Assembly: GCA_016930535.1 (NCBI GenBank)
Contig: JAFGGN010000117.1
Coordinates: forward strand, 1 to 50,006
Origin: a bacterium
GTDB lineage: Bacteria; Zhuqueibacterota; QNDG01; JAFGCO01
DNA length: 50,006 bases
Direction: 5' to 3'
The notes under the pieces: generated by a model
What the model saw: only the letters and a program-made list of their open reading frames with translations
Database searches by the model: none
Told to the model about the DNA's origin: nothing
In this document: positions 1 through 50,006 of the stretch, piece by piece
Layout of the letters: each line of letters begins with the position of its first letter
Numbering within the stretch: the first letter of the stretch is position 1
Position numbers and translations under genes: made by a program

Positions 1-31
1 GGAAGAACGGTAAATGGTACAATTATAGAAC

Positions 32-64
32 AAAAAAAATCCCCGTAACTTTTCAGTTACGGGG
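32..64 (-). terminator. Rho-independent terminator closing the minus-strand tRNA operon
   Basis: Hairpin ccccgtaac/gttacgggg at 41-64 with an A-run at 32-39 (a U-tract on the minus-strand transcript), directly downstream of tRNA-Glu. Confidence 0.6.
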
Positions 65-73
65 ATAATTCAG

Positions 74-145
74 CCTCCCCTAGGGGACTCGAACCCCTGC
101 TGCAGGATCGAAAATCCTGAGTCCTAACCACTAGACGAAGGGGAG
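74..145 (-). tRNA. tRNA-Glu (anticodon TTC)
   Basis: Reverse complement folds as a cloverleaf. Acceptor CTCCCCT/AGGGGAG, D-arm GTC-TAGTGGTTAG-GAC, anticodon stem CAGGA/TCCTG with loop TTTTCGA (anticodon TTC), T-loop TTCGAGT, discriminator G. Strong resemblance to bacterial tRNA-Glu. CCA is not encoded. Confidence 0.8.
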
Positions 146-194
146 GTTGTTACTGTATTCGATGTAAAGAACGTCTGTTTCCGTGTTACGCCAG

Positions 195-270
195 GGTGAG
201 TAACGGGACTCGAACCCGTGACCTCCAGGGCCACAACCTGGCGCTCTAACCAAGCTGAGCTATACCCACC
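195..270 (-). tRNA. tRNA-His (anticodon GTG)
   Basis: Reverse complement reads GGTGGGTATAGCTCAGCTTGGTTAGAGCGCCAGGTTGTGGCCCTGGAGGTCACGGGTTCGAGTCCCGTTACTCACC. An extra G at -1 pairs with discriminator C73, which is diagnostic for His. D-stem GCTC/GAGC, anticodon loop TTGTGGC. Confidence 0.8.
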
Positions 271-426
271 GTTTTCGGTCGAATAATATATGAAAATAAT
301 GGCGCGGACGCAAGCAAAATTTTCATCGTAAAAAAATGCCCCGGCAAATGTACCGGAGCATTTTAATGCCATGAAAAGAGCCGGTCCGTAAGGGACCGTC
401 CCTTCCCGCCTGAATGTCCTTCCTGT

Positions 427-636
427 TCAGCTGACCAGATTATGCACTTCGGGACGCGGATCTTTGACCTTGGTGAACCTGCGCCGCGGATCTTCATGTT
501 CCAGAAAATTCAGGCGCCGTCTCAAAACACCGTTTTCACGCATCAGATTGGTTTTCGAACCGTAGGCAAGAACCGCCATGCCCATCATGCCGCATAATCC
601 GCCGACCAAAAAAGCAATTGCACACCAGCCTAACAT
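427..636 (-). CDS. Hypothetical small membrane protein (69 aa, N-terminal TM helix, basic C-terminus)
   Basis: ORF with a hydrophobic N-terminus (CAIAFLVGGLCGMMGMAVLAY). A hairpin cggtcc-gtaag-ggaccg with a T-run lies downstream on the minus strand (about 380-400), terminator-like. No family recognised. Confidence 0.4.
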   Translation of the reverse strand: MLGWCAIAFLVGGLCGMMGMAVLAYGSKTNLMRENGVLRRRLNFLEHEDPRRRFTKVKDPRPEVHNLVS

Positions 637-1056
637 AGCGCTACCCTCAATGTGTAATGGTTAAACCCCGTTTTCAATTCCAAATCGCAATGATTTTCAT
701 CCATCATCGCACATTCTCAGTCGTTGCAAGGATTGTTCCGTTTTTTACATTTTCTTCACATTTTCATATCTACTGAATTGTCTACAAAAACAGCGCCATG
801 AAATCGAAATCGCTAAACATTTTAAATTCATGGCTTTATTTATCTGTGAAAAATTCCGAACCAGGTTCAGAAACACAGCCCGCATAGAAGTCCCGGCCCC
901 TGCACCCCTTTGCGGAGAACCCCGGACCGTGCCGGATTGCGGCAACATTTTCCGCGGTCCCGATGCAGCGAACTGTAAAATTTTCCGGTTCTTTTCCGCA
1001 CCGGATTTCAGGCCGGGAAATCCAGGAACATGCGGAAACGGTCCGGCGTAAAATTT

Positions 1057-1085
1057 GAGAAAACTTTTTTTAAACCCCAAGCGTC
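1057..1085 (+). promoter_or_regulatory. Putative ECF-type autoregulatory promoter upstream of sigma gene 1 (GAGAAAAC-N17-CGTC)
   Basis: An AAAC motif followed by a T-run, then 17 nt, then CGTCTTA, about 35 nt upstream of the ATG. The same architecture recurs upstream of sigma gene 2 (3684-3708). It fits the ECF consensus class AAC-N16/17-CGTC. Confidence 0.4.
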
Positions 1086-1122
1086 TTAATATCGAGAGAC
1101 AGGAAAAAGGGAAAGTGTCCAA

Positions 1123-1725
1123 ATGACTGATGCCGCTTTGATCGCGCGCTATTTGAAGGGCGATATGAATGCGTTCAACACATTGATCTGGCGATGGGAG
1201 AAGCCGCTGTACAACTTCATCCTCCGGATCATGGGCAACCGTGAAATTGCAAAGGATCTGTGCCAGACGGTATTCATACGCATGTACAAACAACTGAAGA
1301 CATTGAACGATCATGAGCGGTTCTCGTCATGGGTATACAGGATCGCCCTGAATTTATGCAAGGACGAGCTCAAGAAAAAAAGCCGGCACCGGCTGCTTTC
1401 CTTGGATGCCATGACGGACGAGGATCCGGACCGCGATCAGTGCAAAAAACAGTTCACGGACGAGAACGCGCTGACACCAGAGGATCTCATGCATCATAAA
1501 CAGGTAGAACGTATCATTAAAACGGCCCTGAAGCAGATTCCCGAAGAACAGCGCGTTGTGATCGTCATGAAACAGTATCAGGGGCTCAAGTTCACGGAAA
1601 TCGCGGATATTCTGGATGAACCGATCAATACCATCAAATCCCGTCTCTACTACGGCCTCAGGGCCATGAAAAAAGTGCTGGAAGAATCCAATCTTGGCAA
1701 GGAGGTGTTGCTCAATGAAATGTGA
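1123..1725 (+). CDS. RNA polymerase sigma-70 factor, ECF subfamily
   Basis: 200 aa with region 2 (YNFILRIMGNREIAKDLCQTVFIRMYKQL...FSSWVYRIALNLCKD) and region 4 (VVIVMKQYQGLKFTEIADILDEPINTIKSRLYYGLRAM). Confidence 0.9.
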   Translation: MTDAALIARYLKGDMNAFNTLIWRWEKPLYNFILRIMGNREIAKDLCQTVFIRMYKQLKTLNDHERFSSWVYRIALNLCKDELKKKSRHRLLSLDAMTDEDPDRDQCKKQFTDENALTPEDLMHHKQVERIIKTALKQIPEEQRVVIVMKQYQGLKFTEIADILDEPINTIKSRLYYGLRAMKKVLEESNLGKEVLLNEM

Positions 1726-2383
1726 TATGGCTCCGGAATCGCTCGTCTCTTTACTGTACGCCGACGCCGAAGGTGAAGAAGAGCATAAAATCCGAAAACA
1801 TCTGGAGGAGTGCGAGGATTGCCGTCGAACATTTCAGGAGTTGCAGGAGACCACGGAAATTCTCGGAAAATGGGAGGACGAGATCCCCGCGCTCAAAACC
1901 GTTTTCGTACAGGAACCGGTTTCCGCCTGGACCTCATGGAAGGAACGGTTGTGGGGAAAACCCTCGAATCGCCTGGCCTGGGGCCTTCCCGTGCTTGTCG
2001 GCGCCGTGCTGATCTTTCTTTTCGCGTTTCAGTTCCAGGCCGGCTACGAGAACGGCAAATGGCATGTCTCGTTCGGGAAAAAAGGCCTATCCGAAAAACA
2101 GCTCGAATCCCGCATGGAAACGATGCTCGCCGAATGGCAGTCCCGGAACACGGAACAGCTGGTGCAGCTGATCCAGGAGAGCGAAACGCGCCAGCGTATG
2201 AATTTTACCATGGCGATCAATGATTATGCCCAGCAGCAGGAAATGAAAAGACGCCAGGATCTGCTTCTCGTGGGGCAGGGACTGGAGGGACTGCAGCGGC
2301 AGACCGAGGGCCGGTACTATCAGACAAGCACGCTGATCAATGACCTGATCCGCATGAGCAATTCACCGGCTCCGCAGCCGTAG
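1715..2383 (+). CDS. Zinc-finger anti-sigma factor (HxxxCxxC motif, single TM)
   Basis: Start MKCDMAPES overlaps the sigma stop, indicating translational coupling. Motif HLEECEDCRR. TM helix WGLPVLVGAVLIFLFAF. Coiled-coil C-terminus. Confidence 0.7.
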   Translation: MKCDMAPESLVSLLYADAEGEEEHKIRKHLEECEDCRRTFQELQETTEILGKWEDEIPALKTVFVQEPVSAWTSWKERLWGKPSNRLAWGLPVLVGAVLIFLFAFQFQAGYENGKWHVSFGKKGLSEKQLESRMETMLAEWQSRNTEQLVQLIQESETRQRMNFTMAINDYAQQQEMKRRQDLLLVGQGLEGLQRQTEGRYYQTSTLINDLIRMSNSPAPQP

Positions 2384-2409
2384 AACCGAGAAAGTGAGGT
2401 GACTGAAAC

Positions 2410-3591
2410 ATGATTCATCGTTTCCGTTTTGTAATATCCGCCGTTCTTGTCTTGCTGGCTTTGCCCGTTCTGCTTCCGGCTCAATACGCGGAAACCGACT
2501 CGTTCCGCCTGAAGCGCGATCTGCGCATCATGGAAGGCATTCTCGATAAACTGATCGACCGGCAACAGGTGGACATGCGCATGCCGGGCGTTTCGAAGGG
2601 CATTTATATTCCGGAATACGGCATGATTTTCTACATGAAAAAAATCCAGCCGTATGAGCCCGTCATGCTGAAGGCACTGGAACAGAATCTGAACCAGGTA
2701 CTGGTCAATCAGGCCGGGTCCGGTCAAAAAAGGCGGCCGCAGACGGCCGGGGAACCGGTTTTCCGGGTTCAGGGTGAACATTACGAAAAATTCCGTCAAG
2801 AGACTGAAAAACTCGAAAAAGAAGCCCTGGATCACATGCAGGACGGTATCATCGAATTCTTGAGCAATTATGCTTCTTCAATGTCGCTGTTAAAGGACAG
2901 GGACAAAATTGCAGTGCTGGTCCATCTGGAAGGCTGGCGGTCCCTGCCGGATCAAAACGGATTCATGACCGCCTGGATCGACCGGAAACAGGCGGAAACA
3001 CTCAGACAATCCCGGGCCGCCGATGCCGATGCCAGATCCGGTATTCATATCGATATGAAATCCGATGACACAAATATGAAAAAAGATATCGATATCATGA
3101 CCGAAATACTGAATCAGGCCATGACCACCGGTCCGAATCCGCAGTATGCATCTACGTCCGGACTTTATATGAAAGGGCTCGGCGCCCTGATATTCATGGA
3201 AATACAGCCAGCCCTCTGGTTCGGCAACATGGACTCCCTGTTTTCCGTGGTGATTCACAACAGCGGCGATGCGGTTTCCGGGTACAGCTTCACGGCCAAT
3301 GCGGGCATCAGCGCCCGTCCGGGCGGACAACAGGGCAACCGGGCCCAGTTGAATAAACTCCGGGACGAACTGTTCGACCTGATGGCTTCATACGGACACA
3401 CGCTCAAGCTGAAACCGGACGAGCAGATCATCATCGATGTGAATTTGGGATCCAACTTCACTTTGATCGGATTCAACAACGATCCGACCAACATGAGGCT
3501 GCAGCTCACAAAACGATACCTGGACGATTACAATGAAAGAAAGATCGGACTCAAGGATTTAAAGAAAAAACTGATTGTTCAGTATTTATAA
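2410..3591 (+). CDS. Secreted hypothetical protein (signal peptide), third gene of the sigma/anti-sigma operon
   Basis: 393 aa with N-terminal signal peptide VISAVLVLLALPVLLPAQYA. RBS gaggtg upstream. No recognisable family. Confidence 0.7.
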   Translation: MIHRFRFVISAVLVLLALPVLLPAQYAETDSFRLKRDLRIMEGILDKLIDRQQVDMRMPGVSKGIYIPEYGMIFYMKKIQPYEPVMLKALEQNLNQVLVNQAGSGQKRRPQTAGEPVFRVQGEHYEKFRQETEKLEKEALDHMQDGIIEFLSNYASSMSLLKDRDKIAVLVHLEGWRSLPDQNGFMTAWIDRKQAETLRQSRAADADARSGIHIDMKSDDTNMKKDIDIMTEILNQAMTTGPNPQYASTSGLYMKGLGALIFMEIQPALWFGNMDSLFSVVIHNSGDAVSGYSFTANAGISARPGGQQGNRAQLNKLRDELFDLMASYGHTLKLKPDEQIIIDVNLGSNFTLIGFNNDPTNMRLQLTKRYLDDYNERKIGLKDLKKKLIVQYL

Positions 3592-3612
3592 TTCCTTCTC
3601 CAAGTTCCCCGA

Positions 3613-3650
3613 AAAAGCCTCATGATTTTTCATTCATGAGGCTTTTTCCT
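3613..3650 (+). terminator. Rho-independent terminator
   Basis: Perfect stem gcctcatga/tcatgaggc followed by TTTTTCC, directly after the stop of the 2410-3591 gene. Confidence 0.75.
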
Positions 3651-3683
3651 TGTCTCTGAGCTGAAAATTCCGCACATTGTTGC

Positions 3684-3708
3684 AAACCTTTTTTATTATT
3701 ACACTGTC
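3684..3708 (+). promoter_or_regulatory. Putative ECF-type promoter upstream of sigma gene 2 (GCAAAC-N17-TGTC)
   Basis: CAAAC plus T-run, 17 nt, then TGTCC. Same architecture as 1057-1085. Lies between the terminator and the sigma-2 ATGs. Confidence 0.4.
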
Positions 3709-3715
3709 CAAACCT

Positions 3716-4303
3716 ATGAAGATGAAAGAAACGGCCATGCAAATGCCCGGGGATCTGATTCGAAAAGCACAGCAGGGTGATCCCGATGCCTTTCAGGAGC
3801 TTGTCCGCCTGCATGACAGGAAGGTCATGGGACTGGCCTGCCGTATGCTCGGGAATATTCAGGATGCAGAAGATGTCTATCAGGAAGTGTTTATGCGCGT
3901 TTACAGCAACATCCGGAATTTTCAGCACAAAAGCAGCTTCGAAACCTGGCTGTACAGGATCGTGGTCAACACCGTGATCAATTTCAGACGGTCAAGCAAA
4001 AGGCATCGCGGCTTCACCTCCATTTCGGACCAGTTCGAAAAAACTGCGGCCTGGTCGCCGATGGATGAAAAGCCGCTGCCGGATGAAATTGTCATGAATC
4101 AGGAAATCCTGAAAAACATTCATGACGCGCTCGACCGGCTGACCATGATTCAGCGTACCGTATTCACCTTGCGTTTTTATCAGGAATTCAAGATCAACGA
4201 GATTGCGGACATTCTGGAATGCACGGAAGGAACCATCAAAAACACCCTGTTCCGCAGCATCCGGAAGATGCGCCAGGCACTTTCCGTATATCAAACTGAA
4301 TGA
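3716..4303 (+). CDS. RNA polymerase sigma-70 factor, ECF subfamily (second copy)
   Basis: Regions 2 and 4 are recognisable (DAEDVYQEVFMRVYSNIRNF...FETWLYRIVVNTVINFRR; FTLRFYQEFKINEIADILECTEGTIKNTLFRSIRKM). The start is ambiguous: candidate ATGs at 3716, 3722 and 3737. The 3677 ATG in the ORF track lies upstream of the putative promoter. Confidence 0.85.
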   Translation: MKMKETAMQMPGDLIRKAQQGDPDAFQELVRLHDRKVMGLACRMLGNIQDAEDVYQEVFMRVYSNIRNFQHKSSFETWLYRIVVNTVINFRRSSKRHRGFTSISDQFEKTAAWSPMDEKPLPDEIVMNQEILKNIHDALDRLTMIQRTVFTLRFYQEFKINEIADILECTEGTIKNTLFRSIRKMRQALSVYQTE

Positions 4304-4318
4304 TTCGAGGAGTCGACC

Positions 4319-5236
4319 ATGTCAGTCAAGCATCTTTCCGAGGACCAGACGTTATCATATGCCCTGAACACCTGCAACTTTCAGGAAATGGCGGAGATCG
4401 AATCCCATCTCGAAAATTGCCCGGAATGCCGGGCACGGTGTGATCAGGCCGGAAAATGGGCGGGCCTGTTCGGACGCCGGGAAATATTTCCGGTGGAAGA
4501 GGAAAACCTCATCCGTGCACGGAACCGCCTGGATGCCGGCCTGCAAAAATCGCCCGCTCAGGCCCGAAAATCCCTGGCGGCATTCCTGAATATCCGCATC
4601 CCTTCGCATATCCGTACGCGGCACCTGGCCATGGCCGCGCTGCTCTTTATCGGCGGCATGCTGGCCGGGCATTATATGAGGCCCGGTCAGACAGATCCGC
4701 AAACCAGCCTGCTTGCGGCGCTTCAGTCCGGAAATCCGGATTTCAGAATCATCCGGTCCGAAACGGATCCGAATCAGGTGGAAATCCGGCTGAGAAGCAT
4801 GGAAGAAAAAGCATACCGGGGCGATATCCGCGACCCGGAAATCCAGAAGGCCCTGGCATATTCCCTGATCTCGGAGGAACGCGACAATGTGCGCATGCAG
4901 ACGCTGGACATGATTCAGCTGGCCTCCCAGAACGAGACCACGGAAAATGCGCTGCTGAATACCCTGGCCAACGATCCGAATCCGGGTATGCGATACCGGG
5001 CCGTCAAGCTGTTAAAACAATTCCCGGTCAATGATGAAATGATCGACCTGCTTATCCGGGTCCTGTTCCAGGAGTCGAATCCCGGCGTCCGTATTCAGGT
5101 CACTGAAACTTTGCTCAGGTCCGGAGATCCGGAGGTATTGCCTGTTCTGCGTAAAAAGGCCGAGAAGGACGAGTACGTCAGGTACGTGCTCGAAGCCGCT
5201 GAAACAGAAAAGGCCCTGTCTGTCAGTCATGACTGA
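4319..5236 (+). CDS. Zinc-finger anti-sigma factor with C-terminal HEAT/PBS-lyase-like repeats
   Basis: Motif HLENCPECRARC. TM helix HLAMAALLFIGGMLAGHYM. C-terminal repeats DPNPGMRYRAVKLL / ESNPGVRIQVTETLLRSGDPE. Confidence 0.7.
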   Translation: MSVKHLSEDQTLSYALNTCNFQEMAEIESHLENCPECRARCDQAGKWAGLFGRREIFPVEEENLIRARNRLDAGLQKSPAQARKSLAAFLNIRIPSHIRTRHLAMAALLFIGGMLAGHYMRPGQTDPQTSLLAALQSGNPDFRIIRSETDPNQVEIRLRSMEEKAYRGDIRDPEIQKALAYSLISEERDNVRMQTLDMIQLASQNETTENALLNTLANDPNPGMRYRAVKLLKQFPVNDEMIDLLIRVLFQESNPGVRIQVTETLLRSGDPEVLPVLRKKAEKDEYVRYVLEAAETEKALSVSHD

Positions 5237-5264
5237 AATTCGACAATAGAAAAGGAGAAACACA

Positions 5265-6401
5265 ATGAAACGCATCAGAATCATCCACAGCCTGATACCT
5301 GTACTGTTGGTGGCCGTCACGGCAGCCAACGCGCAGGCGCTTGAAAAAAAGAACGACTACTGGCAGCTGAAAACCGAAAAAAACTTTCCGGTCAAATCCG
5401 GCGGCACGCTGAAGCTGGAGGAAATCAGCGGGGACGTCGAAATCGATGTCTGGGAGAAAAACGAGGTTCAGATCAGAGCAATCTATCATTTCAATGTGAT
5501 CACGAGGGATGAGGCGGAAGCACTGTCCAAAAATTTTGAAGTTGAATACCGGAACTCGGACAACCGGGTCACCATTTCAGCGCCCGAGGTGCATAAACAG
5601 TCCGTGTATGTGGATTATGAGATCCTGTTACCTAAAAAATTCAACTGCGATATCGAGGTGCAGGGCGGCGATCTCAGCATTCAAAATGTGGACGGGAGCG
5701 TGAATGGAAAAGTCGGAGGGGGCGATGTGGAACTGTCCGGACTGACCGGCCCGCTGAATATCGACGTGGGCGGCGGCGATGTGGAAATCGATGGATGCCG
5801 CAAGGATATCGACCTGAATCTCGGCGGCGGCGATCTGGAAATCCACAATGCCGGAGGGGCCATGACGATGAATGTCGGCGGGGGTGATGTGGAAATCAAG
5901 GACAGCGAGGGACCGGTCACACTGAACCTTGGCGGCGGCGATCTGGAGATATCGGGCCTCGGCAAAAATGTGGATCTCAAGGTCGGCGGCGGTGATGTGG
6001 AATTGAAAGAAATCAAAGGCGGGCTGACATGCCAGCTGGGCGGAGGAAGCACTTCGCTGAAAGACATTTATGGTGCTGTCAAGGTCCAGAACGGCGGCGG
6101 AGACATTGAAATGGCTCTTTCTTCCCGGGTTTCCGTCAAATCCCCGATCACGCTGGAAACGGGCATGGGCGATATCGAACTCAGCCTGCCTGCGGACGTG
6201 AAAGCCTCATTGCGCGTGGAAGTGAAAAAGATGTCCGGATATTCGGATGAAGAAATCGATTCGGATTTCCCGCTGAATGTGTCTTCCAGTGAGAAAAGCA
6301 GCAATACCGTGATTGCCGAAGCCGAGCTGAACGGCGGCGGCGCTCAGATTCTCCTCAAGACAAAGGGAGGCAGCGTCTCGATTGAAAAGGACAACGACTG
6401 A
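5265..6401 (+). CDS. DUF4097-like putative adhesin / beta-helix protein with 8x GGGD[VL]E[IL] repeats, secreted
   Basis: Signal peptide at the N-terminus. Repeated 17-19-aa units (xxGGGDVEIxGxxGxLxL) are visible as the DNA periodicity ggcggcggcgatstggaa. The sigma / anti-sigma / DUF4097 neighbourhood is a known conserved triad (LiaF/YvlB type). Confidence 0.7.
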   Translation: MKRIRIIHSLIPVLLVAVTAANAQALEKKNDYWQLKTEKNFPVKSGGTLKLEEISGDVEIDVWEKNEVQIRAIYHFNVITRDEAEALSKNFEVEYRNSDNRVTISAPEVHKQSVYVDYEILLPKKFNCDIEVQGGDLSIQNVDGSVNGKVGGGDVELSGLTGPLNIDVGGGDVEIDGCRKDIDLNLGGGDLEIHNAGGAMTMNVGGGDVEIKDSEGPVTLNLGGGDLEISGLGKNVDLKVGGGDVELKEIKGGLTCQLGGGSTSLKDIYGAVKVQNGGGDIEMALSSRVSVKSPITLETGMGDIELSLPADVKASLRVEVKKMSGYSDEEIDSDFPLNVSSSEKSSNTVIAEAELNGGGAQILLKTKGGSVSIEKDND

Positions 6402-6435
6402 CGGGGCCTGTCATAAAATAACCGGATTGTAAAAA

Positions 6436-6458
6436 GCCCCGCCCCGGCGGGGTTTTTT
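6436..6458 (+). terminator. Rho-independent terminator
   Basis: GC-rich hairpin ccccgcc..ggcgggg followed by TTTTTT. Confidence 0.7.
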
Positions 6459-6867
6459 CATGCAGCGGCGGCAAAAAACAGAGGCACTTTGTGTTTCACA
6501 ATGAAACACTTGCCCATCTTGAAACACTTGTTTCCGCCGGCGGGAGAATATTTGAGGATCATGATTTCAGAATCTGTTGAAAAGTCCCGTTTTTTGCCAT
6601 TGTATTATTTTATTAGAATATTTCTTATTATTTGTTTTTATTTTATTTACAATTTTAGTCAAAAATCATTTGTTACATTTTCTTAAAATTCCGGAAAATC
6701 ATTTTTTACTTTGATCTCTGGCATAACTTTTGTAAATTCAAATGAACAGAATATAAACTCGGTAGCAATAGATTCCCCCTAAGGCGCCCCCGATGGGATG
6801 TGGCACAACGCAATAACCTGTCGGGGGATTTTTTTATTCTTATCCGAAGGATTCATTTTTCAGTGAT

Positions 6868-7200
6868 ATGAAACGGAGCCTCGGAGAGTCGATGAAACGG
6901 AGATGATAACAATGTCAATCACCGTCTCTCCCCGTCTCCGGTTCTCCGAAGCATTCGCGGTCCGCAGTATTTTTTAGGGGATGGGTAGCGGGGACCCATA
7001 TACGCGTCTGCCCTTCTACTGGTTTTCGCGGTCCGCGGTCCGCCGTCAGCGGTCTGATTGTGTTTGGAATTTAGAATTTGTTGTTTATGATTTATTTGTT
7101 TTTTGGGATTTGAGATTTGTGATTTACCTGCCGTCAGCGGTCTTATCCACCCATATACCCATACACTCATATACCCTTATACCCTTATACTCTTCCACCC
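6868..7200 (-). repeat. Mosaic intergenic repeat element R1 (reverse orientation)
   Basis: Contains the inverted core tcaccgtctctccccgtctccggttctccgaagcattc, gcggtccgc heptamers, the module ggggatgggtagcggggaccc, caaat-period repeats and tatgggt-type octamers. Same modules and order as R4 and R6. Confidence 0.8.
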
Positions 7201-7580
7201 TTCAACATCCTTACACCCATCCACCCCAGGACACTGCCGGTCACATAATACGGAAAATCGAGCCAGGTGAACGTATCGCCCAGCAGCGTACGGCCGATCA
7301 ATGTCGCCCGGATAGCGGTGAGGAACGGCGGATGCCAAAGCTGAAGACATTCCAGAACCGATGTGGCCAGAAACACGATCACGGAGATACGGACCGGATG
7401 TGCTTTGGGAAACACAGCGGCGGCGGCCAGGCACCAGAAAATTTCATACAGCACACCGCCCAGAGACTGACTGACCCAGATTTTGCCGAATCCATGATAA
7501 TGCTTGGTGTAAAATCCAAGCGGAACGAGAAAAATCAGAACGCACAGAATCCGGAGCCTGAACCGGCTTGTATTATCCAT
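7185..7580 (-). CDS. Small polytopic membrane protein (possibly DUF2809-like)
   Basis: 131 aa with 3-4 hydrophobic helices. The family assignment is from memory and tentative. The 3' end abuts or overlaps repeat R1. Confidence 0.5.
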   Translation of the reverse strand: MDNTSRFRLRILCVLIFLVPLGFYTKHYHGFGKIWVSQSLGGVLYEIFWCLAAAAVFPKAHPVRISVIVFLATSVLECLQLWHPPFLTAIRATLIGRTLLGDTFTWLDFPYYVTGSVLGWMGVRMLKGGRV

Positions 7581-7632
7581 AAAATCCCTCAGTCAGATTT
7601 GCATGGTAAGCACGATAATAAAATTTCTGTAA

Positions 7633-9654
7633 ATGATCAAGCAAATTCGTTATATTGAAACCATGCCGAGACCGGATAAAAAACCCGAGCTGCTGGTTCC
7701 CTGCGGAAAGCCGGAATCCTTCTGGGCGGCTATGGAAGGCGGTGCGGATGCGGTGTATTTCGGACTGAAGCAGTTCAACGCACGCACCCGCGCCATGAAT
7801 TTCACGCTTCAGGAAATGCATGCGCTCATCGAAGAGGCCCACCGGAGAAAAAAGAAAGCGTACCTGACCCTGAACACGGTCATCACGAACAGGGAACTCC
7901 CTGCGCTTGCCGAAACGCTGGTCCGCGCCGGTGAAACGGACATCGATGGTATCATCGTCCAGGACTGGGGTGTCTGCACGCTGATCCGGAAGCATTTTCC
8001 GGATATCCCGCTGCACGCCAGCACACAGATGGGCATACACAACACGCCGGGAGCGCGGAGCCTTCAGAAACTGGGATTCCGTAGAATCATTTTCGCGCGT
8101 GAACTCACACAGCATGAACTGGCTTCGATACGGCGGAACAACCGTATCGAAATGGAAATCTTCATCCACGGGGCCCTGTGCTATTCGTTCTCGGGCAGCT
8201 GCCTGTTCAGCAGTTATCTGGGCGGATTCAGCGCCAACCGCGGCGCATGCATGCAGCCCTGCAGGCGGAACTATCGGGCGGGCGGGAAAGATGTATTCCC
8301 GTTCAGTCTCAGGGACCTCGAATTGATCGGTCATATTCCGGACCTGATTCGGCTGGGCATCGACGCACTGAAAATCGAGGGCCGCATCAAATCAGCCGAA
8401 TATGCCTATACGGTGGCCAGGGCATACCGGATGGCCATCGATTATCCGGACCGGATCGGTGAGGCAAAGGCGATGCTGAAAGCGGATATGGGACGTGAAA
8501 AAACCGGCTTCTTTATCGGCGGATCCCTGAAATCCGTGATGACCGGGACACCGGCTACGGGCCTGTTGCTGGGCACGGTGCAGGAGGCGGACGGCCGCGG
8601 ATTCTCCGTTCAGACGGATCACCGCATCGAAACAGGAAACCGGCTCCGAATTCAGGATGCACAGAATGAGCTCCGGCACGCCCTCGTTGTCCCGGCCTGC
8701 CGGCGGAAGGGCCATTCTGTTTATATAGAGGCGGGAAAAACACAGGTCCGGTCCGGCGATCGGGTCTACCTTGCATCCACGGGAGGAACCCGGTTTCCCA
8801 CCAAACTGCGTCCCAAGACCTCGATTGTGCCCGGGCCCGTACCGCAGAAAAAAATCCGGGGGGTTCTGTCCGGTATTCACGCCTCGAATCCGTCCGGACC
8901 GCCCCGGTTGTATCTTAGACTGGACGCGCCTGAATGGATACGGCAAATACGGACCGATTCAGCGGAACGGATCATCCTGAAATTCAGCCGGAAAGATTTT
9001 CATGCATTCGATCCGCAAAGCCATGAAACGGCTCCGTTCAGAGAAAAAATCATCATGGAACTGCCCAAATTCATTCCGGAAGCGGATGCGGATCCGTACA
9101 GGGAAACCTGCAGCAGACTGTCTGAAGCCGGAATCCGTCATTTCATGCTGGGTCATTTCACGCAGAAGGAGCTCGTGCCGCGGGAATGCGCGCTCCTCAC
9201 GAACGAGAATGTGTATGCATTCAACGACGCGGCCGTATCCTTTTTAAAGGAAGAAAAAATCGGTGATTTCATCTATCCTTTTGAGAATGACATCGACAAT
9301 TTGTTGAGGGCGAAGGACAAAACCGGCATCGTGCCGCTGTATTTCAGGCCCGAACTGTTTTTTTCACGCACGCCCGTGCACGAGGTTGAAAAGGACGGAA
9401 TTTTTGTCGATTTGAGGAAAAAACGTTTTCAAAAGCGGATCAGGAACGGCATGACCGTTATCCTGCCCGAACATCCCGTGGCCCTTTTCCCGTACAAAAA
9501 CAGGCTGATTCAGTCCGGTTTCCGGAAATTTCTCATCGATCTGTCCTGGCAGGCCCCGTCCGGGATAAAGCTGAAAAAAATACTGGACCATTATCAGGCC
9601 GGTACGCCCATCCCCTCGGCCACGTCGTTCAATTTTAAGAAAGGACTGAAATGA
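7633..9654 (+). CDS. Peptidase U32 family protein (collagenase / RlhA-TrhP-like) with long C-terminal extension
   Basis: N-terminus ELLVPCGKPESFWAAMEGGADAVYFGLKQFNARTRAMNFT...GIIVQDWGV...CYSFSGSCLFSSYLGGFSANRGACMQPCRR is the typical U32 core with its Cys cluster. 673 aa. The start may instead be at 7663. Confidence 0.85.
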   Translation: MIKQIRYIETMPRPDKKPELLVPCGKPESFWAAMEGGADAVYFGLKQFNARTRAMNFTLQEMHALIEEAHRRKKKAYLTLNTVITNRELPALAETLVRAGETDIDGIIVQDWGVCTLIRKHFPDIPLHASTQMGIHNTPGARSLQKLGFRRIIFARELTQHELASIRRNNRIEMEIFIHGALCYSFSGSCLFSSYLGGFSANRGACMQPCRRNYRAGGKDVFPFSLRDLELIGHIPDLIRLGIDALKIEGRIKSAEYAYTVARAYRMAIDYPDRIGEAKAMLKADMGREKTGFFIGGSLKSVMTGTPATGLLLGTVQEADGRGFSVQTDHRIETGNRLRIQDAQNELRHALVVPACRRKGHSVYIEAGKTQVRSGDRVYLASTGGTRFPTKLRPKTSIVPGPVPQKKIRGVLSGIHASNPSGPPRLYLRLDAPEWIRQIRTDSAERIILKFSRKDFHAFDPQSHETAPFREKIIMELPKFIPEADADPYRETCSRLSEAGIRHFMLGHFTQKELVPRECALLTNENVYAFNDAAVSFLKEEKIGDFIYPFENDIDNLLRAKDKTGIVPLYFRPELFFSRTPVHEVEKDGIFVDLRKKRFQKRIRNGMTVILPEHPVALFPYKNRLIQSGFRKFLIDLSWQAPSGIKLKKILDHYQAGTPIPSATSFNFKKGLK

Positions 9655-9656
9655 CA

Positions 9657-9962
9657 GCTGGCAGCGGGCCGCTGGCCGAGAATGCCTCGGAGAAACGGAG
9701 ACGCGGTGAGACGGAGATGTTAACAGCAGATTGCTGACGGAGGACCGAGGACCGCGAAAAATTCCAAAATAGCAAATCACAAATGACAAATAAATAACAA
9801 ATTCCAAAATTCAAATATCCAAACATATTATTTTGACCGCGGATCGCTTGACATGGACGGCCGAGACGGCCGTCCTACATAATATAATTCTCTGTGGTTT
9901 TCTCTATTTTTTTCTCCGTTTCTCTTCCCCTCCGTCTCTCCGTATCCCATTCGGTCCCAATG
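9657..9962 (+). repeat. Mosaic repeat element R2
   Basis: Left arm gaatgcctcggagaaacggagacgcggtgagacggagatg, ggaccg units, caaat-period repeats, hairpin cttgacatggacggccgagacggccgtcc, right arm ttctccgtttctcttcccctccgtctctccg. Confidence 0.8.
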
Positions 9963-9978
9963 ATATCTTAAATATTGC

Positions 9979-11898
9979 TCATTTAAGAAGAACTATTTTC
10001 CCGGCTTTCACCCCGGAAACACTCTCGAGCCTGACAAAATACACACCGCTTTCAAGCTCCGAGGCATCGAAACGGACCTCATGGGCACCCGCGGATTTGA
10101 ATCCCTGCCAGAGGACGCACACCTCTTTGCCGAGCACGTCCGTCACGGTGAGCCGCGCCGGTCCGGACCGGTCCAGCGTATACGAAACGGTCGTGGACGG
10201 ATTGAAGGGATTGGGATAATTGGATCCAAGACCGAATGCCAGGGGCTGCACCGGCTTTTCCGCGATGCCGCTGCCCGTGGATATGGAAAACGGGGGATCG
10301 GATATATCGTAATTGCCGGGATGGCCCGCATCCTGAATCCTGATCAGGCAATTGTCCGACGGATGATCCGATATCAGGAGTCTTCGCGGACCGGGATCCG
10401 GCGACTGGATGACATTCGCCGGCTCCCAGTTCAGACCGCCGTCGAACGAAATATAAATTTCCACATAATTCACGCTGTTGGTCATCCAGGAAACCTTGAG
10501 CGTGTCACCCGGCGCAAAGACCTCCCTGCAGTCCGGCCAGTCGAGTGTATCCAGCAGCAGCCATGGAGGATCGCAACACCATGACATTAACACAACCGTT
10601 CCGAACCGCCAGGGTTCCCGCCAGGTCATATTGTCCGATCCCCACCACCGTATCATGTTCTCGCGGATTTCGTTGTCGCGGTCGTTTACCTGGACCTCGA
10701 ATCCGATTTCCAAATCAGGATCCTGAATTATATTCAGATCGGCGAAGGGAATTGCCAGTTCCAGGACATATCCAAATCCCCCCTCAAGTTCTCCCCAGGA
10801 GAACACATTGTTTTCCGTCCCGCCGGAAGCTTCCCCCCACACGTACCGGAGCTGGACATCGTCCACACCGTCAAACACATCGCCCTTGCTGTTATCCCCG
10901 TCGAAATACAGTTCCACGCTGTCGTTTTCCCAGGCATTCGCGCCCGACACACTGATCTCATCGTCGATCACCTCGATCCATAAAAAAAAGAAATCGGAAT
11001 CCCACATCATGCGGAATTCCATCTGCAGGTCCCGCCAGTCCTCGATTTCCGTATAGCTGCCGTCTACGACATCATCATTCGTGAACACGTACGTACAGGA
11101 TTCGATCACGTAAGATTCATCGGCCCAGACAGCATCCATTATACCGTCTATCTCAGGCGCCTCCGATGTACCGAGAACGCTCGACGCATCATCCGCTGTA
11201 AAAAAAGTCAGTTCCGCCTCACCCCATATATGGGCCCAGTGCCAGGCATCGTTCGAATCACCCCACCAGCGGAACATGTTCTCCCGGGCCTCGTTATCCC
11301 GGTCATTGATCTGAATCTCGAATCCGAATACACTGCCTGCTTCTGAATCGACTTCGATGTTTGCCAGTGGAAACGCCGCTTCGATAATATACCCGTATGC
11401 ATCACCGTCCGGATTCTCCCAGTCCGCCACCGCGAATACGGTGCCGTCCGGGCAGTTGTCCACGCCCGATGCATCCGTGTCCTGATACTCGATGCGCACC
11501 TGCACGTCATCCACGCCGTCGAAGGCCTCGACCACCTTCGAATTGTCCCCGTCGAAAAAATACTCCACGCTGTCGTTCTCGTACGAATTGGACGAGGAAG
11601 AACTGATCTCGTCGTCCACCACCTTCACGAACACGTAGAGATTTTCATAATCCCAGAGAAGCCTGGCCGCAGCGAAGAGGTCCAGGTAACTGTCCGGAGG
11701 CGCCGCATCGTCCCGGTTCAGCACAACAACCCGCTCCGTGGAAGCGGACCAGTAGAGTTTGTCCATATCCCCGTCGATCACGGGCGGATCCGCGGCATAA
11801 TAAACCTGCCACACGCCGTCTTTTACATGGGCGGACAGGTTCATACAAACCACGATGCCCAGGAGCACGATAGCAATCCGGTGTTTTCCGTTCATCAT
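9979..11898 (-). CDS. T9SS cargo protein with tandem CBM9-like carbohydrate-binding domains and Por C-terminal sorting domain
   Basis: Start MMNGKHRIAIVLLGIVVCMNLSA with signal peptide and RBS aggaa. The ORF track's extra 46 aa upstream run through repeat R3 and are spurious. Two CBM9-like units (YENDSVEYFFDGDNSK / WENDSVELYFDGDNSKG). C-terminus NPFNPSTTVSYTL...GVYFVRLESVSGVKAGKIVLLK. Confidence 0.85.
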   Translation of the reverse strand: MMNGKHRIAIVLLGIVVCMNLSAHVKDGVWQVYYAADPPVIDGDMDKLYWSASTERVVVLNRDDAAPPDSYLDLFAAARLLWDYENLYVFVKVVDDEISSSSSNSYENDSVEYFFDGDNSKVVEAFDGVDDVQVRIEYQDTDASGVDNCPDGTVFAVADWENPDGDAYGYIIEAAFPLANIEVDSEAGSVFGFEIQINDRDNEARENMFRWWGDSNDAWHWAHIWGEAELTFFTADDASSVLGTSEAPEIDGIMDAVWADESYVIESCTYVFTNDDVVDGSYTEIEDWRDLQMEFRMMWDSDFFFLWIEVIDDEISVSGANAWENDSVELYFDGDNSKGDVFDGVDDVQLRYVWGEASGGTENNVFSWGELEGGFGYVLELAIPFADLNIIQDPDLEIGFEVQVNDRDNEIRENMIRWWGSDNMTWREPWRFGTVVLMSWCCDPPWLLLDTLDWPDCREVFAPGDTLKVSWMTNSVNYVEIYISFDGGLNWEPANVIQSPDPGPRRLLISDHPSDNCLIRIQDAGHPGNYDISDPPFSISTGSGIAEKPVQPLAFGLGSNYPNPFNPSTTVSYTLDRSGPARLTVTDVLGKEVCVLWQGFKSAGAHEVRFDASELESGVYFVRLESVSGVKAGKIVLLK

Positions 11899-11917
11899 GT
11901 ATTCCTTTCGGTTGAAA

Positions 11918-12128
11918 TGGACCGCGGACGGCAAGACTGCGGACCGCAAATGCTTCGGAGAAACGGAGACACGGTGAAACGGAGAAAAAAACCGAGCAGG
12001 ATTAAACCGATGAATCTTTGATTCTCCGTTTCTCATTCTCTCCGAGGCCCCGTTTCACACTCCGCCCCAACGACTTCTTTAATCTTGCCTCTTTGTTCTT
12101 CGTTCTTTGGTCTTTGTTCTTTATTTTA
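11918..12128 (+). repeat. Mosaic repeat element R3
   Basis: gaccgcggacggcaagactgcggaccgc, then gcttcggagaaacggagacacggtgaaacggagaaaaaaa, then ttctccgtttctcattctctccgaggccccgtttcacactccgccccaacgac, then ctttgtt/ctttggt heptamers. Confidence 0.8.
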
Positions 12129-14034
12129 AAAGGATGATTTTCCCTGTCTTCACCCCCGCCCCGCTCTCGAGCCTGACAAAATACATACCGCTTTCAAGCC
12201 CCGAGGCATTGAACCGGGTCTTATACGAGCCCGGGAACTTGAATCCCTCATCGATGACGGCCACTTCCCTGCCCAGCAGATCCGTTACTGTGAGCCGCGC
12301 CGGTCCGGACCGGTCCAGCGTATACGAAACGGTTGTGGACGGATTGAAGGGATTCGGATAATTGGGCCCGAGACCGAATGCCCGCGGTCCTTCCGGACCG
12401 TTGACAGAAGTGACGATCGTAATTGGCGTGGTGACCGATTGTTGAAATGACGGATCATCGTGATCGACGAATTTGACCAGGCATTCGTTTGTCGTGCGGT
12501 CCGGGACAATCATGATGCAGTCGCCAAAGGCCGGCAACGCAGTACCGACCTGCTCCCAATCGAGACCGTTATTGAAGGAAATAAATATATCGATCGAATG
12601 GACATAATTCGAATCCCAGGAAAATTTCAGTGTATCGCCCGCTGCAAACGTTTCACCGCCATCCGGCTCGAATATCGAAATATATTTGAAATTAAAGGGA
12701 TCCGGCGGACAACCGGTGTAAAAAACAAGCGTACCAAACAGAGACGGATCGTTCCAGCTCATTATATTGGAGCTCCACCAGCGAATGATATTTTCCCGCT
12801 TTTCATGATCCCGGTCGTTCACATGCAGCTCAAATCCGACAACTTCATCACCCCCCAATCCGAACGGCAGATCCTGACGTGGAATTTTCAGCTCGAAGGT
12901 ATATCCCTCGAGTGAATCGAGCCGGCCCCAGGCATATTCATTGTTTTCCGTTCCGTCCGAGTCGCCGGTCCATGTATAATGCAGCCACATGTCGTTGTCA
13001 TCCCATTGACGGTTTTTTTCATTGCCCCCATCGAAAAAAAGCTCGATACAGTCATTCTCCCACCAGTTCGGGCTGGAAATACTGATTTCGTCATCGATCA
13101 CCTCGACCCACAGATACAGCGCATCGTAATTATGCATGACGCGGAATTCCATCTGCAGGTCTTCCCAGTCCAGAATTTCGGTATACGTACATCCCGGTAC
13201 GTCACAATTAGAGAAAACATACGTTCCCGACTCTATTGCAGGGGCATAATCGAACCAGTCATCGTCCAGGATGCCGTCGATTTCAGGATCCGGGGCCTGC
13301 CATTCCGAATGGAGCACATCGTCGGCCTCGAAAAAATTCAGTTCCGCCTCCCCCCAGAGATTGGCCATGTGCCAGGCGTCATTCGATTCACCCCACCAGC
13401 GGAACATGTTCTCGCGCATCCCGTTGTCCCGGTCGTTGATCTGAATTTCCCACCCGAAAACCGTGCCGGCCGATGCCTCGATATTCACGCTGGCCAGGGG
13501 AAACGCCGCCTCGATCGCATAACCGAACGCAAGCCCCTCAAGATTTTCCCAGTCCGCCACTGCGAACTCCGTGCCTTCAGGGCATTCATTCACTCCGGAC
13601 GGATCCGTATCCTGATACTCGATACGCACCTGTACGTCATCCACGCCGTCGAAAGCCTCGATCACCTTCGAATTGTCTCCGTCGAAAAAATACTCCACAC
13701 TGTCGTTCTCGTATGAATTGGACGAAGAAGAACTGATCTCGTCGTCCACCACCTTGACGAACACATACAGATACGTTTCATCCCACATCAACCGGGCCTC
13801 GGCAAACAGGTCCAGATAGCTGTCCGGAGATGCTGCATCCTCCCTGTCCTGCCTGATGACACGCTCTGTGGAGGCGCACTTATACAAATCGTCCATCTTC
13901 CCGTCGATCACGGGCGGATACGCGGCCTGCGGAATCTGCCATACGCCGTCTTTGACATGGGAAAACAGACTCAATGCTGAAAAAAAGCATAAAACCGTTA
14001 TCCATCTGTGAAACGAACGCATCGGTCTCTCCAT
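12121..14034 (-). CDS. T9SS cargo protein, paralog of 9979-11898 (CBM9-like domains plus Por CTD)
   Basis: 637 aa. Same domain order and near-identical motifs (HVKDGVWQ, YENDSVEYFFDGDNSKV, C-terminal ...GMYFVRLESGAGVKTGKIILLK). Confidence 0.85.
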   Translation of the reverse strand: MERPMRSFHRWITVLCFFSALSLFSHVKDGVWQIPQAAYPPVIDGKMDDLYKCASTERVIRQDREDAASPDSYLDLFAEARLMWDETYLYVFVKVVDDEISSSSSNSYENDSVEYFFDGDNSKVIEAFDGVDDVQVRIEYQDTDPSGVNECPEGTEFAVADWENLEGLAFGYAIEAAFPLASVNIEASAGTVFGWEIQINDRDNGMRENMFRWWGESNDAWHMANLWGEAELNFFEADDVLHSEWQAPDPEIDGILDDDWFDYAPAIESGTYVFSNCDVPGCTYTEILDWEDLQMEFRVMHNYDALYLWVEVIDDEISISSPNWWENDCIELFFDGGNEKNRQWDDNDMWLHYTWTGDSDGTENNEYAWGRLDSLEGYTFELKIPRQDLPFGLGGDEVVGFELHVNDRDHEKRENIIRWWSSNIMSWNDPSLFGTLVFYTGCPPDPFNFKYISIFEPDGGETFAAGDTLKFSWDSNYVHSIDIFISFNNGLDWEQVGTALPAFGDCIMIVPDRTTNECLVKFVDHDDPSFQQSVTTPITIVTSVNGPEGPRAFGLGPNYPNPFNPSTTVSYTLDRSGPARLTVTDLLGREVAVIDEGFKFPGSYKTRFNASGLESGMYFVRLESGAGVKTGKIILLK

Positions 14035-14170
14035 TCAGACAGAGGGATCATGAAAATAATGAAGCAGGGGATTATTTCAAACAATATAGGAAATTTAACA
14101 GTGAATTACAATAATGAAGGTCAAAATGTATTGACCGGACCGGGCTCCCTGAACGGATTGGCCGGCTCCG

Positions 14171-16564
14171 CTATTGATCGATCAGGATGAATTTGGCCAG
14201 CATCTGCTGTTCGCTCTGGGACATGGATTCGAGGGCCTGCGCCAGTTCCGCGGCCACGTGCAGCTGTTCGGACATTTCCCTGGTCAGCGTATTCACCTGC
14301 TCGACCGCGGCCATGTTGTTCTCGCTCAGGTCAGAGACATTCTTCATGGCCTCTCCCACTTTATGGGACGATGCCTGCATCTTCTCCATGGCATTTGCAA
14401 TGTTCTGCATGCGTTGTTTGTCCAGTTTGACGAGATGCTGAATCTTGTTCAGTGCGCTCATGGCCGAATCCGTAAGTTTTGTGGATTCCCTCATCTTGCC
14501 GAGGCCATCGTTCATTACTTTTTCCACCCGGGAAATGGAACCCTGCACCGTGTTGATCAGCGTGGCGACTTCCGTGGTCGCATCCGACGTACTTTTTGCC
14601 AGGGACCGGATTTCACGGGCCACGACCATAAAGCCGTGCCCGAATTCGCCGGCCTTCGTGGCTTCGATGGCCGCGTTCAGCGCCAGCACGTTCACCCTGG
14701 AGGCGATATCATTGATCAGCTCGACCACATCGTCGATACGCTCCGAATTCTTGCCCAGATCTTCCACGATGCTCCAGGTATCCGAGACCGATTCTTCGAT
14801 CACTTTCATGGTCTTGAGTGTTTCGTTCATGGCTTCGGTACCCGAATTCACAGCCTGGGTCGTGTTCTCCGTAGCTTTGGCGCTTCTTTCGGCATCCCTG
14901 CTGACCCTGTCGATCTCGTTCATCAGGTCCTGAAGTTCGTCTCCCGTGTCCTCGACATGCTTGTTCTGTTTTTCTGTTCCCTCGGCCATATTGTTCATGG
15001 CTTCCTTGATCTGCGCAGTGGCCTCGCTGGTCTGATACGTGCTGCTGGCCAGGTTTTCACTTAAGCCCATGAGGCTGGCGGCCTGTTCCGCAATCGTATA
15101 CACCATCCCGCGCAGGCTGAGGGGATCGCTGTTGTACAATCCGACGGCAATGCCATGTTCCACAGCCCTGTTCAGATACGGGATAAAGGATTTCTGGGGC
15201 GCCATGGTGACAAAACCGTCATAACGCTGCTCGATCAGCGCATCGATCACGGGCCCGTAAATTTCGATGGTGATATCGTTGACCCGGTGCACCTCTTTCG
15301 GCGCATACACATCGATGGTGACATCGTGCTTGTCCAGTGTCCGCATCGCTTCCTTGACGCCTGTCAGAATGGATATCCAGAACGCGGTATCGTCCCGGCC
15401 AAGCACCGCGATACGGAGGGGACGCGGCGCCTTGTCGATGAGCGGCTTGGCCATCTTGGCACGCAGATGATCCGAAAAAACCATGCCCGTGGTTTCATTC
15501 CAGAACAGCTTGTAATTGTCCCTGTTCACCTCTTCCATGTCCGTGAGAAGAAGCGGCATGGGAGGCTTCCATCCGGTTGCCAGATGATTGTACATATGAA
15601 TGACCGGGTTATACCCCTGTGCGAACGAGTTCTGGCTCAGTGTGGCCGTGATCACGCCCTCTTTCACCCAGCGCATGGTATCGTCCATCAGATCATGGCA
15701 GACCACCTTGACCTGACTGGCCCTTTCCCTGGCGACCAGGGCCTTGGCAAACTGGGCCGGCGGTGATCCGCACGCGATATAAATACCGGCCAGATCCGGA
15801 TGTTTTTCCAGTACATCGAGGCCCGCCTGATAGGCCTTGCCGCCTCCGGCGGAAGCCTCCACAAAATCGACCACTTTCACATCGGGGTATTTTTCACGGA
15901 TGGCATTGAGAAATCCGCGGCGCCTCAGATCCAGGTTCGTTGCGGAAAAAGACTCCGCCGTCACCACGACCTGCCCCTTTCCCCCCAGAATACGGCCCAT
16001 GATTTCCCCGCAACGCCTGCCTTCCAGAAACGAATCCGCACCCACGTAAAAAAGCCGCTTGCACGGAATGCCCGTGATGTTGTTGAATGCCTGTGCCGCA
16101 TCGTTCAGACCCCGGATCAAATTGTTGAATATATCGGCCATATGAACGAGATCCGACTGGATCCGTGTGTCGAGCGGCTTTGTTGTAAAATGCATCTGAC
16201 GGGAAAAATTTCCCTGGGACAGTTCTGCAAGACCGCCCGACAGGGCCGGCATTTGTTCAGAGGCCAATGCCTGCCCGGTCTGCATTATTTGTCTGGAGGG
16301 GCGCATCTGAAGATGATGCATCAGCCAGAACAGGGCCAGCATCAGTATGCCGTAACCCAGAAACAGTCCCGTGACGATGTACGATATCCGGACCGATTCC
16401 GCATTTTCATTGAGAAATTCTGCCTGAATCCATGAAAAAGTCCGGATGCCGGCGAAAACAAACAGGCCGAAAACAACAAGTGCGATATAATGTATTCTAA
16501 AATCAATGAAATGCTGAACCCACTTCGAGCGCATTGTCTTCTCCTTAAACGCCTGAAAAATCAC
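14171..16564 (-). CDS. Methyl-accepting chemotaxis protein with two cytoplasmic PBP1 (LacI/RbsB-type sugar-binding) domains
   Basis: Two TM helices separated by a ~19-aa loop, so no periplasmic ligand-binding domain. A HAMP-like segment follows. Two periplasmic-binding-protein type-1 folds (e.g. KVVCHDLMDDTMRWVKEGVITATLSQNSFAQG). The C-terminal MCP signalling domain is present (NVLALNAAIEATKAGEFGHGFMVVAREIRSLA). Confidence 0.85.
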   Translation of the reverse strand: MIFQAFKEKTMRSKWVQHFIDFRIHYIALVVFGLFVFAGIRTFSWIQAEFLNENAESVRISYIVTGLFLGYGILMLALFWLMHHLQMRPSRQIMQTGQALASEQMPALSGGLAELSQGNFSRQMHFTTKPLDTRIQSDLVHMADIFNNLIRGLNDAAQAFNNITGIPCKRLFYVGADSFLEGRRCGEIMGRILGGKGQVVVTAESFSATNLDLRRRGFLNAIREKYPDVKVVDFVEASAGGGKAYQAGLDVLEKHPDLAGIYIACGSPPAQFAKALVARERASQVKVVCHDLMDDTMRWVKEGVITATLSQNSFAQGYNPVIHMYNHLATGWKPPMPLLLTDMEEVNRDNYKLFWNETTGMVFSDHLRAKMAKPLIDKAPRPLRIAVLGRDDTAFWISILTGVKEAMRTLDKHDVTIDVYAPKEVHRVNDITIEIYGPVIDALIEQRYDGFVTMAPQKSFIPYLNRAVEHGIAVGLYNSDPLSLRGMVYTIAEQAASLMGLSENLASSTYQTSEATAQIKEAMNNMAEGTEKQNKHVEDTGDELQDLMNEIDRVSRDAERSAKATENTTQAVNSGTEAMNETLKTMKVIEESVSDTWSIVEDLGKNSERIDDVVELINDIASRVNVLALNAAIEATKAGEFGHGFMVVAREIRSLAKSTSDATTEVATLINTVQGSISRVEKVMNDGLGKMRESTKLTDSAMSALNKIQHLVKLDKQRMQNIANAMEKMQASSHKVGEAMKNVSDLSENNMAAVEQVNTLTREMSEQLHVAAELAQALESMSQSEQQMLAKFILIDQ

Positions 16565-16749
16565 GCGTGGACGCTATAAAACCGTATTTACCCTCTTTTC
16601 AGGACAATAAATCAAGGAAACAAATGCAATAATTTTGCCAAAGCAGAACAATCGGTGCTGTTTATTTTATTATATGTAACATCCTCTTAAAATTCAGCAA
16701 ATTTTGCGGGATTTCATCCGTTCGCAAAGCCCGGTATTTCAAAAAGAAA

Positions 16750-18501
16750 TCATCGGACCATTTTGTAAATGGCATAGCTGCACGCCTTTACCCTGATATG
16801 ATATTGACCGTTGTCCGATTTCATCTTCACCTTTTTCCCTGCGATGAGCTCATGTTTTTTCATCACCGGACTGATCGTGAAAGACGCCTCGCTGTCACGG
16901 CCGCTCGGATTGAGAATCACGAGAACCGTTTCATCCTGATTGGCCCTTGCATAGACGAACGGATAGGTTTCGGGTTTTGCATAAACGGGTACGAACTCCG
17001 CATAGGCAGCCAGGGCTTTTTCCCGTTTTTTCAGCTGAATCAATCTGCGTACCCGGTTGAGCAGCGAATCCGGATCCTTTTCCTGATCTTCCACATTCGG
17101 GGCGTCGTCGGCCGTATCCACGGAAAGATACAACTGCTCCGGATCCGCTTCTGAAAATCCCCTGTTTTTTCCGGATGTCCACTGCATGGGCGTGCGTCCG
17201 CCGGCCCTGGGTTTGTAGGCACCTTCAACAAAGGGCAGTCCGTGAAGCTGGCGCATGCCGATCTCGTTGCCGTAAAAAATAAACGGAATGCCCGGCATGG
17301 TCAGCGAAAAGGCATAGATGATTTCAAGGTCATCTGTGGACCGTTCGATATTCAGACGGGACAGGTCATGGTTCCCGAGCGGAAGATTGATATAGCCTTT
17401 GCCCACGGTCTTCCCGTATTGATCCAGATAACTTTCAAGAAACCGGGTAATGTCTCCCTTGCCTTCCTTATCGAAATAGCTGTGCCCTTCCGAATACCCG
17501 TTTCCGATCCGCCAGCTCTCCTTCTGGAGAATATCGTTGTACCCCTGGAACCAGTGGAAAAAATCCGCATGAAAACCGCCGCCGTTCAGGGCCGATTCAG
17601 GATGTGACCATTCAGCCACCATGAACGAACCGGGATATTCCGTGTCCATAATATGCCGGATCTTGTTCCAGAAAATTTTCGTGCCATTGTCGCGTGTCAT
17701 GTAAAACTGGTCGTTGCCGGTAATGTTGGCATTTTTCACCAGTGCGCCGGCCATATCCGCCCTGAATCCGTCCGCACCCATATCCATCCAGAACCGGAGC
17801 ACGCGCTTCAGCTCCTCCTGCAGGGCCAGGACGTCCGGATGATCCACGGGAAGCATCCAGGATTCCTCACATTTGGTAAAACCGAAATTCAGGGCAGGCT
17901 GGCTCCAGTAAAAATTCCGCATGAACTGACCGTTCCGGCGGCTGTAGCCCTTGATAAACGCATCCCTGTACGCTTCCGGGGGATTGATCCACGTGTTGTC
18001 CGTCCAGATGTACCAGTTGGAGTATTTGTTCTTCTCCTGTTTTGCGGATTCCTGGAACCAGGGATGGTCGATACTTGAATAACTGATGACATAATCGAAC
18101 AGGATTTTCAGACCGCGTTTTTCAGCCTCGTCGAACATGCGCTTCGCATCGGCGTTGGTGCCGTACCGGGGCGCGGTCATGTAATAATCGGACACATCGT
18201 AGCCGGCATCGTGAAAAGGAGACTTGAAAAACGGATTGATCCAGAATCCGTCCACACCCAGGCTTTTCACGTAGTCCAGTTTCTGAATGATGCCTTCCAG
18301 ATCGCCGATGCCGTCCGCGTTTGTATCGTAGTATGTCTGGGGATATATCTGATAAAACACCGCATTGTGCAGATATTCCGGTCCGGGAGGCACGATGACC
18401 TTCCCGGTAATGGTTCCGGATTCGATATCCACCGGCTCCAGAGCGATAACCGGGTTGATTCCGAAAACCAGGATAAACGGCCATATTTTCCAAAGTTTCA
18501 T
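16750..18501 (-). CDS. Glycoside hydrolase family 13 (alpha-amylase / alpha-glucosidase-like), secreted
   Basis: Start MKLWKIWPFILVFGINPVIA with signal peptide. GH13 motifs DGFWINP, GLKILFDYV, GFRADMAG, FMVAEW, LGNHD. Confidence 0.9.
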   Translation of the reverse strand: MKLWKIWPFILVFGINPVIALEPVDIESGTITGKVIVPPGPEYLHNAVFYQIYPQTYYDTNADGIGDLEGIIQKLDYVKSLGVDGFWINPFFKSPFHDAGYDVSDYYMTAPRYGTNADAKRMFDEAEKRGLKILFDYVISYSSIDHPWFQESAKQEKNKYSNWYIWTDNTWINPPEAYRDAFIKGYSRRNGQFMRNFYWSQPALNFGFTKCEESWMLPVDHPDVLALQEELKRVLRFWMDMGADGFRADMAGALVKNANITGNDQFYMTRDNGTKIFWNKIRHIMDTEYPGSFMVAEWSHPESALNGGGFHADFFHWFQGYNDILQKESWRIGNGYSEGHSYFDKEGKGDITRFLESYLDQYGKTVGKGYINLPLGNHDLSRLNIERSTDDLEIIYAFSLTMPGIPFIFYGNEIGMRQLHGLPFVEGAYKPRAGGRTPMQWTSGKNRGFSEADPEQLYLSVDTADDAPNVEDQEKDPDSLLNRVRRLIQLKKREKALAAYAEFVPVYAKPETYPFVYARANQDETVLVILNPSGRDSEASFTISPVMKKHELIAGKKVKMKSDNGQYHIRVKACSYAIYKMVR

Positions 18502-18611
18502 ATTGACACCTCCGTCATCAAATTGCACAATCCGACAATACCGCTTCAAGTTAAATCCGGCAGGGTATGAGGATCAAGCGGTTTTTATGGTAATGAGGTT
18601 ACATAAAACGG

Positions 18612-19075
18612 AATATGGGTATATGGGTATATGGGTTTATGAGTATATGGGTATATGCGGCCCTGCCTCCCCCTTTCCTGTATTTTGACCGCGGACGGCG
18701 GACCGCAGACCGCGAAAACCAGTACAAGGGTAAACGCGTATATGAATATATGGGTCCCCGCTACCAATCCCCTAAAAAAGACCGCAGACCGCGGACAGCG
18801 GACCGCTGACCATGAATGCTTCGGAGAGACGGGGAAGATGAGAAACGGAGACTGAAACCCGGCCTCGCCTTTTTCTTCGTATCTCTGTTTCTCACCACTC
18901 CGTTTTATGGTCCGCTTGCGAGGGACGGGCAGGGCTGCCCGTCCTACATAAAATCTCTGCGCCTCTGCGTCTCCGCGGTTTTCTTATTTTTTTCTCCGTT
19001 TCCCCGTTTCTCTGAAGCTCCGTTTCACGTTCCGACTCTACGACCCTATTGACCCAATGACCCAAAAGACCCTAC
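18612..19075 (+). repeat. Mosaic repeat element R4 (long variant, ~460 bp) occupying the GH13 upstream region
   Basis: gtatatgg octamers, gaccgcR heptamers, the gggtccccgctaccaatcccctaaaaaa module, more heptamers, left arm gaatgcttcggagagacggggaagatgagaaacggaga, inner hairpin gacgggcagggctgcccgtc, the ctctgcgcctctgcg module, right arm ttctccgtttccccgtttctctgaagctccgtttcacgttccgactctacgaccc, and caatgaccc 9-mers. Confidence 0.85.
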
Positions 19076-19332
19076 TGTTTCGCGAAGCTCGTCTTTACGG
19101 ACACGGATTCCATCTGGCCCAGTTTCCCGGTCATGGCCCCGATTTCATCCGTGGTGCCGTCCACGATGAGGGCGATAATCGAAAGATGCCTTTCCCTGTA
19201 GGGCAAGCCGAGTCTTCCTAAAATGAGGGGGCCGTATTCATGAAGAATTTCGTTGAGTTTCTGATAAGCGGCATCCGGCTGATACACGATGATGCTTACC
19301 ACGCCGATCCGTCTGTCCTTTGATGGGTCCAT
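19072..19332 (-). CDS. Small ACT-fold protein, TM1266-like ('iron-only hydrogenase system regulator' family)
   Basis: 86 aa, IGVVSIIVYQPDAAYQKLNEILHEYGPLILGRLGLPYRER...IGAMTGKLGQMESVSVKT. Resemblance to the TM1266 family is from memory and of moderate certainty. Confidence 0.55.
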   Translation of the reverse strand: MDPSKDRRIGVVSIIVYQPDAAYQKLNEILHEYGPLILGRLGLPYRERHLSIIALIVDGTTDEIGAMTGKLGQMESVSVKTSFAKQ

Positions 19333-19386
19333 TTCCGTTCACTCCGATGCATCATGAATCCACTGGTCACGCCATGCCCGATGGTT

Positions 19387-22200
19387 CTAAAACTGTACGG
19401 TCATGCCTGCGCCGCTGTACTGAACGATCCGATCGGGATCGGGCTCGATATCCACTCCCGTACCGTGCCCCGGACGTACGAGAACGAGCCTGAACCGGCG
19501 GTTTTCCAGCATGCCGGGGAAGGCGCCCTCACGGTCCGAGATGTTCAGCCGCTTTCCCGCATCATCCCAGGTCAAATGAATGAGCACGTACGCGCCCCGT
19601 TCGTAATTGTAATTGTCGTTTTCGTCCTCATACAGCGTGAACTCACCGTCCGCACCGGGATAAATACGGATTTCGAGCGGATCCGCCGGCTTTTCCGCGG
19701 CATACTGAAGAAACGGGCCTGTCGGGACGATGGAACCGGACCGGATATAAACCGGGCAGATCTCGATGGGCGCATCCGCAGTGACGGTCCGTCCTCCCGG
19801 CTGTGTTTCACCGGTCCAGAAATCGGTCCACACCGGCCCGGAGGGCATATAAACGGACCGCGTCTTTGCCTTGTCGACTTCCTGTTTTTCTTTGGCGAAA
19901 ATGGAAGGCGTTTTCCAGAACATGCGCATGCGCGCGGCACCGGTGGAACGGTTCTCGACCTCGACCGTGATATCATACGCCTTTCCTGCTTCGAGATCCA
20001 CGATTTCGGTATACCGTTCCGTGCTCCGGTAAACCCAATCCAGCACGCGGCCGTTCAATTTGATCCGGTATTCGTCGAAACATTTGAAATGGAACTGATG
20101 GGGGCCCGTTTCTTCGGGAATCAACTGCCCCTCCCAGCGAATGGCATACGTGGAATCCGTGACGTAGTCCGGCCGCCCCGTATACCAGAAAATATCGATA
20201 TTCGGATCGGTCTGCGTCCTGCTCAGGGTCCGGTAATCCGCATCCTTGTAATAAGATGCCTCCAGCCCCGGTTCTCCTGAACCTGTTCTCAGAAATCCGG
20301 ATCCGACAAGCACACTGCTTTCAGGCGGATGATGGACCATGAATTCCGTGACCGGACAGACCATCAGGGCCGGACCGAACATGAACTGATCGTCGATGCC
20401 GTACGTGGCGGTATCGGCCGTAAAATCCATGGGCAGTCCGCGCATGATGGTATAACCGTCATGCGTAACCTGCCAGGCCAGGGAATATATATACGGCATC
20501 AGGCGGTACCGCAGGTGATCGAACCGGATCAGGGTTTCCGTAAATTCCCCCATCTCCCAGATTTCCCGCGGTGTTTCGGAACCATGAGACCGGAAAATGG
20601 GTGAAAACGTGCCCAGCTGAAACATGCGGGCGTACAGTTCCTGATACGCGGGATCCTTGCCGCCCTGCATGAACACGCCGCCGTAAGCGCCGATGACAAA
20701 GGCGCCGATGTCGAAAGTCCAGTAGGGGATACCGGCCATGCAATGGTTGATGCCCGCGGAGATCTGGGCCCTGTACACGTCCCAGCGGGCGCCGATATCA
20801 CCGGACCATGTGGTGGCCGCGTTGCGCTGCTGTCCCGCAAAGGTCGAACGCGTGAGTATGTAGGCCCGCCGCGCATCGGATTCCGAACGAAGGTTTTTAT
20901 ACAGCGCATCGGTCATCACGAGTGAAAACGCGTTCAGGTACCGGGCCCAGGATCCCAGATGATTCCGGCCCACTTTTTTCATTTCATATTCCGTGGCCGC
21001 CTTGGTCAGTGCATTGACCACATCCGGCTCCGTGGAATCGATCCACCACCCGTCGATGCCTTTCGAATAGAGCCCTTCCTTCAGATATTTCCAGTACAGC
21101 CGGTTGGCATCCGGATTGAAGGCATCGTAATACTTGAATCCCGCCCAGCCGACCGGATCATAGAGATAGCCATGCTTGAGCATGTCCCTGTAAATCGCCG
21201 TATTCGGTCCGAGTGCGGGCCAGATGGAGATCATCAGATGATAATTCATGTCATGGAGCCGGTCCACCATTTCTCCGGGACGCGGAAACAGGGTCTTGTC
21301 GAAAAACATGCCGCTCCAGTTAGGCGCGCCGTTCCAGTAATCCCAGTCCTGAATCATATTGTCGATGGGTATTTTCCTTCTGCGGTATTCCATGGCCACG
21401 TGCATCAGCTCGTCGCGCGTGTCGTAATGCTCCTTGCTCTGCCAGTATCCGTAGGCCCATTTGCCGTACATGGGCGCATGGCCCGTCAGATCCCGGTATC
21501 CCCGGATCACGCTGTCCATATTCACGCCCGTGATGCAGTAATAATCGATCTGATCCCCCACATCCGACCAAAGCGACATGCCTTCGGAACCGTCGCGGAA
21601 AACGGTTTTTCCCGTATTGTCCCATAAAATACCATAGCCGGCTGTCGAAATGAGAAACGGCGTGACAGCATCCGTATTGGACTGAACCAGGACCACCTCA
21701 TGATCCCGGTAATTCATGATGCCGTCCTGATGCTGACCCAATCCGTACAGGCCCTCTTCCGGTGTCAGTTCGAATGTCTGCTCGATATGAAAGGATTTTT
21801 CAAAAGGATACTCAACCGGTTCGAACCCGGGGGCACCTTTCTCCCTGAGCACGGTCCTGTCTCCATCGAGAAACCGGACGGAGCCGTCACGGGCCGACAC
21901 CCGCACCGACAGCGCCGGCGAGCTGATGACAACAGATCCACGGGCCGTTTTAACGTCCACCGGGACCGGAGGCAGAGAATCCTGAATTACGATCAGGCTT
22001 CTTTTTTCACCTGTACCGTCCGGGGGCCATTTCATCACATGAACGATGTTTTCCGCATGAAACCGGATGGATATGTTGAGGTTTCCTGTTTTGACGAGAG
22101 CACCGTTGCCGATGCGTTCGGCGACCATGTTTTCTTTTGCACAGTTCATGAACAGGATCGATGTCAGAAAAGCATAAAAACACATATTGCGGATGAACAT
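19387..22200 (-). CDS. Glycoside hydrolase family 31 (alpha-glucosidase/alpha-xylosidase-like) with inserted PA14-like domain
   Basis: 937 aa. GH31 catalytic region (GYWQSKEHY...KIPIDNMIQDWDYW...GIDGWWIDSTEPD). PA14-like segment (AIRWEGQLIPEETGPHQFHFKCFDEYRIKLNGRVL). N-terminal lipoprotein-like signal. Confidence 0.85.
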   Translation of the reverse strand: MFIRNMCFYAFLTSILFMNCAKENMVAERIGNGALVKTGNLNISIRFHAENIVHVMKWPPDGTGEKRSLIVIQDSLPPVPVDVKTARGSVVISSPALSVRVSARDGSVRFLDGDRTVLREKGAPGFEPVEYPFEKSFHIEQTFELTPEEGLYGLGQHQDGIMNYRDHEVVLVQSNTDAVTPFLISTAGYGILWDNTGKTVFRDGSEGMSLWSDVGDQIDYYCITGVNMDSVIRGYRDLTGHAPMYGKWAYGYWQSKEHYDTRDELMHVAMEYRRRKIPIDNMIQDWDYWNGAPNWSGMFFDKTLFPRPGEMVDRLHDMNYHLMISIWPALGPNTAIYRDMLKHGYLYDPVGWAGFKYYDAFNPDANRLYWKYLKEGLYSKGIDGWWIDSTEPDVVNALTKAATEYEMKKVGRNHLGSWARYLNAFSLVMTDALYKNLRSESDARRAYILTRSTFAGQQRNAATTWSGDIGARWDVYRAQISAGINHCMAGIPYWTFDIGAFVIGAYGGVFMQGGKDPAYQELYARMFQLGTFSPIFRSHGSETPREIWEMGEFTETLIRFDHLRYRLMPYIYSLAWQVTHDGYTIMRGLPMDFTADTATYGIDDQFMFGPALMVCPVTEFMVHHPPESSVLVGSGFLRTGSGEPGLEASYYKDADYRTLSRTQTDPNIDIFWYTGRPDYVTDSTYAIRWEGQLIPEETGPHQFHFKCFDEYRIKLNGRVLDWVYRSTERYTEIVDLEAGKAYDITVEVENRSTGAARMRMFWKTPSIFAKEKQEVDKAKTRSVYMPSGPVWTDFWTGETQPGGRTVTADAPIEICPVYIRSGSIVPTGPFLQYAAEKPADPLEIRIYPGADGEFTLYEDENDNYNYERGAYVLIHLTWDDAGKRLNISDREGAFPGMLENRRFRLVLVRPGHGTGVDIEPDPDRIVQYSGAGMTVQF

Positions 22201-22320
22201 GCATCCCCCGGATTTGGTTGATAAATGTCGCGTACGGACCTGCGTTCCGTTGCTGAGAAAATATACGAAAAATTCGAGGGGTTATAAAGCGTTTTATAAA
22301 CACGGCCACGTATTATCAGG

Positions 22321-23139
22321 TCAGAATTCGGCCATGATCCGTATTCCCAGCACGGATTTGACGATCTCGCTGATATCCTCTTCCATCGGAATCTGATAAA
22401 AAAGCCCGGGCCGGACCTGTCCCCGGCTCAGACTGACTCCGAACGTGACGACATTCATAAAACGGTCGCTGAAATCATCGATGTCTTCGGATATGATCAT
22501 GTTTCCGACGAATTCCACGGACAGGTCCACGGGCGATCCGTGCACCACGGCCGCGATGCCGTAATGCAGGAGAAATTCGACATCATTATCGTTCTGGTCC
22601 TTTGTGGGAATCCATACGATCGGACCGGCCTCGAAATTCAGGTCGAACTGTTTGTCCGAGGCCGCGGTTTTGGCAAAATTCAAATACAGTGTCATGATAT
22701 CCGGTGCGAACTGGTACAAATCAAAATAATCCGTCATCAACGCGAGCCATGAAGCGAGCCATTCATCGTCATCGATGGTGGGGATATAAAGACCGGCGGT
22801 CGTATAAATCCCGGTCGATCCCCTGTGCTGAAGTCCGAAAAACAGGTTGCCGATACCCTGTTCTGTATCCATGTCTTCCATTTTGAATGTGGCGAAAGGC
22901 AGGCCGCAGATCAATGAAACATCTTCACGAACGGGCGCAGAGACATTCAGATGGTAAACGCCTGACAGGACCGAGAGCCCCAGTTCGTCCACATCGAAAT
23001 TGGGACGAAGAAACCGCAGTCCGACAGTCGTTTTATCCCCCGTCCGGGGCTGCATCATGAGTGTCTGTGACATGAGCGGCAGAGCCACACATGCAACACA
23101 GAGTAAAATGCATTCGGCCTTGACGATTCCCTTTTTCAT
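22321..23139 (-). CDS. Hypothetical outer-membrane beta-barrel protein
   Basis: Signal peptide, alternating amphipathic strands, C-terminal aromatic residue (..RIMAEF). Confidence 0.6.
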   Translation of the reverse strand: MKKGIVKAECILLCVACVALPLMSQTLMMQPRTGDKTTVGLRFLRPNFDVDELGLSVLSGVYHLNVSAPVREDVSLICGLPFATFKMEDMDTEQGIGNLFFGLQHRGSTGIYTTAGLYIPTIDDDEWLASWLALMTDYFDLYQFAPDIMTLYLNFAKTAASDKQFDLNFEAGPIVWIPTKDQNDNDVEFLLHYGIAAVVHGSPVDLSVEFVGNMIISEDIDDFSDRFMNVVTFGVSLSRGQVRPGLFYQIPMEEDISEIVKSVLGIRIMAEF

Positions 23140-23263
23140 ATCATCCTCCCTCTTTTTGATTTGACGGGCCCGGAATGATCCGGTCCGTTACGGCCGCATC
23201 AGGACCGGGCCGGTTTTCTGACCTGTCGAATCGTTCAATCTCTTCCTGCTCCGGCATATCGCA

Positions 23264-24109
23264 TCAATACTCATGATCGATAAACGACATGTTGATCCGG
23301 AATTTCAAATGCCAGAACGGACCGAAAATATCATTGTCAAATCCCTGGTATGTATTGCCGCTCCATAAAATCACACCCGGCAGAATCTCCCCGCCCAACT
23401 GAAAATTCCGGGTCTGTATCAGATTGAGTCCGGCTCCCGCATACAACTCGAATCCCGACATATGATCGGAATTGATGACATCCCCGTCCGAATAAATGGT
23501 ATTCCTGTAAGTCCAGAACATATGATGGATGGCCAAACCCCCGATCAGGGTCTGCCCCACAAAGCCGTACTCCGGTGTCATCAAAGCCCTCACTTCACCG
23601 CCGATGGCCAGCAGGAGCACACCGTTTTTCAGCGACCTGTCGAGCCGGCTGGTCTGCTGAACCGGGGCCCACATGTATTCGACATAAACCAGTGCACGAT
23701 GTTTCAGAGACAGATTTTCACCGAAACCGATGAGCCCGTGATTGTATCCGTAAAAATCTTCGCCGCTCAGCAAACCGGTTCCGCCCATGATGCTCATGAC
23801 CCTGCCGAAACGGGGTTTCAGTGAATCCGGTCCGGCTGCGGACGATTCACCGGACGCCAGGGAAGAAACCGGCGTGCTCCCGTCCTCCTCATATACCGGT
23901 TCAATCCGTTCAATCGTTGTTTCAACCTCCCGCTCACCCTCATAGTTGTCGGAGGCCTTCTCCATGGCACCGCTTAATTTTCCCCTCCGTTTGACCGTGT
24001 GGGACTGCGAAGCGCATCCCGCCCACAGAAATGCAACACAGCATATCCCTGCCGCCGCAAAACGGATGATTGGCTTTCGTGTTTTCATCATCAATCCCTC
24101 CCTTATCAT
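23264..24109 (-). CDS. Hypothetical lipoprotein / outer-membrane protein
   Basis: Lipobox-like LWAGCAS after the signal peptide. Ser/Gly-rich linker, then a beta-rich C-terminal domain. Confidence 0.6.
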   Translation of the reverse strand: MIREGLMMKTRKPIIRFAAAGICCVAFLWAGCASQSHTVKRRGKLSGAMEKASDNYEGEREVETTIERIEPVYEEDGSTPVSSLASGESSAAGPDSLKPRFGRVMSIMGGTGLLSGEDFYGYNHGLIGFGENLSLKHRALVYVEYMWAPVQQTSRLDRSLKNGVLLLAIGGEVRALMTPEYGFVGQTLIGGLAIHHMFWTYRNTIYSDGDVINSDHMSGFELYAGAGLNLIQTRNFQLGGEILPGVILWSGNTYQGFDNDIFGPFWHLKFRINMSFIDHEY

Positions 24110-24155
24110 GTACTGATGAACACGGAATGCAAATTGTTGGCTGGTGACTGTTCCG

Positions 24156-26372
24156 TTACTTTTGCAGGATCATTTTCTTTATACGGACGGTACCGTTTAC
24201 ATCGATCCGGCAGATATAAATGCCGCTCGGAAAACCATCTGCGGCCCACCGGATTTGATGGATTCCCGGAGACTGATTTTCACGGACCGGAACATCGACC
24301 GTTTGCCCAGTCAGATTGAGCACATCGAGCGTCACAAATCCGGATTCCGTCAAAGTGTATCGTATCCACGTGGATGAATTGAAAGGATTGGGCGAATTCG
24401 GCATCATGACAAATGATCCGGGCGCTCTGCCCGGATTGCGAACGGCCTGGCCCGAACCGGTTTCCTTCAGAACGACATTGTCCAGAAAAAAATCACCGTC
24501 ACTGCCGCCGCAGTGAAATTCGAGCCGGCATTGATAATCATCCGGATCATGATACGGAAAAGTCATGGAAAAATGCTGCATATCAATCCTGAGCTGCTCC
24601 GTAAAAATCCTGTACGGTCCAACATGTGTTTCAATGATTCTGTTGCCCGAGGCTTTTGCATCGAATTCAAGCTGATAGCCCGCCCCCTGTTTCATTTTGA
24701 TATTGGGCTGCACCAGCCGGACGCTGCTCATTGCATAACCGCCGTTCTGAATATGAACATGTCCGACATTTTCCCCGTCCACGGACAATGCCCCCTGGGC
24801 ACCGGCATCCGTCACAAGTTCCCAGGCCTCTTCATTCTTCCCGAAATCACCGTTGTAAAGCATGTTCTCTCCCGGATCGACGAACCGGACCGGGACCTTT
24901 TTTAGATTGGACGGGTCGCTTTCTGTCTCCGACTGATCCACGGACGTCACCCTGAAATACCAGTCCGCGTTGTTGGCCGGCAGGTCCGCCGGCAGAAGAT
25001 AGGCGCAGGGCCGGTCCGTTGTCTTGATCAGGCGGACCGGATCGGGAAGCGTGTCTCCGAAAATGTGATACTGCATGATGCCGGATGCACCGAACTGATT
25101 GAATATGAGGTAAAGATGATCATAATAGGATTCGATGAGCAGGTACGGTGCCGAAGCCGCGCCGTCCCATTCGAACCGGAAGGAACGGTCCGAATTCGCA
25201 CCTGTTATTTCATAAACAATGTCGCCCTCTTCCGTCACTTCGGTCAGAAGCGGGGATCCTTCGCTTCCCCAGTTGATCAGTGTATGATTGTCGGACAGGC
25301 GCTGCGCATTGCCCTGTGAATAGGAATACCACATTTCGGGAGGATCATATGACCAGACTTTTTCAGCGGTCATGGCCGTTTCATCTATCCGGTACTCCAC
25401 CACCCGGCTGTACCGCGGGTCACGCAGATTCCCGTTGTCATAAACCGTATAATGCCCGGGTTTGCCCGGTACGGGTCTGGCACTGTGTTGAAACGAAAAG
25501 CGCAGAGGTTCGTTCACGAAGGTGAACTGATTGTACACGCCGCCGAACCGCCATATGATCTCCCCTGTGTCGTGATCGATTTTCAGCACTTCGCTGTACG
25601 GCCTGTTCGATATGATCAGCTGCCCGTCATAATCCAGTGAAATGGAATTGATATGCGAATACTCCAGATAATACTGGGTCAGATCGATATCCGTGGCGTC
25701 CGCAATGTTGTAATGGTCGCGGCAATGCCATTCGAAAACGATGTCTCTGTCCCCGTCGAGTTCGATCAGGCTGTTTTCCTGCCTGTAAGCATCGGATCGT
25801 CCGCCGGGCACGATGCCGCTCATGTCGATCGGCATATAACTGATGCCGATGAACAGCGTGTGCCCGTCGGGCAGTCTCAGGAAATCGTGGCCCCCGGTCT
25901 TGTAGCCATGCCCCACGGTCAGCGTGTCGAACGGCGTATAATGATCGTCCATCAGCACGAATTTCGCACTCGTGCAATATCCGTCACAGTAGGACAGGAT
26001 TCCGTCCGGATGCACCATCAGGTCGAATACGGGGTACACCAGCCTTCGGTAAAAAACAGGCGTGCCGTCATTATTCAGAATCATGATGTAATCGGATACC
26101 GTGGTGAAAATGAAGCCGGGCGCGGTTTCGCCGTCCTGCTGTATTTCAAACCGCGGAAAATTCCATGGCACCGGAACACCGCCGATCACGCGGGCTTCCT
26201 GCAGGGAACGGTCCGGATAAGGCGATGTGCAAACGGGCCCGGGACAGTTCAACCGGCAGGTATGGACCGCATCGTCAAATACCGGTACATCGGGCCCGGC
26301 ATGGAGCGGATGGCACAGTATGCCTGCTGAGACAAGAAGAAAGATAATGCGAAATTTACGGGTGTCAATCAT
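24156..26372 (-). CDS. Arylsulfotransferase (ASST)-like beta-propeller protein with Por/T9SS C-terminal sorting domain
   Basis: 738 aa with signal peptide. ASST-like propeller features (repeated SxN / YxxSHINSI-type blades). The C-terminal ~80 aa match a T9SS CTD (NSPNPFNSSTWIRYTL...GIYICRIDVNGTVRIKKMILQK). Confidence 0.7.
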   Translation of the reverse strand: MIDTRKFRIIFLLVSAGILCHPLHAGPDVPVFDDAVHTCRLNCPGPVCTSPYPDRSLQEARVIGGVPVPWNFPRFEIQQDGETAPGFIFTTVSDYIMILNNDGTPVFYRRLVYPVFDLMVHPDGILSYCDGYCTSAKFVLMDDHYTPFDTLTVGHGYKTGGHDFLRLPDGHTLFIGISYMPIDMSGIVPGGRSDAYRQENSLIELDGDRDIVFEWHCRDHYNIADATDIDLTQYYLEYSHINSISLDYDGQLIISNRPYSEVLKIDHDTGEIIWRFGGVYNQFTFVNEPLRFSFQHSARPVPGKPGHYTVYDNGNLRDPRYSRVVEYRIDETAMTAEKVWSYDPPEMWYSYSQGNAQRLSDNHTLINWGSEGSPLLTEVTEEGDIVYEITGANSDRSFRFEWDGAASAPYLLIESYYDHLYLIFNQFGASGIMQYHIFGDTLPDPVRLIKTTDRPCAYLLPADLPANNADWYFRVTSVDQSETESDPSNLKKVPVRFVDPGENMLYNGDFGKNEEAWELVTDAGAQGALSVDGENVGHVHIQNGGYAMSSVRLVQPNIKMKQGAGYQLEFDAKASGNRIIETHVGPYRIFTEQLRIDMQHFSMTFPYHDPDDYQCRLEFHCGGSDGDFFLDNVVLKETGSGQAVRNPGRAPGSFVMMPNSPNPFNSSTWIRYTLTESGFVTLDVLNLTGQTVDVPVRENQSPGIHQIRWAADGFPSGIYICRIDVNGTVRIKKMILQK

Positions 26373-26438
26373 TAAAACATATTCCTGACTGAATGATGTG
26401 ATTCCGGACGGACAATTTCTCCGGCCATGTTTATCGCT

Positions 26439-26660
26439 TTATGAACCGGTTTTTTTCCGTGAATAGTTTGCCCTGATCCAGTTCCAGTTGAGTATGAGAT
26501 GGATGACAGACAGCACAACAAGAACAACACCGCCGCCCTCATGCATGGTTTCAAAAACCTCTCGATCCAATGCGTCGTGCATCATGCCTGTCGCGGCCTG
26601 GTTCACGACCAGAATGCCGAGAACAGGATTCAGAATTTTGAGCCAGGTTCCCTTTCTCAT
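26439..26660 (-). CDS. Hypothetical small membrane protein (73 aa)
   Basis: Two hydrophobic helices. No family recognised. Confidence 0.4.
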   Translation of the reverse strand: MRKGTWLKILNPVLGILVVNQAATGMMHDALDREVFETMHEGGGVVLVVLSVIHLILNWNWIRANYSRKKTGS

Positions 26661-26681
26661 CGTTTGGTTCCTCCTGTGTAG

Positions 26682-26724
26682 TCAGACACCTCCGGGATGT
26701 CCCGGGGACCTCCCGGAGGTGTCT
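26682..26724. repeat. Palindromic element P1 (cagacacctccggga-N13-tcccggaggtgtctg)
   Basis: Perfect 15-bp inverted arms with a nested gtccc/gggac palindrome. Same motif as P2, P3 and P4. Confidence 0.8.
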
Positions 26725-26731
26725 GTTTTAG

Positions 26732-27331
26732 TCAAATTCCCCGCAGCCGGTCCTGATAGGCCTTTAACATTTTGTCCCTTGCCCCGGGGTCCGACAGCAC
26801 GGACCGTTTCGCTTCCTGATATTCGTTTTCATCGATTGTGGTGAACGGCGTTTCACGCCAGTATTTCGTTTTCAGAAAGGTCCGGCGGCATTCATGGCAG
26901 GCACTCCAGGTCTGCAGATGCGCATGGATCATATAATGTGGTGCCGATCCGCTTCGCCTCTCCTTATCATCACTGTACAGAAAACCGTCCGCACCTCTGT
27001 ATCCCCCGACGAGGTCGTACTGCATCACCTGCTTCCATTGTTCATGCGTATACTGTACATCCAGCATCTCCATCGGCCGGCCGCAACGGCTGCACCTGGC
27101 GCGGCCCTTTGCGACTTTCAGTACGATATACACCGTAAACAGGACCATAAATCCGAAGAACAGACCCATGACAGCCGTCTTCCCTGACTTCAGGAAAAAG
27201 AGCGCGGCCACGGCAGCGGACAGGCATAAAAACGAAAGCCAGCCGATAATCCGGGGAAGCAGTGCGGACCGGGATCCGGCTTCTTCGTCGTACCGGTAAT
27301 CGCTCAATTCGGGTGGTGGATTTATTCTCAT
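26732..27331 (-). CDS. Hypothetical membrane protein with zinc-ribbon-like Cys pairs (CSRCGRP ... CHECRR)
   Basis: Start MRINPPPEL with a strong RBS ggagg. The longer N-terminus in the ORF track reads through repeat R5 and was trimmed. Two TM helices followed by a CxxC...CxxC domain. Confidence 0.6.
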   Translation of the reverse strand: MRINPPPELSDYRYDEEAGSRSALLPRIIGWLSFLCLSAAVAALFFLKSGKTAVMGLFFGFMVLFTVYIVLKVAKGRARCSRCGRPMEMLDVQYTHEQWKQVMQYDLVGGYRGADGFLYSDDKERRSGSAPHYMIHAHLQTWSACHECRRTFLKTKYWRETPFTTIDENEYQEAKRSVLSDPGARDKMLKAYQDRLRGI

Positions 27332-27371
27332 GACGTTTGCCTCCGTATTATACTGTATCATTATTTTATGA

Positions 27372-27630
27372 ATGGACGGCGGACCGCTGACCGTGAATGC
27401 TTCGGAGAACCGGAGACGCGGTGAAACGGTGATGTTAAAAACAGACAACTGACGGCGGACCGCAAACCGCTTGACATGGACGGCCAAGACGGCCGTCTTT
27501 AAAAAAACTCTGCGTCCTCTGCGCCTCTGCGGTTATCTCTTCATTCAACATTCAAAATTTAACATCGTTATTTCTCCGTTACTCCGTCGCTCCTTCTCTC
27601 CGTTTCACGCTCCGACACGACGACCGGCTT
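27372..27630 (+). repeat. Mosaic repeat element R5
   Basis: ggcggaccgctgacc, then gtgaatgcttcggagaaccggagacgcggtgaaacggtgatg, then ccgcttgacatggacggccaagacggccgtc, then ctctgcgtcctctgcgcctctgcg, then ttctccgttactccgtcgctccttctctccgtttcacgctccgacacgacgacc. Confidence 0.85.
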
Positions 27631-27646
27631 TCTTTGAATTTTTATC

Positions 27647-28753
27647 TTATCGTCTGCCCAGATAATCATCCCATATTTCCAGTATTTCAGGGATGTTCCT
27701 TCTTCCGAATCCGATCCGGACACGGTTCTCCTGGCTGCCGAAAAGCGTGGACGGCACCAGCATGATGCCTTTCTGTTCGAGGAGATCCTGACAGAAATCG
27801 TCGATGGAACCTTCGGTCCGCACTTCGGGGAAGGCAACGGGGCCCGCATGCGGCCTTTGCCACACGAACCGGTCCGGATATTTTCCGAAAAAACTGTCCA
27901 GTGTTTTCAGATTGGTCATGATGATACCGAGATTCCGCCGTATCAGCTTCTCCTTGTTTTTCAGTGCGATCAGGGCCAAAATTTCACTGGGTCCGCTGCT
28001 GCATATGGTGGTATAATCCTTGAATGCCTGCAGGGCCGTCATCATCGCTCCGTCCCGCGTGGTGAGCCATCCGATTCGCAGGCCGGGCAATCCGAAAGTT
28101 TTGGACATGCCGGACAGGGAAATGCCCTTTTCATAAATATCCGCGACAGACGGGAGGCGATGTGCGTCTTTATACTCCAGATAGCGGTACATCTCATCCG
28201 AGAAAACACGGATATCATGCTTCCGGGCCAGTTCGAGGATCCGGTCCAGTTCATCCCGGGAAATCATGGTTCCGGTCGGATTGTGCGGGAAATTGAGAAC
28301 CAGGAGGCGCGTTTCCGGCGTTATCAGGCGGACCAGATCGTCGGTCACAAAACGGTTTCCGTCACGCGGCATCCAGGCGGACACATTCGCGTTCAGGCTT
28401 CGCGCGATTTCATGCAGAGATTGATAACACGGGAAAACCGTCACCAGATGATCTCCGGCCTTGAGCAGCACGTTCATGGCGATAAATATGCCTTCTTCCG
28501 GCGCCAGCACCAGCACATCGTCCGGTGTGACCGCATGATAGAGCCGCGTGATCTCCTCACGGAGAAGCGGATGCCCCTGCGATTCCGTATATGCGAGCCG
28601 GAGATTCCCCCACAGTGAGAGGGATTCCGCGTCCGCCATGCCGAGCAGTTCCTTCAGGGTCAGCGGCTCACAGTCCGAACAGCTCAGCAGATGCGGTGCC
28701 GAGAATTCGTGGACGGCAAAGTATCGTTCGAGTTTGAATGGTTCGATGCGCAT
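27647..28753 (-). CDS. PLP-dependent aminotransferase, class I/II fold
   Basis: 368 aa. Lys-containing motif SGMSKTFGLPGLRIGW. The N-terminus MRIEPFKLERYF is typical of this aminotransferase subfamily. Confidence 0.8.
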   Translation of the reverse strand: MRIEPFKLERYFAVHEFSAPHLLSCSDCEPLTLKELLGMADAESLSLWGNLRLAYTESQGHPLLREEITRLYHAVTPDDVLVLAPEEGIFIAMNVLLKAGDHLVTVFPCYQSLHEIARSLNANVSAWMPRDGNRFVTDDLVRLITPETRLLVLNFPHNPTGTMISRDELDRILELARKHDIRVFSDEMYRYLEYKDAHRLPSVADIYEKGISLSGMSKTFGLPGLRIGWLTTRDGAMMTALQAFKDYTTICSSGPSEILALIALKNKEKLIRRNLGIIMTNLKTLDSFFGKYPDRFVWQRPHAGPVAFPEVRTEGSIDDFCQDLLEQKGIMLVPSTLFGSQENRVRIGFGRRNIPEILEIWDDYLGRR

Positions 28754-28862
28754 GCGCTCTGTCTTTATGATGAATGGATTGTCGGATTGTTCGTGATGCG
28801 GACCCGGTTAAAAATGGTGGATATTTCAGACAAAGTCAAGGGAAAAGGACGGCATTGAATCG

Positions 28863-29168
28863 GTGTATGGGTTTACGGGTTTATGGGTTTATGAGTATAT
28901 GGGACCCTGCCTCCCTGCCCCTGTAAATAATTGACCGCGGACGGCAAGACCGCGGACCGCAAGAGAAATACCAAATCTCAAATCCCAAAATACAAATAAA
29001 AAACAAATTTCAAATTACAAATTCAAAATAGGACCTCAGACGGCGGACCGTAGACCGTTAAAGCTTCGGAGAGACGGAGAAGATGAGAAACGGAGAAAAA
29101 AACAGCTTTTCTTACTCTCCGTTTCCCCGTTTCTCAATCTCTCCGCTTCACACTCCGACACAACGACT
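28863..29168 (+). repeat. Mosaic repeat element R6
   Basis: gtWtaYgg octamers, gaccgcR heptamers, ~60 bp of caaat-period repeats, ggaccg units, left arm aagcttcggagagacggagaagatgagaaacggagaaaaaaa, right arm tctccgtttccccgtttctcaatctctccgcttcacactccgacacaacgac. Confidence 0.85.
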
Positions 29169-29180
29169 CATTAAACTTTG

Positions 29181-30290
29181 TTAATCCTGCTCCCGAATGA
29201 ACGCATCCAGCGCCTCGACAAATCTCTGGTTCTGGTCCTCCGTGCCGACCGTGATGCGCAGACAGTTTGGCAGATTGTAATTCTCCACCGGGCGCGTGAT
29301 GAATCCCCTTTCGAGCAGGGCCTGATATAAGGGCGCGGCCGGTTTTTCAAAATCCGCGAGAATGAAATTGGTCTGGGAGGGATAGTATTTGATCTGAAGC
29401 CGTTCGAATTCCGCCTGAAGAAATGCCCGTCCCTTCCGGTTGATTTCAATGGATTTTTCGATATGCTCCTGATCGTCCAGCGCGGCCAGGGCCGCGGCCT
29501 GGGCCATGCGGTTGACATTAAAAGGCGGCCGTACGCGGTCCATGTACCCGATCAGCTCCCTGTGCGACACACCGTATCCCACACGAAGCCCGGCCAGCCC
29601 GTATATCTTCGAAAATGTGCGCAACACGATCAGGCGGTTGCGGTACGGTGCGTACTCCAGGCCGTTGGGCACGTCCGGATCGTCCACGTATTCCGCATAG
29701 GCCTCGTCGATGCAGATTACGATATCGTCGCGTATGTGTGACAAAAACCGCTCGAATTCCCGCGTGCTGAAAATCCGGCCCGTCGGATTGTTGGGATTGG
29801 CCAGGAACACCACCTTGGTTTTTTCATTCACGGTACATGCCACGGCATCCATATCGTAGGTCATGTCCGGTTTCAGGGGAACCGTGATCTCCTGCCGGTT
29901 GTGAGAGATCCCGGCCAGTTTGTAGATGATGAACGACGGCTCTCCGGTCACGATGTTTTCGTTCGGAGCCACGAAGGTCCGTATGACGAATTCGATGATC
30001 TCGTTGCTTCCGTTGCCGATGATCAGGTTGTGCGGTTCGATGTCATATTGCGCCAGATGGGCGGCCAGCGCCTCCTTCAGCGTGTAGCAACCGCCGTCCG
30101 GGTAATAATGCATTTCCCCGCACGCGGCCTTCATGGCCTCGATCGCCTTCGGGGACGGTCCCAGGGGATTTTCATTGGAAGCCATCTTCACCGGGTCGGG
30201 AAGGCCCAGCTCGCGCTTGGTTTCTTCGATCGGCTTGCCCGGCTGATAGGGCCGTAATTTTTCGATATTGCGCGTGACCAGCGGTTTCAT
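29181..30290 (-). CDS. hisC: Histidinol-phosphate aminotransferase
   Basis: 369 aa. KLASNENPLGPSP-type N-terminus (MASNENPLGPSP). PLP-lysine motif FSKIYGLAGLRVGY. Length and motifs are typical of HisC. Confidence 0.85.
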   Translation of the reverse strand: MKPLVTRNIEKLRPYQPGKPIEETKRELGLPDPVKMASNENPLGPSPKAIEAMKAACGEMHYYPDGGCYTLKEALAAHLAQYDIEPHNLIIGNGSNEIIEFVIRTFVAPNENIVTGEPSFIIYKLAGISHNRQEITVPLKPDMTYDMDAVACTVNEKTKVVFLANPNNPTGRIFSTREFERFLSHIRDDIVICIDEAYAEYVDDPDVPNGLEYAPYRNRLIVLRTFSKIYGLAGLRVGYGVSHRELIGYMDRVRPPFNVNRMAQAAALAALDDQEHIEKSIEINRKGRAFLQAEFERLQIKYYPSQTNFILADFEKPAAPLYQALLERGFITRPVENYNLPNCLRITVGTEDQNQRFVEALDAFIREQD

Positions 30291-30304
30291 GATTCACTCC
30301 TGAT

Positions 30305-33300
30305 TTACTTGAGTAATAACACCTTGATGGTTGACCCGATACGGACCGATTCCGCCCGGACCAGGTACACACCCGATTCGCAGGATCTGGAAAACCGGTC
30401 CGTGCCGTCCCACAGCATCATGCATGCTCCGGATTCGTCCGTGTTCTGTTTCAATGTCCTTATTTCCCGCCCCAGAATATCGTGGATATGCACGCGGACG
30501 GATTCATATCTGCCTGCCCGGAGCCGCAGCATCACCCGCGTATTGAACGGATTGGGGAATGCCGTCAAACCAAAGGACTCCGGCATGCCCGCCTGATAAA
30601 GGCCGGTTCCGGCGTCCCTGCCAAGAATGCGGCCGTCAAATGGCGGAATGATGACGGATTCAACGATCCCCCCATGATTCACCGACGGATCCTGAACGCC
30701 CGCCAATGCCCTGTAAGGCGTTTCCAACAGCACTTCAGCCGGTTCTTCCGACGGGTTGACCAGGGCGATGCCGTACTCGAAATCCCTTCGCCATACGGGC
30801 TCGCCGCCCTCCTCGATCCGGATATCGTCCAGCACGATCCCGCCGTCCTGCCTGATTCCGAAAATGAGGTAGTAATCGTCATGAGAGCCGGTTTTAAATA
30901 CGCTGCTCAGCGAATCCGCCATGCCGGTTTCCGGATCCCAGGTTCTGGACCACACATCGGTAAAATCGTTCCCCGTGCCGGACCGGACAATCGCATAAAA
31001 ATACCCGGCATCCGCTTTTTCAAGAACACGGTATTTCCATGAAATGGAATAACGCGTGTCCGTTTTAAAATGTATCTTTTCCGTATCAGACCAGACGAAT
31101 TCATTCCATATACTGGATTGATCGGGATTCTCCGCTTTCAGACTCGCGGTTCCGGCAATCACCTCGGCCGGATCCTGCGTGATCCGCGCCAGAGCGTTCC
31201 ATGGAGGAGAAATAAATGTATTCAGGTTCCCGGTTTCGAAACCTTCGTCCATGCGAAGGATCCCGGAATTCAGGGGGCGTGCCGCACCATCGGGTTTACC
31301 CAGATCGAAATCGTATTCGTCGTACCACCAGTCATGGCCCCACCAGGTGGTTCCGAAATCGTAGCTGTACAGCCCGTCCCCCATCAGAGCCGAGCACAGG
31401 CCGAAACGCATGCGGTCATACCGGGTTCTGACCCATTCCACGGTATCTGCAGGACAGGTATTCCAGGGATTCATGCCGTACACGCTCCACATCCAGTCCG
31501 GCCCCTGGCCCGTCATCAGGGGAAGCGCCCAGGGCGGCCGGTGCAGATCCGTCCAGGCCCGGTACTCCTCGATGAAAGGCCTGAACTCGGCCCGGCCCGC
31601 ACTGATCCCGTTCAGGCCCATTTCAAACAGCCGCCCGTGCATGTACGGCGCGTACCGGTGAATGGCGTCGTTGCCGCAGATCACGGCATTGGGCGCCCCC
31701 TCCCGGATCCGTTCCAGCAGCGACAGCACGCCTTGCTGCCAGGCTTCCTGGATGGTGTCGTGATCGTCCCCCAGTCCGTCCTGATCGATGTCGATGTTCC
31801 GGTCCCCGAGCGCGCCGTTCCACATCCAGAACACGTTTCCCTGAACCCGGTCGAAATACATGCCGTCATAAACCAGGCAGTCTTCGCTCCATCTTTCCAG
31901 TATCCGTTCCGCCATATAGGCCACGCAGGCGGGATTGGTCAGGTTGTACATGGTATGACCCCAGTATCCTTCGTAGAGGATGTGGTTCCGGGGATCACAG
32001 AGCACGCAGTTATACAGCGGATCGGACGGATCGTGTGCGGCTTCCTGAAAAACCGCGTCCTCGGATCCGCCGTATGAAAAGGAATATGAAACGAGCGCCT
32101 TCAGATCCGGATTGATGCGCCGGGCCGCGAACACATCGGCCTTCGGGAAGGATCCGATCACAAGATCATATTTGGCCATGTCCGCAGGGATGTTCACGCT
32201 TGTCCTGTAATTCCACCACAGGGCGAATATACGCGGAAAATCCGGATCATAATCCAGCATTTTCCGCCGGTTGAATACGCGTGAAACGGGCCACGGATCC
32301 GTCGAAGAGTCCGGTTTGCAGCGGACCGTCCATGAAAGGGGATGATCCGGATCGGCGGGCCATGCGAATTCATGCACGGTTCCGCCTTTCGCCGTCACCG
32401 GGAATGCCAGATCGGGATAAGGCCGGTCGGACGTATCGCAGCGGCACAGGGCCGGAACATCCGTATTCACACGGATGACCATGTCATGCTGATCCGGAAG
32501 CAGCACATCACTTGTTATACCGGAGACCGTGACCGGATGCGGAACCGCGCTGCGCGGTCCCGCGGCAGTTTCTCCGGACCATGCGGATCCGTTATAGGTG
32601 CGGATAAAGCAGGCAACCTGGTCCCCGGCCTGAAAATGCGCCGGATCCAGGGCCGCATCCATGTTCCTGTCCGGATATAAATACAGGGCCCGGATCTCGA
32701 ACTCCCCGAGCGGCCGGCTGAATATCCTGAATTCGTCGATCGTGGCATAGGCATTGGGCCCCGCCCACACGCCGCAGCCGATGAGAAACAGGCTCCCCTC
32801 ACCGACTGGCGGATCATAGGCCCGGTTCGCCGAAACACAACGTCCGTCCAGATAAAGCTGCTGGATGTCTTTGGTTGCATCCCATGTCCACACCAGATGA
32901 TGCCAGTCCCCGGCTTCGAGCGGCATGGATGCGGTCCAGGTGCCGTAATAGGTCCCGCCGGTCTCGCTCACGCCCGTAAACTGGTTCCCGTCTTTACTGG
33001 CTTCGATATACAATGCGTTGTCATCGTCGATTCGGTACTCGAACAGCCGGTTCCACTGATCGTACACCGCATGGCCGATATCGAAATCCAGGGCGAACCA
33101 CAGGGACACGGATCCCGAAAGTACGGAGATGACGCCTGCCGGGGAATATCCGAAATGGGCAAAGCATTCCCCGATATGACCGCCCTGCCCGAAACGGCCC
33201 GGAACCACTTCGACGCCCAGCAGGTCAACGGGTGACCTCTGCCTCCTGGAGGTCAATCCGTCCTCGAAATCGAGCCGGAACGTCTCCGCTCCGGTTCCCA

Positions 33301-33493
33301 TGGCAGCCTGGATGCCTTTGACGGTCCAGCGGTACGTCAGCTGCTGCACGCCCGGAGTCCATTGAACGGCCGCTGTCACGGGCAGGGTTTCGAACGGGGG
33401 ATCGGGAAAAAGCCCGGCGGTCTGTGCATGGGATGCCGGCATGAATGCCAGGTTAAAAAGGAGGACGAGCCATGGTCTGAACGTGATCTTCAA
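30305..33493 (-). CDS. Large secreted T9SS cargo protein with N-terminal LamG/ConA-like domain and central glycoside-hydrolase-like (GHL-type) TIM-barrel region
   Basis: 1062 aa with signal peptide. LamG-like core (SLWFALDF...WHHLVWTW...LYLDG). Central region with GH-like motifs (ALVSYSFSYGG, YDGMYFDRV). T9SS CTD at the C-terminus (FPNPFNTRVMLRL...GVYLVRAESVRIGSTIKVLLLK). Only 14 nt separate it from hisC. Confidence 0.75.
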   Translation of the reverse strand: MKITFRPWLVLLFNLAFMPASHAQTAGLFPDPPFETLPVTAAVQWTPGVQQLTYRWTVKGIQAAMGTGAETFRLDFEDGLTSRRQRSPVDLLGVEVVPGRFGQGGHIGECFAHFGYSPAGVISVLSGSVSLWFALDFDIGHAVYDQWNRLFEYRIDDDNALYIEASKDGNQFTGVSETGGTYYGTWTASMPLEAGDWHHLVWTWDATKDIQQLYLDGRCVSANRAYDPPVGEGSLFLIGCGVWAGPNAYATIDEFRIFSRPLGEFEIRALYLYPDRNMDAALDPAHFQAGDQVACFIRTYNGSAWSGETAAGPRSAVPHPVTVSGITSDVLLPDQHDMVIRVNTDVPALCRCDTSDRPYPDLAFPVTAKGGTVHEFAWPADPDHPLSWTVRCKPDSSTDPWPVSRVFNRRKMLDYDPDFPRIFALWWNYRTSVNIPADMAKYDLVIGSFPKADVFAARRINPDLKALVSYSFSYGGSEDAVFQEAAHDPSDPLYNCVLCDPRNHILYEGYWGHTMYNLTNPACVAYMAERILERWSEDCLVYDGMYFDRVQGNVFWMWNGALGDRNIDIDQDGLGDDHDTIQEAWQQGVLSLLERIREGAPNAVICGNDAIHRYAPYMHGRLFEMGLNGISAGRAEFRPFIEEYRAWTDLHRPPWALPLMTGQGPDWMWSVYGMNPWNTCPADTVEWVRTRYDRMRFGLCSALMGDGLYSYDFGTTWWGHDWWYDEYDFDLGKPDGAARPLNSGILRMDEGFETGNLNTFISPPWNALARITQDPAEVIAGTASLKAENPDQSSIWNEFVWSDTEKIHFKTDTRYSISWKYRVLEKADAGYFYAIVRSGTGNDFTDVWSRTWDPETGMADSLSSVFKTGSHDDYYLIFGIRQDGGIVLDDIRIEEGGEPVWRRDFEYGIALVNPSEEPAEVLLETPYRALAGVQDPSVNHGGIVESVIIPPFDGRILGRDAGTGLYQAGMPESFGLTAFPNPFNTRVMLRLRAGRYESVRVHIHDILGREIRTLKQNTDESGACMMLWDGTDRFSRSCESGVYLVRAESVRIGSTIKVLLLK

Positions 33494-33583
33494 AATCGCA
33501 CCCGGTCAATGATCCGCATCTGTTCAATCCTCTTTCATTATAAACGGAAAGCCTGTGAATGTCAACAGGGAATTTATGGTATC

Positions 33584-33625
33584 TGACACCTCCGGGAGGT
33601 CCGGGTGGACCTCCGGGAGGTGTCA
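33584..33625. repeat. Palindromic element P2 (tgacacctccgggaggtcc-gggtg-gacctccgggaggtgtca)
   Basis: Two copies of acctccgggaggt flanked by tgac/gtca in near-perfect dyad symmetry. Confidence 0.8.
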
Positions 33626-33921
33626 GGCACAATCGCGGAAAATTCCCGCATTTCCGCATTTGACTGTTATATGTACGACATGAAATTACCGAGAGAACAG
33701 CCTTCTAATATTTTGTTTTTTAATTGCTTGAATGCTGCGCAATTCCTATGGCACGCCGCTTGCCTGAATCTGAACAGCAAGCGCATACCCCGCTGCTTTC
33801 GGCGGGGTAAACGAGCGAATACAAATTATTTTCACACATTACAGATGAAGATTTCCCGTGGCCTGCCGCGGGGAGATTCATTCCCGGGAAATAAACAGAA
33901 ACACGACAGAAGGGAGCAGCA

Positions 33922-36249
33922 ATGAAGTATCTGATGAAAGCGGTGATATTCATGATTTGTATCTCAGCTTTTTCGATCCGGGCCGGCGCATTGACGCAGC
34001 TCGTCCGGGGGCAGGTGATGGACCAGGAAACCCGGACGCCGCTTTACGGGGCGAATGTGATGATCGCGGGCACGAATCTCGGCGGCTCGACCGATGAAAA
34101 CGGATGGTTCCGGATTTCCGGGGTTCCCCTCGGCCGGTATGATATCCAGGTATTTTATATGGGATACGAACAGATGACGATTCCCGAGATTCCCGTGCAT
34201 TCGGGCAAAGAGGTGGTTCTCAACGTTGAAATGCGGGAATCCGTCATTTATACGCAGGCACTCACGGTCATGCCCTCGATCGACAAGGAAAAACCCCTGA
34301 ACGCCATGGCCACCACCAGCGCCCGCACATTTTCCGTGGAAGAGACACGCCGTTATGCGGGCGGACTGGACGATCCGGCGCGCATGGCATCCGGTTTCGC
34401 GGGCGTGACCACGGGCCAGGTGCAGGACAACGCCATCATTATCCGCGGCAATGCGCCCAACGGCATTCTCTGGCGGCTGGAGGGCATCGAGATCCCCAAT
34501 CCCAACCATTTCGCGGACGGCAATTACGACGGCGGCGGCCTGGTGACCCTGTTCTCGAGCCAGCTCCTGGACAATTCCGATTTCATGACCGGCGCCTTCC
34601 CCGGTGAATACGGCAATGCGCTGTCCGGCGTATTCGACATGAATCTGCGCAACGGCAACAACGAGCAGCACGAATACGCGTTCCAGGCCGGCATCCTGGG
34701 AATCGACGTTGCAGCCGAGGGGCCGTTTCAGAAGGGCAGTCCGGGTTCTTATCTCTTCAATTACCGCTACTCGACCACGGCGCTTCTGACGCCGATTCTG
34801 AATACGGAACAGATTCCCAAATATCAGGACCTCTCATTCAAGCTGAACTTTCCCACGCGCCAGGCGGGCACATTCAGCCTGTGGGGCATCGGCGGCGTGG
34901 ACACGAACCTGGAATACGCCAGCGACGATCCGGACGACTGGACCATAGACTGGGAACGGATCGGATACGAATGGAAGGCCCGTGTCGGCGCCGCGGGTCT
35001 GACCCATAAAATCACAACCGGGGACAATACCTACATCAGCACGACCCTGGCCTCCACGGCCAACAAGGTTTCTTTTCATCAGGAGCGGTATGACGACAGG
35101 CTGGAGCTGCAGAAGGTGCAGTGGATCGACAGCGAGACGGGCAAACACACGCTCTCTGCATTCGTGAACCACAAGTTCAATGCACGGTACGCGAACAAAA
35201 CGGGTGTGGCCGTGAACTATCTCTTCTACGATCAGAATTTCCGGGCCGCACTCGACAATGTACCGCCCATGCGGTCGTATATCCGTGAAAGCGGGGGCGA
35301 TTTGCACACCCAGACCTATTCACAATCCTCCCTGCGCATCACGCAGGACCTGACCCTGAATCCCGGACTGCATTTCGAGTTCTTTCATCTCAACCGCCAT
35401 TTCTCGGTGGAACCGAGAATCGGCCTGCAGTATGCGTTCAAACCCGGCCAGAGCCTGTCCCTGGCATACGGCATGCACAGCCAGCTGCCGGACATCCGCG
35501 TGTACCTGACGCGAGGGGAAAACGGCATCCCCGTCAACCGGGACCTGGATTTCATGAAGGCGCATCATGTGGTCCTCGCCTATGACCGGAGCCTCACGGA
35601 AAACGTGCGCCTGAAAATCGAGCCGTATTTTCAGGCCCTGTCCGATGTGCCCGTGGTACGGGACAGCAGCTATTCGTTCGCGAATTTCAAGTCCCAGTGG
35701 TTCTTCGATCATCCGCTCGTGAACGGGGGTACGGGAAGGAACGCGGGCATCGACATCACACTGGAGCGTTTCCTGAACAACAACTATTATTATCTGCTGA
35801 CCGCCTCTGTTTTCAGCTCGAAATACACGGGCGGGGACGGTGTCGAAAGAAACACGCGCTACGCCCGGAACCTCGTCCTGAACGCCCTGTTCGGCCGCGA
35901 ATTCCACATCGGCCGGAACAACGTGCTGGGCCTGAACGGCCGGTTCACGGCCATGGGCGGCGAACGGCGCAGCCCCGTGCATCTCCCGCTCACGCAGGCC
36001 AGGCAGGAGATCGTGTACGACGAAACCCGTGCGTTCGAGATGCAGAATCCCACGTCCTATGTGCTGGACCTGACCCTCACCTGGCGGATCAACCGGAAAT
36101 CCGTGTCCCATGTCTGGGCCCTGCAGGTGAAGAACGCCCTGGGAGCCAGAAGCATCAACGAACCGAGTTACAACTGCCTCACGAATATGGTTGAAAAAGA
36201 CTACGACACCATCGTTCTGCCGTCGCTGAGTTACAAGGTGGAGTTTTAA
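33922..36249 (+). CDS. TonB-dependent receptor with N-terminal carboxypeptidase-regulatory-like domain
   Basis: 775 aa with signal peptide. CarbopepD_reg-like segment (GQVMDQETRTPLYGANVMIAGTN...TDENGWFRI). Plug and barrel. C-terminal ...YKVEF. Confidence 0.85.
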   Translation: MKYLMKAVIFMICISAFSIRAGALTQLVRGQVMDQETRTPLYGANVMIAGTNLGGSTDENGWFRISGVPLGRYDIQVFYMGYEQMTIPEIPVHSGKEVVLNVEMRESVIYTQALTVMPSIDKEKPLNAMATTSARTFSVEETRRYAGGLDDPARMASGFAGVTTGQVQDNAIIIRGNAPNGILWRLEGIEIPNPNHFADGNYDGGGLVTLFSSQLLDNSDFMTGAFPGEYGNALSGVFDMNLRNGNNEQHEYAFQAGILGIDVAAEGPFQKGSPGSYLFNYRYSTTALLTPILNTEQIPKYQDLSFKLNFPTRQAGTFSLWGIGGVDTNLEYASDDPDDWTIDWERIGYEWKARVGAAGLTHKITTGDNTYISTTLASTANKVSFHQERYDDRLELQKVQWIDSETGKHTLSAFVNHKFNARYANKTGVAVNYLFYDQNFRAALDNVPPMRSYIRESGGDLHTQTYSQSSLRITQDLTLNPGLHFEFFHLNRHFSVEPRIGLQYAFKPGQSLSLAYGMHSQLPDIRVYLTRGENGIPVNRDLDFMKAHHVVLAYDRSLTENVRLKIEPYFQALSDVPVVRDSSYSFANFKSQWFFDHPLVNGGTGRNAGIDITLERFLNNNYYYLLTASVFSSKYTGGDGVERNTRYARNLVLNALFGREFHIGRNNVLGLNGRFTAMGGERRSPVHLPLTQARQEIVYDETRAFEMQNPTSYVLDLTLTWRINRKSVSHVWALQVKNALGARSINEPSYNCLTNMVEKDYDTIVLPSLSYKVEF

Positions 36250-36283
36250 AGGGGTGCTCTTTTCATGGAAGGTAGTCGTTGGC

Positions 36284-36322
36284 GTTACCTCCCAGGGAGC
36301 TCCAAGCTCCCTGGGAGGTAAC
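36284..36322. repeat. Palindromic element P3a (gttacctcccagggagct-cca-agctccctgggaggtaac)
   Basis: Perfect 18-bp inverted arms. Same core as the P4 right half. Confidence 0.8.
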
Positions 36323-36342
36323 TGTCTTCCCTCTGTCACGAT

Positions 36343-36376
36343 CCCCCGTTCTGCCAGGCAGGGCGGGGGATTTTTC
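36343..36376 (+). terminator. Rho-independent terminator after the TonB-dependent receptor gene
   Basis: GC-rich hairpin cccccg...cggggg followed by ATTTTT. Confidence 0.6.
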
Positions 36377-36377
36377 A

Positions 36378-36404
36378 TTCAGACACCTCCGGGAGGTGTC
36401 TGAA
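36378..36404. repeat. Palindromic element P3b (ttcagacacctcc-g-ggaggtgtctgaa)
   Basis: Perfect 13-bp arms. Same core as P1, P2 and P4. Confidence 0.8.
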
Positions 36405-36406
36405 TC

Positions 36407-36694
36407 CTATGACGTAAAAATCGCATTAAGATAGAAGAACAGAACGAAAAGGCAGGTAAAAAATATCAACAGCAACAAAAGAGCGATGTAAAACAACCTG
36501 ACCGGACTATTCCTTTCGAGACCGATTAATTCGATGATATTTTCAATGTCCTGAAAATGATTCCAGAAACTGATTTTATAATCATTCATATGACAAATCG
36601 TTTTTATGATATAACCGATAACAATGGCAGGTACAGCCGCATAGGTTATATTTTCAAAATGACTGAAAAACAGGATCAAATCAATTATAAGCAT
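36407..36694 (-). CDS. Hypothetical small membrane protein encoded in a low-GC islet
   Basis: About 95 aa, start MLIIDLILFF. Two or three hydrophobic helices. Local GC is roughly 35% against about 57% for the surroundings. Overlaps the upstream gene's stop by 14 nt. Confidence 0.45.
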   Translation of the reverse strand: MLIIDLILFFSHFENITYAAVPAIVIGYIIKTICHMNDYKISFWNHFQDIENIIELIGLERNSPVRLFYIALLLLLIFFTCLFVLFFYLNAIFTS

Positions 36695-37358
36695 GAATTC
36701 CTCCTGCCCTCCCAGAGATATCCCTTCCCCGCTTCCTGAACACGTAATAATCCGCGTTCTTCGTGTATTCCGGCCGGCCGGTGCGTTCCTTCCGGGACGG
36801 ATTTGTACGGGGGATGAAATAATCCTCCAGGTCATCCCCGGAAATCCGGACCTGTTTTCCGCGTTCATGGATCACGGCTGCGAGCCCGAAAACCGGGCTC
36901 CGGGCCGCTTCGCCCGCATCGTCATGATGATTGTTGGTTAGGATCAGGCCGCCGGGTCTCAGGTACCTGTGACAGGATGCCGCGATACCGCCCGCATAAA
37001 GCGATATCAGCAGATCAAAACTGTTGTCACGCAAGGAAAGATCCTGCGTGAAATCCAGCCCGATAAAACGGACATGCGCGGACCGGCCGTACTTTTTGTT
37101 CCGGTCCACCAGGGCCTGAACCGCATCCGTGTCTTTGAAAAAATCCGCCGCCATAACGCCGTTGTCCACATACACCACATGCGGAAAAAAGAAGGACGGC
37201 GTCACGTGGATCTGGCAGCCCGGATACAGCACCGTTTCGGAGGGAAACGCATCAGCGAGCGCCTCGAAAAGGCCCCTGCGCTCGAGATGCATGTCGGAGA
37301 GATAGGTTTTATATAAATGTTCGACGGGATTGTCCGGCATGAGCGGTCCTTCCATCAA
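36681..37358 (-). CDS. Putative class-I SAM-dependent methyltransferase-fold protein
   Basis: 225 aa. Rossmann-like ETVLYPGCQIHV...FDLLISLYAGG...LRPGGLILTN. The family is uncertain. Confidence 0.55.
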   Translation of the reverse strand: MMEGPLMPDNPVEHLYKTYLSDMHLERRGLFEALADAFPSETVLYPGCQIHVTPSFFFPHVVYVDNGVMAADFFKDTDAVQALVDRNKKYGRSAHVRFIGLDFTQDLSLRDNSFDLLISLYAGGIAASCHRYLRPGGLILTNNHHDDAGEAARSPVFGLAAVIHERGKQVRISGDDLEDYFIPRTNPSRKERTGRPEYTKNADYYVFRKRGRDISGRAGGIHAYN

Positions 37359-37485
37359 TCAGCATATAGTTACAGCAAGGCAAGTTAGAGCTTTATATAT
37401 ATTATTCACGGCAAATAAAAAGATCAGGACGCGACAACGGAATCCGCTGCCGCTGCGTCCTGATCTTTAAAATGCATTCCCGCGC

Positions 37486-38907
37486 TTATTTCGCGTCTTT
37501 GTCTTCCGGTTCTTTTTTCGGATCCTTTTCTGAAGGTGCCGTTTCTTCCGCTTTTTTCCGGAACTCCGCTTCGATGGTATCGCCCAGGATGGCCGGCAGC
37601 TTGATGCCTGACATTTCCGCGAATTCCTGCAGGCCGGGCAGGGCTTTCACCACGCTGGAAAGCCAACTGGCCGTGGTGGAGGTGCCGTTTGGCCCACCCA
37701 TGCCGTCCATGACCACGACCTTGTCGAACTTGATGCTGCTGATGGCCTTGGTCTGCGCTTCCACGATGGCGGGCAGCTGTTCCACGATGAGCAAGGTGGC
37801 TGCCTTGTCGGGATTACCGCCAGCCGCCTTCACGATCTCTTTCAATCCTTCGGCTTTCTTCTGAAGCACAGCGAGGATACCCGCGGCCTGACCTTCCATT
37901 TCCTTCTGAATGGCAAGTCCTTTTCCTTCCCCTTCCCGGGTCAGACGCGCTTTTTCCGCCTCCGCCGCTTTCTCGATTTTTTGCCGTTCCACATCGGCCG
38001 GAACCACAACATGAATTTCCTGCGTGATCTGCTCTTTCTTCTTCCGTTCGGACTCGGCTTTCTGTTCGGATTTGTAGGAGGCCTCGAGCGCTTCGGCCGC
38101 CTTGATTTTTTCCGCGGAGATGGCCCGTTTTTCCGCATCGGCCACGTTCTCCCGTCTGTCGGCATGTGAATTGGCCTTCTGGATCTCCGCCAGATTTTCT
38201 CCTTTCACGGCTTCTGCCTCGGCTTTGGCCACGTTCACGCGTTTTTCCTGGTCCGCATTCGCTTTTCCGGTCTCTCCATCGCGTTCCTGCTTGGCTACTT
38301 CAATTTTCGCCTTATTGATGGCCTCGGCGGCCGCTTTTTTGCCCAGGGCTTCGATGTACCCGGATTCGTCATTGATATCCGTAAAATTGACGTTGATCAG
38401 ATACAGACCGATCTTATTCAGCTCGGATTCGACATTATCCATGACTTTTTTTTCAAATGCTTCCCGGTCCGCATTGATGGATTCGATTTCCATGGTGGCC
38501 ACGGTTGCACGCAGCTGCCCGAAAATAATGTCCCTGGCCAGTTCTTCGATCTGGCTAGGTTTGAGGCCGAGAAGCCTTTCAGCCGCATTGATCATTATCG
38601 TCGGTTTCGTGGAGATACCGAATGTAAACCGGGATGGAATATCGATACGGATGTTTTGATTCGACAGCGCCTTGGTCAGATTGATATCCGTGGTCATGGG
38701 AGTCAGATCAAGAAATTCATAGGCCTGCACCAGCGGCCATACGAATGTCGCGCCCCCGTGAATCGGCAAGGCGGACTTGTCCTTGCCCACGTTTCCGTAC
38801 TTGACCAGCACTTTATTGGACGGGCATTTCTTGTAGCGTGCGGCTGCACTCAAGAACAGGATAAATACAATCAATGCCAGCGCGCCAACCAGGGTCAACG
38901 AATACAT
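37486..38907 (-). CDS. floT: Flotillin / SPFH (band 7) domain protein (FloT/YqiK-like)
   Basis: 473 aa. N-terminal TM helix, SPFH domain, long Ala/Glu/Lys-rich coiled coil (EAEAVKGENLAEIQKANSHADRRENVADAEKRAISAEKIKAAEALEA). Confidence 0.85.
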   Translation of the reverse strand: MYSLTLVGALALIVFILFLSAAARYKKCPSNKVLVKYGNVGKDKSALPIHGGATFVWPLVQAYEFLDLTPMTTDINLTKALSNQNIRIDIPSRFTFGISTKPTIMINAAERLLGLKPSQIEELARDIIFGQLRATVATMEIESINADREAFEKKVMDNVESELNKIGLYLINVNFTDINDESGYIEALGKKAAAEAINKAKIEVAKQERDGETGKANADQEKRVNVAKAEAEAVKGENLAEIQKANSHADRRENVADAEKRAISAEKIKAAEALEASYKSEQKAESERKKKEQITQEIHVVVPADVERQKIEKAAEAEKARLTREGEGKGLAIQKEMEGQAAGILAVLQKKAEGLKEIVKAAGGNPDKAATLLIVEQLPAIVEAQTKAISSIKFDKVVVMDGMGGPNGTSTTASWLSSVVKALPGLQEFAEMSGIKLPAILGDTIEAEFRKKAEETAPSEKDPKKEPEDKDAK

Positions 38908-38942
38908 ACAGCACCTCCTGTCATCTGAACTCTATTTTCGAT

Positions 38943-39560
38943 TTATTGTTTTATTTTCTCGACAACCAGCAGGTCGTCCGACAGCCGGACCACCCGAACC
39001 TGCTGACCCCGCCGAAGTTCAGGCCCTTCCGTTACTGCTTCCAGCTCCATTAGCCGCCCCTGAAAGGTGATGCGCACTTTTCCCTGTCCCTGCATTCCGG
39101 CGGGAATTATAATCGAAACGGTGGCGCCTTTTCCCACCGCCTGCGCCAGTGAAATATTACCGCTGCTTTTCAGCCTGGAGAGGCCGATCATGATCGACAT
39201 CACAACAGCGACGAACAGCATCCCCACCAGAACGCTGCACACGATCACGAGCCACAGCGGCATGCCCCTGTCCAGGCATCCCAGCCCGGTCCATGAAAAT
39301 CCCATGAAAAACGCAATCATATTGCGTACCGTAAAATAGCCCACGAACGGATTTTCATGCGAATGCTCCCCTGCGTGGTCCGAATCGGCATGGCCGTCCG
39401 TTCCGTCACCCGTGTCCGCATCGGAGTCCGAGTCGCTCCCGTGATCACCCAGCCCGAGAATGGTCATCAGTGCCTGCAACAGAAACAACACGGTCGAGAA
39501 CACAGCGAGCCCCCAGAAAAACTTCTGGGCCGCGATCAACGAATCCCACCATTCCTGCAT
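38943..39560 (-). CDS. nfeD: NfeD-family membrane protein (flotillin partner) with C-terminal OB-fold
   Basis: Start MQEWWDSL with RBS aggagg. Membrane helices, Asp/Ser/His-rich loop, C-terminal beta domain (GKGATVSIIIPAGMQGQGKVRITFQGRLMELEAV). Immediately upstream of the flotillin gene. Confidence 0.7.
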   Translation of the reverse strand: MQEWWDSLIAAQKFFWGLAVFSTVLFLLQALMTILGLGDHGSDSDSDADTGDGTDGHADSDHAGEHSHENPFVGYFTVRNMIAFFMGFSWTGLGCLDRGMPLWLVIVCSVLVGMLFVAVVMSIMIGLSRLKSSGNISLAQAVGKGATVSIIIPAGMQGQGKVRITFQGRLMELEAVTEGPELRRGQQVRVVRLSDDLLVVEKIKQ

Positions 39561-39780
39561 AAGATGATCCTCCTGATAAGTGGATGGTCGGTTGACCTGC
39601 ATCCATCCGATTGCCCGAATGATTACCCTTGTGATGTGATTATATTCAAGATGATTGTTTTAATTAAAGCAATAAAATTAAAAATAAAAAGGATTTCTTG
39701 ATTTTTAAAATATTTTATACCAAGTTTCATCTGGTGCCGGTTTAAAAAATTGTTCAATTTCAGGGCAAGCCCCAATCGAC

Positions 39781-39860
39781 TCTATCTCTGCTTACTCCGG
39801 TCCTCTGCGGTAATCCTTCTTTGGTCTTTGGTCTTTGTTCTTCAATCTTTAACCTTGCCC
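39781..39860 (+). repeat. Solo fragment R7 of the mosaic family (ctctgcg module plus ctttggt heptamers)
   Basis: ctctatctctgcttactccggtcctctgcgg followed by ctttggtctttggtctttgttcttc. No arms present. Confidence 0.6.
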
Positions 39861-39874
39861 TGCAGGGATCACCC

Positions 39875-41032
39875 TCATTTTTTTCCGGCAATTTTATTCA
39901 GCATATCCATGGGCGGTTCATCCACCGCGATCAGATACATGCTGTCATCCTGTTTTAAAATATAATCGTTCGGATAATCCTTTTTTTGCGGATTGGTGAT
40001 CCATTGCTCTTTCATCCTGAATTCGGGTTTTCCGTCCCCGCCGATGATTTCCGAGCCGTCCTCATCCTGCTTGGGTACCAGCACTTTCGTCTCCACACCA
40101 ATGAGAATGATACTCTCGTCCAGCAATGTTTTTGCGGCATCCTTGAAACCTCTCCCGACAAATCCTTCCGGTACTTTCTTTTTATAAAACTCGCTGCCCG
40201 AGTTGAATTCAAGGAGCTCGTTCAGCACATTGGAAAGCCCGTGATTCAGGGCCGAAGCGACCATCAGATTCCCGCTCATGTGATCCAGGCAGATGGTCTC
40301 ATCCACATGCACGCGCTCCAGGTGCTTTTTAAATTCCGAATTTTTCAGCTGGACGCATGTATATACATTGCGGTTCAGTGATTCGATGGCAAGCGTGATC
40401 AGCAGCGCCTGCGCATCCGGATTCGCTCCCTTCTCAGCAAGCCTGTCGAACTCGGTCAGCACGATTGCCGTATCGGCCTTCAATATGCCGGCCCGTTTCA
40501 GGTCCTCCTCCCTGCAGGGATCTCCGGAAATAAAATCCACCCGGTCCTCATCCACGGGCCGTTTCTCCAGATTGGCCAGAATCACGATCGGACGCTTTTC
40601 AGCGATATCGGGTGAAAGCAGCTGAGCCACAATATGCCTGCCCTGCGAATTCCAGCCGCATATGATAATATGATTCGAATAATCCACGCGTTTCATGATC
40701 CGGCCTCCTTTTATCGACAGATCCACATAGAATGTGACAATCTGGGCCCCGACAATGGCAATAAAACCGACCCCTGCAATCAGGCCGACAGTCATCGCAA
40801 GCCTGGCCAGGCTGCTGTCCCATTCCAGATCTCCCAGTTCACCCATGAAGAGTATAAACACCTTGGTCAGGGCTTCAAAAAAACTGATATCCACCTCAAG
40901 GGCGATGATGCTCGAACACAGCAGGATCAGGAACACGGATATGCTCAACGTGATCCATATGGGATACCGGTAAATCTTGTTCACCAAAAATTTCGACGCC
41001 CTTTTAAATCCAGACCGTGTCAGTTCCATCAT
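39875..41032 (-). CDS. Two-TM ion channel with cytoplasmic RCK (TrkA-N) domain (MthK-like architecture) and atypical selectivity filter
   Basis: TM1, pore helix FFEALTKVFILF, filter MGELGD instead of TVGYGD, TM2, then a Rossmann HIIICGWNSQGRHIVAQL RCK domain. Confidence 0.7.
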   Translation of the reverse strand: MMELTRSGFKRASKFLVNKIYRYPIWITLSISVFLILLCSSIIALEVDISFFEALTKVFILFMGELGDLEWDSSLARLAMTVGLIAGVGFIAIVGAQIVTFYVDLSIKGGRIMKRVDYSNHIIICGWNSQGRHIVAQLLSPDIAEKRPIVILANLEKRPVDEDRVDFISGDPCREEDLKRAGILKADTAIVLTEFDRLAEKGANPDAQALLITLAIESLNRNVYTCVQLKNSEFKKHLERVHVDETICLDHMSGNLMVASALNHGLSNVLNELLEFNSGSEFYKKKVPEGFVGRGFKDAAKTLLDESIILIGVETKVLVPKQDEDGSEIIGGDGKPEFRMKEQWITNPQKKDYPNDYILKQDDSMYLIAVDEPPMDMLNKIAGKK

Positions 41033-41365
41033 TTTACCTCATGATTTGAAACATTTCCATCAATCCGCAATCCTGCGCCGGCTGCCCCTGCCTGTTTCAG
41101 CCGGACATGACAAATATCGGATGCGTGAGATACGGCATCCCGGCTGTACTCATGGTCCCGGTACAGATACACCCGGGATACACATCGAATGTCCAGCGCA
41201 GCCCGCAGTCCGTCATTCGGAATTTCTCTTGTTGTGTAAAAAAAATGAGTCACATAGACAGAACCGGCCGGTTACATGACCCACCATCGGGAAGTTGCCT
41301 TAATGATAGCAGAATTAAAAAAATATAGGGATATAATTTAGAAATTTCAATAGACTTTTTAGAAA

Positions 41366-41508
41366 TGACCGCGGAGGGCGGACCGCTGACCGAAAATGCT
41401 TCGGAGAAACGGAGAAGATGAGAAACGGTGATATTAACCGCAGACCGCAGACCGCTGACCGCTGACCGTGAATGCCTCGGAGCGACGGAGAAGATGAGAA
41501 ACGGAGGG
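41366..41508 (+). repeat. Mosaic repeat element R8 (two tandem left-arm modules, no right arm)
   Basis: gaccgcggagggcggaccgctgacc-gaaaatgcttcggagaaacggagaagatgagaaacggtga, then accgcagaccgcagaccgctgaccgctgacc-gtgaatgcctcggagcgacggagaagatgagaaacggag. Confidence 0.8.
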
Positions 41509-41535
41509 AATGGGACATGATATAAATCCGGCCGG

Positions 41536-41841
41536 TTATTTCTTCTCCACCAGCTGCCCTGTTATATATTTGTGAAGCACGCTTTTTACAAATGTCTGAT
41601 ATTTCAAACCCTGATGCCGGGCGTATTGTTTTATCCTGTCCAGTTCCTCGGGATGGATACGGATATTCATTTTCGTTTCATTTTTCAGATGCTCTTGTGC
41701 TGCCGCCCTGAACGCCTTCTGCATTTTTTCCGAAGGTCTGCGCAGCCGGGATGGATCGATTGAATGGATCGCTTTATCCAGATCCCTCTCTTCTTCATCA
41801 AGATATTTTATATGTTCGTCATTCATGGTTTTGATCCTCAA
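41536..41841 (-). CDS. brnA: BrnA-like antitoxin (C-terminal ribbon-helix-helix)
   Basis: 101 aa. C-terminal RHH MNIRIHPEELDRIKQYARHQGLKYQTFVKSVLHKYI. Overlaps the upstream toxin gene by 23 nt. Confidence 0.65.
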   Translation of the reverse strand: MRIKTMNDEHIKYLDEEERDLDKAIHSIDPSRLRRPSEKMQKAFRAAAQEHLKNETKMNIRIHPEELDRIKQYARHQGLKYQTFVKSVLHKYITGQLVEKK

Positions 41842-42097
41842 TTAAATATTTAAATTTTCTGGACGGGAAAATGGTCTTTAAAAACAATCTTTCGCCCTTT
41901 TTGATATAGGGTACGCAAAAAGGATAATTATTGATACTGACGACAAGGATTCTCTGATCCGGGTATTTTTTATTATTCGGATGTTCAAAATCAAGCAGGA
42001 TCCCATTTTCGGAGATCGATTTGATCACATCGATGAAAGTGACACCTCTTTCATTAAAAAGCTGTTCATTCTTTTCCGGACTGTATTCGAAAACCAT
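41819..42097 (-). CDS. brnT: BrnT-like toxin (DUF497 / COG2929 ribonuclease toxin)
   Basis: 92 aa. N-terminus FEYSPEKNEQLFNERGVTFIDV fits the BrnT pattern W/F-D/E-x-x-K-N-x-x-N-x-x-K/E-H/R-G-V-S/T-F-x-E/D. C-terminal LVVS...ERLFLKTIFPSRK resembles the conserved RIISARKA segment. Confidence 0.6.
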   Translation of the reverse strand: MVFEYSPEKNEQLFNERGVTFIDVIKSISENGILLDFEHPNNKKYPDQRILVVSINNYPFCVPYIKKGERLFLKTIFPSRKFKYLIEDQNHE

Positions 42098-42102
42098 ACA
42101 GG

Positions 42103-42131
42103 AATATAAAGTTTTGTGCGCACAATGTCAA
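42103..42131 (-). promoter_or_regulatory. Sigma-70-type promoter for brnTA (TTGACA-N17-TATATT) with a perfect palindromic operator in the spacer; leaderless transcript
   Basis: Minus strand reads TTGACA (42131-42126), spacer aagttttgtgcgcacaa... (contains the 12-bp perfect palindrome ttgtgcgcacaa, 42114-42125), then TATATT (42108-42103). The ATG lies 5 nt after the -10, so the predicted TSS is at or next to the start codon. Confidence 0.6.
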
Positions 42132-42147
42132 CACCTGAAAATCGGTT

Positions 42148-42206
42148 GACACCTCCGGGAGGTCCTTCGCACTTATCTCCCAGGGAGCTTCAAGCTCCCT
42201 GGGAGA
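42148..42206. repeat. Palindromic element P4 (gacacctccgggaggtc plus tctcccagggagctt-c-aagctccctgggaga)
   Basis: Both palindrome types of family P are adjacent here, as at 36284-36404. Confidence 0.8.
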
Positions 42207-42300
42207 CAAGCCCTGTACTGGCCTGCAACATATTCCCCGGAATTCCGTCTAATAAATAATTGACATTCCAGACTGTTATCAATCCTTGAGGAGACCACGG

Positions 42301-43377
42301 ATGAAGTACAACCGTACCGCCTTGCTGTGCATCGGCTGCTTCCTTTTGATTCTGTCCGCCGGATGCCAGAAAAACGGCGAAAAAAAGAACGATAAAAAGG
42401 ACGAGGAGACCCTGATCCCCGTGGAAGCGGCCGTGGTGACCGAAGGCAGCATATCGGCCTATTACAGCAGCACGGCCACGCTGGAAACCGAGGCCGAAAC
42501 CGATGTGGTGGCCAAGGTCGGCGGCGTGGTGCAGCGCATATACGTCGAGGAGGGGGATCATGTACGCGCCGGGCAGGTCCTGGCAAAGCTGGACGAGGAG
42601 AAACTGAAGTTCCAGGTCGATCAGGCCAGGGCGTCCCTGGACAAACTCAAAAACGAATACAATCGCAGCCAGGAGCTCTTTAAAAAAGAGCTGATCAGCA
42701 CGGAAACCTTTCAGCAGGCCAAATACAGCTATGAGGTGCAGAAAGCCGCGTACAAACTGGCGGAACTGGATCTGGATTACACGGACATACGCGCTCCGAT
42801 CGGGGGCGTGGTGGCCGAGCGCATGATCAAGGTCGGCAACATGGTCGCGCTTCATGCGTCCGTATTCCGCATCACGGGACTCGACACGCTGCTCGCCGTC
42901 CTGTACGTCCCGGAAAGGCATCTCAGCAAACTGCATGTAAAACAGAAAGCCGTTCTCGAGGTGGATGCGGTCGAAGGAGCGCTCTTTCAGGGGAGCGTCA
43001 AGCGCATCAGCCCCGTGGTCGATCCCTCCTCCGGCACGGTCAAGGTCACAATCGAAGTCACGGATAAAACACGCAGGCTCAAACCCGGAATGTTCACGCG
43101 CGTCAAAGTGGTGTACGACGTGCATGAAGGTGTGATGCTGCTTCCCAAGGATGCGGTTCTGGCCGAGGACAGGGCCTCTTCCGTGTTCGTGGTCAACGAC
43201 AGCCTGGTGTTCAAACGGGATATCGAAACCGGCTATGTAAATACCACGTTTATCGAAATCACCCGGGGCATCATGCCCGGAGACACGGTGGTCACCGTGG
43301 GGAAAAACAGCCTGAAAGACAGCTCCAGGGTCGAAATCGTCAATATGAAAAAAGATACGGTCACGGTTAAGGAATAA
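42301..43377 (+). CDS. RND efflux membrane fusion protein (periplasmic adaptor, HlyD/AcrA family), lipoprotein
   Basis: Start MKYNRTALLCIGCFLLILSAGC (lipobox) with RBS gaggag. Biotinyl/lipoyl-like and beta-barrel MFP motifs (IRAPIGGVVAER..). Confidence 0.85.
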   Translation: MKYNRTALLCIGCFLLILSAGCQKNGEKKNDKKDEETLIPVEAAVVTEGSISAYYSSTATLETEAETDVVAKVGGVVQRIYVEEGDHVRAGQVLAKLDEEKLKFQVDQARASLDKLKNEYNRSQELFKKELISTETFQQAKYSYEVQKAAYKLAELDLDYTDIRAPIGGVVAERMIKVGNMVALHASVFRITGLDTLLAVLYVPERHLSKLHVKQKAVLEVDAVEGALFQGSVKRISPVVDPSSGTVKVTIEVTDKTRRLKPGMFTRVKVVYDVHEGVMLLPKDAVLAEDRASSVFVVNDSLVFKRDIETGYVNTTFIEITRGIMPGDTVVTVGKNSLKDSSRVEIVNMKKDTVTVKE

Positions 43378-43402
43378 GAAATCGAATGACAACGGACATG
43401 CC

Positions 43403-46400
43403 ATGAAAATTATCGATATATCCATACGCCGGCACGTCACCATCGCCATGTTCACCCTGGCCGTGATTCTGTTCGGCCTGGTCGGTTTTTCCCGCCTGAG
43501 GATGAATCTGCTGCCCGAACTGTCCTATCCGACCATCACGGTGCGCACCGATTATCCGGGCGCCGCGCCCGCGGAAATCGAGAACCTGATCTCGAAGCCC
43601 GTGGAAGAGGCCCTGGGCGTGGTGAAAAACGTGAACCGCGTGCATTCCATTTCCAGGTCCGGCCAGTCCGACGTGCTGCTCGAGTTCGTCTGGGGTACGG
43701 ATATGGATTACGCGGGTCTGGACGTTCGCGAAAAACTGGATGTGCTGCAGCTGCCCCTGGACGTACAGCGCCCGGCCATTCTGAGATTCGATCCGTCCCT
43801 GGATCCCATTCTCCGGTTCGGATTTTACCGCAGGAATCCGCAGGATACGCTCGCAGCCGGAAATCCCGGGGACAGTTTCGACGAGGAGGGCCTGAAATAC
43901 CTGCGGCGTTTCGCCGAGGAGGAAATCAAGAAGGAACTGGAAGCGGCCGTGGGCGTGGCCGCGGTGAAGATCAGCGGCGGGCTCGAGGATGAAATCCAGG
44001 TGCTGATCGACCAGCAGAAACTGGCCCAGTTGAAGATACCCGTATCCGCGCTCGTGAACCAGCTGGCCGCGGAAAACGTCAACCTGTCCGGCGGACGGCT
44101 CGAGGAGGGCACGCATCAGTATCTCGTGCGCACCATCAACCAGTTTCGATCCGTGCCCGAGATCGGGGACATCATCGTGGCGCACGAGGGACAGAAACCG
44201 GTGTACCTGAGAGACATCGCCATGGTCCGGCACGGGTACAGTGAACGGGAAGCCATCACGCGTTTTGACGGCCGTGAAGCGGTTGAAATCGCCATATACA
44301 AGGAAGGGGATGCCAACACCGTGGCCGTGGCCCGTGAAGTGGAAAAGCGGCTCGGACGCGTGCGCGGCATTCTGACCGAAGACATGGTTCTGGTCAACGT
44401 ATACGACCAGTCCAAATTCATCAATCAGGCCGTCAACGAGGTCATCTCGGCCGGAATCATCGGCGGACTGCTGGCCGTGATCATCCTCTATTTCTTTCTC
44501 CGGAATTTCTGGTCTACGGTAATCATTTCCCTGTCCATTCCCGTGTCCGTCATCGCCACGTTCAACCTGATGTACGGTGCGGATCTCAGCCTGAACATTA
44601 TGTCCCTGGGCGGCATTGCGCTGGGCGTCGGCATGCTGCTGGACAATTCCATCGTGGTGCTCGAAAACATCGCCAGGCACCGGAGCCAGGGCAAGGACGC
44701 ATTCACGGCAGCCGGAGACGGGGCAAGCGAAGTGGGCATGGCCGTCACCGCATCCACACTGACCACGGTGGCCGTGTTCTTTCCGCTGGTTTTCGTGAAA
44801 GGCATCGCCGGACAGCTCTTCCGCGACCAGGCACTCACGGTCACGTTTTCACTGCTCGCCTCGCTCGTCGTGGCCCTGACCCTGATTCCCATGCTCGCAT
44901 CGATTAAAAGGGATTCGAAACCGCCGGCCGGATCCGGACGAAAACCGGACAAACCGCCCCGGACGGCCTTCGGCCGGTTCATGAGAAAAACCGGGCACCT
45001 GCTTTTTACTACCATCCCCGCCGGACTGCTTCGCCTGATCCTCAAAGGCCTGTCGAAACTGGCCGCGGGCGCTTCTTTTCTGCTCAATCCACTGCTGAAC
45101 CGGTTTCAGTCCGGATATCAGCGCATCGAAAACCGGTACCCGGAAATCATCACATGGGCATTGAACCATCGCCGCAGCGTCATCGGCATCGCATTGGGGC
45201 TGTTCCTGCTCTCCCTTTGGATCGGTGCCAACCTGGGCGTGGAACTCATTCCCCAGCTGTCGCAGGGCGAGTTCCGCGTGGAATTCAAGCTGCCCCCGGG
45301 CACGCCTCTCGAGAAAACCGATGCGGTGATCGCCGCTATTCAGAACCGGTCGGCCGGTCTGAAGGGCGTACACACCCTGTTCTCGGTGGCAGGCACGGGA
45401 AACCGCATGAATGCCAATCCGGAAGAAGGCGGCGAAAACTGGGGCGAGTTGAACGTGGTGCTGAATTCAGGTGTCAGCCGCAGTGAGGAAAGAGCAATTA
45501 TGGACCGGATCCGGGACCACGTGGTCCAGGTGCCCGGCATTCAGTATAAATTCGGAAGACCCACGCTGTTCACGTTCAAGACGCCGGTTGAAATCGAAAT
45601 CGCGGGATATGAGCTGGACCGCCTTGGGAAGGTCAGCGCGGCCATTGTCGGGAAAATGGAGGCCTCGGACCGTTTCACGGACGTGAAGTCGACCATGGAA
45701 GGCGGGCATCCCGAAATCCAGATCTATTTCGACCGGGAACGCGCCGCAGCGCTCGGACTCGCCGTATACGAAGTGGCGGACCGCGTGGTCAGCAAGGTGC
45801 GCGGCGACATTGCCACACGCTATTCATGGCGCGACCGGAAAATAGACGTGCTCGTGCGCACGCGTGAACAGGACCGCAATTCCATCGACGGGATACGCAG
45901 ACTGATCGTGAATCCCGAAAGCGACAAGCCCGTTCCCCTGGAAGCCGTGGCAGACGTGGTGGTGGGCACGGGACCCGGCGAAATACGCCGCGTGAACCAG
46001 GAGCGGGTGGCCGTGGTTACGGCCAATCTCAGTTTCGGGGACCTCGGAGCCGCATCGAAGGAAATCGCGGATATCATCACGGCCGTACCCGTTCCGGCTG
46101 GAATCGACGTAAAACTGGCCGGCCAAAACGAAGAAATGCAGGCGTCGTTCCGTTCCCTGCAGCTCGCTCTGCTGCTGGCCGTTTTCCTGGTCTATCTCGT
46201 CATGGCTTCGCAGTTCGAATCGTTTCTCCATCCTTTCGTGATATTGTTCACCATTCCGCTGGCCCTGATCGGCGCCGTGCTCGCCCTGTGGATCACGAGC
46301 TCCACCATCAGCGTGGTGGTGTTCATCGGGCTGATACTTCTGGCCGGCATCGTGGTGAACAATGCGATCGTGCTCATCGACCTGATTAATCAGCTCAGGG

Positions 46401-46639
46401 CGCGCGGCATGAAAAAACAAGAGGCCATACTGGAAGGCGGACGATCGCGCCTGCGCCCCATACTCATGACCACCCTGACCACTGCACTGGGGCTGCTGCC
46501 CATGGCCATGGGATTCGGCGAGGGTGCGGAGGTGCGTTCTCCCATGGCCATCACCGTGATCGGCGGACTGACCGTTTCCACACTGCTCACACTCGTCGTG
46601 ATACCCGTGGTGTATTCAATGTTCGACAGAAAAGACTGA
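43403..46639 (+). CDS. RND family efflux transporter permease (HAE1 / AcrB-MdtB-like)
   Basis: 1078 aa, 12-TM RND topology. Conserved GLLPMA, VLENIAR and [11 protein letters not shown]-type motifs. Confidence 0.9.
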
Positions 46640-46655
46640 CACGCAGGATCCTGTT

Positions 46656-49600
46656 ATGGATATTACCGAATTTTCACTGAAACGCCCCATCACGATGCTG
46701 ATGATTTTCGTCTGTTTTCTGGTCATCGGTATCATTTCCAGCCGTATTCTGCCCCTGGAGTTCTTCCCGGACATCAGTTTTCCCTATATTGACATCGATC
46801 TTCCTTATCCCGGCTCCACTCCCGAGGAAACGGAGCGCCTCATCACCAGGCCCGCAGAGGAAGTGCTGGCCACGATCAGCAATATCAAGAATATGTATTC
46901 CCGGTCCGGTGAGAACGGAGGACACGTATCCCTGGAGTTCGAATGGGGTGTGGATCTCGATTTAAAAGGCCTGGAGGCCAAGGAAAAACTGGACGGTGTC
47001 CGGCACCTGTTCCCCAGGGACATGGAACGGTTTTACATAGGTAAGGCCTCTGCATCGGACTGGGAACTGATGGCCCTCCGCATCTCCAGCAACCGCGACC
47101 TGTCCAACGCCTATGACATGCTGAACCGCAATCTCAAGAGGCGGCTGGAACGCATCGAGGGTGTTTCGAGAATCAACATGTACGGTATTGAAAAAAAGGA
47201 AATCCGTATTCAGCTCGATGCCAATAAAATCATTGCCCATCATGTGGATCTGAACCGGCTTTCCGCCCTGCTCCAGCGCAGCAACTTTCAGGTGACAGCC
47301 GGAAAAATCACGGACGGTTCGAAACGATTCGTCGTGAGGCCCATCGGCCAGTTCGCGGATGTTCAGGATGTGGCGGATCTGATCGTGGCCGATCCGGACA
47401 TCCGACTGCACGATATCGCCGACGTATCTTTCGAACACCCGATCCGTGATTACGGAAGACACCTGGACGGCAAATATGCCATCGGTCTGGATGTGTTCAA
47501 GGAATCCGGCGCCAACACCGTGGAAGTGGCGGACCGTGTTACGGCGGAAATCGAGGCCATCGGCAAACTGCCTGAAATGGAGGGAATCAGCTTATTTTAT
47601 ATGGACAACGCTGCCGAAGGCATTGTCTCATCGCTTAACGAACTGCTGAATTCCGGCCTGCTGGGCGGCCTGTTCGCCATTCTCATCCTCTTTTTCTTCC
47701 TGCGCCGGCTGTCCACGACCCTGATCGTGGCACTGGCCGTGCCCTTTTCGATTTTCGTGACCCTGGCCTTCATGTATTTTCTGGGCATATCCCTGAATAT
47801 TCTCTCCATGATGGGACTCATGCTCGCCGTGGGCATGCTCGTGGATAATGCGGTCGTCGTGACCGAAAACATGCATCGGTACCAGCTGAAGCACGACGAA
47901 CAACACCATGCGATTCTCTTCGGCGCACAGGAAGTGCGGCTGGCCGTCACAGCGGGAACGCTCACCACCTGCATCGTGTTTCTGCCAAATATCATCAGCC
48001 CCAATGATGAAATGTCGCTTTATCTGAAACATGTGGGGATCACCATCTGTATCGCCCTGGGCGCTTCGCTGTTCATCGCCCAGACCGTCGTACCCCTGCT
48101 CGCCTCGAAGACCCGGCCGCCGGACAGGAGCAGGAAAACCGTGATCAACAAGCTGATGGAAAAATACCGTGCCGTGCTGCACTGGACCCTGAAACACCGC
48201 AAATGGAGCATACTGGCCTTTGTCGTGATCCTCTTCAGTGTGGCCGTGCCCATAAAGCTGGTGCCGTTCAAGATGTTCGACGAACCCGACGACCGGAAAT
48301 TCCGCCTCCATTACAACATCGAGGGCGCATATACACTGGATAAAGTGGAAGAAGCAGTGGATATCATGGAAGCCTATCTTTTCGAACACCAGGAAGAATT
48401 CGAGATCCGTTCCGTCTATTCATATTATGAGACGGACTATGCCATGTCCACCATCCTGCTCGAAAAGGGGGACAAGGCCCATAAAACCATCAAGCAAATC
48501 CAGGAGCTTGTCCGGAAGGATCTGCCGCGCCTGCCCATTGTGCGTCCGTCTTTCGAGTATCAGGACCGGGGAGGCCGCGGCGGTGAATCGGTGCAGGTGA
48601 AGCTCACGGGCAAATCCAGTGAAGAACTGGTGCTCCTGTCGAAGGATATCGCCTGGGTGCTGTCACAGATTCCGGGTCTGGTGGATGCCCGGTCCGAAGC
48701 GGAAACCGGGCATCAGGAAGTGCACGTGATTGTGGACCGCAAACGTGCGAGCCAGTACGGATTCACCACGGCAGAAATTGCAAATGTGGTATCCGCGGCC
48801 CTGCGCGGAATCAATCTGAGACGATTTCACGATGAGGAAGGGGAAATCCAGACCAGGCTGGTTTTTCAGGAAAACGACCGGCAGAATCTCGACCAGCTGC
48901 AGAACCTGCCCCTGTTCGATAAAAATAACAATCCCGTGAAACTTGCGACATTGGCGGATTTCGAGGTCCGCGGCGGTCCGAGGTCCATCCGGCGTATCAA
49001 CCGGAACACATCCCTGAACGTCATATCCAATCTGAACGGCATCAGTGTGAACGAGGCGCGAAATCGCATACAGAACGTGCTCAAGGACTACCGGTTTCCG
49101 CCCGGCTATGTCTGGAACTTCGGCGAGCGATTCGACTACGAGCAGGAAGCGCTCAACACCATGCTGTTCAACCTCGTTATGGCCCTCGTGCTTATCTATT
49201 TTCTCATGGCCGCGCTTTTCGAATCGCTGATTTTTCCGGGTGCGGTCTGGACGCAGATCATCTTTTCGGTCGTGGGTGTGTACTGGTTCTTTTTCATCAC
49301 GGGCACCACCATGTCCGTCATGGGCCTGATCGGCATTCTCATCCTGATCGGCGTGGTCGTGAACAACGGCATCGTGCTGATCGACCACGTGAACCAGCTG
49401 CGGGAGAGAGGCAAGTCCCGTGAAGAGGCCATTCTCGATGCGGGCCGGGACCGTCTGCGTCCCATTCTCATGACCGCGGGCACCACGGTGCTCAGCCTCG
49501 TGCCGCTGTGCATGGTCACCACACAGATCGGGGGCAACGGCCCGCCCTATTTCCCCATGGCCCGTGCCATTGTCGGAGGCCTCACATTCTCCACCCTGAT

Positions 49601-49688
49601 CACGCTCCTCATCCTGCCGACCATTTACATTCTGCTGGATGATCTCAGGAACTGGTTCAGAAAAATCTTCCACGCGGCAAGGATGTAA
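46656..49688 (+). CDS. RND family efflux transporter permease, second paralog (MdtC-like partner)
   Basis: 1010 aa, same architecture. Divergent from the first pump, with motifs such as VVVNNGIVLIDHVNQLR. Confidence 0.9.
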   Translation: MDITEFSLKRPITMLMIFVCFLVIGIISSRILPLEFFPDISFPYIDIDLPYPGSTPEETERLITRPAEEVLATISNIKNMYSRSGENGGHVSLEFEWGVDLDLKGLEAKEKLDGVRHLFPRDMERFYIGKASASDWELMALRISSNRDLSNAYDMLNRNLKRRLERIEGVSRINMYGIEKKEIRIQLDANKIIAHHVDLNRLSALLQRSNFQVTAGKITDGSKRFVVRPIGQFADVQDVADLIVADPDIRLHDIADVSFEHPIRDYGRHLDGKYAIGLDVFKESGANTVEVADRVTAEIEAIGKLPEMEGISLFYMDNAAEGIVSSLNELLNSGLLGGLFAILILFFFLRRLSTTLIVALAVPFSIFVTLAFMYFLGISLNILSMMGLMLAVGMLVDNAVVVTENMHRYQLKHDEQHHAILFGAQEVRLAVTAGTLTTCIVFLPNIISPNDEMSLYLKHVGITICIALGASLFIAQTVVPLLASKTRPPDRSRKTVINKLMEKYRAVLHWTLKHRKWSILAFVVILFSVAVPIKLVPFKMFDEPDDRKFRLHYNIEGAYTLDKVEEAVDIMEAYLFEHQEEFEIRSVYSYYETDYAMSTILLEKGDKAHKTIKQIQELVRKDLPRLPIVRPSFEYQDRGGRGGESVQVKLTGKSSEELVLLSKDIAWVLSQIPGLVDARSEAETGHQEVHVIVDRKRASQYGFTTAEIANVVSAALRGINLRRFHDEEGEIQTRLVFQENDRQNLDQLQNLPLFDKNNNPVKLATLADFEVRGGPRSIRRINRNTSLNVISNLNGISVNEARNRIQNVLKDYRFPPGYVWNFGERFDYEQEALNTMLFNLVMALVLIYFLMAALFESLIFPGAVWTQIIFSVVGVYWFFFITGTTMSVMGLIGILILIGVVVNNGIVLIDHVNQLRERGKSREEAILDAGRDRLRPILMTAGTTVLSLVPLCMVTTQIGGNGPPYFPMARAIVGGLTFSTLITLLILPTIYILLDDLRNWFRKIFHAARM

Positions 49689-49691
49689 ATG

Positions 49692-49950
49692 GGGTCATTG
49701 AGTCGTAGGGTCGTTGGGTCATTGGGTCGGGGCGTGAAACGGAAAGAAAAGCAATGTTGGATTTTAAATGTTGAATGAAAAGAATAAAGATGACCGCAAA
49801 GACGCAGTGGACGCAAAGAAGGAACAGAAGAGTAAAAGATTAGAAGGGAAAGAATATCAAAGTATAAACATTGCTATTTTTTGGGGATGGGTAACGGGGT
49901 CCCATACACCCATTTCCTTATATACTCTGCTATATTAAATATCAAGCGTT
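49692..49950 (-). repeat. Mosaic repeat element R9 (reverse orientation; may continue beyond the window)
   Basis: gggtcattg 9-mers, cgtgaaacgg (inverted right-arm fragment), an inverted gcagaggcg-like module, and ttttttggggatgggtaacggggtcccata (same module as in R1 and R4). Confidence 0.7.
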
Positions 49951-50006
49951 TTCTCACTGCATCCCAGAATATTTTACTACCAGCACTTTTCCGTATTGTT
50001 CCTGAC

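Follow-up and report, generated by a model that had tools for sequence, protein, structure and literature searches.

Nine intergenic loci with homologous modules

The window, i.e., the whole 50,006-nt stretch of DNA that was analysed, holds nine intergenic loci (R1 to R9) with homologous modules, which sum to 2,346 bp or 4.7% of the window. Their coordinates, strand, module order and gene context are as follows.

R1, 6868..7190 (+): M1, loop, M2, We, T, We, Wf, We, Wg; near end 31 nt past the terminator of a conserved sRNA-like unit, far end overlapping the stop codon of the convergent DUF2809 gene
R2, 9657..9962 (-): (Wa-like), M1, x, H, We, Wf, We, x, M2, We; flanked by convergent genes, with the CBM9 stop codon 16 nt and the U32 stop codon 2 nt away
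R3, 11919..12122 (-): Wb, M1, loop, M2, We; starts at the stop codon of the CBM9 gene 12121-14034 and ends ~23 nt before the next CBM9 start codon
R4, 18610..19072 (-), the most complete copy: Wa, M1, x, Wd, H, x, M2, We, T, We, P, Wg; starts at the stop codon of a TM1266-like gene and ends just upstream of a conserved amylase upstream motif
R5, 27374..27641 (-): (Wb-like), M1, Wc, Wd, H, We, x, M2, We; starts 5 nt past the stop codon of the aminotransferase gene 27647-28753
R6, 28862..29169 (-): M1, loop, M2, We, Wf, We, P, Wg; starts 11 nt past the stop codon of the aminotransferase gene 29181-30290
R7, 39780..39859 (-), partial: Wb, then a Wd-like stretch, without arms and with only these two word modules in common with the family; starts 15 nt past the stop codon of a K+ channel-like gene
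R8, 41367..41508 (-): a 76-nt unit [M2, We] twice in tandem, without M1; starts 27 nt past the stop codon of a CopG-like gene
R9, 49691..49917 (+): Wa, truncated M1, Wc, Wd, x, T, without M2; starts 2 nt past the stop codon of an RND pump gene

The repeat family is genuine. With at most 2 mismatches, the left-arm core TGCYTCGGAGARMCGGRGA occurs 9 times in the window vs. 0.00 expected (100 shuffles). A blastn-short search of the nine loci against the window (E<=0.01) returns those nine loci only, with zero matches in coding sequences or other spacers, and no further copies were found elsewhere in the window. Profile searches retrieve every copy with E-values from 1e-7 to 1e-19. The initial annotation had described nine dense, modular intergenic copies with R1 and R9 reversed relative to the others. 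The module tiling, which agrees within a few bases with the extents given there for all nine loci, the TGCYTCGGAGARMCGGRGA count and blastn-short bear out the former, and the reversal of R1 and R9 is likewise confirmed.

The possibility of an assembly or chimeric artefact, also raised there, is made very unlikely by an independent (Logan) assembly of the same run and by synteny across R1, R3 and R4 (see below). The Logan contigs are 100% identical over 7102-10177, 18999-20095 and 27521-29001, i.e., over all of R2 and parts of R1, R4, R5 and R6. A tenth locus lies on Logan contig L059. In total, about 54 kb of this genome were analysed. Logan contigs end inside elements.

Modules, word periodicity and common descent

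The modules tile each locus contiguously in one collinear order, some parts being optional. Read away from the upstream gene, this order is Wa/Wb, M1, [Wc, Wd, H, (We, Wf, We)], M2, We, [T, We], [Wf, We], [P], Wg. The loci retain differing subsets in the same order, the sole exception being Wf, which lies inside the arms in R2 and outside the arms in R1 and R6. Module content varies widely, with no one module common to all nine loci. Examples of the main modules are given below.

Arm M1, 18992..19044 (-), purine-rich in sense: GTCGTNGNGTCGGAGYGTGAAACGGAG...GAAACGGAGAA; other copies at 6868-6904(+), 9912-9943(-), 12022-12074(-), 27572-27624(-) and 29115-29169(-), truncated at 49726-49752(+)
Arm M2, 18814..18851 (-), inverted homologue of M1: TCTCCGTTTCTC....TCTCCG...CTCCGARGCATTC; other copies at 6918-6956(+), 9680-9718(-), 11948-11986(-), 27395-27433(-), 29059-29097(-), 41394-41432(-) and 41470-41508(-)
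Module H, 9845..9878 (-), GTAG-tagged REP-like hairpin: GTAG-GACGGCCG-TCT-CGGCCGTC-CATGTCAAGCG (R2); other copies at 18913-18953(-) and 27468-27507(-)
Module T, 18715..18779 (-), unique, non-periodic sequence: TTTTTTAGGGGATKGGTAGCGGGGACCCATATA...ACGCGT...TACTGGTTTT; other copies at 6968-7026(+), partial at 49877-49917(+)
We array, 18687..18714 (-): GCGGTCN heptamers, often GCGGTCYGCGGTCCGCCGTCMGCGGTC

Short words of 7 or 8 nt in tandem make up most of the modules. TRF detects arrays with one of these two periods in 9/9 loci, and within the elements the base autocorrelation reaches 0.36 (lag 7) and 0.40 (lag 8), further peaks being found at 14 and 16; it is about 0.25 in other spacers and in coding sequence. 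Word numbers vary from locus to locus. In all loci, We arrays adjoin M2, T and Wf; the deletions that tell the copies apart may have had their junctions in these arrays.

Beside these words, the loci have unique non-periodic stretches in common, e.g., 58 nt at 91% between R1 and R4 (module T), and inverted matches of 51-64 nt are found between loci. Judged from such sequence, the copies derive from one ancestral element of roughly 650-700 bp. An origin without any dispersed element, i.e., by independent local slippage in the spacers or as an assembly or chimeric artefact, is extremely improbable. In many bacterial genomes, no other long simple repeats are as common as heptanucleotide repeats, for which slippage has been proposed (Mrazek 2007, as relayed in PMC4679880), and the variable word numbers would fit such a process. 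However, the long non-periodic sequence and the module order common to the loci make independent slippage impossible as their source. Furthermore, the copies are diverged and each has unique flanks, which together with the identical Logan contigs and a gene order across R1, R3 and R4 as in the relative speaks against an artefact.

Position and orientation relative to genes

All module matches fall in spacers, and the first module is found 0-31 nt past a stop codon or terminator. In every informative copy, the M1/Wa/Wb end lies nearest the upstream gene in sense orientation. Relative to the gene before them, 8/8 informative loci (two-sided p about 0.008) point in the same direction, among them the one on Logan contig L059. 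R1 and R2, 2.5 kb apart, have opposite chromosomal orientation and each follows its local gene, which ties the orientation to transcription and not to replication. No functional class links the flanking genes. The protein encoded upstream of R4 keeps its native C-terminus. R2 and R3 both follow tandem CBM9 paralogues and may be segmental-duplication copies rather than separate insertions.

Inverted arms and predicted folds

An nhmmer profile of one arm detects the other arm on the opposite strand. Both arms are present in six loci only (R1-R6), where they form inverted repeats of 26-34 nt that are 70-82% complementary and 19-195 nt apart. The predicted folds are hairpins with free energies between -31 and -57 kcal/mol (z-scores vs. 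shuffles, -1.9 to -5.5). With a mean column identity of 81% between copies, M2 is the best-conserved module, while M1 copies show 65%. Homologous modules are also found outside both arms (Wa/Wb before M1; We, T, Wf, P and Wg after M2), so the arms are internal, not terminal. The initial annotation had aligned the left arm with the reverse-complemented right arm, had proposed folding of the copies and had described terminal inverted repeats of about 35 bp. The homology holds (nhmmer) and the predicted folds are more stable than those of shuffles. From the third statement, the inverted arms and the long imperfect hairpin are retained for R1-R6, whereas the terminal position is not.

We also compared the pairing of arms within and between loci. 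Same-locus arms pair no better than between-locus arms (permutation fraction 0.73 for RNA, 0.97 for DNA). This speaks against co-evolving arms of the REPIN type as well as against strong selection on the hairpin, and the arms establish neither recognition of the hairpin by a transposase nor selection on an RNA stem. A U-run after the hairpin is absent in most copies. Between 6 and 20 kb, Sigma-70-type promoter-like sites (16 vs. 11.6, sd 3.2, in shuffles) and terminator-like sites (22 vs. 14.9, sd 4.5) exceed the shuffles by about 1.4-1.6 sd, and neither is counted as enrichment.

Syntenic relative, database searches and evidence on mobility

The genome GCA_016932575.1 shares the gene order of window positions 1-22200 at protein identities of 46-79% (amylase 79%, GH31 71%, DUF4097 46%). 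Its spacers at the sites orthologous to R1, R3 and R4 are short and element-free. A module search over about 65 kb of this genome gave no match, and all that it keeps there are two short "head" remnants, both directly past stop codons. One has Wa words together with the first part of M1; in the other, only Wa and AAAGAA-type words are present. The family expanded after the divergence from this relative, which has only short heads.

Database searches returned no known family. Among Rfam covariance models, the gathering threshold is reached only by two tRNAs, and at E<=5 the elements match chance-level miRNA models only. Arm and module patterns give 52 isolated single matches in 185,579 species-representative genomes, which equals the chance expectation, two isolated single matches in IMG/VR (19-nt arm core only) and zero matches in JGI metagenomes as well as in plasmids and phages.

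Within the 50-kb window, no transposase domain is encoded. No sharp element boundary is definable, and the variable outer boundaries show no direct repeat that would represent a target-site duplication; the empty sites of the relative are too diverged for base-level junctions. The arm similarity of 65-81% between copies is unlike that of a recently active MITE. With regard to the mobile element suggested by the initial annotation, a dispersed family that is absent at the relative's sites stands, whereas terminal repeats and a recent, MITE-like similarity do not. Empty sites, proposed there as a check, are found at R1, R3 and R4, in what is a comparison between genera, and a match to a known Rfam family, likewise considered there, was not obtained.

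Possible origin and role

The loci are best read as a lineage-specific composite repeat, whose mobility and function we infer. With moderate confidence, we consider it a composite non-coding intergenic family that spread non-autonomously and is tolerated as sense 3'-UTR. It would have depended for its spread on mobilisation in trans or on copying via recombination. Copies would then have been eroded by deletions between the recurring GCGGTC arrays and by slippage of the words during replication. Tolerated copies would be only those in sense orientation just downstream of transcription units, where the element would be co-transcribed as 3'-UTR and the M1/M2 stem-loop could form. This stem-loop may buffer 3' decay or attenuate read-through, as proposed for REP, BIME and BOX.

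A possible but rather unlikely alternative is a selected cis-acting RNA or DNA platform, in which the word arrays would serve as binding sites that set 3'-end stability, termination or translation of the neighbour. Candidate sites are ACGGA/GGAG words for a CsrA-like protein or the ribosomal anti-Shine-Dalgarno sequence, G-rich GGGTCATT words that would form a G-quadruplex just past stop codons, and GCGGTC words for a DNA-binding protein. The strict sense orientation with a start 0-31 nt past the stop codon is in accordance with this, as are the strongest conservation being that of M2 and a head (Wa words and GTGAAACGGAG) that is kept directly past a stop codon by a relative from another genus-level lineage. 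Furthermore, a post-transcriptional regulator that binds the heptamers has been suggested in the case of TAACTGA arrays (PMC4679880). Wa of R4 and R9, and of these loci only, carries canonical four-tract G4 motifs on the sense strand, but G4 motifs are not enriched over the window (4 observed vs. 2.1 expected), and in the predicted folds the GGA/GGAG words are base-paired as part of the stem. The platform is also at odds with a module content that varies so widely that none is common to the nine loci, with arms that lack a compensatory pattern, with flanking genes of no common functional class and with orthologous genes in the relative that manage without the element.

Relation to known repeat families

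The family is apparently undescribed, yet of a broadly familiar kind. Its architecture is closest to streptococcal BOX elements and E. coli BIMEs, and also to cyanobacterial heptamer arrays. BOX repeats consist of boxA, (boxB)n and boxC, with seven-module variants in S. suis (Croucher et al. 2011, PMC3049150). Like the present loci, they are composite, non-coding, 67-637 bp long and built from modules in fixed permutations. Also shared are an interior that is optional or tandemly repeated (cf. the 76-nt tandem unit of R8), two outer modules that would pair into a stem-loop if transcribed, and an enrichment downstream of coding sequences, whose orientation is followed. In contrast, there is no sequence resemblance as judged by eye without alignment, the modules here are themselves 7-8-nt word arrays, and the host is an uncultivated FCB-group lineage and not a Firmicute. 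BOX elements have true terminal inverted repeats and target-site duplications, whereas the arms here are internal and no duplication is visible.

With BIMEs and REPs, the loci have in common a mosaic, intergenic structure after genes, a GTAG-tagged G+C-rich hairpin and an inverted doublet that would form a larger hairpin. This raises the option of a REP/REPIN-type system, in which a RAYT (IS200/IS605-like Y1 transposase) encoded elsewhere in the genome would act on H or on the M1/M2 pair, with the other modules hitch-hiking as in BIMEs. We hold this to be distinctly unlikely. GTAG REPs are 20-40-nt units in which an unpaired GTAG tag accompanies a stem of 6-13 bp with a loop of 2-3 nt, and sit mainly downstream of coding regions (Di Nocera 2013, PMC3733652). 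Module H of R2 and R4 fits this definition and position (GTAG, 8-9-bp G+C-rich stem, 3-nt loop), and the R4 copy preserves its stem by changes on both sides. However, H is present in 3/9 loci, always as a singleton, and the R5 copy carries AAAG in place of GTAG. M1 and M2 resemble a REPIN, i.e., an inverted doublet with spacer, but are non-palindromic and lack the GTAG tag; REPINs often carry compensatory changes (Bertels and Rainey 2011, PMC3116915), whereas the arms show no co-evolution. GTAG REPs and REPINs reach high copy numbers, mostly as inverted doublets, in contrast to the single H copies (n=3) and to M1/M2 without within-locus co-adaptation. BIMEs are arrays of several REPs in alternating orientation with conserved non-REP motifs between them, whereas at most one REP-like hairpin is found per locus, which sets the loci apart from BIMEs. 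Most of the element is unrelated to this hairpin, and neither a RAYT nor another Y1 transposase is encoded in the window.

MITEs (Correia/NEMIS, RUP) are likewise small, non-coding, dispersed and intergenic, with inverted repeats and a variable interior. They differ from our composite repeat, which lacks terminal inverted repeats (modules flank both arms), shows no visible target-site duplications, has no known parent insertion sequence and is highly diverged.

For the words themselves, precedents are TAACTGA heptamer assemblages in Beggiatoaceae, Cyanobacteria and Bacteroidetes (MacGregor 2015, PMC4679880) and GGGNATC G4-forming repeats in Xanthomonas and Nostoc (Rehm 2015, PMC4692102). As in such arrays, including those of the STRR/LSSR type (STRR in cyanobacteria), tandem 7-nt (here 7-8-nt) units lie in non-coding DNA, i.e., in spacers, with several words adjacent, and are absent in close relatives with the same gene neighbourhood. 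G-rich sense-strand words within 50 bp of a stop codon are a further parallel, with four sense G-tracts of the Rehm 2015 type found in Wa of R4 and R9 only. Heptamer arrays use other words, however, and most consist of a single word and lack long unique modules, inverted arms and a conserved order of several modules, whereas the loci here are clearly homologous copies of one composite element. Beyond the initial annotation, the new points are the 7-8-nt words, the collinear order, the sense orientation, the GTAG-REP-like module and these published heptamer precedents.

Repeat loci and their inverted arms

The nine intergenic loci (R1-R9) proposed in the initial annotation are real and lie where it had placed them. 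A repeat search of the window connects all nine via multi-copy repeat families in direct and inverted orientation, and comparing the loci with the window (blastn-short, E<=0.01) provides no match outside of them. The arm core TGCYTCGGAGARMCGGRGA occurs 9 times in the window (<=2 mismatches) vs. 0 times in 100 shuffles. In total, the elements cover 2,346 bp, i.e., 4.7% of the window.

We then studied the relation of the two arms, here called M1 and M2. Since a profile of M2 detects M1 on the opposite strand and vice versa, the arms are inverted homologues, as had been claimed. The mean column identity is 81% for the aligned M2 arms (n=8) and 65% for M1 (n=7). In R1-R6, arm length is 26-34 nt, complementarity 70-82% and the distance between the arms 19-195 nt, and their folds are more stable than those of dinucleotide shuffles (z-scores -1.9 to -5.5), in line with the suggested folding of full copies. 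When the fold energies of all M1-M2 combinations are compared (6x6 matrix), arms of the same locus do not pair more stably than arms of different loci; permutations equal or exceed the cognate pairing in a fraction of 0.73 (RNA) and 0.97 (DNA). We thus find no sign of a selected RNA helix, nor of co-evolving arms, which are typical of REPINs (PMC3116915).

Word structure and module order

TRF detects arrays with a 7- or 8-nt period in all nine loci, with the words GACCGCN, CGGAGAAA, ATATGGGT, CAAATNN, CTCTGCGNC, TCTTTGG and GGGTCATT. Inside the elements, base autocorrelation reaches 0.36 (lag 7) and 0.40 (lag 8) and peaks again at lags 14 and 16; the respective value for other spacers and coding sequence is about 0.25. 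Arm M1 is itself 8-nt periodic, its words drifting from GGGTCATT-like to CGGAGAAA-like. A 10/12-mer repeat map was swamped by chance repeats. Canonical G4 motifs are found in module Wa of R4 and R9 and are overall not enriched.

About a dozen modules tile all loci completely: the two arms, a GTAG-REP-like hairpin (H), a non-periodic module (T), a further module (P) and the word arrays Wa-Wg, among which We denotes GCGGTCN heptamer arrays. Read away from the upstream gene, they follow a single order (optional parts in brackets):

Wa/Wb, M1, [Wc, Wd, H, (We, Wf, We)], M2, We, [T, We], [Wf, We], [P], Wg

The sole irregularity is Wf, which is located inside the arms in R2 and outside in R1 and R6. 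R8 is a 76-nt unit M2-We duplicated in tandem, while R7 and R9 are partial copies. Because non-periodic stretches are shared between loci (e.g., 58 nt at 91% between R1 and R4), we attribute the family to common descent rather than to independent slippage. Given this module order, the inverted arms are internal. The MITE interpretation of the initial annotation thus holds with respect to inverted homologous arms, but these are not terminal, and neither a target-site duplication nor a sharp boundary can be defined.

Module H consists of GTAG followed by a G+C-rich stem of 8-9 bp with a 3-nt loop, where the R4 copy keeps the stem via changes on both sides. This fits the definition of GTAG-tagged REPs (PMC3733652). 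A sigma-70 promoter at the TTGACA of module H was rejected, the distance to any -10-like hexamer being 22-29 nt.

Position and orientation

We refer to the end of an element nearest to the upstream gene (Wa/Wb or M1) as its head. Heads start 0-31 nt past the stop codon or terminator of the unit that is transcribed towards the element.

Start of the element head relative to the end of the upstream unit
R3, R4: on the stop codon itself
R9: 2 nt after the stop codon
R5: 5 nt after the stop codon
R6: 11 nt after the stop codon
R7: 15 nt after the stop codon
R2: 16 nt after the stop codon
R8: 27 nt after the stop codon
R1: 31 nt after the terminator of a conserved sRNA-like unit
Tenth locus (end of a Logan contig, L059, of the window's genome): ~20 nt after a canonical terminator

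The orientation agrees in 8/8 informative loci (two-sided p ~0.008). R1 and R2, separated by 2.5 kb, face opposite ways on the chromosome, each in line with its own gene, so polarity follows transcription and not replication.

Known systems at such positions were rejected. Integron attC sites, i.e., imperfect palindromes after genes, would come with an R-box and an integrase, neither of which is present, and the genes concerned are large housekeeping genes with irregular spacing (by eye). For class C group II introns, which have an orientation-specific site near terminators, no intron domain match was obtained. A canonical intrinsic terminator is not supported either: the T6 run of module T is found in only three loci and lies >=11 nt from the M1/M2 stem, and terminator-like sites are ~1.6 sd above shuffles. 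We do not count promoter-like and terminator-like consensus sites (~1.4-1.6 sd) as enriched.

Host and assembly

The window spans one whole contig (50,006 bp) of a metagenome-assembled genome (MAG) from NCBI, with encoded proteins including MBN1782910.1 and MBN1782932.1. Since the type IX secretion sorting domain (Por_Secre_tail) is found in several of its proteins, alongside glycoside hydrolases and carbohydrate-binding modules, we place the host in the FCB group. Its lineage is poorly sampled; in a set of 5.8 billion proteins, the best homologue of the window's U32 peptidase shows 51% identity.

The window's sequence recurs at 100% identity in the Logan assembly of run SRR13394437. Respective contigs match the MAG exactly over 7102-10177, 18999-20095 and 27521-29001, which covers all of R2 and parts of R1, R4, R5 and R6. 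They stop inside elements at 7102, 18999, 27521 and 29001 as well as at the end of L059. Multi-copy repeats are known to interrupt de Bruijn graph assemblies. Given the exact match, these repeat-type contig breaks and a gene order across R1, R3 and R4 that is the same as in a syntenic relative, an assembly or chimeric artefact, which the initial annotation had considered, is very unlikely. The contig ends inside elements also imply that the repeats interrupt short-read assembly of this host, and they could also mis-join its MAG.

Comparison with relatives

The relative (GCA_016932575.1, same sample) was reached via paralogues found by a CBM9 protein search. The gene order of its locus L060 equals that of window positions 1-22200 with protein identities of 46-79%, comprising tRNAs, sigma and anti-sigma factors, DUF4097, DUF2809, two CBM9 genes, MCP, amylase, a TM1266-like gene and GH31. 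At the sites of R1, R3 and R4, the relative's spacers are short and element-free. In the window, R1 is flanked by an sRNA-like block that is 98% conserved and by the stop codon of DUF2809. R4 is flanked by the stop codon of TM1266, whose protein retains its native C-terminus, and by the motif ATGTAAC..ATTACCA, which is conserved and located upstream of amylase.

Within ~65 kb of the relative (L060, L062, L063), blastn-short and nhmmer found no full modules. Two short heads persist, both in sense orientation directly after a stop codon:

L060 ~11673-11750: Wa and AAAGAA-type words
L062 ~15270-15325: Wa words and GACTGAAACGGAGCTT, the start of M1

The head thus predates the split of the two genomes. 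As judged from these sequences, the complex mosaic may have expanded in the window's lineage or may have been lost in the relative. More distant relatives (L054-L056; U32 peptidase 49-51% identical) show no such repeats.

Several gene-level differences were observed in the same regions. The U32 peptidase gene (7633-9654, +) lies between DUF2809 and CBM9 and adjoins DUF2809 in the distant L056 too, while it is absent from the corresponding position in the closer L060, which amounts to a local loss or relocation of the gene beside R1 and R2. The tandem CBM9/T9SS paralogues (9979-14034, -) share 72-82% DNA identity in blocks. Since a head follows each of them (R2, R3), the gene may have been duplicated along with its element. 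The relative likewise carries a tandem pair of CBM9 genes, of smaller size (381 and 548 aa) and with no element in between. A serine recombinase gene in L060 (19256-20452, -) adjoins the tRNA-His/tRNA-Glu pair at which the synteny with the window begins, whereas the window's pair has no such neighbour; the L060 region may be an integrated element of the relative.

Relation to known repeats

The claim that the family is previously undescribed held up in all collections searched. In covariance-model searches, the elements match no Rfam family. Among species-representative genomes, the 19-nt arm core yields 52 isolated single matches from unrelated phyla, which we consider chance since no other modules are nearby. 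Two scans of JGI metagenomes (35-nt arm pattern and T-module pattern) gave zero matches, IMG/VR two isolated single ones, and plasmids and phages none. A spurious ORF translated across an element revealed no candidate copy among hypothetical proteins, and no transposase or recombinase domains are encoded in the window. Intergenic dispersed repeats are well covered for Proteobacteria, Firmicutes, Neisseria and Cyanobacteria and scarcely for uncultivated FCB-group lineages.

Nearest in architecture are streptococcal BOX-type modular repeats, which combine pairing outer modules with optional or tandem inner modules, span 67-637 bp and are located downstream of coding sequences (PMC3049150). As in BIMEs, a REP is combined with other motifs. 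The word structure resembles intergenic heptamer assemblages of Cyanobacteria, Beggiatoaceae and some Bacteroidetes (PMC4679880) as well as the GGGNATC repeats of Xanthomonas and Nostoc, which are G-rich, on the sense strand and stop-codon-proximal (PMC4692102). The elements show neither the terminal inverted repeats and definable target-site duplications expected of MITEs, nor the GTAG doublets with compensatory change of REPINs, nor the alternating REPs of BIMEs. They are thus a member of no named family.

Origin and possible function

The best-supported interpretation is a lineage-specific composite intergenic repeat that descends from one ancestral element of roughly 650-700 bp. Copies would diversify by internal deletion, probably between the recurring GCGGTC arrays flanking most modules, as well as by slippage of the 7-8-nt words. 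Elements are found solely in sense orientation directly downstream of transcription units. Dispersed homologous copies that are absent at orthologous sites suggest that the element is mobile or copied in trans, and a transcribed M1/M2 stem-loop might affect 3'-end stability or read-through.

It is rather unlikely that this uncultivated FCB-group lineage harbours a still-active new type of prokaryotic non-autonomous element, with the 8-nt word arrays in inverted subterminal arms as recognition sites and one-orientation insertion directly past stop codons or terminators, or that the word arrays form a genome-wide 3'-UTR code for an RNA- or DNA-binding protein. Word arrays in inverted subterminal arms are a feature of eukaryotic hAT and CACTA transposons rather than of bacterial MITEs.

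The composite repeat family is real and dense, with an odd regularity, but belongs to a familiar general category, and its mobility and function are inferred. It unites traits that are mostly found apart, i.e., 7-8-nt words in tandem, an inverted doublet able to pair, a hairpin resembling GTAG-REPs, optional modules in a single collinear set and a strict sense orientation starting at the stop codon. Should the rules of orientation and position apply throughout the genome, the family would be well suited to studying whether such elements target 3' ends or are filtered there by selection, and whether word arrays act as protein- or ribosome-binding sites in 3'-UTRs.

Further features of the window and its relative

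The non-coding block at 6697-6836 (+) is ~98% identical to L060 ~12330-12480 (-), while flanking proteins reach only 46-79%. It holds a sigma-54-like TGGCAT-N5-TTGT box followed by ~90 nt that end in a strong hairpin (CCCCCGAUGGG...CCUGUCGGGGG) and a U7 run. Based on its sequence, we consider it a candidate conserved small RNA; it has no Rfam match.

A second palindromic repeat, CTCCCAGGGAGCTYCAAGCTCCCTGGGAG, unrelated to R1-R9, is found at 36289-36324 and 42170-42205; its copies (36 nt, 89% complementary) are in different spacers and in opposite orientation. At 5700-6010 (+), within the DUF4097 'toastrack' gene, there are 54-nt (18-residue) tandem repeats of the ordinary protein-level kind, which have no relation to R1-R9. 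A tRNA-Glu reported by ARAGORN at 44900-44976 (-), inside the coding sequence of an RND efflux pump, has no Rfam match and is almost certainly a false positive.

Finally, the motif ATGTAACnTnATTACCA...GCTTGATC is located upstream of the amylase gene in the window (18588-18604, -) and upstream of both amylase and GH31 in the relative (L060 ~3885-3925 and 275-315). The starch-utilisation genes probably share it as an operator or promoter.

What the first reader, a model, noticed from the sequence alone, without database searches (positions are those of the whole stretch)
26682..42206. Second intergenic family: perfect palindromes GACACCTCCGGGAGGTGTC and CTCCCAGGGAGCT(Y)CAAGCTCCCTGGGAG at four loci
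P1 26682-26724, P2 33584-33625, P3 36284-36322 plus 36378-36404, and P4 42148-42206 share two palindrome types with 12-18-bp perfect arms. The two types sit side by side at P3 and at P4. They occupy the intergenic gaps that lack an R element, so between families R and P almost every gap above 100 bp is populated. A perfect dyad of this size is a REP-like signature and may be a target for a REP-associated tyrosine transposase (RAYT)-type or IS200-like enzyme. It could also act as an mRNA-stabilising hairpin. It might even be a preferred insertion site for family R. P4 abuts the brnTA promoter. P3 flanks the low-GC islet.
Basis: seen in the sequence. Interest (0 to 1): 0.6.

Follow-up and report, generated by a model that had tools for sequence, protein, structure and literature searches.

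The report
Small REP-like intergenic hairpin repeat family
Four gaps between genes in this contig from an uncultured bacterium carry closely related GC-rich DNA palindromes that can fold into very stable hairpins; they resemble the "REP" repeats known from many bacteria, so they are a fairly ordinary kind of element, although whether they are spread across the whole genome could not be tested.

Summary
The palindromes are real and lie at the stated coordinates (within 1 nt). They are far beyond chance: the 13-mers occur 7 and 4 times against 0.04 and 0.03 expected. They occur only in intergenic DNA, which is 10% of the window. The two "types" are related subfamilies. Each unit is an odd palindrome (ACCTCC-S-GGAGGT or CTCCC-W-GGGAG). 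Units are usually arranged as a tight inverted doublet with a 1-4 nt spacer, giving 18-21 bp hairpins of -38 to -44 kcal/mol. P3b looks like a collapsed doublet, and the type-1 copy at P4 is a solo arm.

The anatomy fits REP/REPIN-like repeats best. P1 and P3 lie 3-35 nt after stop codons, as REPs usually do. P2 and P4 lie between divergent genes, 19 and 16 nt upstream of the only two near-perfect sigma-70 promoters in the 50 kb. That placement is atypical for REPs and keeps a protein-binding-site reading alive.

There is no GTAG or CGTC tag, and no RAYT, IS200-like or other transposase gene in the window. Genome-wide abundance could not be tested: the window is the only sizeable sequence of this deep lineage that I could reach, and the public scans were swamped by unrelated matches or found nothing. 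Verdict: probably a new, small, lineage-specific REP-like family. Interest is modest.

The parts
26683..26725 (.). P1: type-1 inverted doublet (CAGACACCTCCGGGATGTCCC-G-GGGACCTCCCGGAGGTGTCTG). It is intercistronic, 8 nt after the stop of the 199-aa gene (26732-27331, minus strand) and 21 nt before the ATG of the DUF4405 gene (26439-26660, minus strand).
   Evidence: I6: 21-nt arms, 95% complementary; -38 kcal/mol, z -6 to -8
33583..33626 (.). P2: type-1 inverted doublet (CTGACACCTCCGGGAGGTCC-GGGT-GGACCTCCGGGAGGTGTCAG). It lies between divergent genes. Its proximal end is 19 nt upstream of the -35 of a 12/12 sigma-70 promoter on the minus strand.
   Evidence: I2; -41 to -44 kcal/mol
36284..36322 (.). 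P3a: type-2 inverted doublet with perfect 18-nt arms and a CCA loop. It starts 35 nt after the stop of the TonB-dependent receptor gene (33922-36249, plus strand).
   Evidence: I8; -39.7 kcal/mol
36377..36405 (.). P3b: single perfect type-1 palindrome (ATTCAGACACCTCC-G-GGAGGTGTCTGAAT), interpreted as a collapsed doublet. It lies 3 nt (two intervening bases) beyond the stop of the 33%-GC 95-aa ORF (36407-36694, minus strand).
   Evidence: I14; -20 kcal/mol
42148..42165 (+). P4 type-1 solo arm (GACACCTCCGGGAGGTCC). Its GGTGTCA end is 16 nt upstream of the -35 of an 11/12 sigma-70 promoter that drives the leaderless toxin-like gene 41819-42097 (minus strand).
42172..42210 (.). P4 type-2 inverted doublet (perfect over 42176-42206, TCA loop), 6 nt from the type-1 arm.
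   Evidence: (I9)
36340..36376 (+). Context, not part of the family: a canonical intrinsic terminator (15-bp stem plus T-run) between P3a and P3b. It shows that the organism uses ordinary terminators and that P hairpins are something additional.
33537..33565 (-). Context: sigma-70 promoter TTGACA-17-TATAAT (12/12) adjacent to P2.
42103..42131 (-). Context: sigma-70 promoter TTGACA-17-TATATT (11/12) adjacent to P4. Its spacer holds its own palindrome, TTGTGCGCACAA.

Best explanation
P is a small, lineage-specific family of REP-like repeats (repetitive extragenic palindromes in the broad sense) with two related subtypes.

Anatomy (shown):
- The basic unit is an odd palindrome: ACCTCC-S-GGAGGT in type 1 and CTCCC-W-GGGAG in type 2, each with short flanks.
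- The usual form is a tight inverted doublet of two units separated by 1-4 nt. Each strand can therefore fold into an 18-21 bp hairpin, or the duplex can extrude a cruciform. This is a miniature version of a REPIN (a REP doublet that forms a hairpin).
- P3b is a doublet collapsed to a single long palindrome, for example by slippage between the two 13-nt direct copies.
- The type-1 copy at P4 is a decayed solo arm.

Function (inferred): where transcribed, the hairpin most likely acts at the RNA level, as shown for E. coli REPs.
- P1 lies between two co-directional genes. P3a and P3b lie just after the stop codons of convergent genes.
- In those positions a hairpin blocks 3'-5' exonucleases and so stabilises the upstream message. 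It may also partly attenuate read-through into the downstream gene.
- With stems of about 20 bp it could also be an RNase III site.

Spread (inferred, not shown): copies probably arose by a copy-and-insert process that leaves no target-site duplication, either Y1-transposase-like or recombinational.

P2 and P4, which lie upstream of promoters, are then insertions tolerated in the only free DNA between divergent transcription units, possibly co-opted for another role.
For: - The copies are non-random and strictly extragenic. Motif counts are 7 and 4 against 0.04 and 0.03 expected. All four loci lie in the 10.3% of the window that is intergenic, giving about 1e-4 for four independent placements.
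- The hairpins are very stable: -38 to -44 kcal/mol for the doublets, z -6 to -8.5.
- The arms of both types align around a shared ACCTCC core.
- The four doublets share an 18-bp consensus hairpin in which 10 of 18 pairs change on both sides and stay paired. Examples are CAG/CTG in P1 against CTG/CAG in P2, and GTTAC/GTAAC in P3a against cTTAT/AcAAg in P4. Pairing, not just sequence, is therefore kept.
- Position fits published REP statistics. REPs lie mostly between unidirectional or convergent ORFs, close to 3' ends (under 20 bp for those between convergent ORFs), and some dimers have partners only 1-5 bp apart (PMC3733652). P1 is 8 nt, P3b 3 nt and P3a 35 nt after a stop codon.
- REP doublets form hairpins, singlets are decayed doublets, and deletion between the two REPs gives one long palindrome (PMC3116915). 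This matches P3b and the P4 solo arm.
- Dual stabiliser and attenuator action of an intercistronic REP has been shown in E. coli (bioRxiv 10.64898/2026.03.23.713779).
- Caldithrix abyssi, from a phylum among the nearest named relatives of the window proteins, has a REP-like 18-nt palindrome with the same nested design: AAC-C-GTT, a 2-nt spacer, AAC-G-GTT (PMC5317091).
- The 66%-identical sister lineage has a different perfect GC hairpin without a T-run, starting exactly 35 nt after the orthologous receptor gene's stop.
- No Rfam family matches any P locus.
Against: - Only four loci, within 15.5 kb, are known, and none lies in the first 26 kb of the window. High genome-wide copy number, a defining REP property, is untested.
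- Two of the four loci lie between divergent genes, which is rare for REPs.
- There is no GTAG or CGTC tag, and no Y1 transposase or any other transposase in the 50 kb.
- Independent Logan contigs from the same sample run straight through P1, P2, P3a and P3b, but break in the R repeats. These copies therefore have no twin elsewhere in the sample identical over 31 nt or more. That argues against a large, homogeneous, recently active population.
- The exact type-2 pattern is absent from the metagenome and viral collections.
- No expression data exist.
Confidence: 0.5

Rival explanations
1. The inner palindromes are DNA binding sites for a dimeric protein, such as a class-I-type activator, a repressor or roadblock, or a nucleoid protein. 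Alternatively they are cruciform 'supercoil sinks' that act on neighbouring promoters. Doublets would be two sites about two helical turns apart.
For: - The only two sigma-70 matches of 11/12 or better in the whole 50 kb lie 19 nt (P2) and 16 nt (P4) downstream of the GGAGGTGTCA end of a type-1 arm, in the same relative orientation. The expected number of such matches is 0.33, and P(2 or more) is 0.045.
- This puts the inner palindrome centres at about -64 and -85 for P2 and about -61 for P4.
- Every locus keeps at least one intact 13-bp inner palindrome.
- The inner sites are 20-21 bp apart in the type-1 doublets.
- An unrelated Acidobacteriota contig has two copies of GACACCTCCSGGAGG in the intergenic region upstream of an ECF sigma gene.
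Against: - P1 has no room for a promoter: it is 21 nt from the ATG and 8 nt after the upstream stop. P3a and P3b lie between convergent gene ends.
- The distance to the -35 differs by 3 nt between P2 and P4, which puts the sites on different helix faces.
- Spacing of the inner sites is 18 bp in type 2 but 20-21 bp in type 1.
- Complementarity extends to outer flanks that differ between copies and change in a compensatory way. A hairpin needs this; a dimer site does not.
- No transcription-factor gene lies near the cluster, apart from the antitoxin, whose promoter has its own operator-like palindrome.
- At P4 the adjacency to the promoter is nearly forced by the 188-nt gap.
Confidence: 0.2
2. 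The hairpins are locus-specific RNA structures, such as U-tract-less terminators, RNase III processing sites or 3'-end protectors. They evolved in place and look alike only because of shared constraints, so they are not a dispersed repeat family.
For: - The sister lineage has a different hairpin at the same offset after the orthologous gene.
- The stems are long enough for RNase III.
- P1 and P3 are certainly within, or at the ends of, transcription units.
Against: - Identity of 13-23 nt across four loci cannot arise by convergence.
- P2 and P4 lie upstream of promoters, where no transcript end is expected.
- P3a is followed 18 nt later by a canonical terminator, so it is not needed for termination.
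- No P hairpin has a proper U-tract on the strand of an upstream gene.
Confidence: 0.12
3. The elements are remnants of a DDE-type insertion sequence or MITE: back-to-back terminal inverted repeats left after internal deletion.
For: The doublets are essentially two 18-21 nt inverted repeats with almost nothing between them. A solo arm exists at P4.
Against: - No target-site duplication flanks any copy.
- At 39-43 nt they are well below MITE size.
- Each arm is itself a palindrome, which is unusual for terminal inverted repeats.
- No transposase gene is in the window.
- There are no matches in the plasmid or viral collections.
Confidence: 0.06

Closest known systems
REP / REPIN elements of Pseudomonas and Enterobacteria (Bertels & Rainey 2011, PMC3116915)
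   Same: - Short GC-rich extragenic palindromes.
- Inverted doublets that fold into one long hairpin.
- Singlets that look like decayed doublets, and collapse of a doublet into a single long palindrome.
- Several related sequence groups in one genome.
   Different: - The spacer is 1-4 nt, against about 20-100 nt in most REP dimers, so a whole doublet is only 39-43 nt.
- The units are perfect odd palindromes rather than imperfect ones.
- Copy number is unknown, with four loci seen.
- No RAYT is known.
- Two of the four loci lie between divergent genes.
GTAG- and CGTC-tagged REP superfamilies (Di Nocera et al. 2013, PMC3733652)
   Same: - Intergenic stem-loop repeats.
- Head-to-head dimers, some with partners only 1-5 bp apart.
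- Hybrid dimers made of different families.
- Placement within 20 bp of ORF 3' ends, as for P1 and P3b.
   Different: No conserved GTAG or CGTC tetranucleotide at either end: the flanks are CWGAC in type 1 and KTTAY in type 2. Half of the loci are 'div-REPs', a rare class in that survey.
Caldithrix abyssi 18-nt over-represented palindrome aAACCGTTgaAACGGTTt (Kublanov et al. 2017, PMC5317091)
   Same: - From a phylum among the nearest named relatives of the window proteins.
- The same nested design: an inverted repeat of an odd quasi-palindrome with a tiny spacer.
- Intergenic, low copy number, shorter than classical REPs, function unknown.
   Different: - A different sequence that is absent from the window.
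- AT-richer and half the length.
- Rarely found between divergent genes.
- Has a strand bias, which could not be assessed here.
E. coli BIMEs (mosaics of REP types Y, Z1 and Z2)
   Same: Two REP-like subtypes are juxtaposed at one locus (P4, 6 nt apart; P3, 55 nt apart). A known role is as an intercistronic mRNA stabiliser and partial terminator.
   Different: No conserved inter-REP linker motifs were seen. There are only two composite loci, and their arrangements differ.

Membership tests
REP (repetitive extragenic palindrome, broad sense) | Short (about 20-60 bp) palindromic unit able to form a stem-loop | tested here: met
   Units are 18-29 nt and doublets 39-43 nt. Folding energies are -20 to -44 kcal/mol, z -5 to -8.5.
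REP (repetitive extragenic palindrome, broad sense) | Extragenic location | tested here: met
   All copies lie in 4 intergenic gaps, and intergenic DNA is 10.3% of the window. The only genic near-matches are two 1-mismatch 11-mers at chance level.
REP (repetitive extragenic palindrome, broad sense) | Tens to hundreds of copies dispersed over the genome | not testable with these tools
   - Only this 50-kb contig of the organism is reachable.
- The metagenome scans gave 0 hits or unrelated hairpins.
- Contig look-ups returned only sub-fragments of the window.
REP (repetitive extragenic palindrome, broad sense) | Preferentially between unidirectional or convergent ORFs, close to ORF 3' ends | tested here: inconclusive
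   P1 (8 nt after a stop), P3b (3 nt) and P3a (35 nt) fit. P2 and P4 lie between divergent genes.
REPIN | Two REPs in inverted orientation that together form a hairpin | tested here: met
   P1, P2, P3a and the P4 type-2 copy are inverted doublets, but with a spacer of only 1-4 nt.
REPIN | A cognate single-copy RAYT (Y1 transposase) gene flanked by the repeats | tested here: not met
   No Y1_Tnp or other transposase domain was found in any ORF of the window. The rest of the genome could not be examined, so this holds only for the 50 kb.
GTAG/CGTC-tagged REP superfamilies | Conserved GTAG or CGTC tetranucleotide at one end of the unit | tested here: not met
   The alignment of all 11 arms shows flanks CWGAC (type 1) and KTTAY (type 2), with no conserved GTAG or CGTC.
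BIME | Mosaic of distinct REP types in alternating orientation with conserved linker motifs | tested here: inconclusive
   The types are juxtaposed at P4 and P3, but the linkers differ: 6 nt at P4, against 55 nt containing a terminator at P3.
MITE / IS remnant | Terminal inverted repeats flanked by a target-site duplication, with a typical length of 50 bp or more | tested here: not met
   No direct repeats flank any copy, and the length is 39-43 nt.
Intrinsic (Rho-independent) terminator | GC-rich hairpin followed by a U-tract on the strand of the upstream gene | tested here: not met
   - The scan lists the canonical terminator at 36340-36372 but no full P hairpin.
- The only P hit is the 5-bp inner stem of P1 on the plus strand, and both flanking genes are on the minus strand.
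Transcription-factor operator / activator site | Palindromic site at a consistent position relative to the promoters of regulated genes | tested here: inconclusive
   P2 and P4 centre at about -64 (and -85) and -61 of strong promoters. P1 and P3 are not near any promoter.
Caldithrix-type 18-nt palindrome | Sequence nAACCGTTnnAACGGTTn | tested here: not met
   There is a single 2-mismatch genic match, at chance level. Only the architecture is shared.

The most novel reading that the evidence does not exclude
The type-1 palindromes are functional modules upstream of promoters rather than passive REPs. A hairpin- or cruciform-forming protein-binding element would sit about 60 bp upstream of the strongest sigma-70 promoters of this lineage. 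There it would activate, or topologically insulate, divergent transcription units. The same module would be reused as an RNA hairpin when it lands inside transcripts. That would make it a REP-like family caught in the act of being co-opted for promoter control, in a deep uncultured lineage related to KSB1 and Calditrichota.
Probability: 0.12. Interest if true: 0.6.

Novelty: new member of a known kind. Interest (0 to 1): 0.3.

Why it matters
If the family is genome-wide, it would add an untagged, unusually compact REP or REPIN-like family from a deep uncultured lineage related to KSB1 and Calditrichota, where such repeats are almost undescribed. The only near precedent is the Caldithrix abyssi 18-nt palindrome. 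It would also raise the question of what mobilises it, given that no GTAG or CGTC tag is present.

On the practical side, the elements mark transcription-unit boundaries on this contig and could serve as strain-typing markers. The link to the two strongest promoters is a cheap, testable lead on promoter architecture in this lineage. Otherwise the finding is an ordinary kind of bacterial intergenic repeat.

Tried and rejected
- **Metagenome scans.** The type-2 26-base pattern gave 0 hits.
- **Viral and plasmid searches.** They returned nothing or chance-level matches, so a phage or plasmid origin is rejected.
- **Attempts to sample more of the same genome.**
  - Exact-protein look-ups returned only Logan contigs from the same run, and these are sub-fragments of the window or gave nothing.
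  - Two protein searches with concatenated chimeric queries returned nothing, not even self-hits. These were spurious ORFs from the R repeats and 12 lineage-specific window proteins. I treat this as a tool limitation, not as evidence.
  - A candidate in-genome paralogue, P0015, turned out to belong to another MAG.
- **A 55%-identical relative (L247).** It has no GC-rich palindromes, so this is not a phylum-wide habit.
- **Restriction-site avoidance.** CCWGG and CCSGG are at their Markov expectation, so a link to restriction-modification is rejected.
- **Known RNA families.** Rfam gives no match at any P locus.
- **'Insertion site for R'.** No R words occur in P gaps, and no P cores occur in R gaps.
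- **P4 as the antitoxin operator.** This is unlikely. The promoter has its own palindrome, TTGTGCGCACAA, between -35 and -10, and P4 lies at -50 to -115.

Full report
**Observation.**
- ACCTCCGGGAGGT with up to one mismatch occurs at 26688, 26708, 33588, 33609, 36385 and 42151, plus palindromic reverse-strand matches. The expectation is 0.04.
- CTCCCAGGGAGCT occurs four times, as two inverted pairs at 36289/36305 and 42177/42193. The expectation is 0.03.
- Relaxing to the 11-nt cores with one mismatch adds only two chance-level genic near-matches. It adds nothing in the first 26 kb.
- A gene map built from codon-usage-scored ORFs, and confirmed by independent gene calls on Logan contigs, puts all copies in four intergenic gaps.
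- Intergenic DNA is 10.3% of the window. Four independent placements there have a probability of about 1e-4.

**Anatomy.**
- Type 1 is built from the arm (C)WGACACCTCC-S-GGAGGTCC. Its centre, ACCTCC-S-GGAGGT, is itself an odd palindrome.
- P1 (26683-26725) and P2 (33583-33626) are inverted doublets of this arm with 1-4 nt between the arms. Each has one uncompensated mismatch: T/C in P1 and the central G.G in P2.
- P3b (36377-36405) is a single perfect 14+1+14 palindrome. It equals a doublet from which the inner repeat has been deleted.
- The type-1 copy at P4 (42148-42165) is one arm only.
- Type 2 (P3a 36284-36322; P4 42172-42210) is an inverted doublet of KTTAYCTCC-CWG-GGAGCT with a YCA loop.
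- An alignment of all 11 arms shows that the two types share the ACCTCC core. I read them as related subfamilies.
- RNA folds give -38 (P1), -41 to -44 (P2), -40 (P3a), -20 (P3b) and -31 to -44 kcal/mol (the P4 region), with z-scores of -4 to -8.5.
- Across the four doublets RNAalifold finds an 18-bp consensus stem in which 10 of 18 pairs differ on both sides yet remain paired. One example is A.T to T.A in the outer stems of P1 and P2. Others are C.G to T.A and G.C to C.G between the two type-2 copies. Any two palindromes show some of this by construction. Even so, it shows that each copy keeps its own arms complementary, including at positions that vary between copies.

**Context.**
- P1 lies 8 nt after the stop of a 199-aa gene and 21 nt before the ATG of a DUF4405 gene on the same strand. 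A Shine-Dalgarno sequence (AGGAGG) follows 8 nt after the hairpin, and there is no room for a promoter.
- P3a starts 35 nt after the stop of a TonB-dependent receptor gene. A canonical terminator follows at 36340-36372 plus a T-run. P3b lies 3 nt beyond the stop of a convergent 33%-GC 95-aa ORF.
- P2 and P4 lie between divergent genes.
- The whole-window promoter scan finds only two sigma-70 matches of 11/12 or better. My own re-scan with 200 dinucleotide shuffles gives an expectation of 0.33 and P(2 or more) = 0.045.
- Those two promoters are TTGACA-17-TATAAT (33565-33537, minus strand) and TTGACA-17-TATATT (42131-42103, minus strand).
- They begin 19 and 16 nt downstream of the GGAGGTGTCA end of the P2 and P4 type-1 arms. 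This places the inner palindrome centres near -64 and -85 for P2, and near -61 for P4.
- The second promoter drives a leaderless toxin-like gene and has its own palindrome, TTGTGCGCACAA, in the spacer.
- The 'brnTA' label has only sub-threshold support.
- No ORF in the window has a transposase or Y1 domain.
- Rfam finds only two tRNAs.

**Elsewhere.**
- The window is an entire 50,006-bp contig of an NCBI MAG labelled only '[bacterium]', and its receptor protein is MBN1782925.1.
- The closest homologue of that receptor is 66% identical. The next are about 55% identical, from KSB1, Calditrichaeota and Bacteroidales.
- Logan contigs from run SRR13394437 are 100% identical sub-fragments of the window. 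They give no new sequence and no variation.
- Those contigs assemble straight through P1, P2, P3a and P3b, but end inside R repeats. By inference, none of these P copies has a twin in the sample that is identical over 31 nt or more.
- The public scans were uninformative. The 18-mer coincides with the conserved uvrB coding motif. The type-2 pattern has no match in the metagenome or viral collections. The gapped type-1 pattern returned unrelated hairpins.
- The sister-lineage contig L246 is short, but it is informative in two ways.
  - Exactly 35 nt after the orthologous receptor's stop it carries a different perfect GC hairpin without a T-run: GTAGGGTGGGCC-AAC-GGCCCACCCTAC.
  - Its 5' end stops about 10 nt before a conserved motif (GCGGAAAWTYCCCGCRTTTCCGCATT) that in the window directly follows P2.
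- A 55% relative has no such palindromes.

**Interpretation.**
- The combination of features is the anatomy of REP/REPIN elements as defined in PMC3116915 and surveyed in PMC3733652. The features are short GC-rich palindromes, strict extragenic placement, inverted doublets that form one hairpin, a collapsed doublet, a solo arm, two related subtypes sitting together, and no target-site duplication.
- That survey also documents dimers whose partners are 1-5 bp apart. It places REPs mostly between unidirectional or convergent ORFs, close to 3' ends (under 20 bp for those between convergent ORFs). P1 and P3 fit this.
- A REP-like 18-nt palindrome with the same nested design is described for Caldithrix abyssi (PMC5317091). 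Its sequence is absent from the window.
- For the transcribed copies, the best-supported mechanism by analogy is the dual role shown for an E. coli intercistronic REP: protection of the upstream mRNA and partial attenuation of read-through. This step is inferred, not shown.
- Membership of the GTAG/CGTC superfamilies fails because there is no tag. A RAYT link therefore has no support.

**Rival reading.**
- The promoter association of P2 and P4 is the main observation that a pure REP reading does not predict. It supports a DNA-level role in protein binding or topology, to which I give about 0.2.
- Several points argue against it. P1 and P3 are not near promoters. The offset to the -35 differs by 3 nt between P2 and P4. 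The inner spacing differs between the types. The outer-flank complementarity is something only a hairpin needs.
- Adjacency at P4 is nearly forced by the 188-nt gap.
- In-place evolved hairpins and IS remnants are less likely, for the reasons given under the rival explanations.

**Verdict.** This is a real, non-random, REP-like hairpin repeat family with two subtypes. It is probably a new lineage-specific member of a known kind, of modest interest. Its genome-wide extent and mobility are unresolved, and it carries one testable oddity: the promoter adjacency.

Noticed in passing
window 6874-6910, 9647-9978, 11935-12088, 18590-19044, 27362-27624, 28850-29167, 41361-41516, 49690-49763: Family R is a large composite repeat. 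It is built from short tandem oligomers, (TATGGGTW)n, (GACCGCNG)n and (CGGAGAAA/CGGAGAC)n, followed by their inverse (TCTCCGTTTC)n, which gives imperfect inverted arms. It fills many intergenic gaps. Logan contigs of the same sample end inside it (L001 at 29073; L250 at about 27424).
   Followed up: partly
window 33537-33565 (minus strand) and 42103-42131 (minus strand): These are the only two sigma-70 promoter matches of 11/12 or better in the 50 kb. Both lie 16-19 nt downstream of a type-1 P arm. The second would give a leaderless mRNA (ATG 5 nt after the -10) and holds the perfect palindrome TTGTGCGCACAA between -35 and -10, a likely antitoxin operator.
   Followed up: partly
window 33635-33660; L246 10-36: The motif GCGGAAA(A)TTCCC(C)GCRTTTCCGCATT upstream of the TonB-dependent receptor gene is conserved in the 66%-identical sister lineage. 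It is a candidate regulatory site for that gene. The sister contig ends about 10 nt before it, at the position where P2 ends in the window.
   Followed up: partly
L246 2543-2569: The sister lineage carries a different perfect GC hairpin, GTAGGGTGGGCC-AAC-GGCCCACCCTAC. It begins with GTAG, has no T-run, and starts exactly 35 nt after the orthologous receptor's stop. That is the same offset as P3a in the window.
   Followed up: partly
loci L010-L124 (for example L020 1606-1623): The 18-mer GACACCTCCGGGAGGTCC is the reverse strand of the coding sequence of the conserved UvrB helicase motif (...GLDLPEVSLV...). It therefore occurs once in a great many unrelated genomes. This is a trap for any genome-wide search with the type-1 arm.
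   Followed up: yes
L077 2236-2318 (the same sequence in L184): An Acidobacteriota soil contig has two copies of GACACCTCCSGGAGG 64 nt apart, in the gap between a YCII-domain gene and an ECF sigma (DUF6596) gene. The core is the same as type 1, in an unrelated phylum. It could be coincidence, that organism's own repeat, or a binding site.
   Followed up: partly
window 36407-36694 (minus strand): A 95-aa hydrophobic ORF with 33% GC, against about 53% for the contig. It has no Pfam or NCBIfam match and overlaps the end of the methyltransferase-like gene. It may be a foreign or spurious gene. It was called as a gene on the Logan contig L001.
   Followed up: partly
window 44900-44976 (minus strand): ARAGORN predicts a tRNA-Glu inside the RND pump gene 43403-46639. 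Rfam at its gathering threshold does not report it, so it is probably a false positive.
   Followed up: partly
window 9979-12036 and 12121-14034 (minus strand): Tandem paralogues, 72-82% identical at DNA level over long stretches. Each encodes two CBM9 domains plus a type IX secretion (T9SS) C-terminal sorting domain. Several other window proteins also carry this sorting domain, which suggests a polysaccharide-degrading organism of the FCB group type.
   Followed up: partly
window 5700-6010: A 54-nt (18-aa) tandem repeat, in 4-6 copies, lies inside the DUF4097 ('toastrack') gene 5265-6401, downstream of an ECF sigma / anti-sigma pair. A Logan contig (L245) ends here.
   Followed up: no
window 39802-39853 and 12074-12125: A short CT-rich tandem motif, (CTTTGGT/CTTTGTT)n, recurs in two intergenic gaps. 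The gap 39603-39874 is otherwise 37% GC and has neither R nor P.
   Followed up: no
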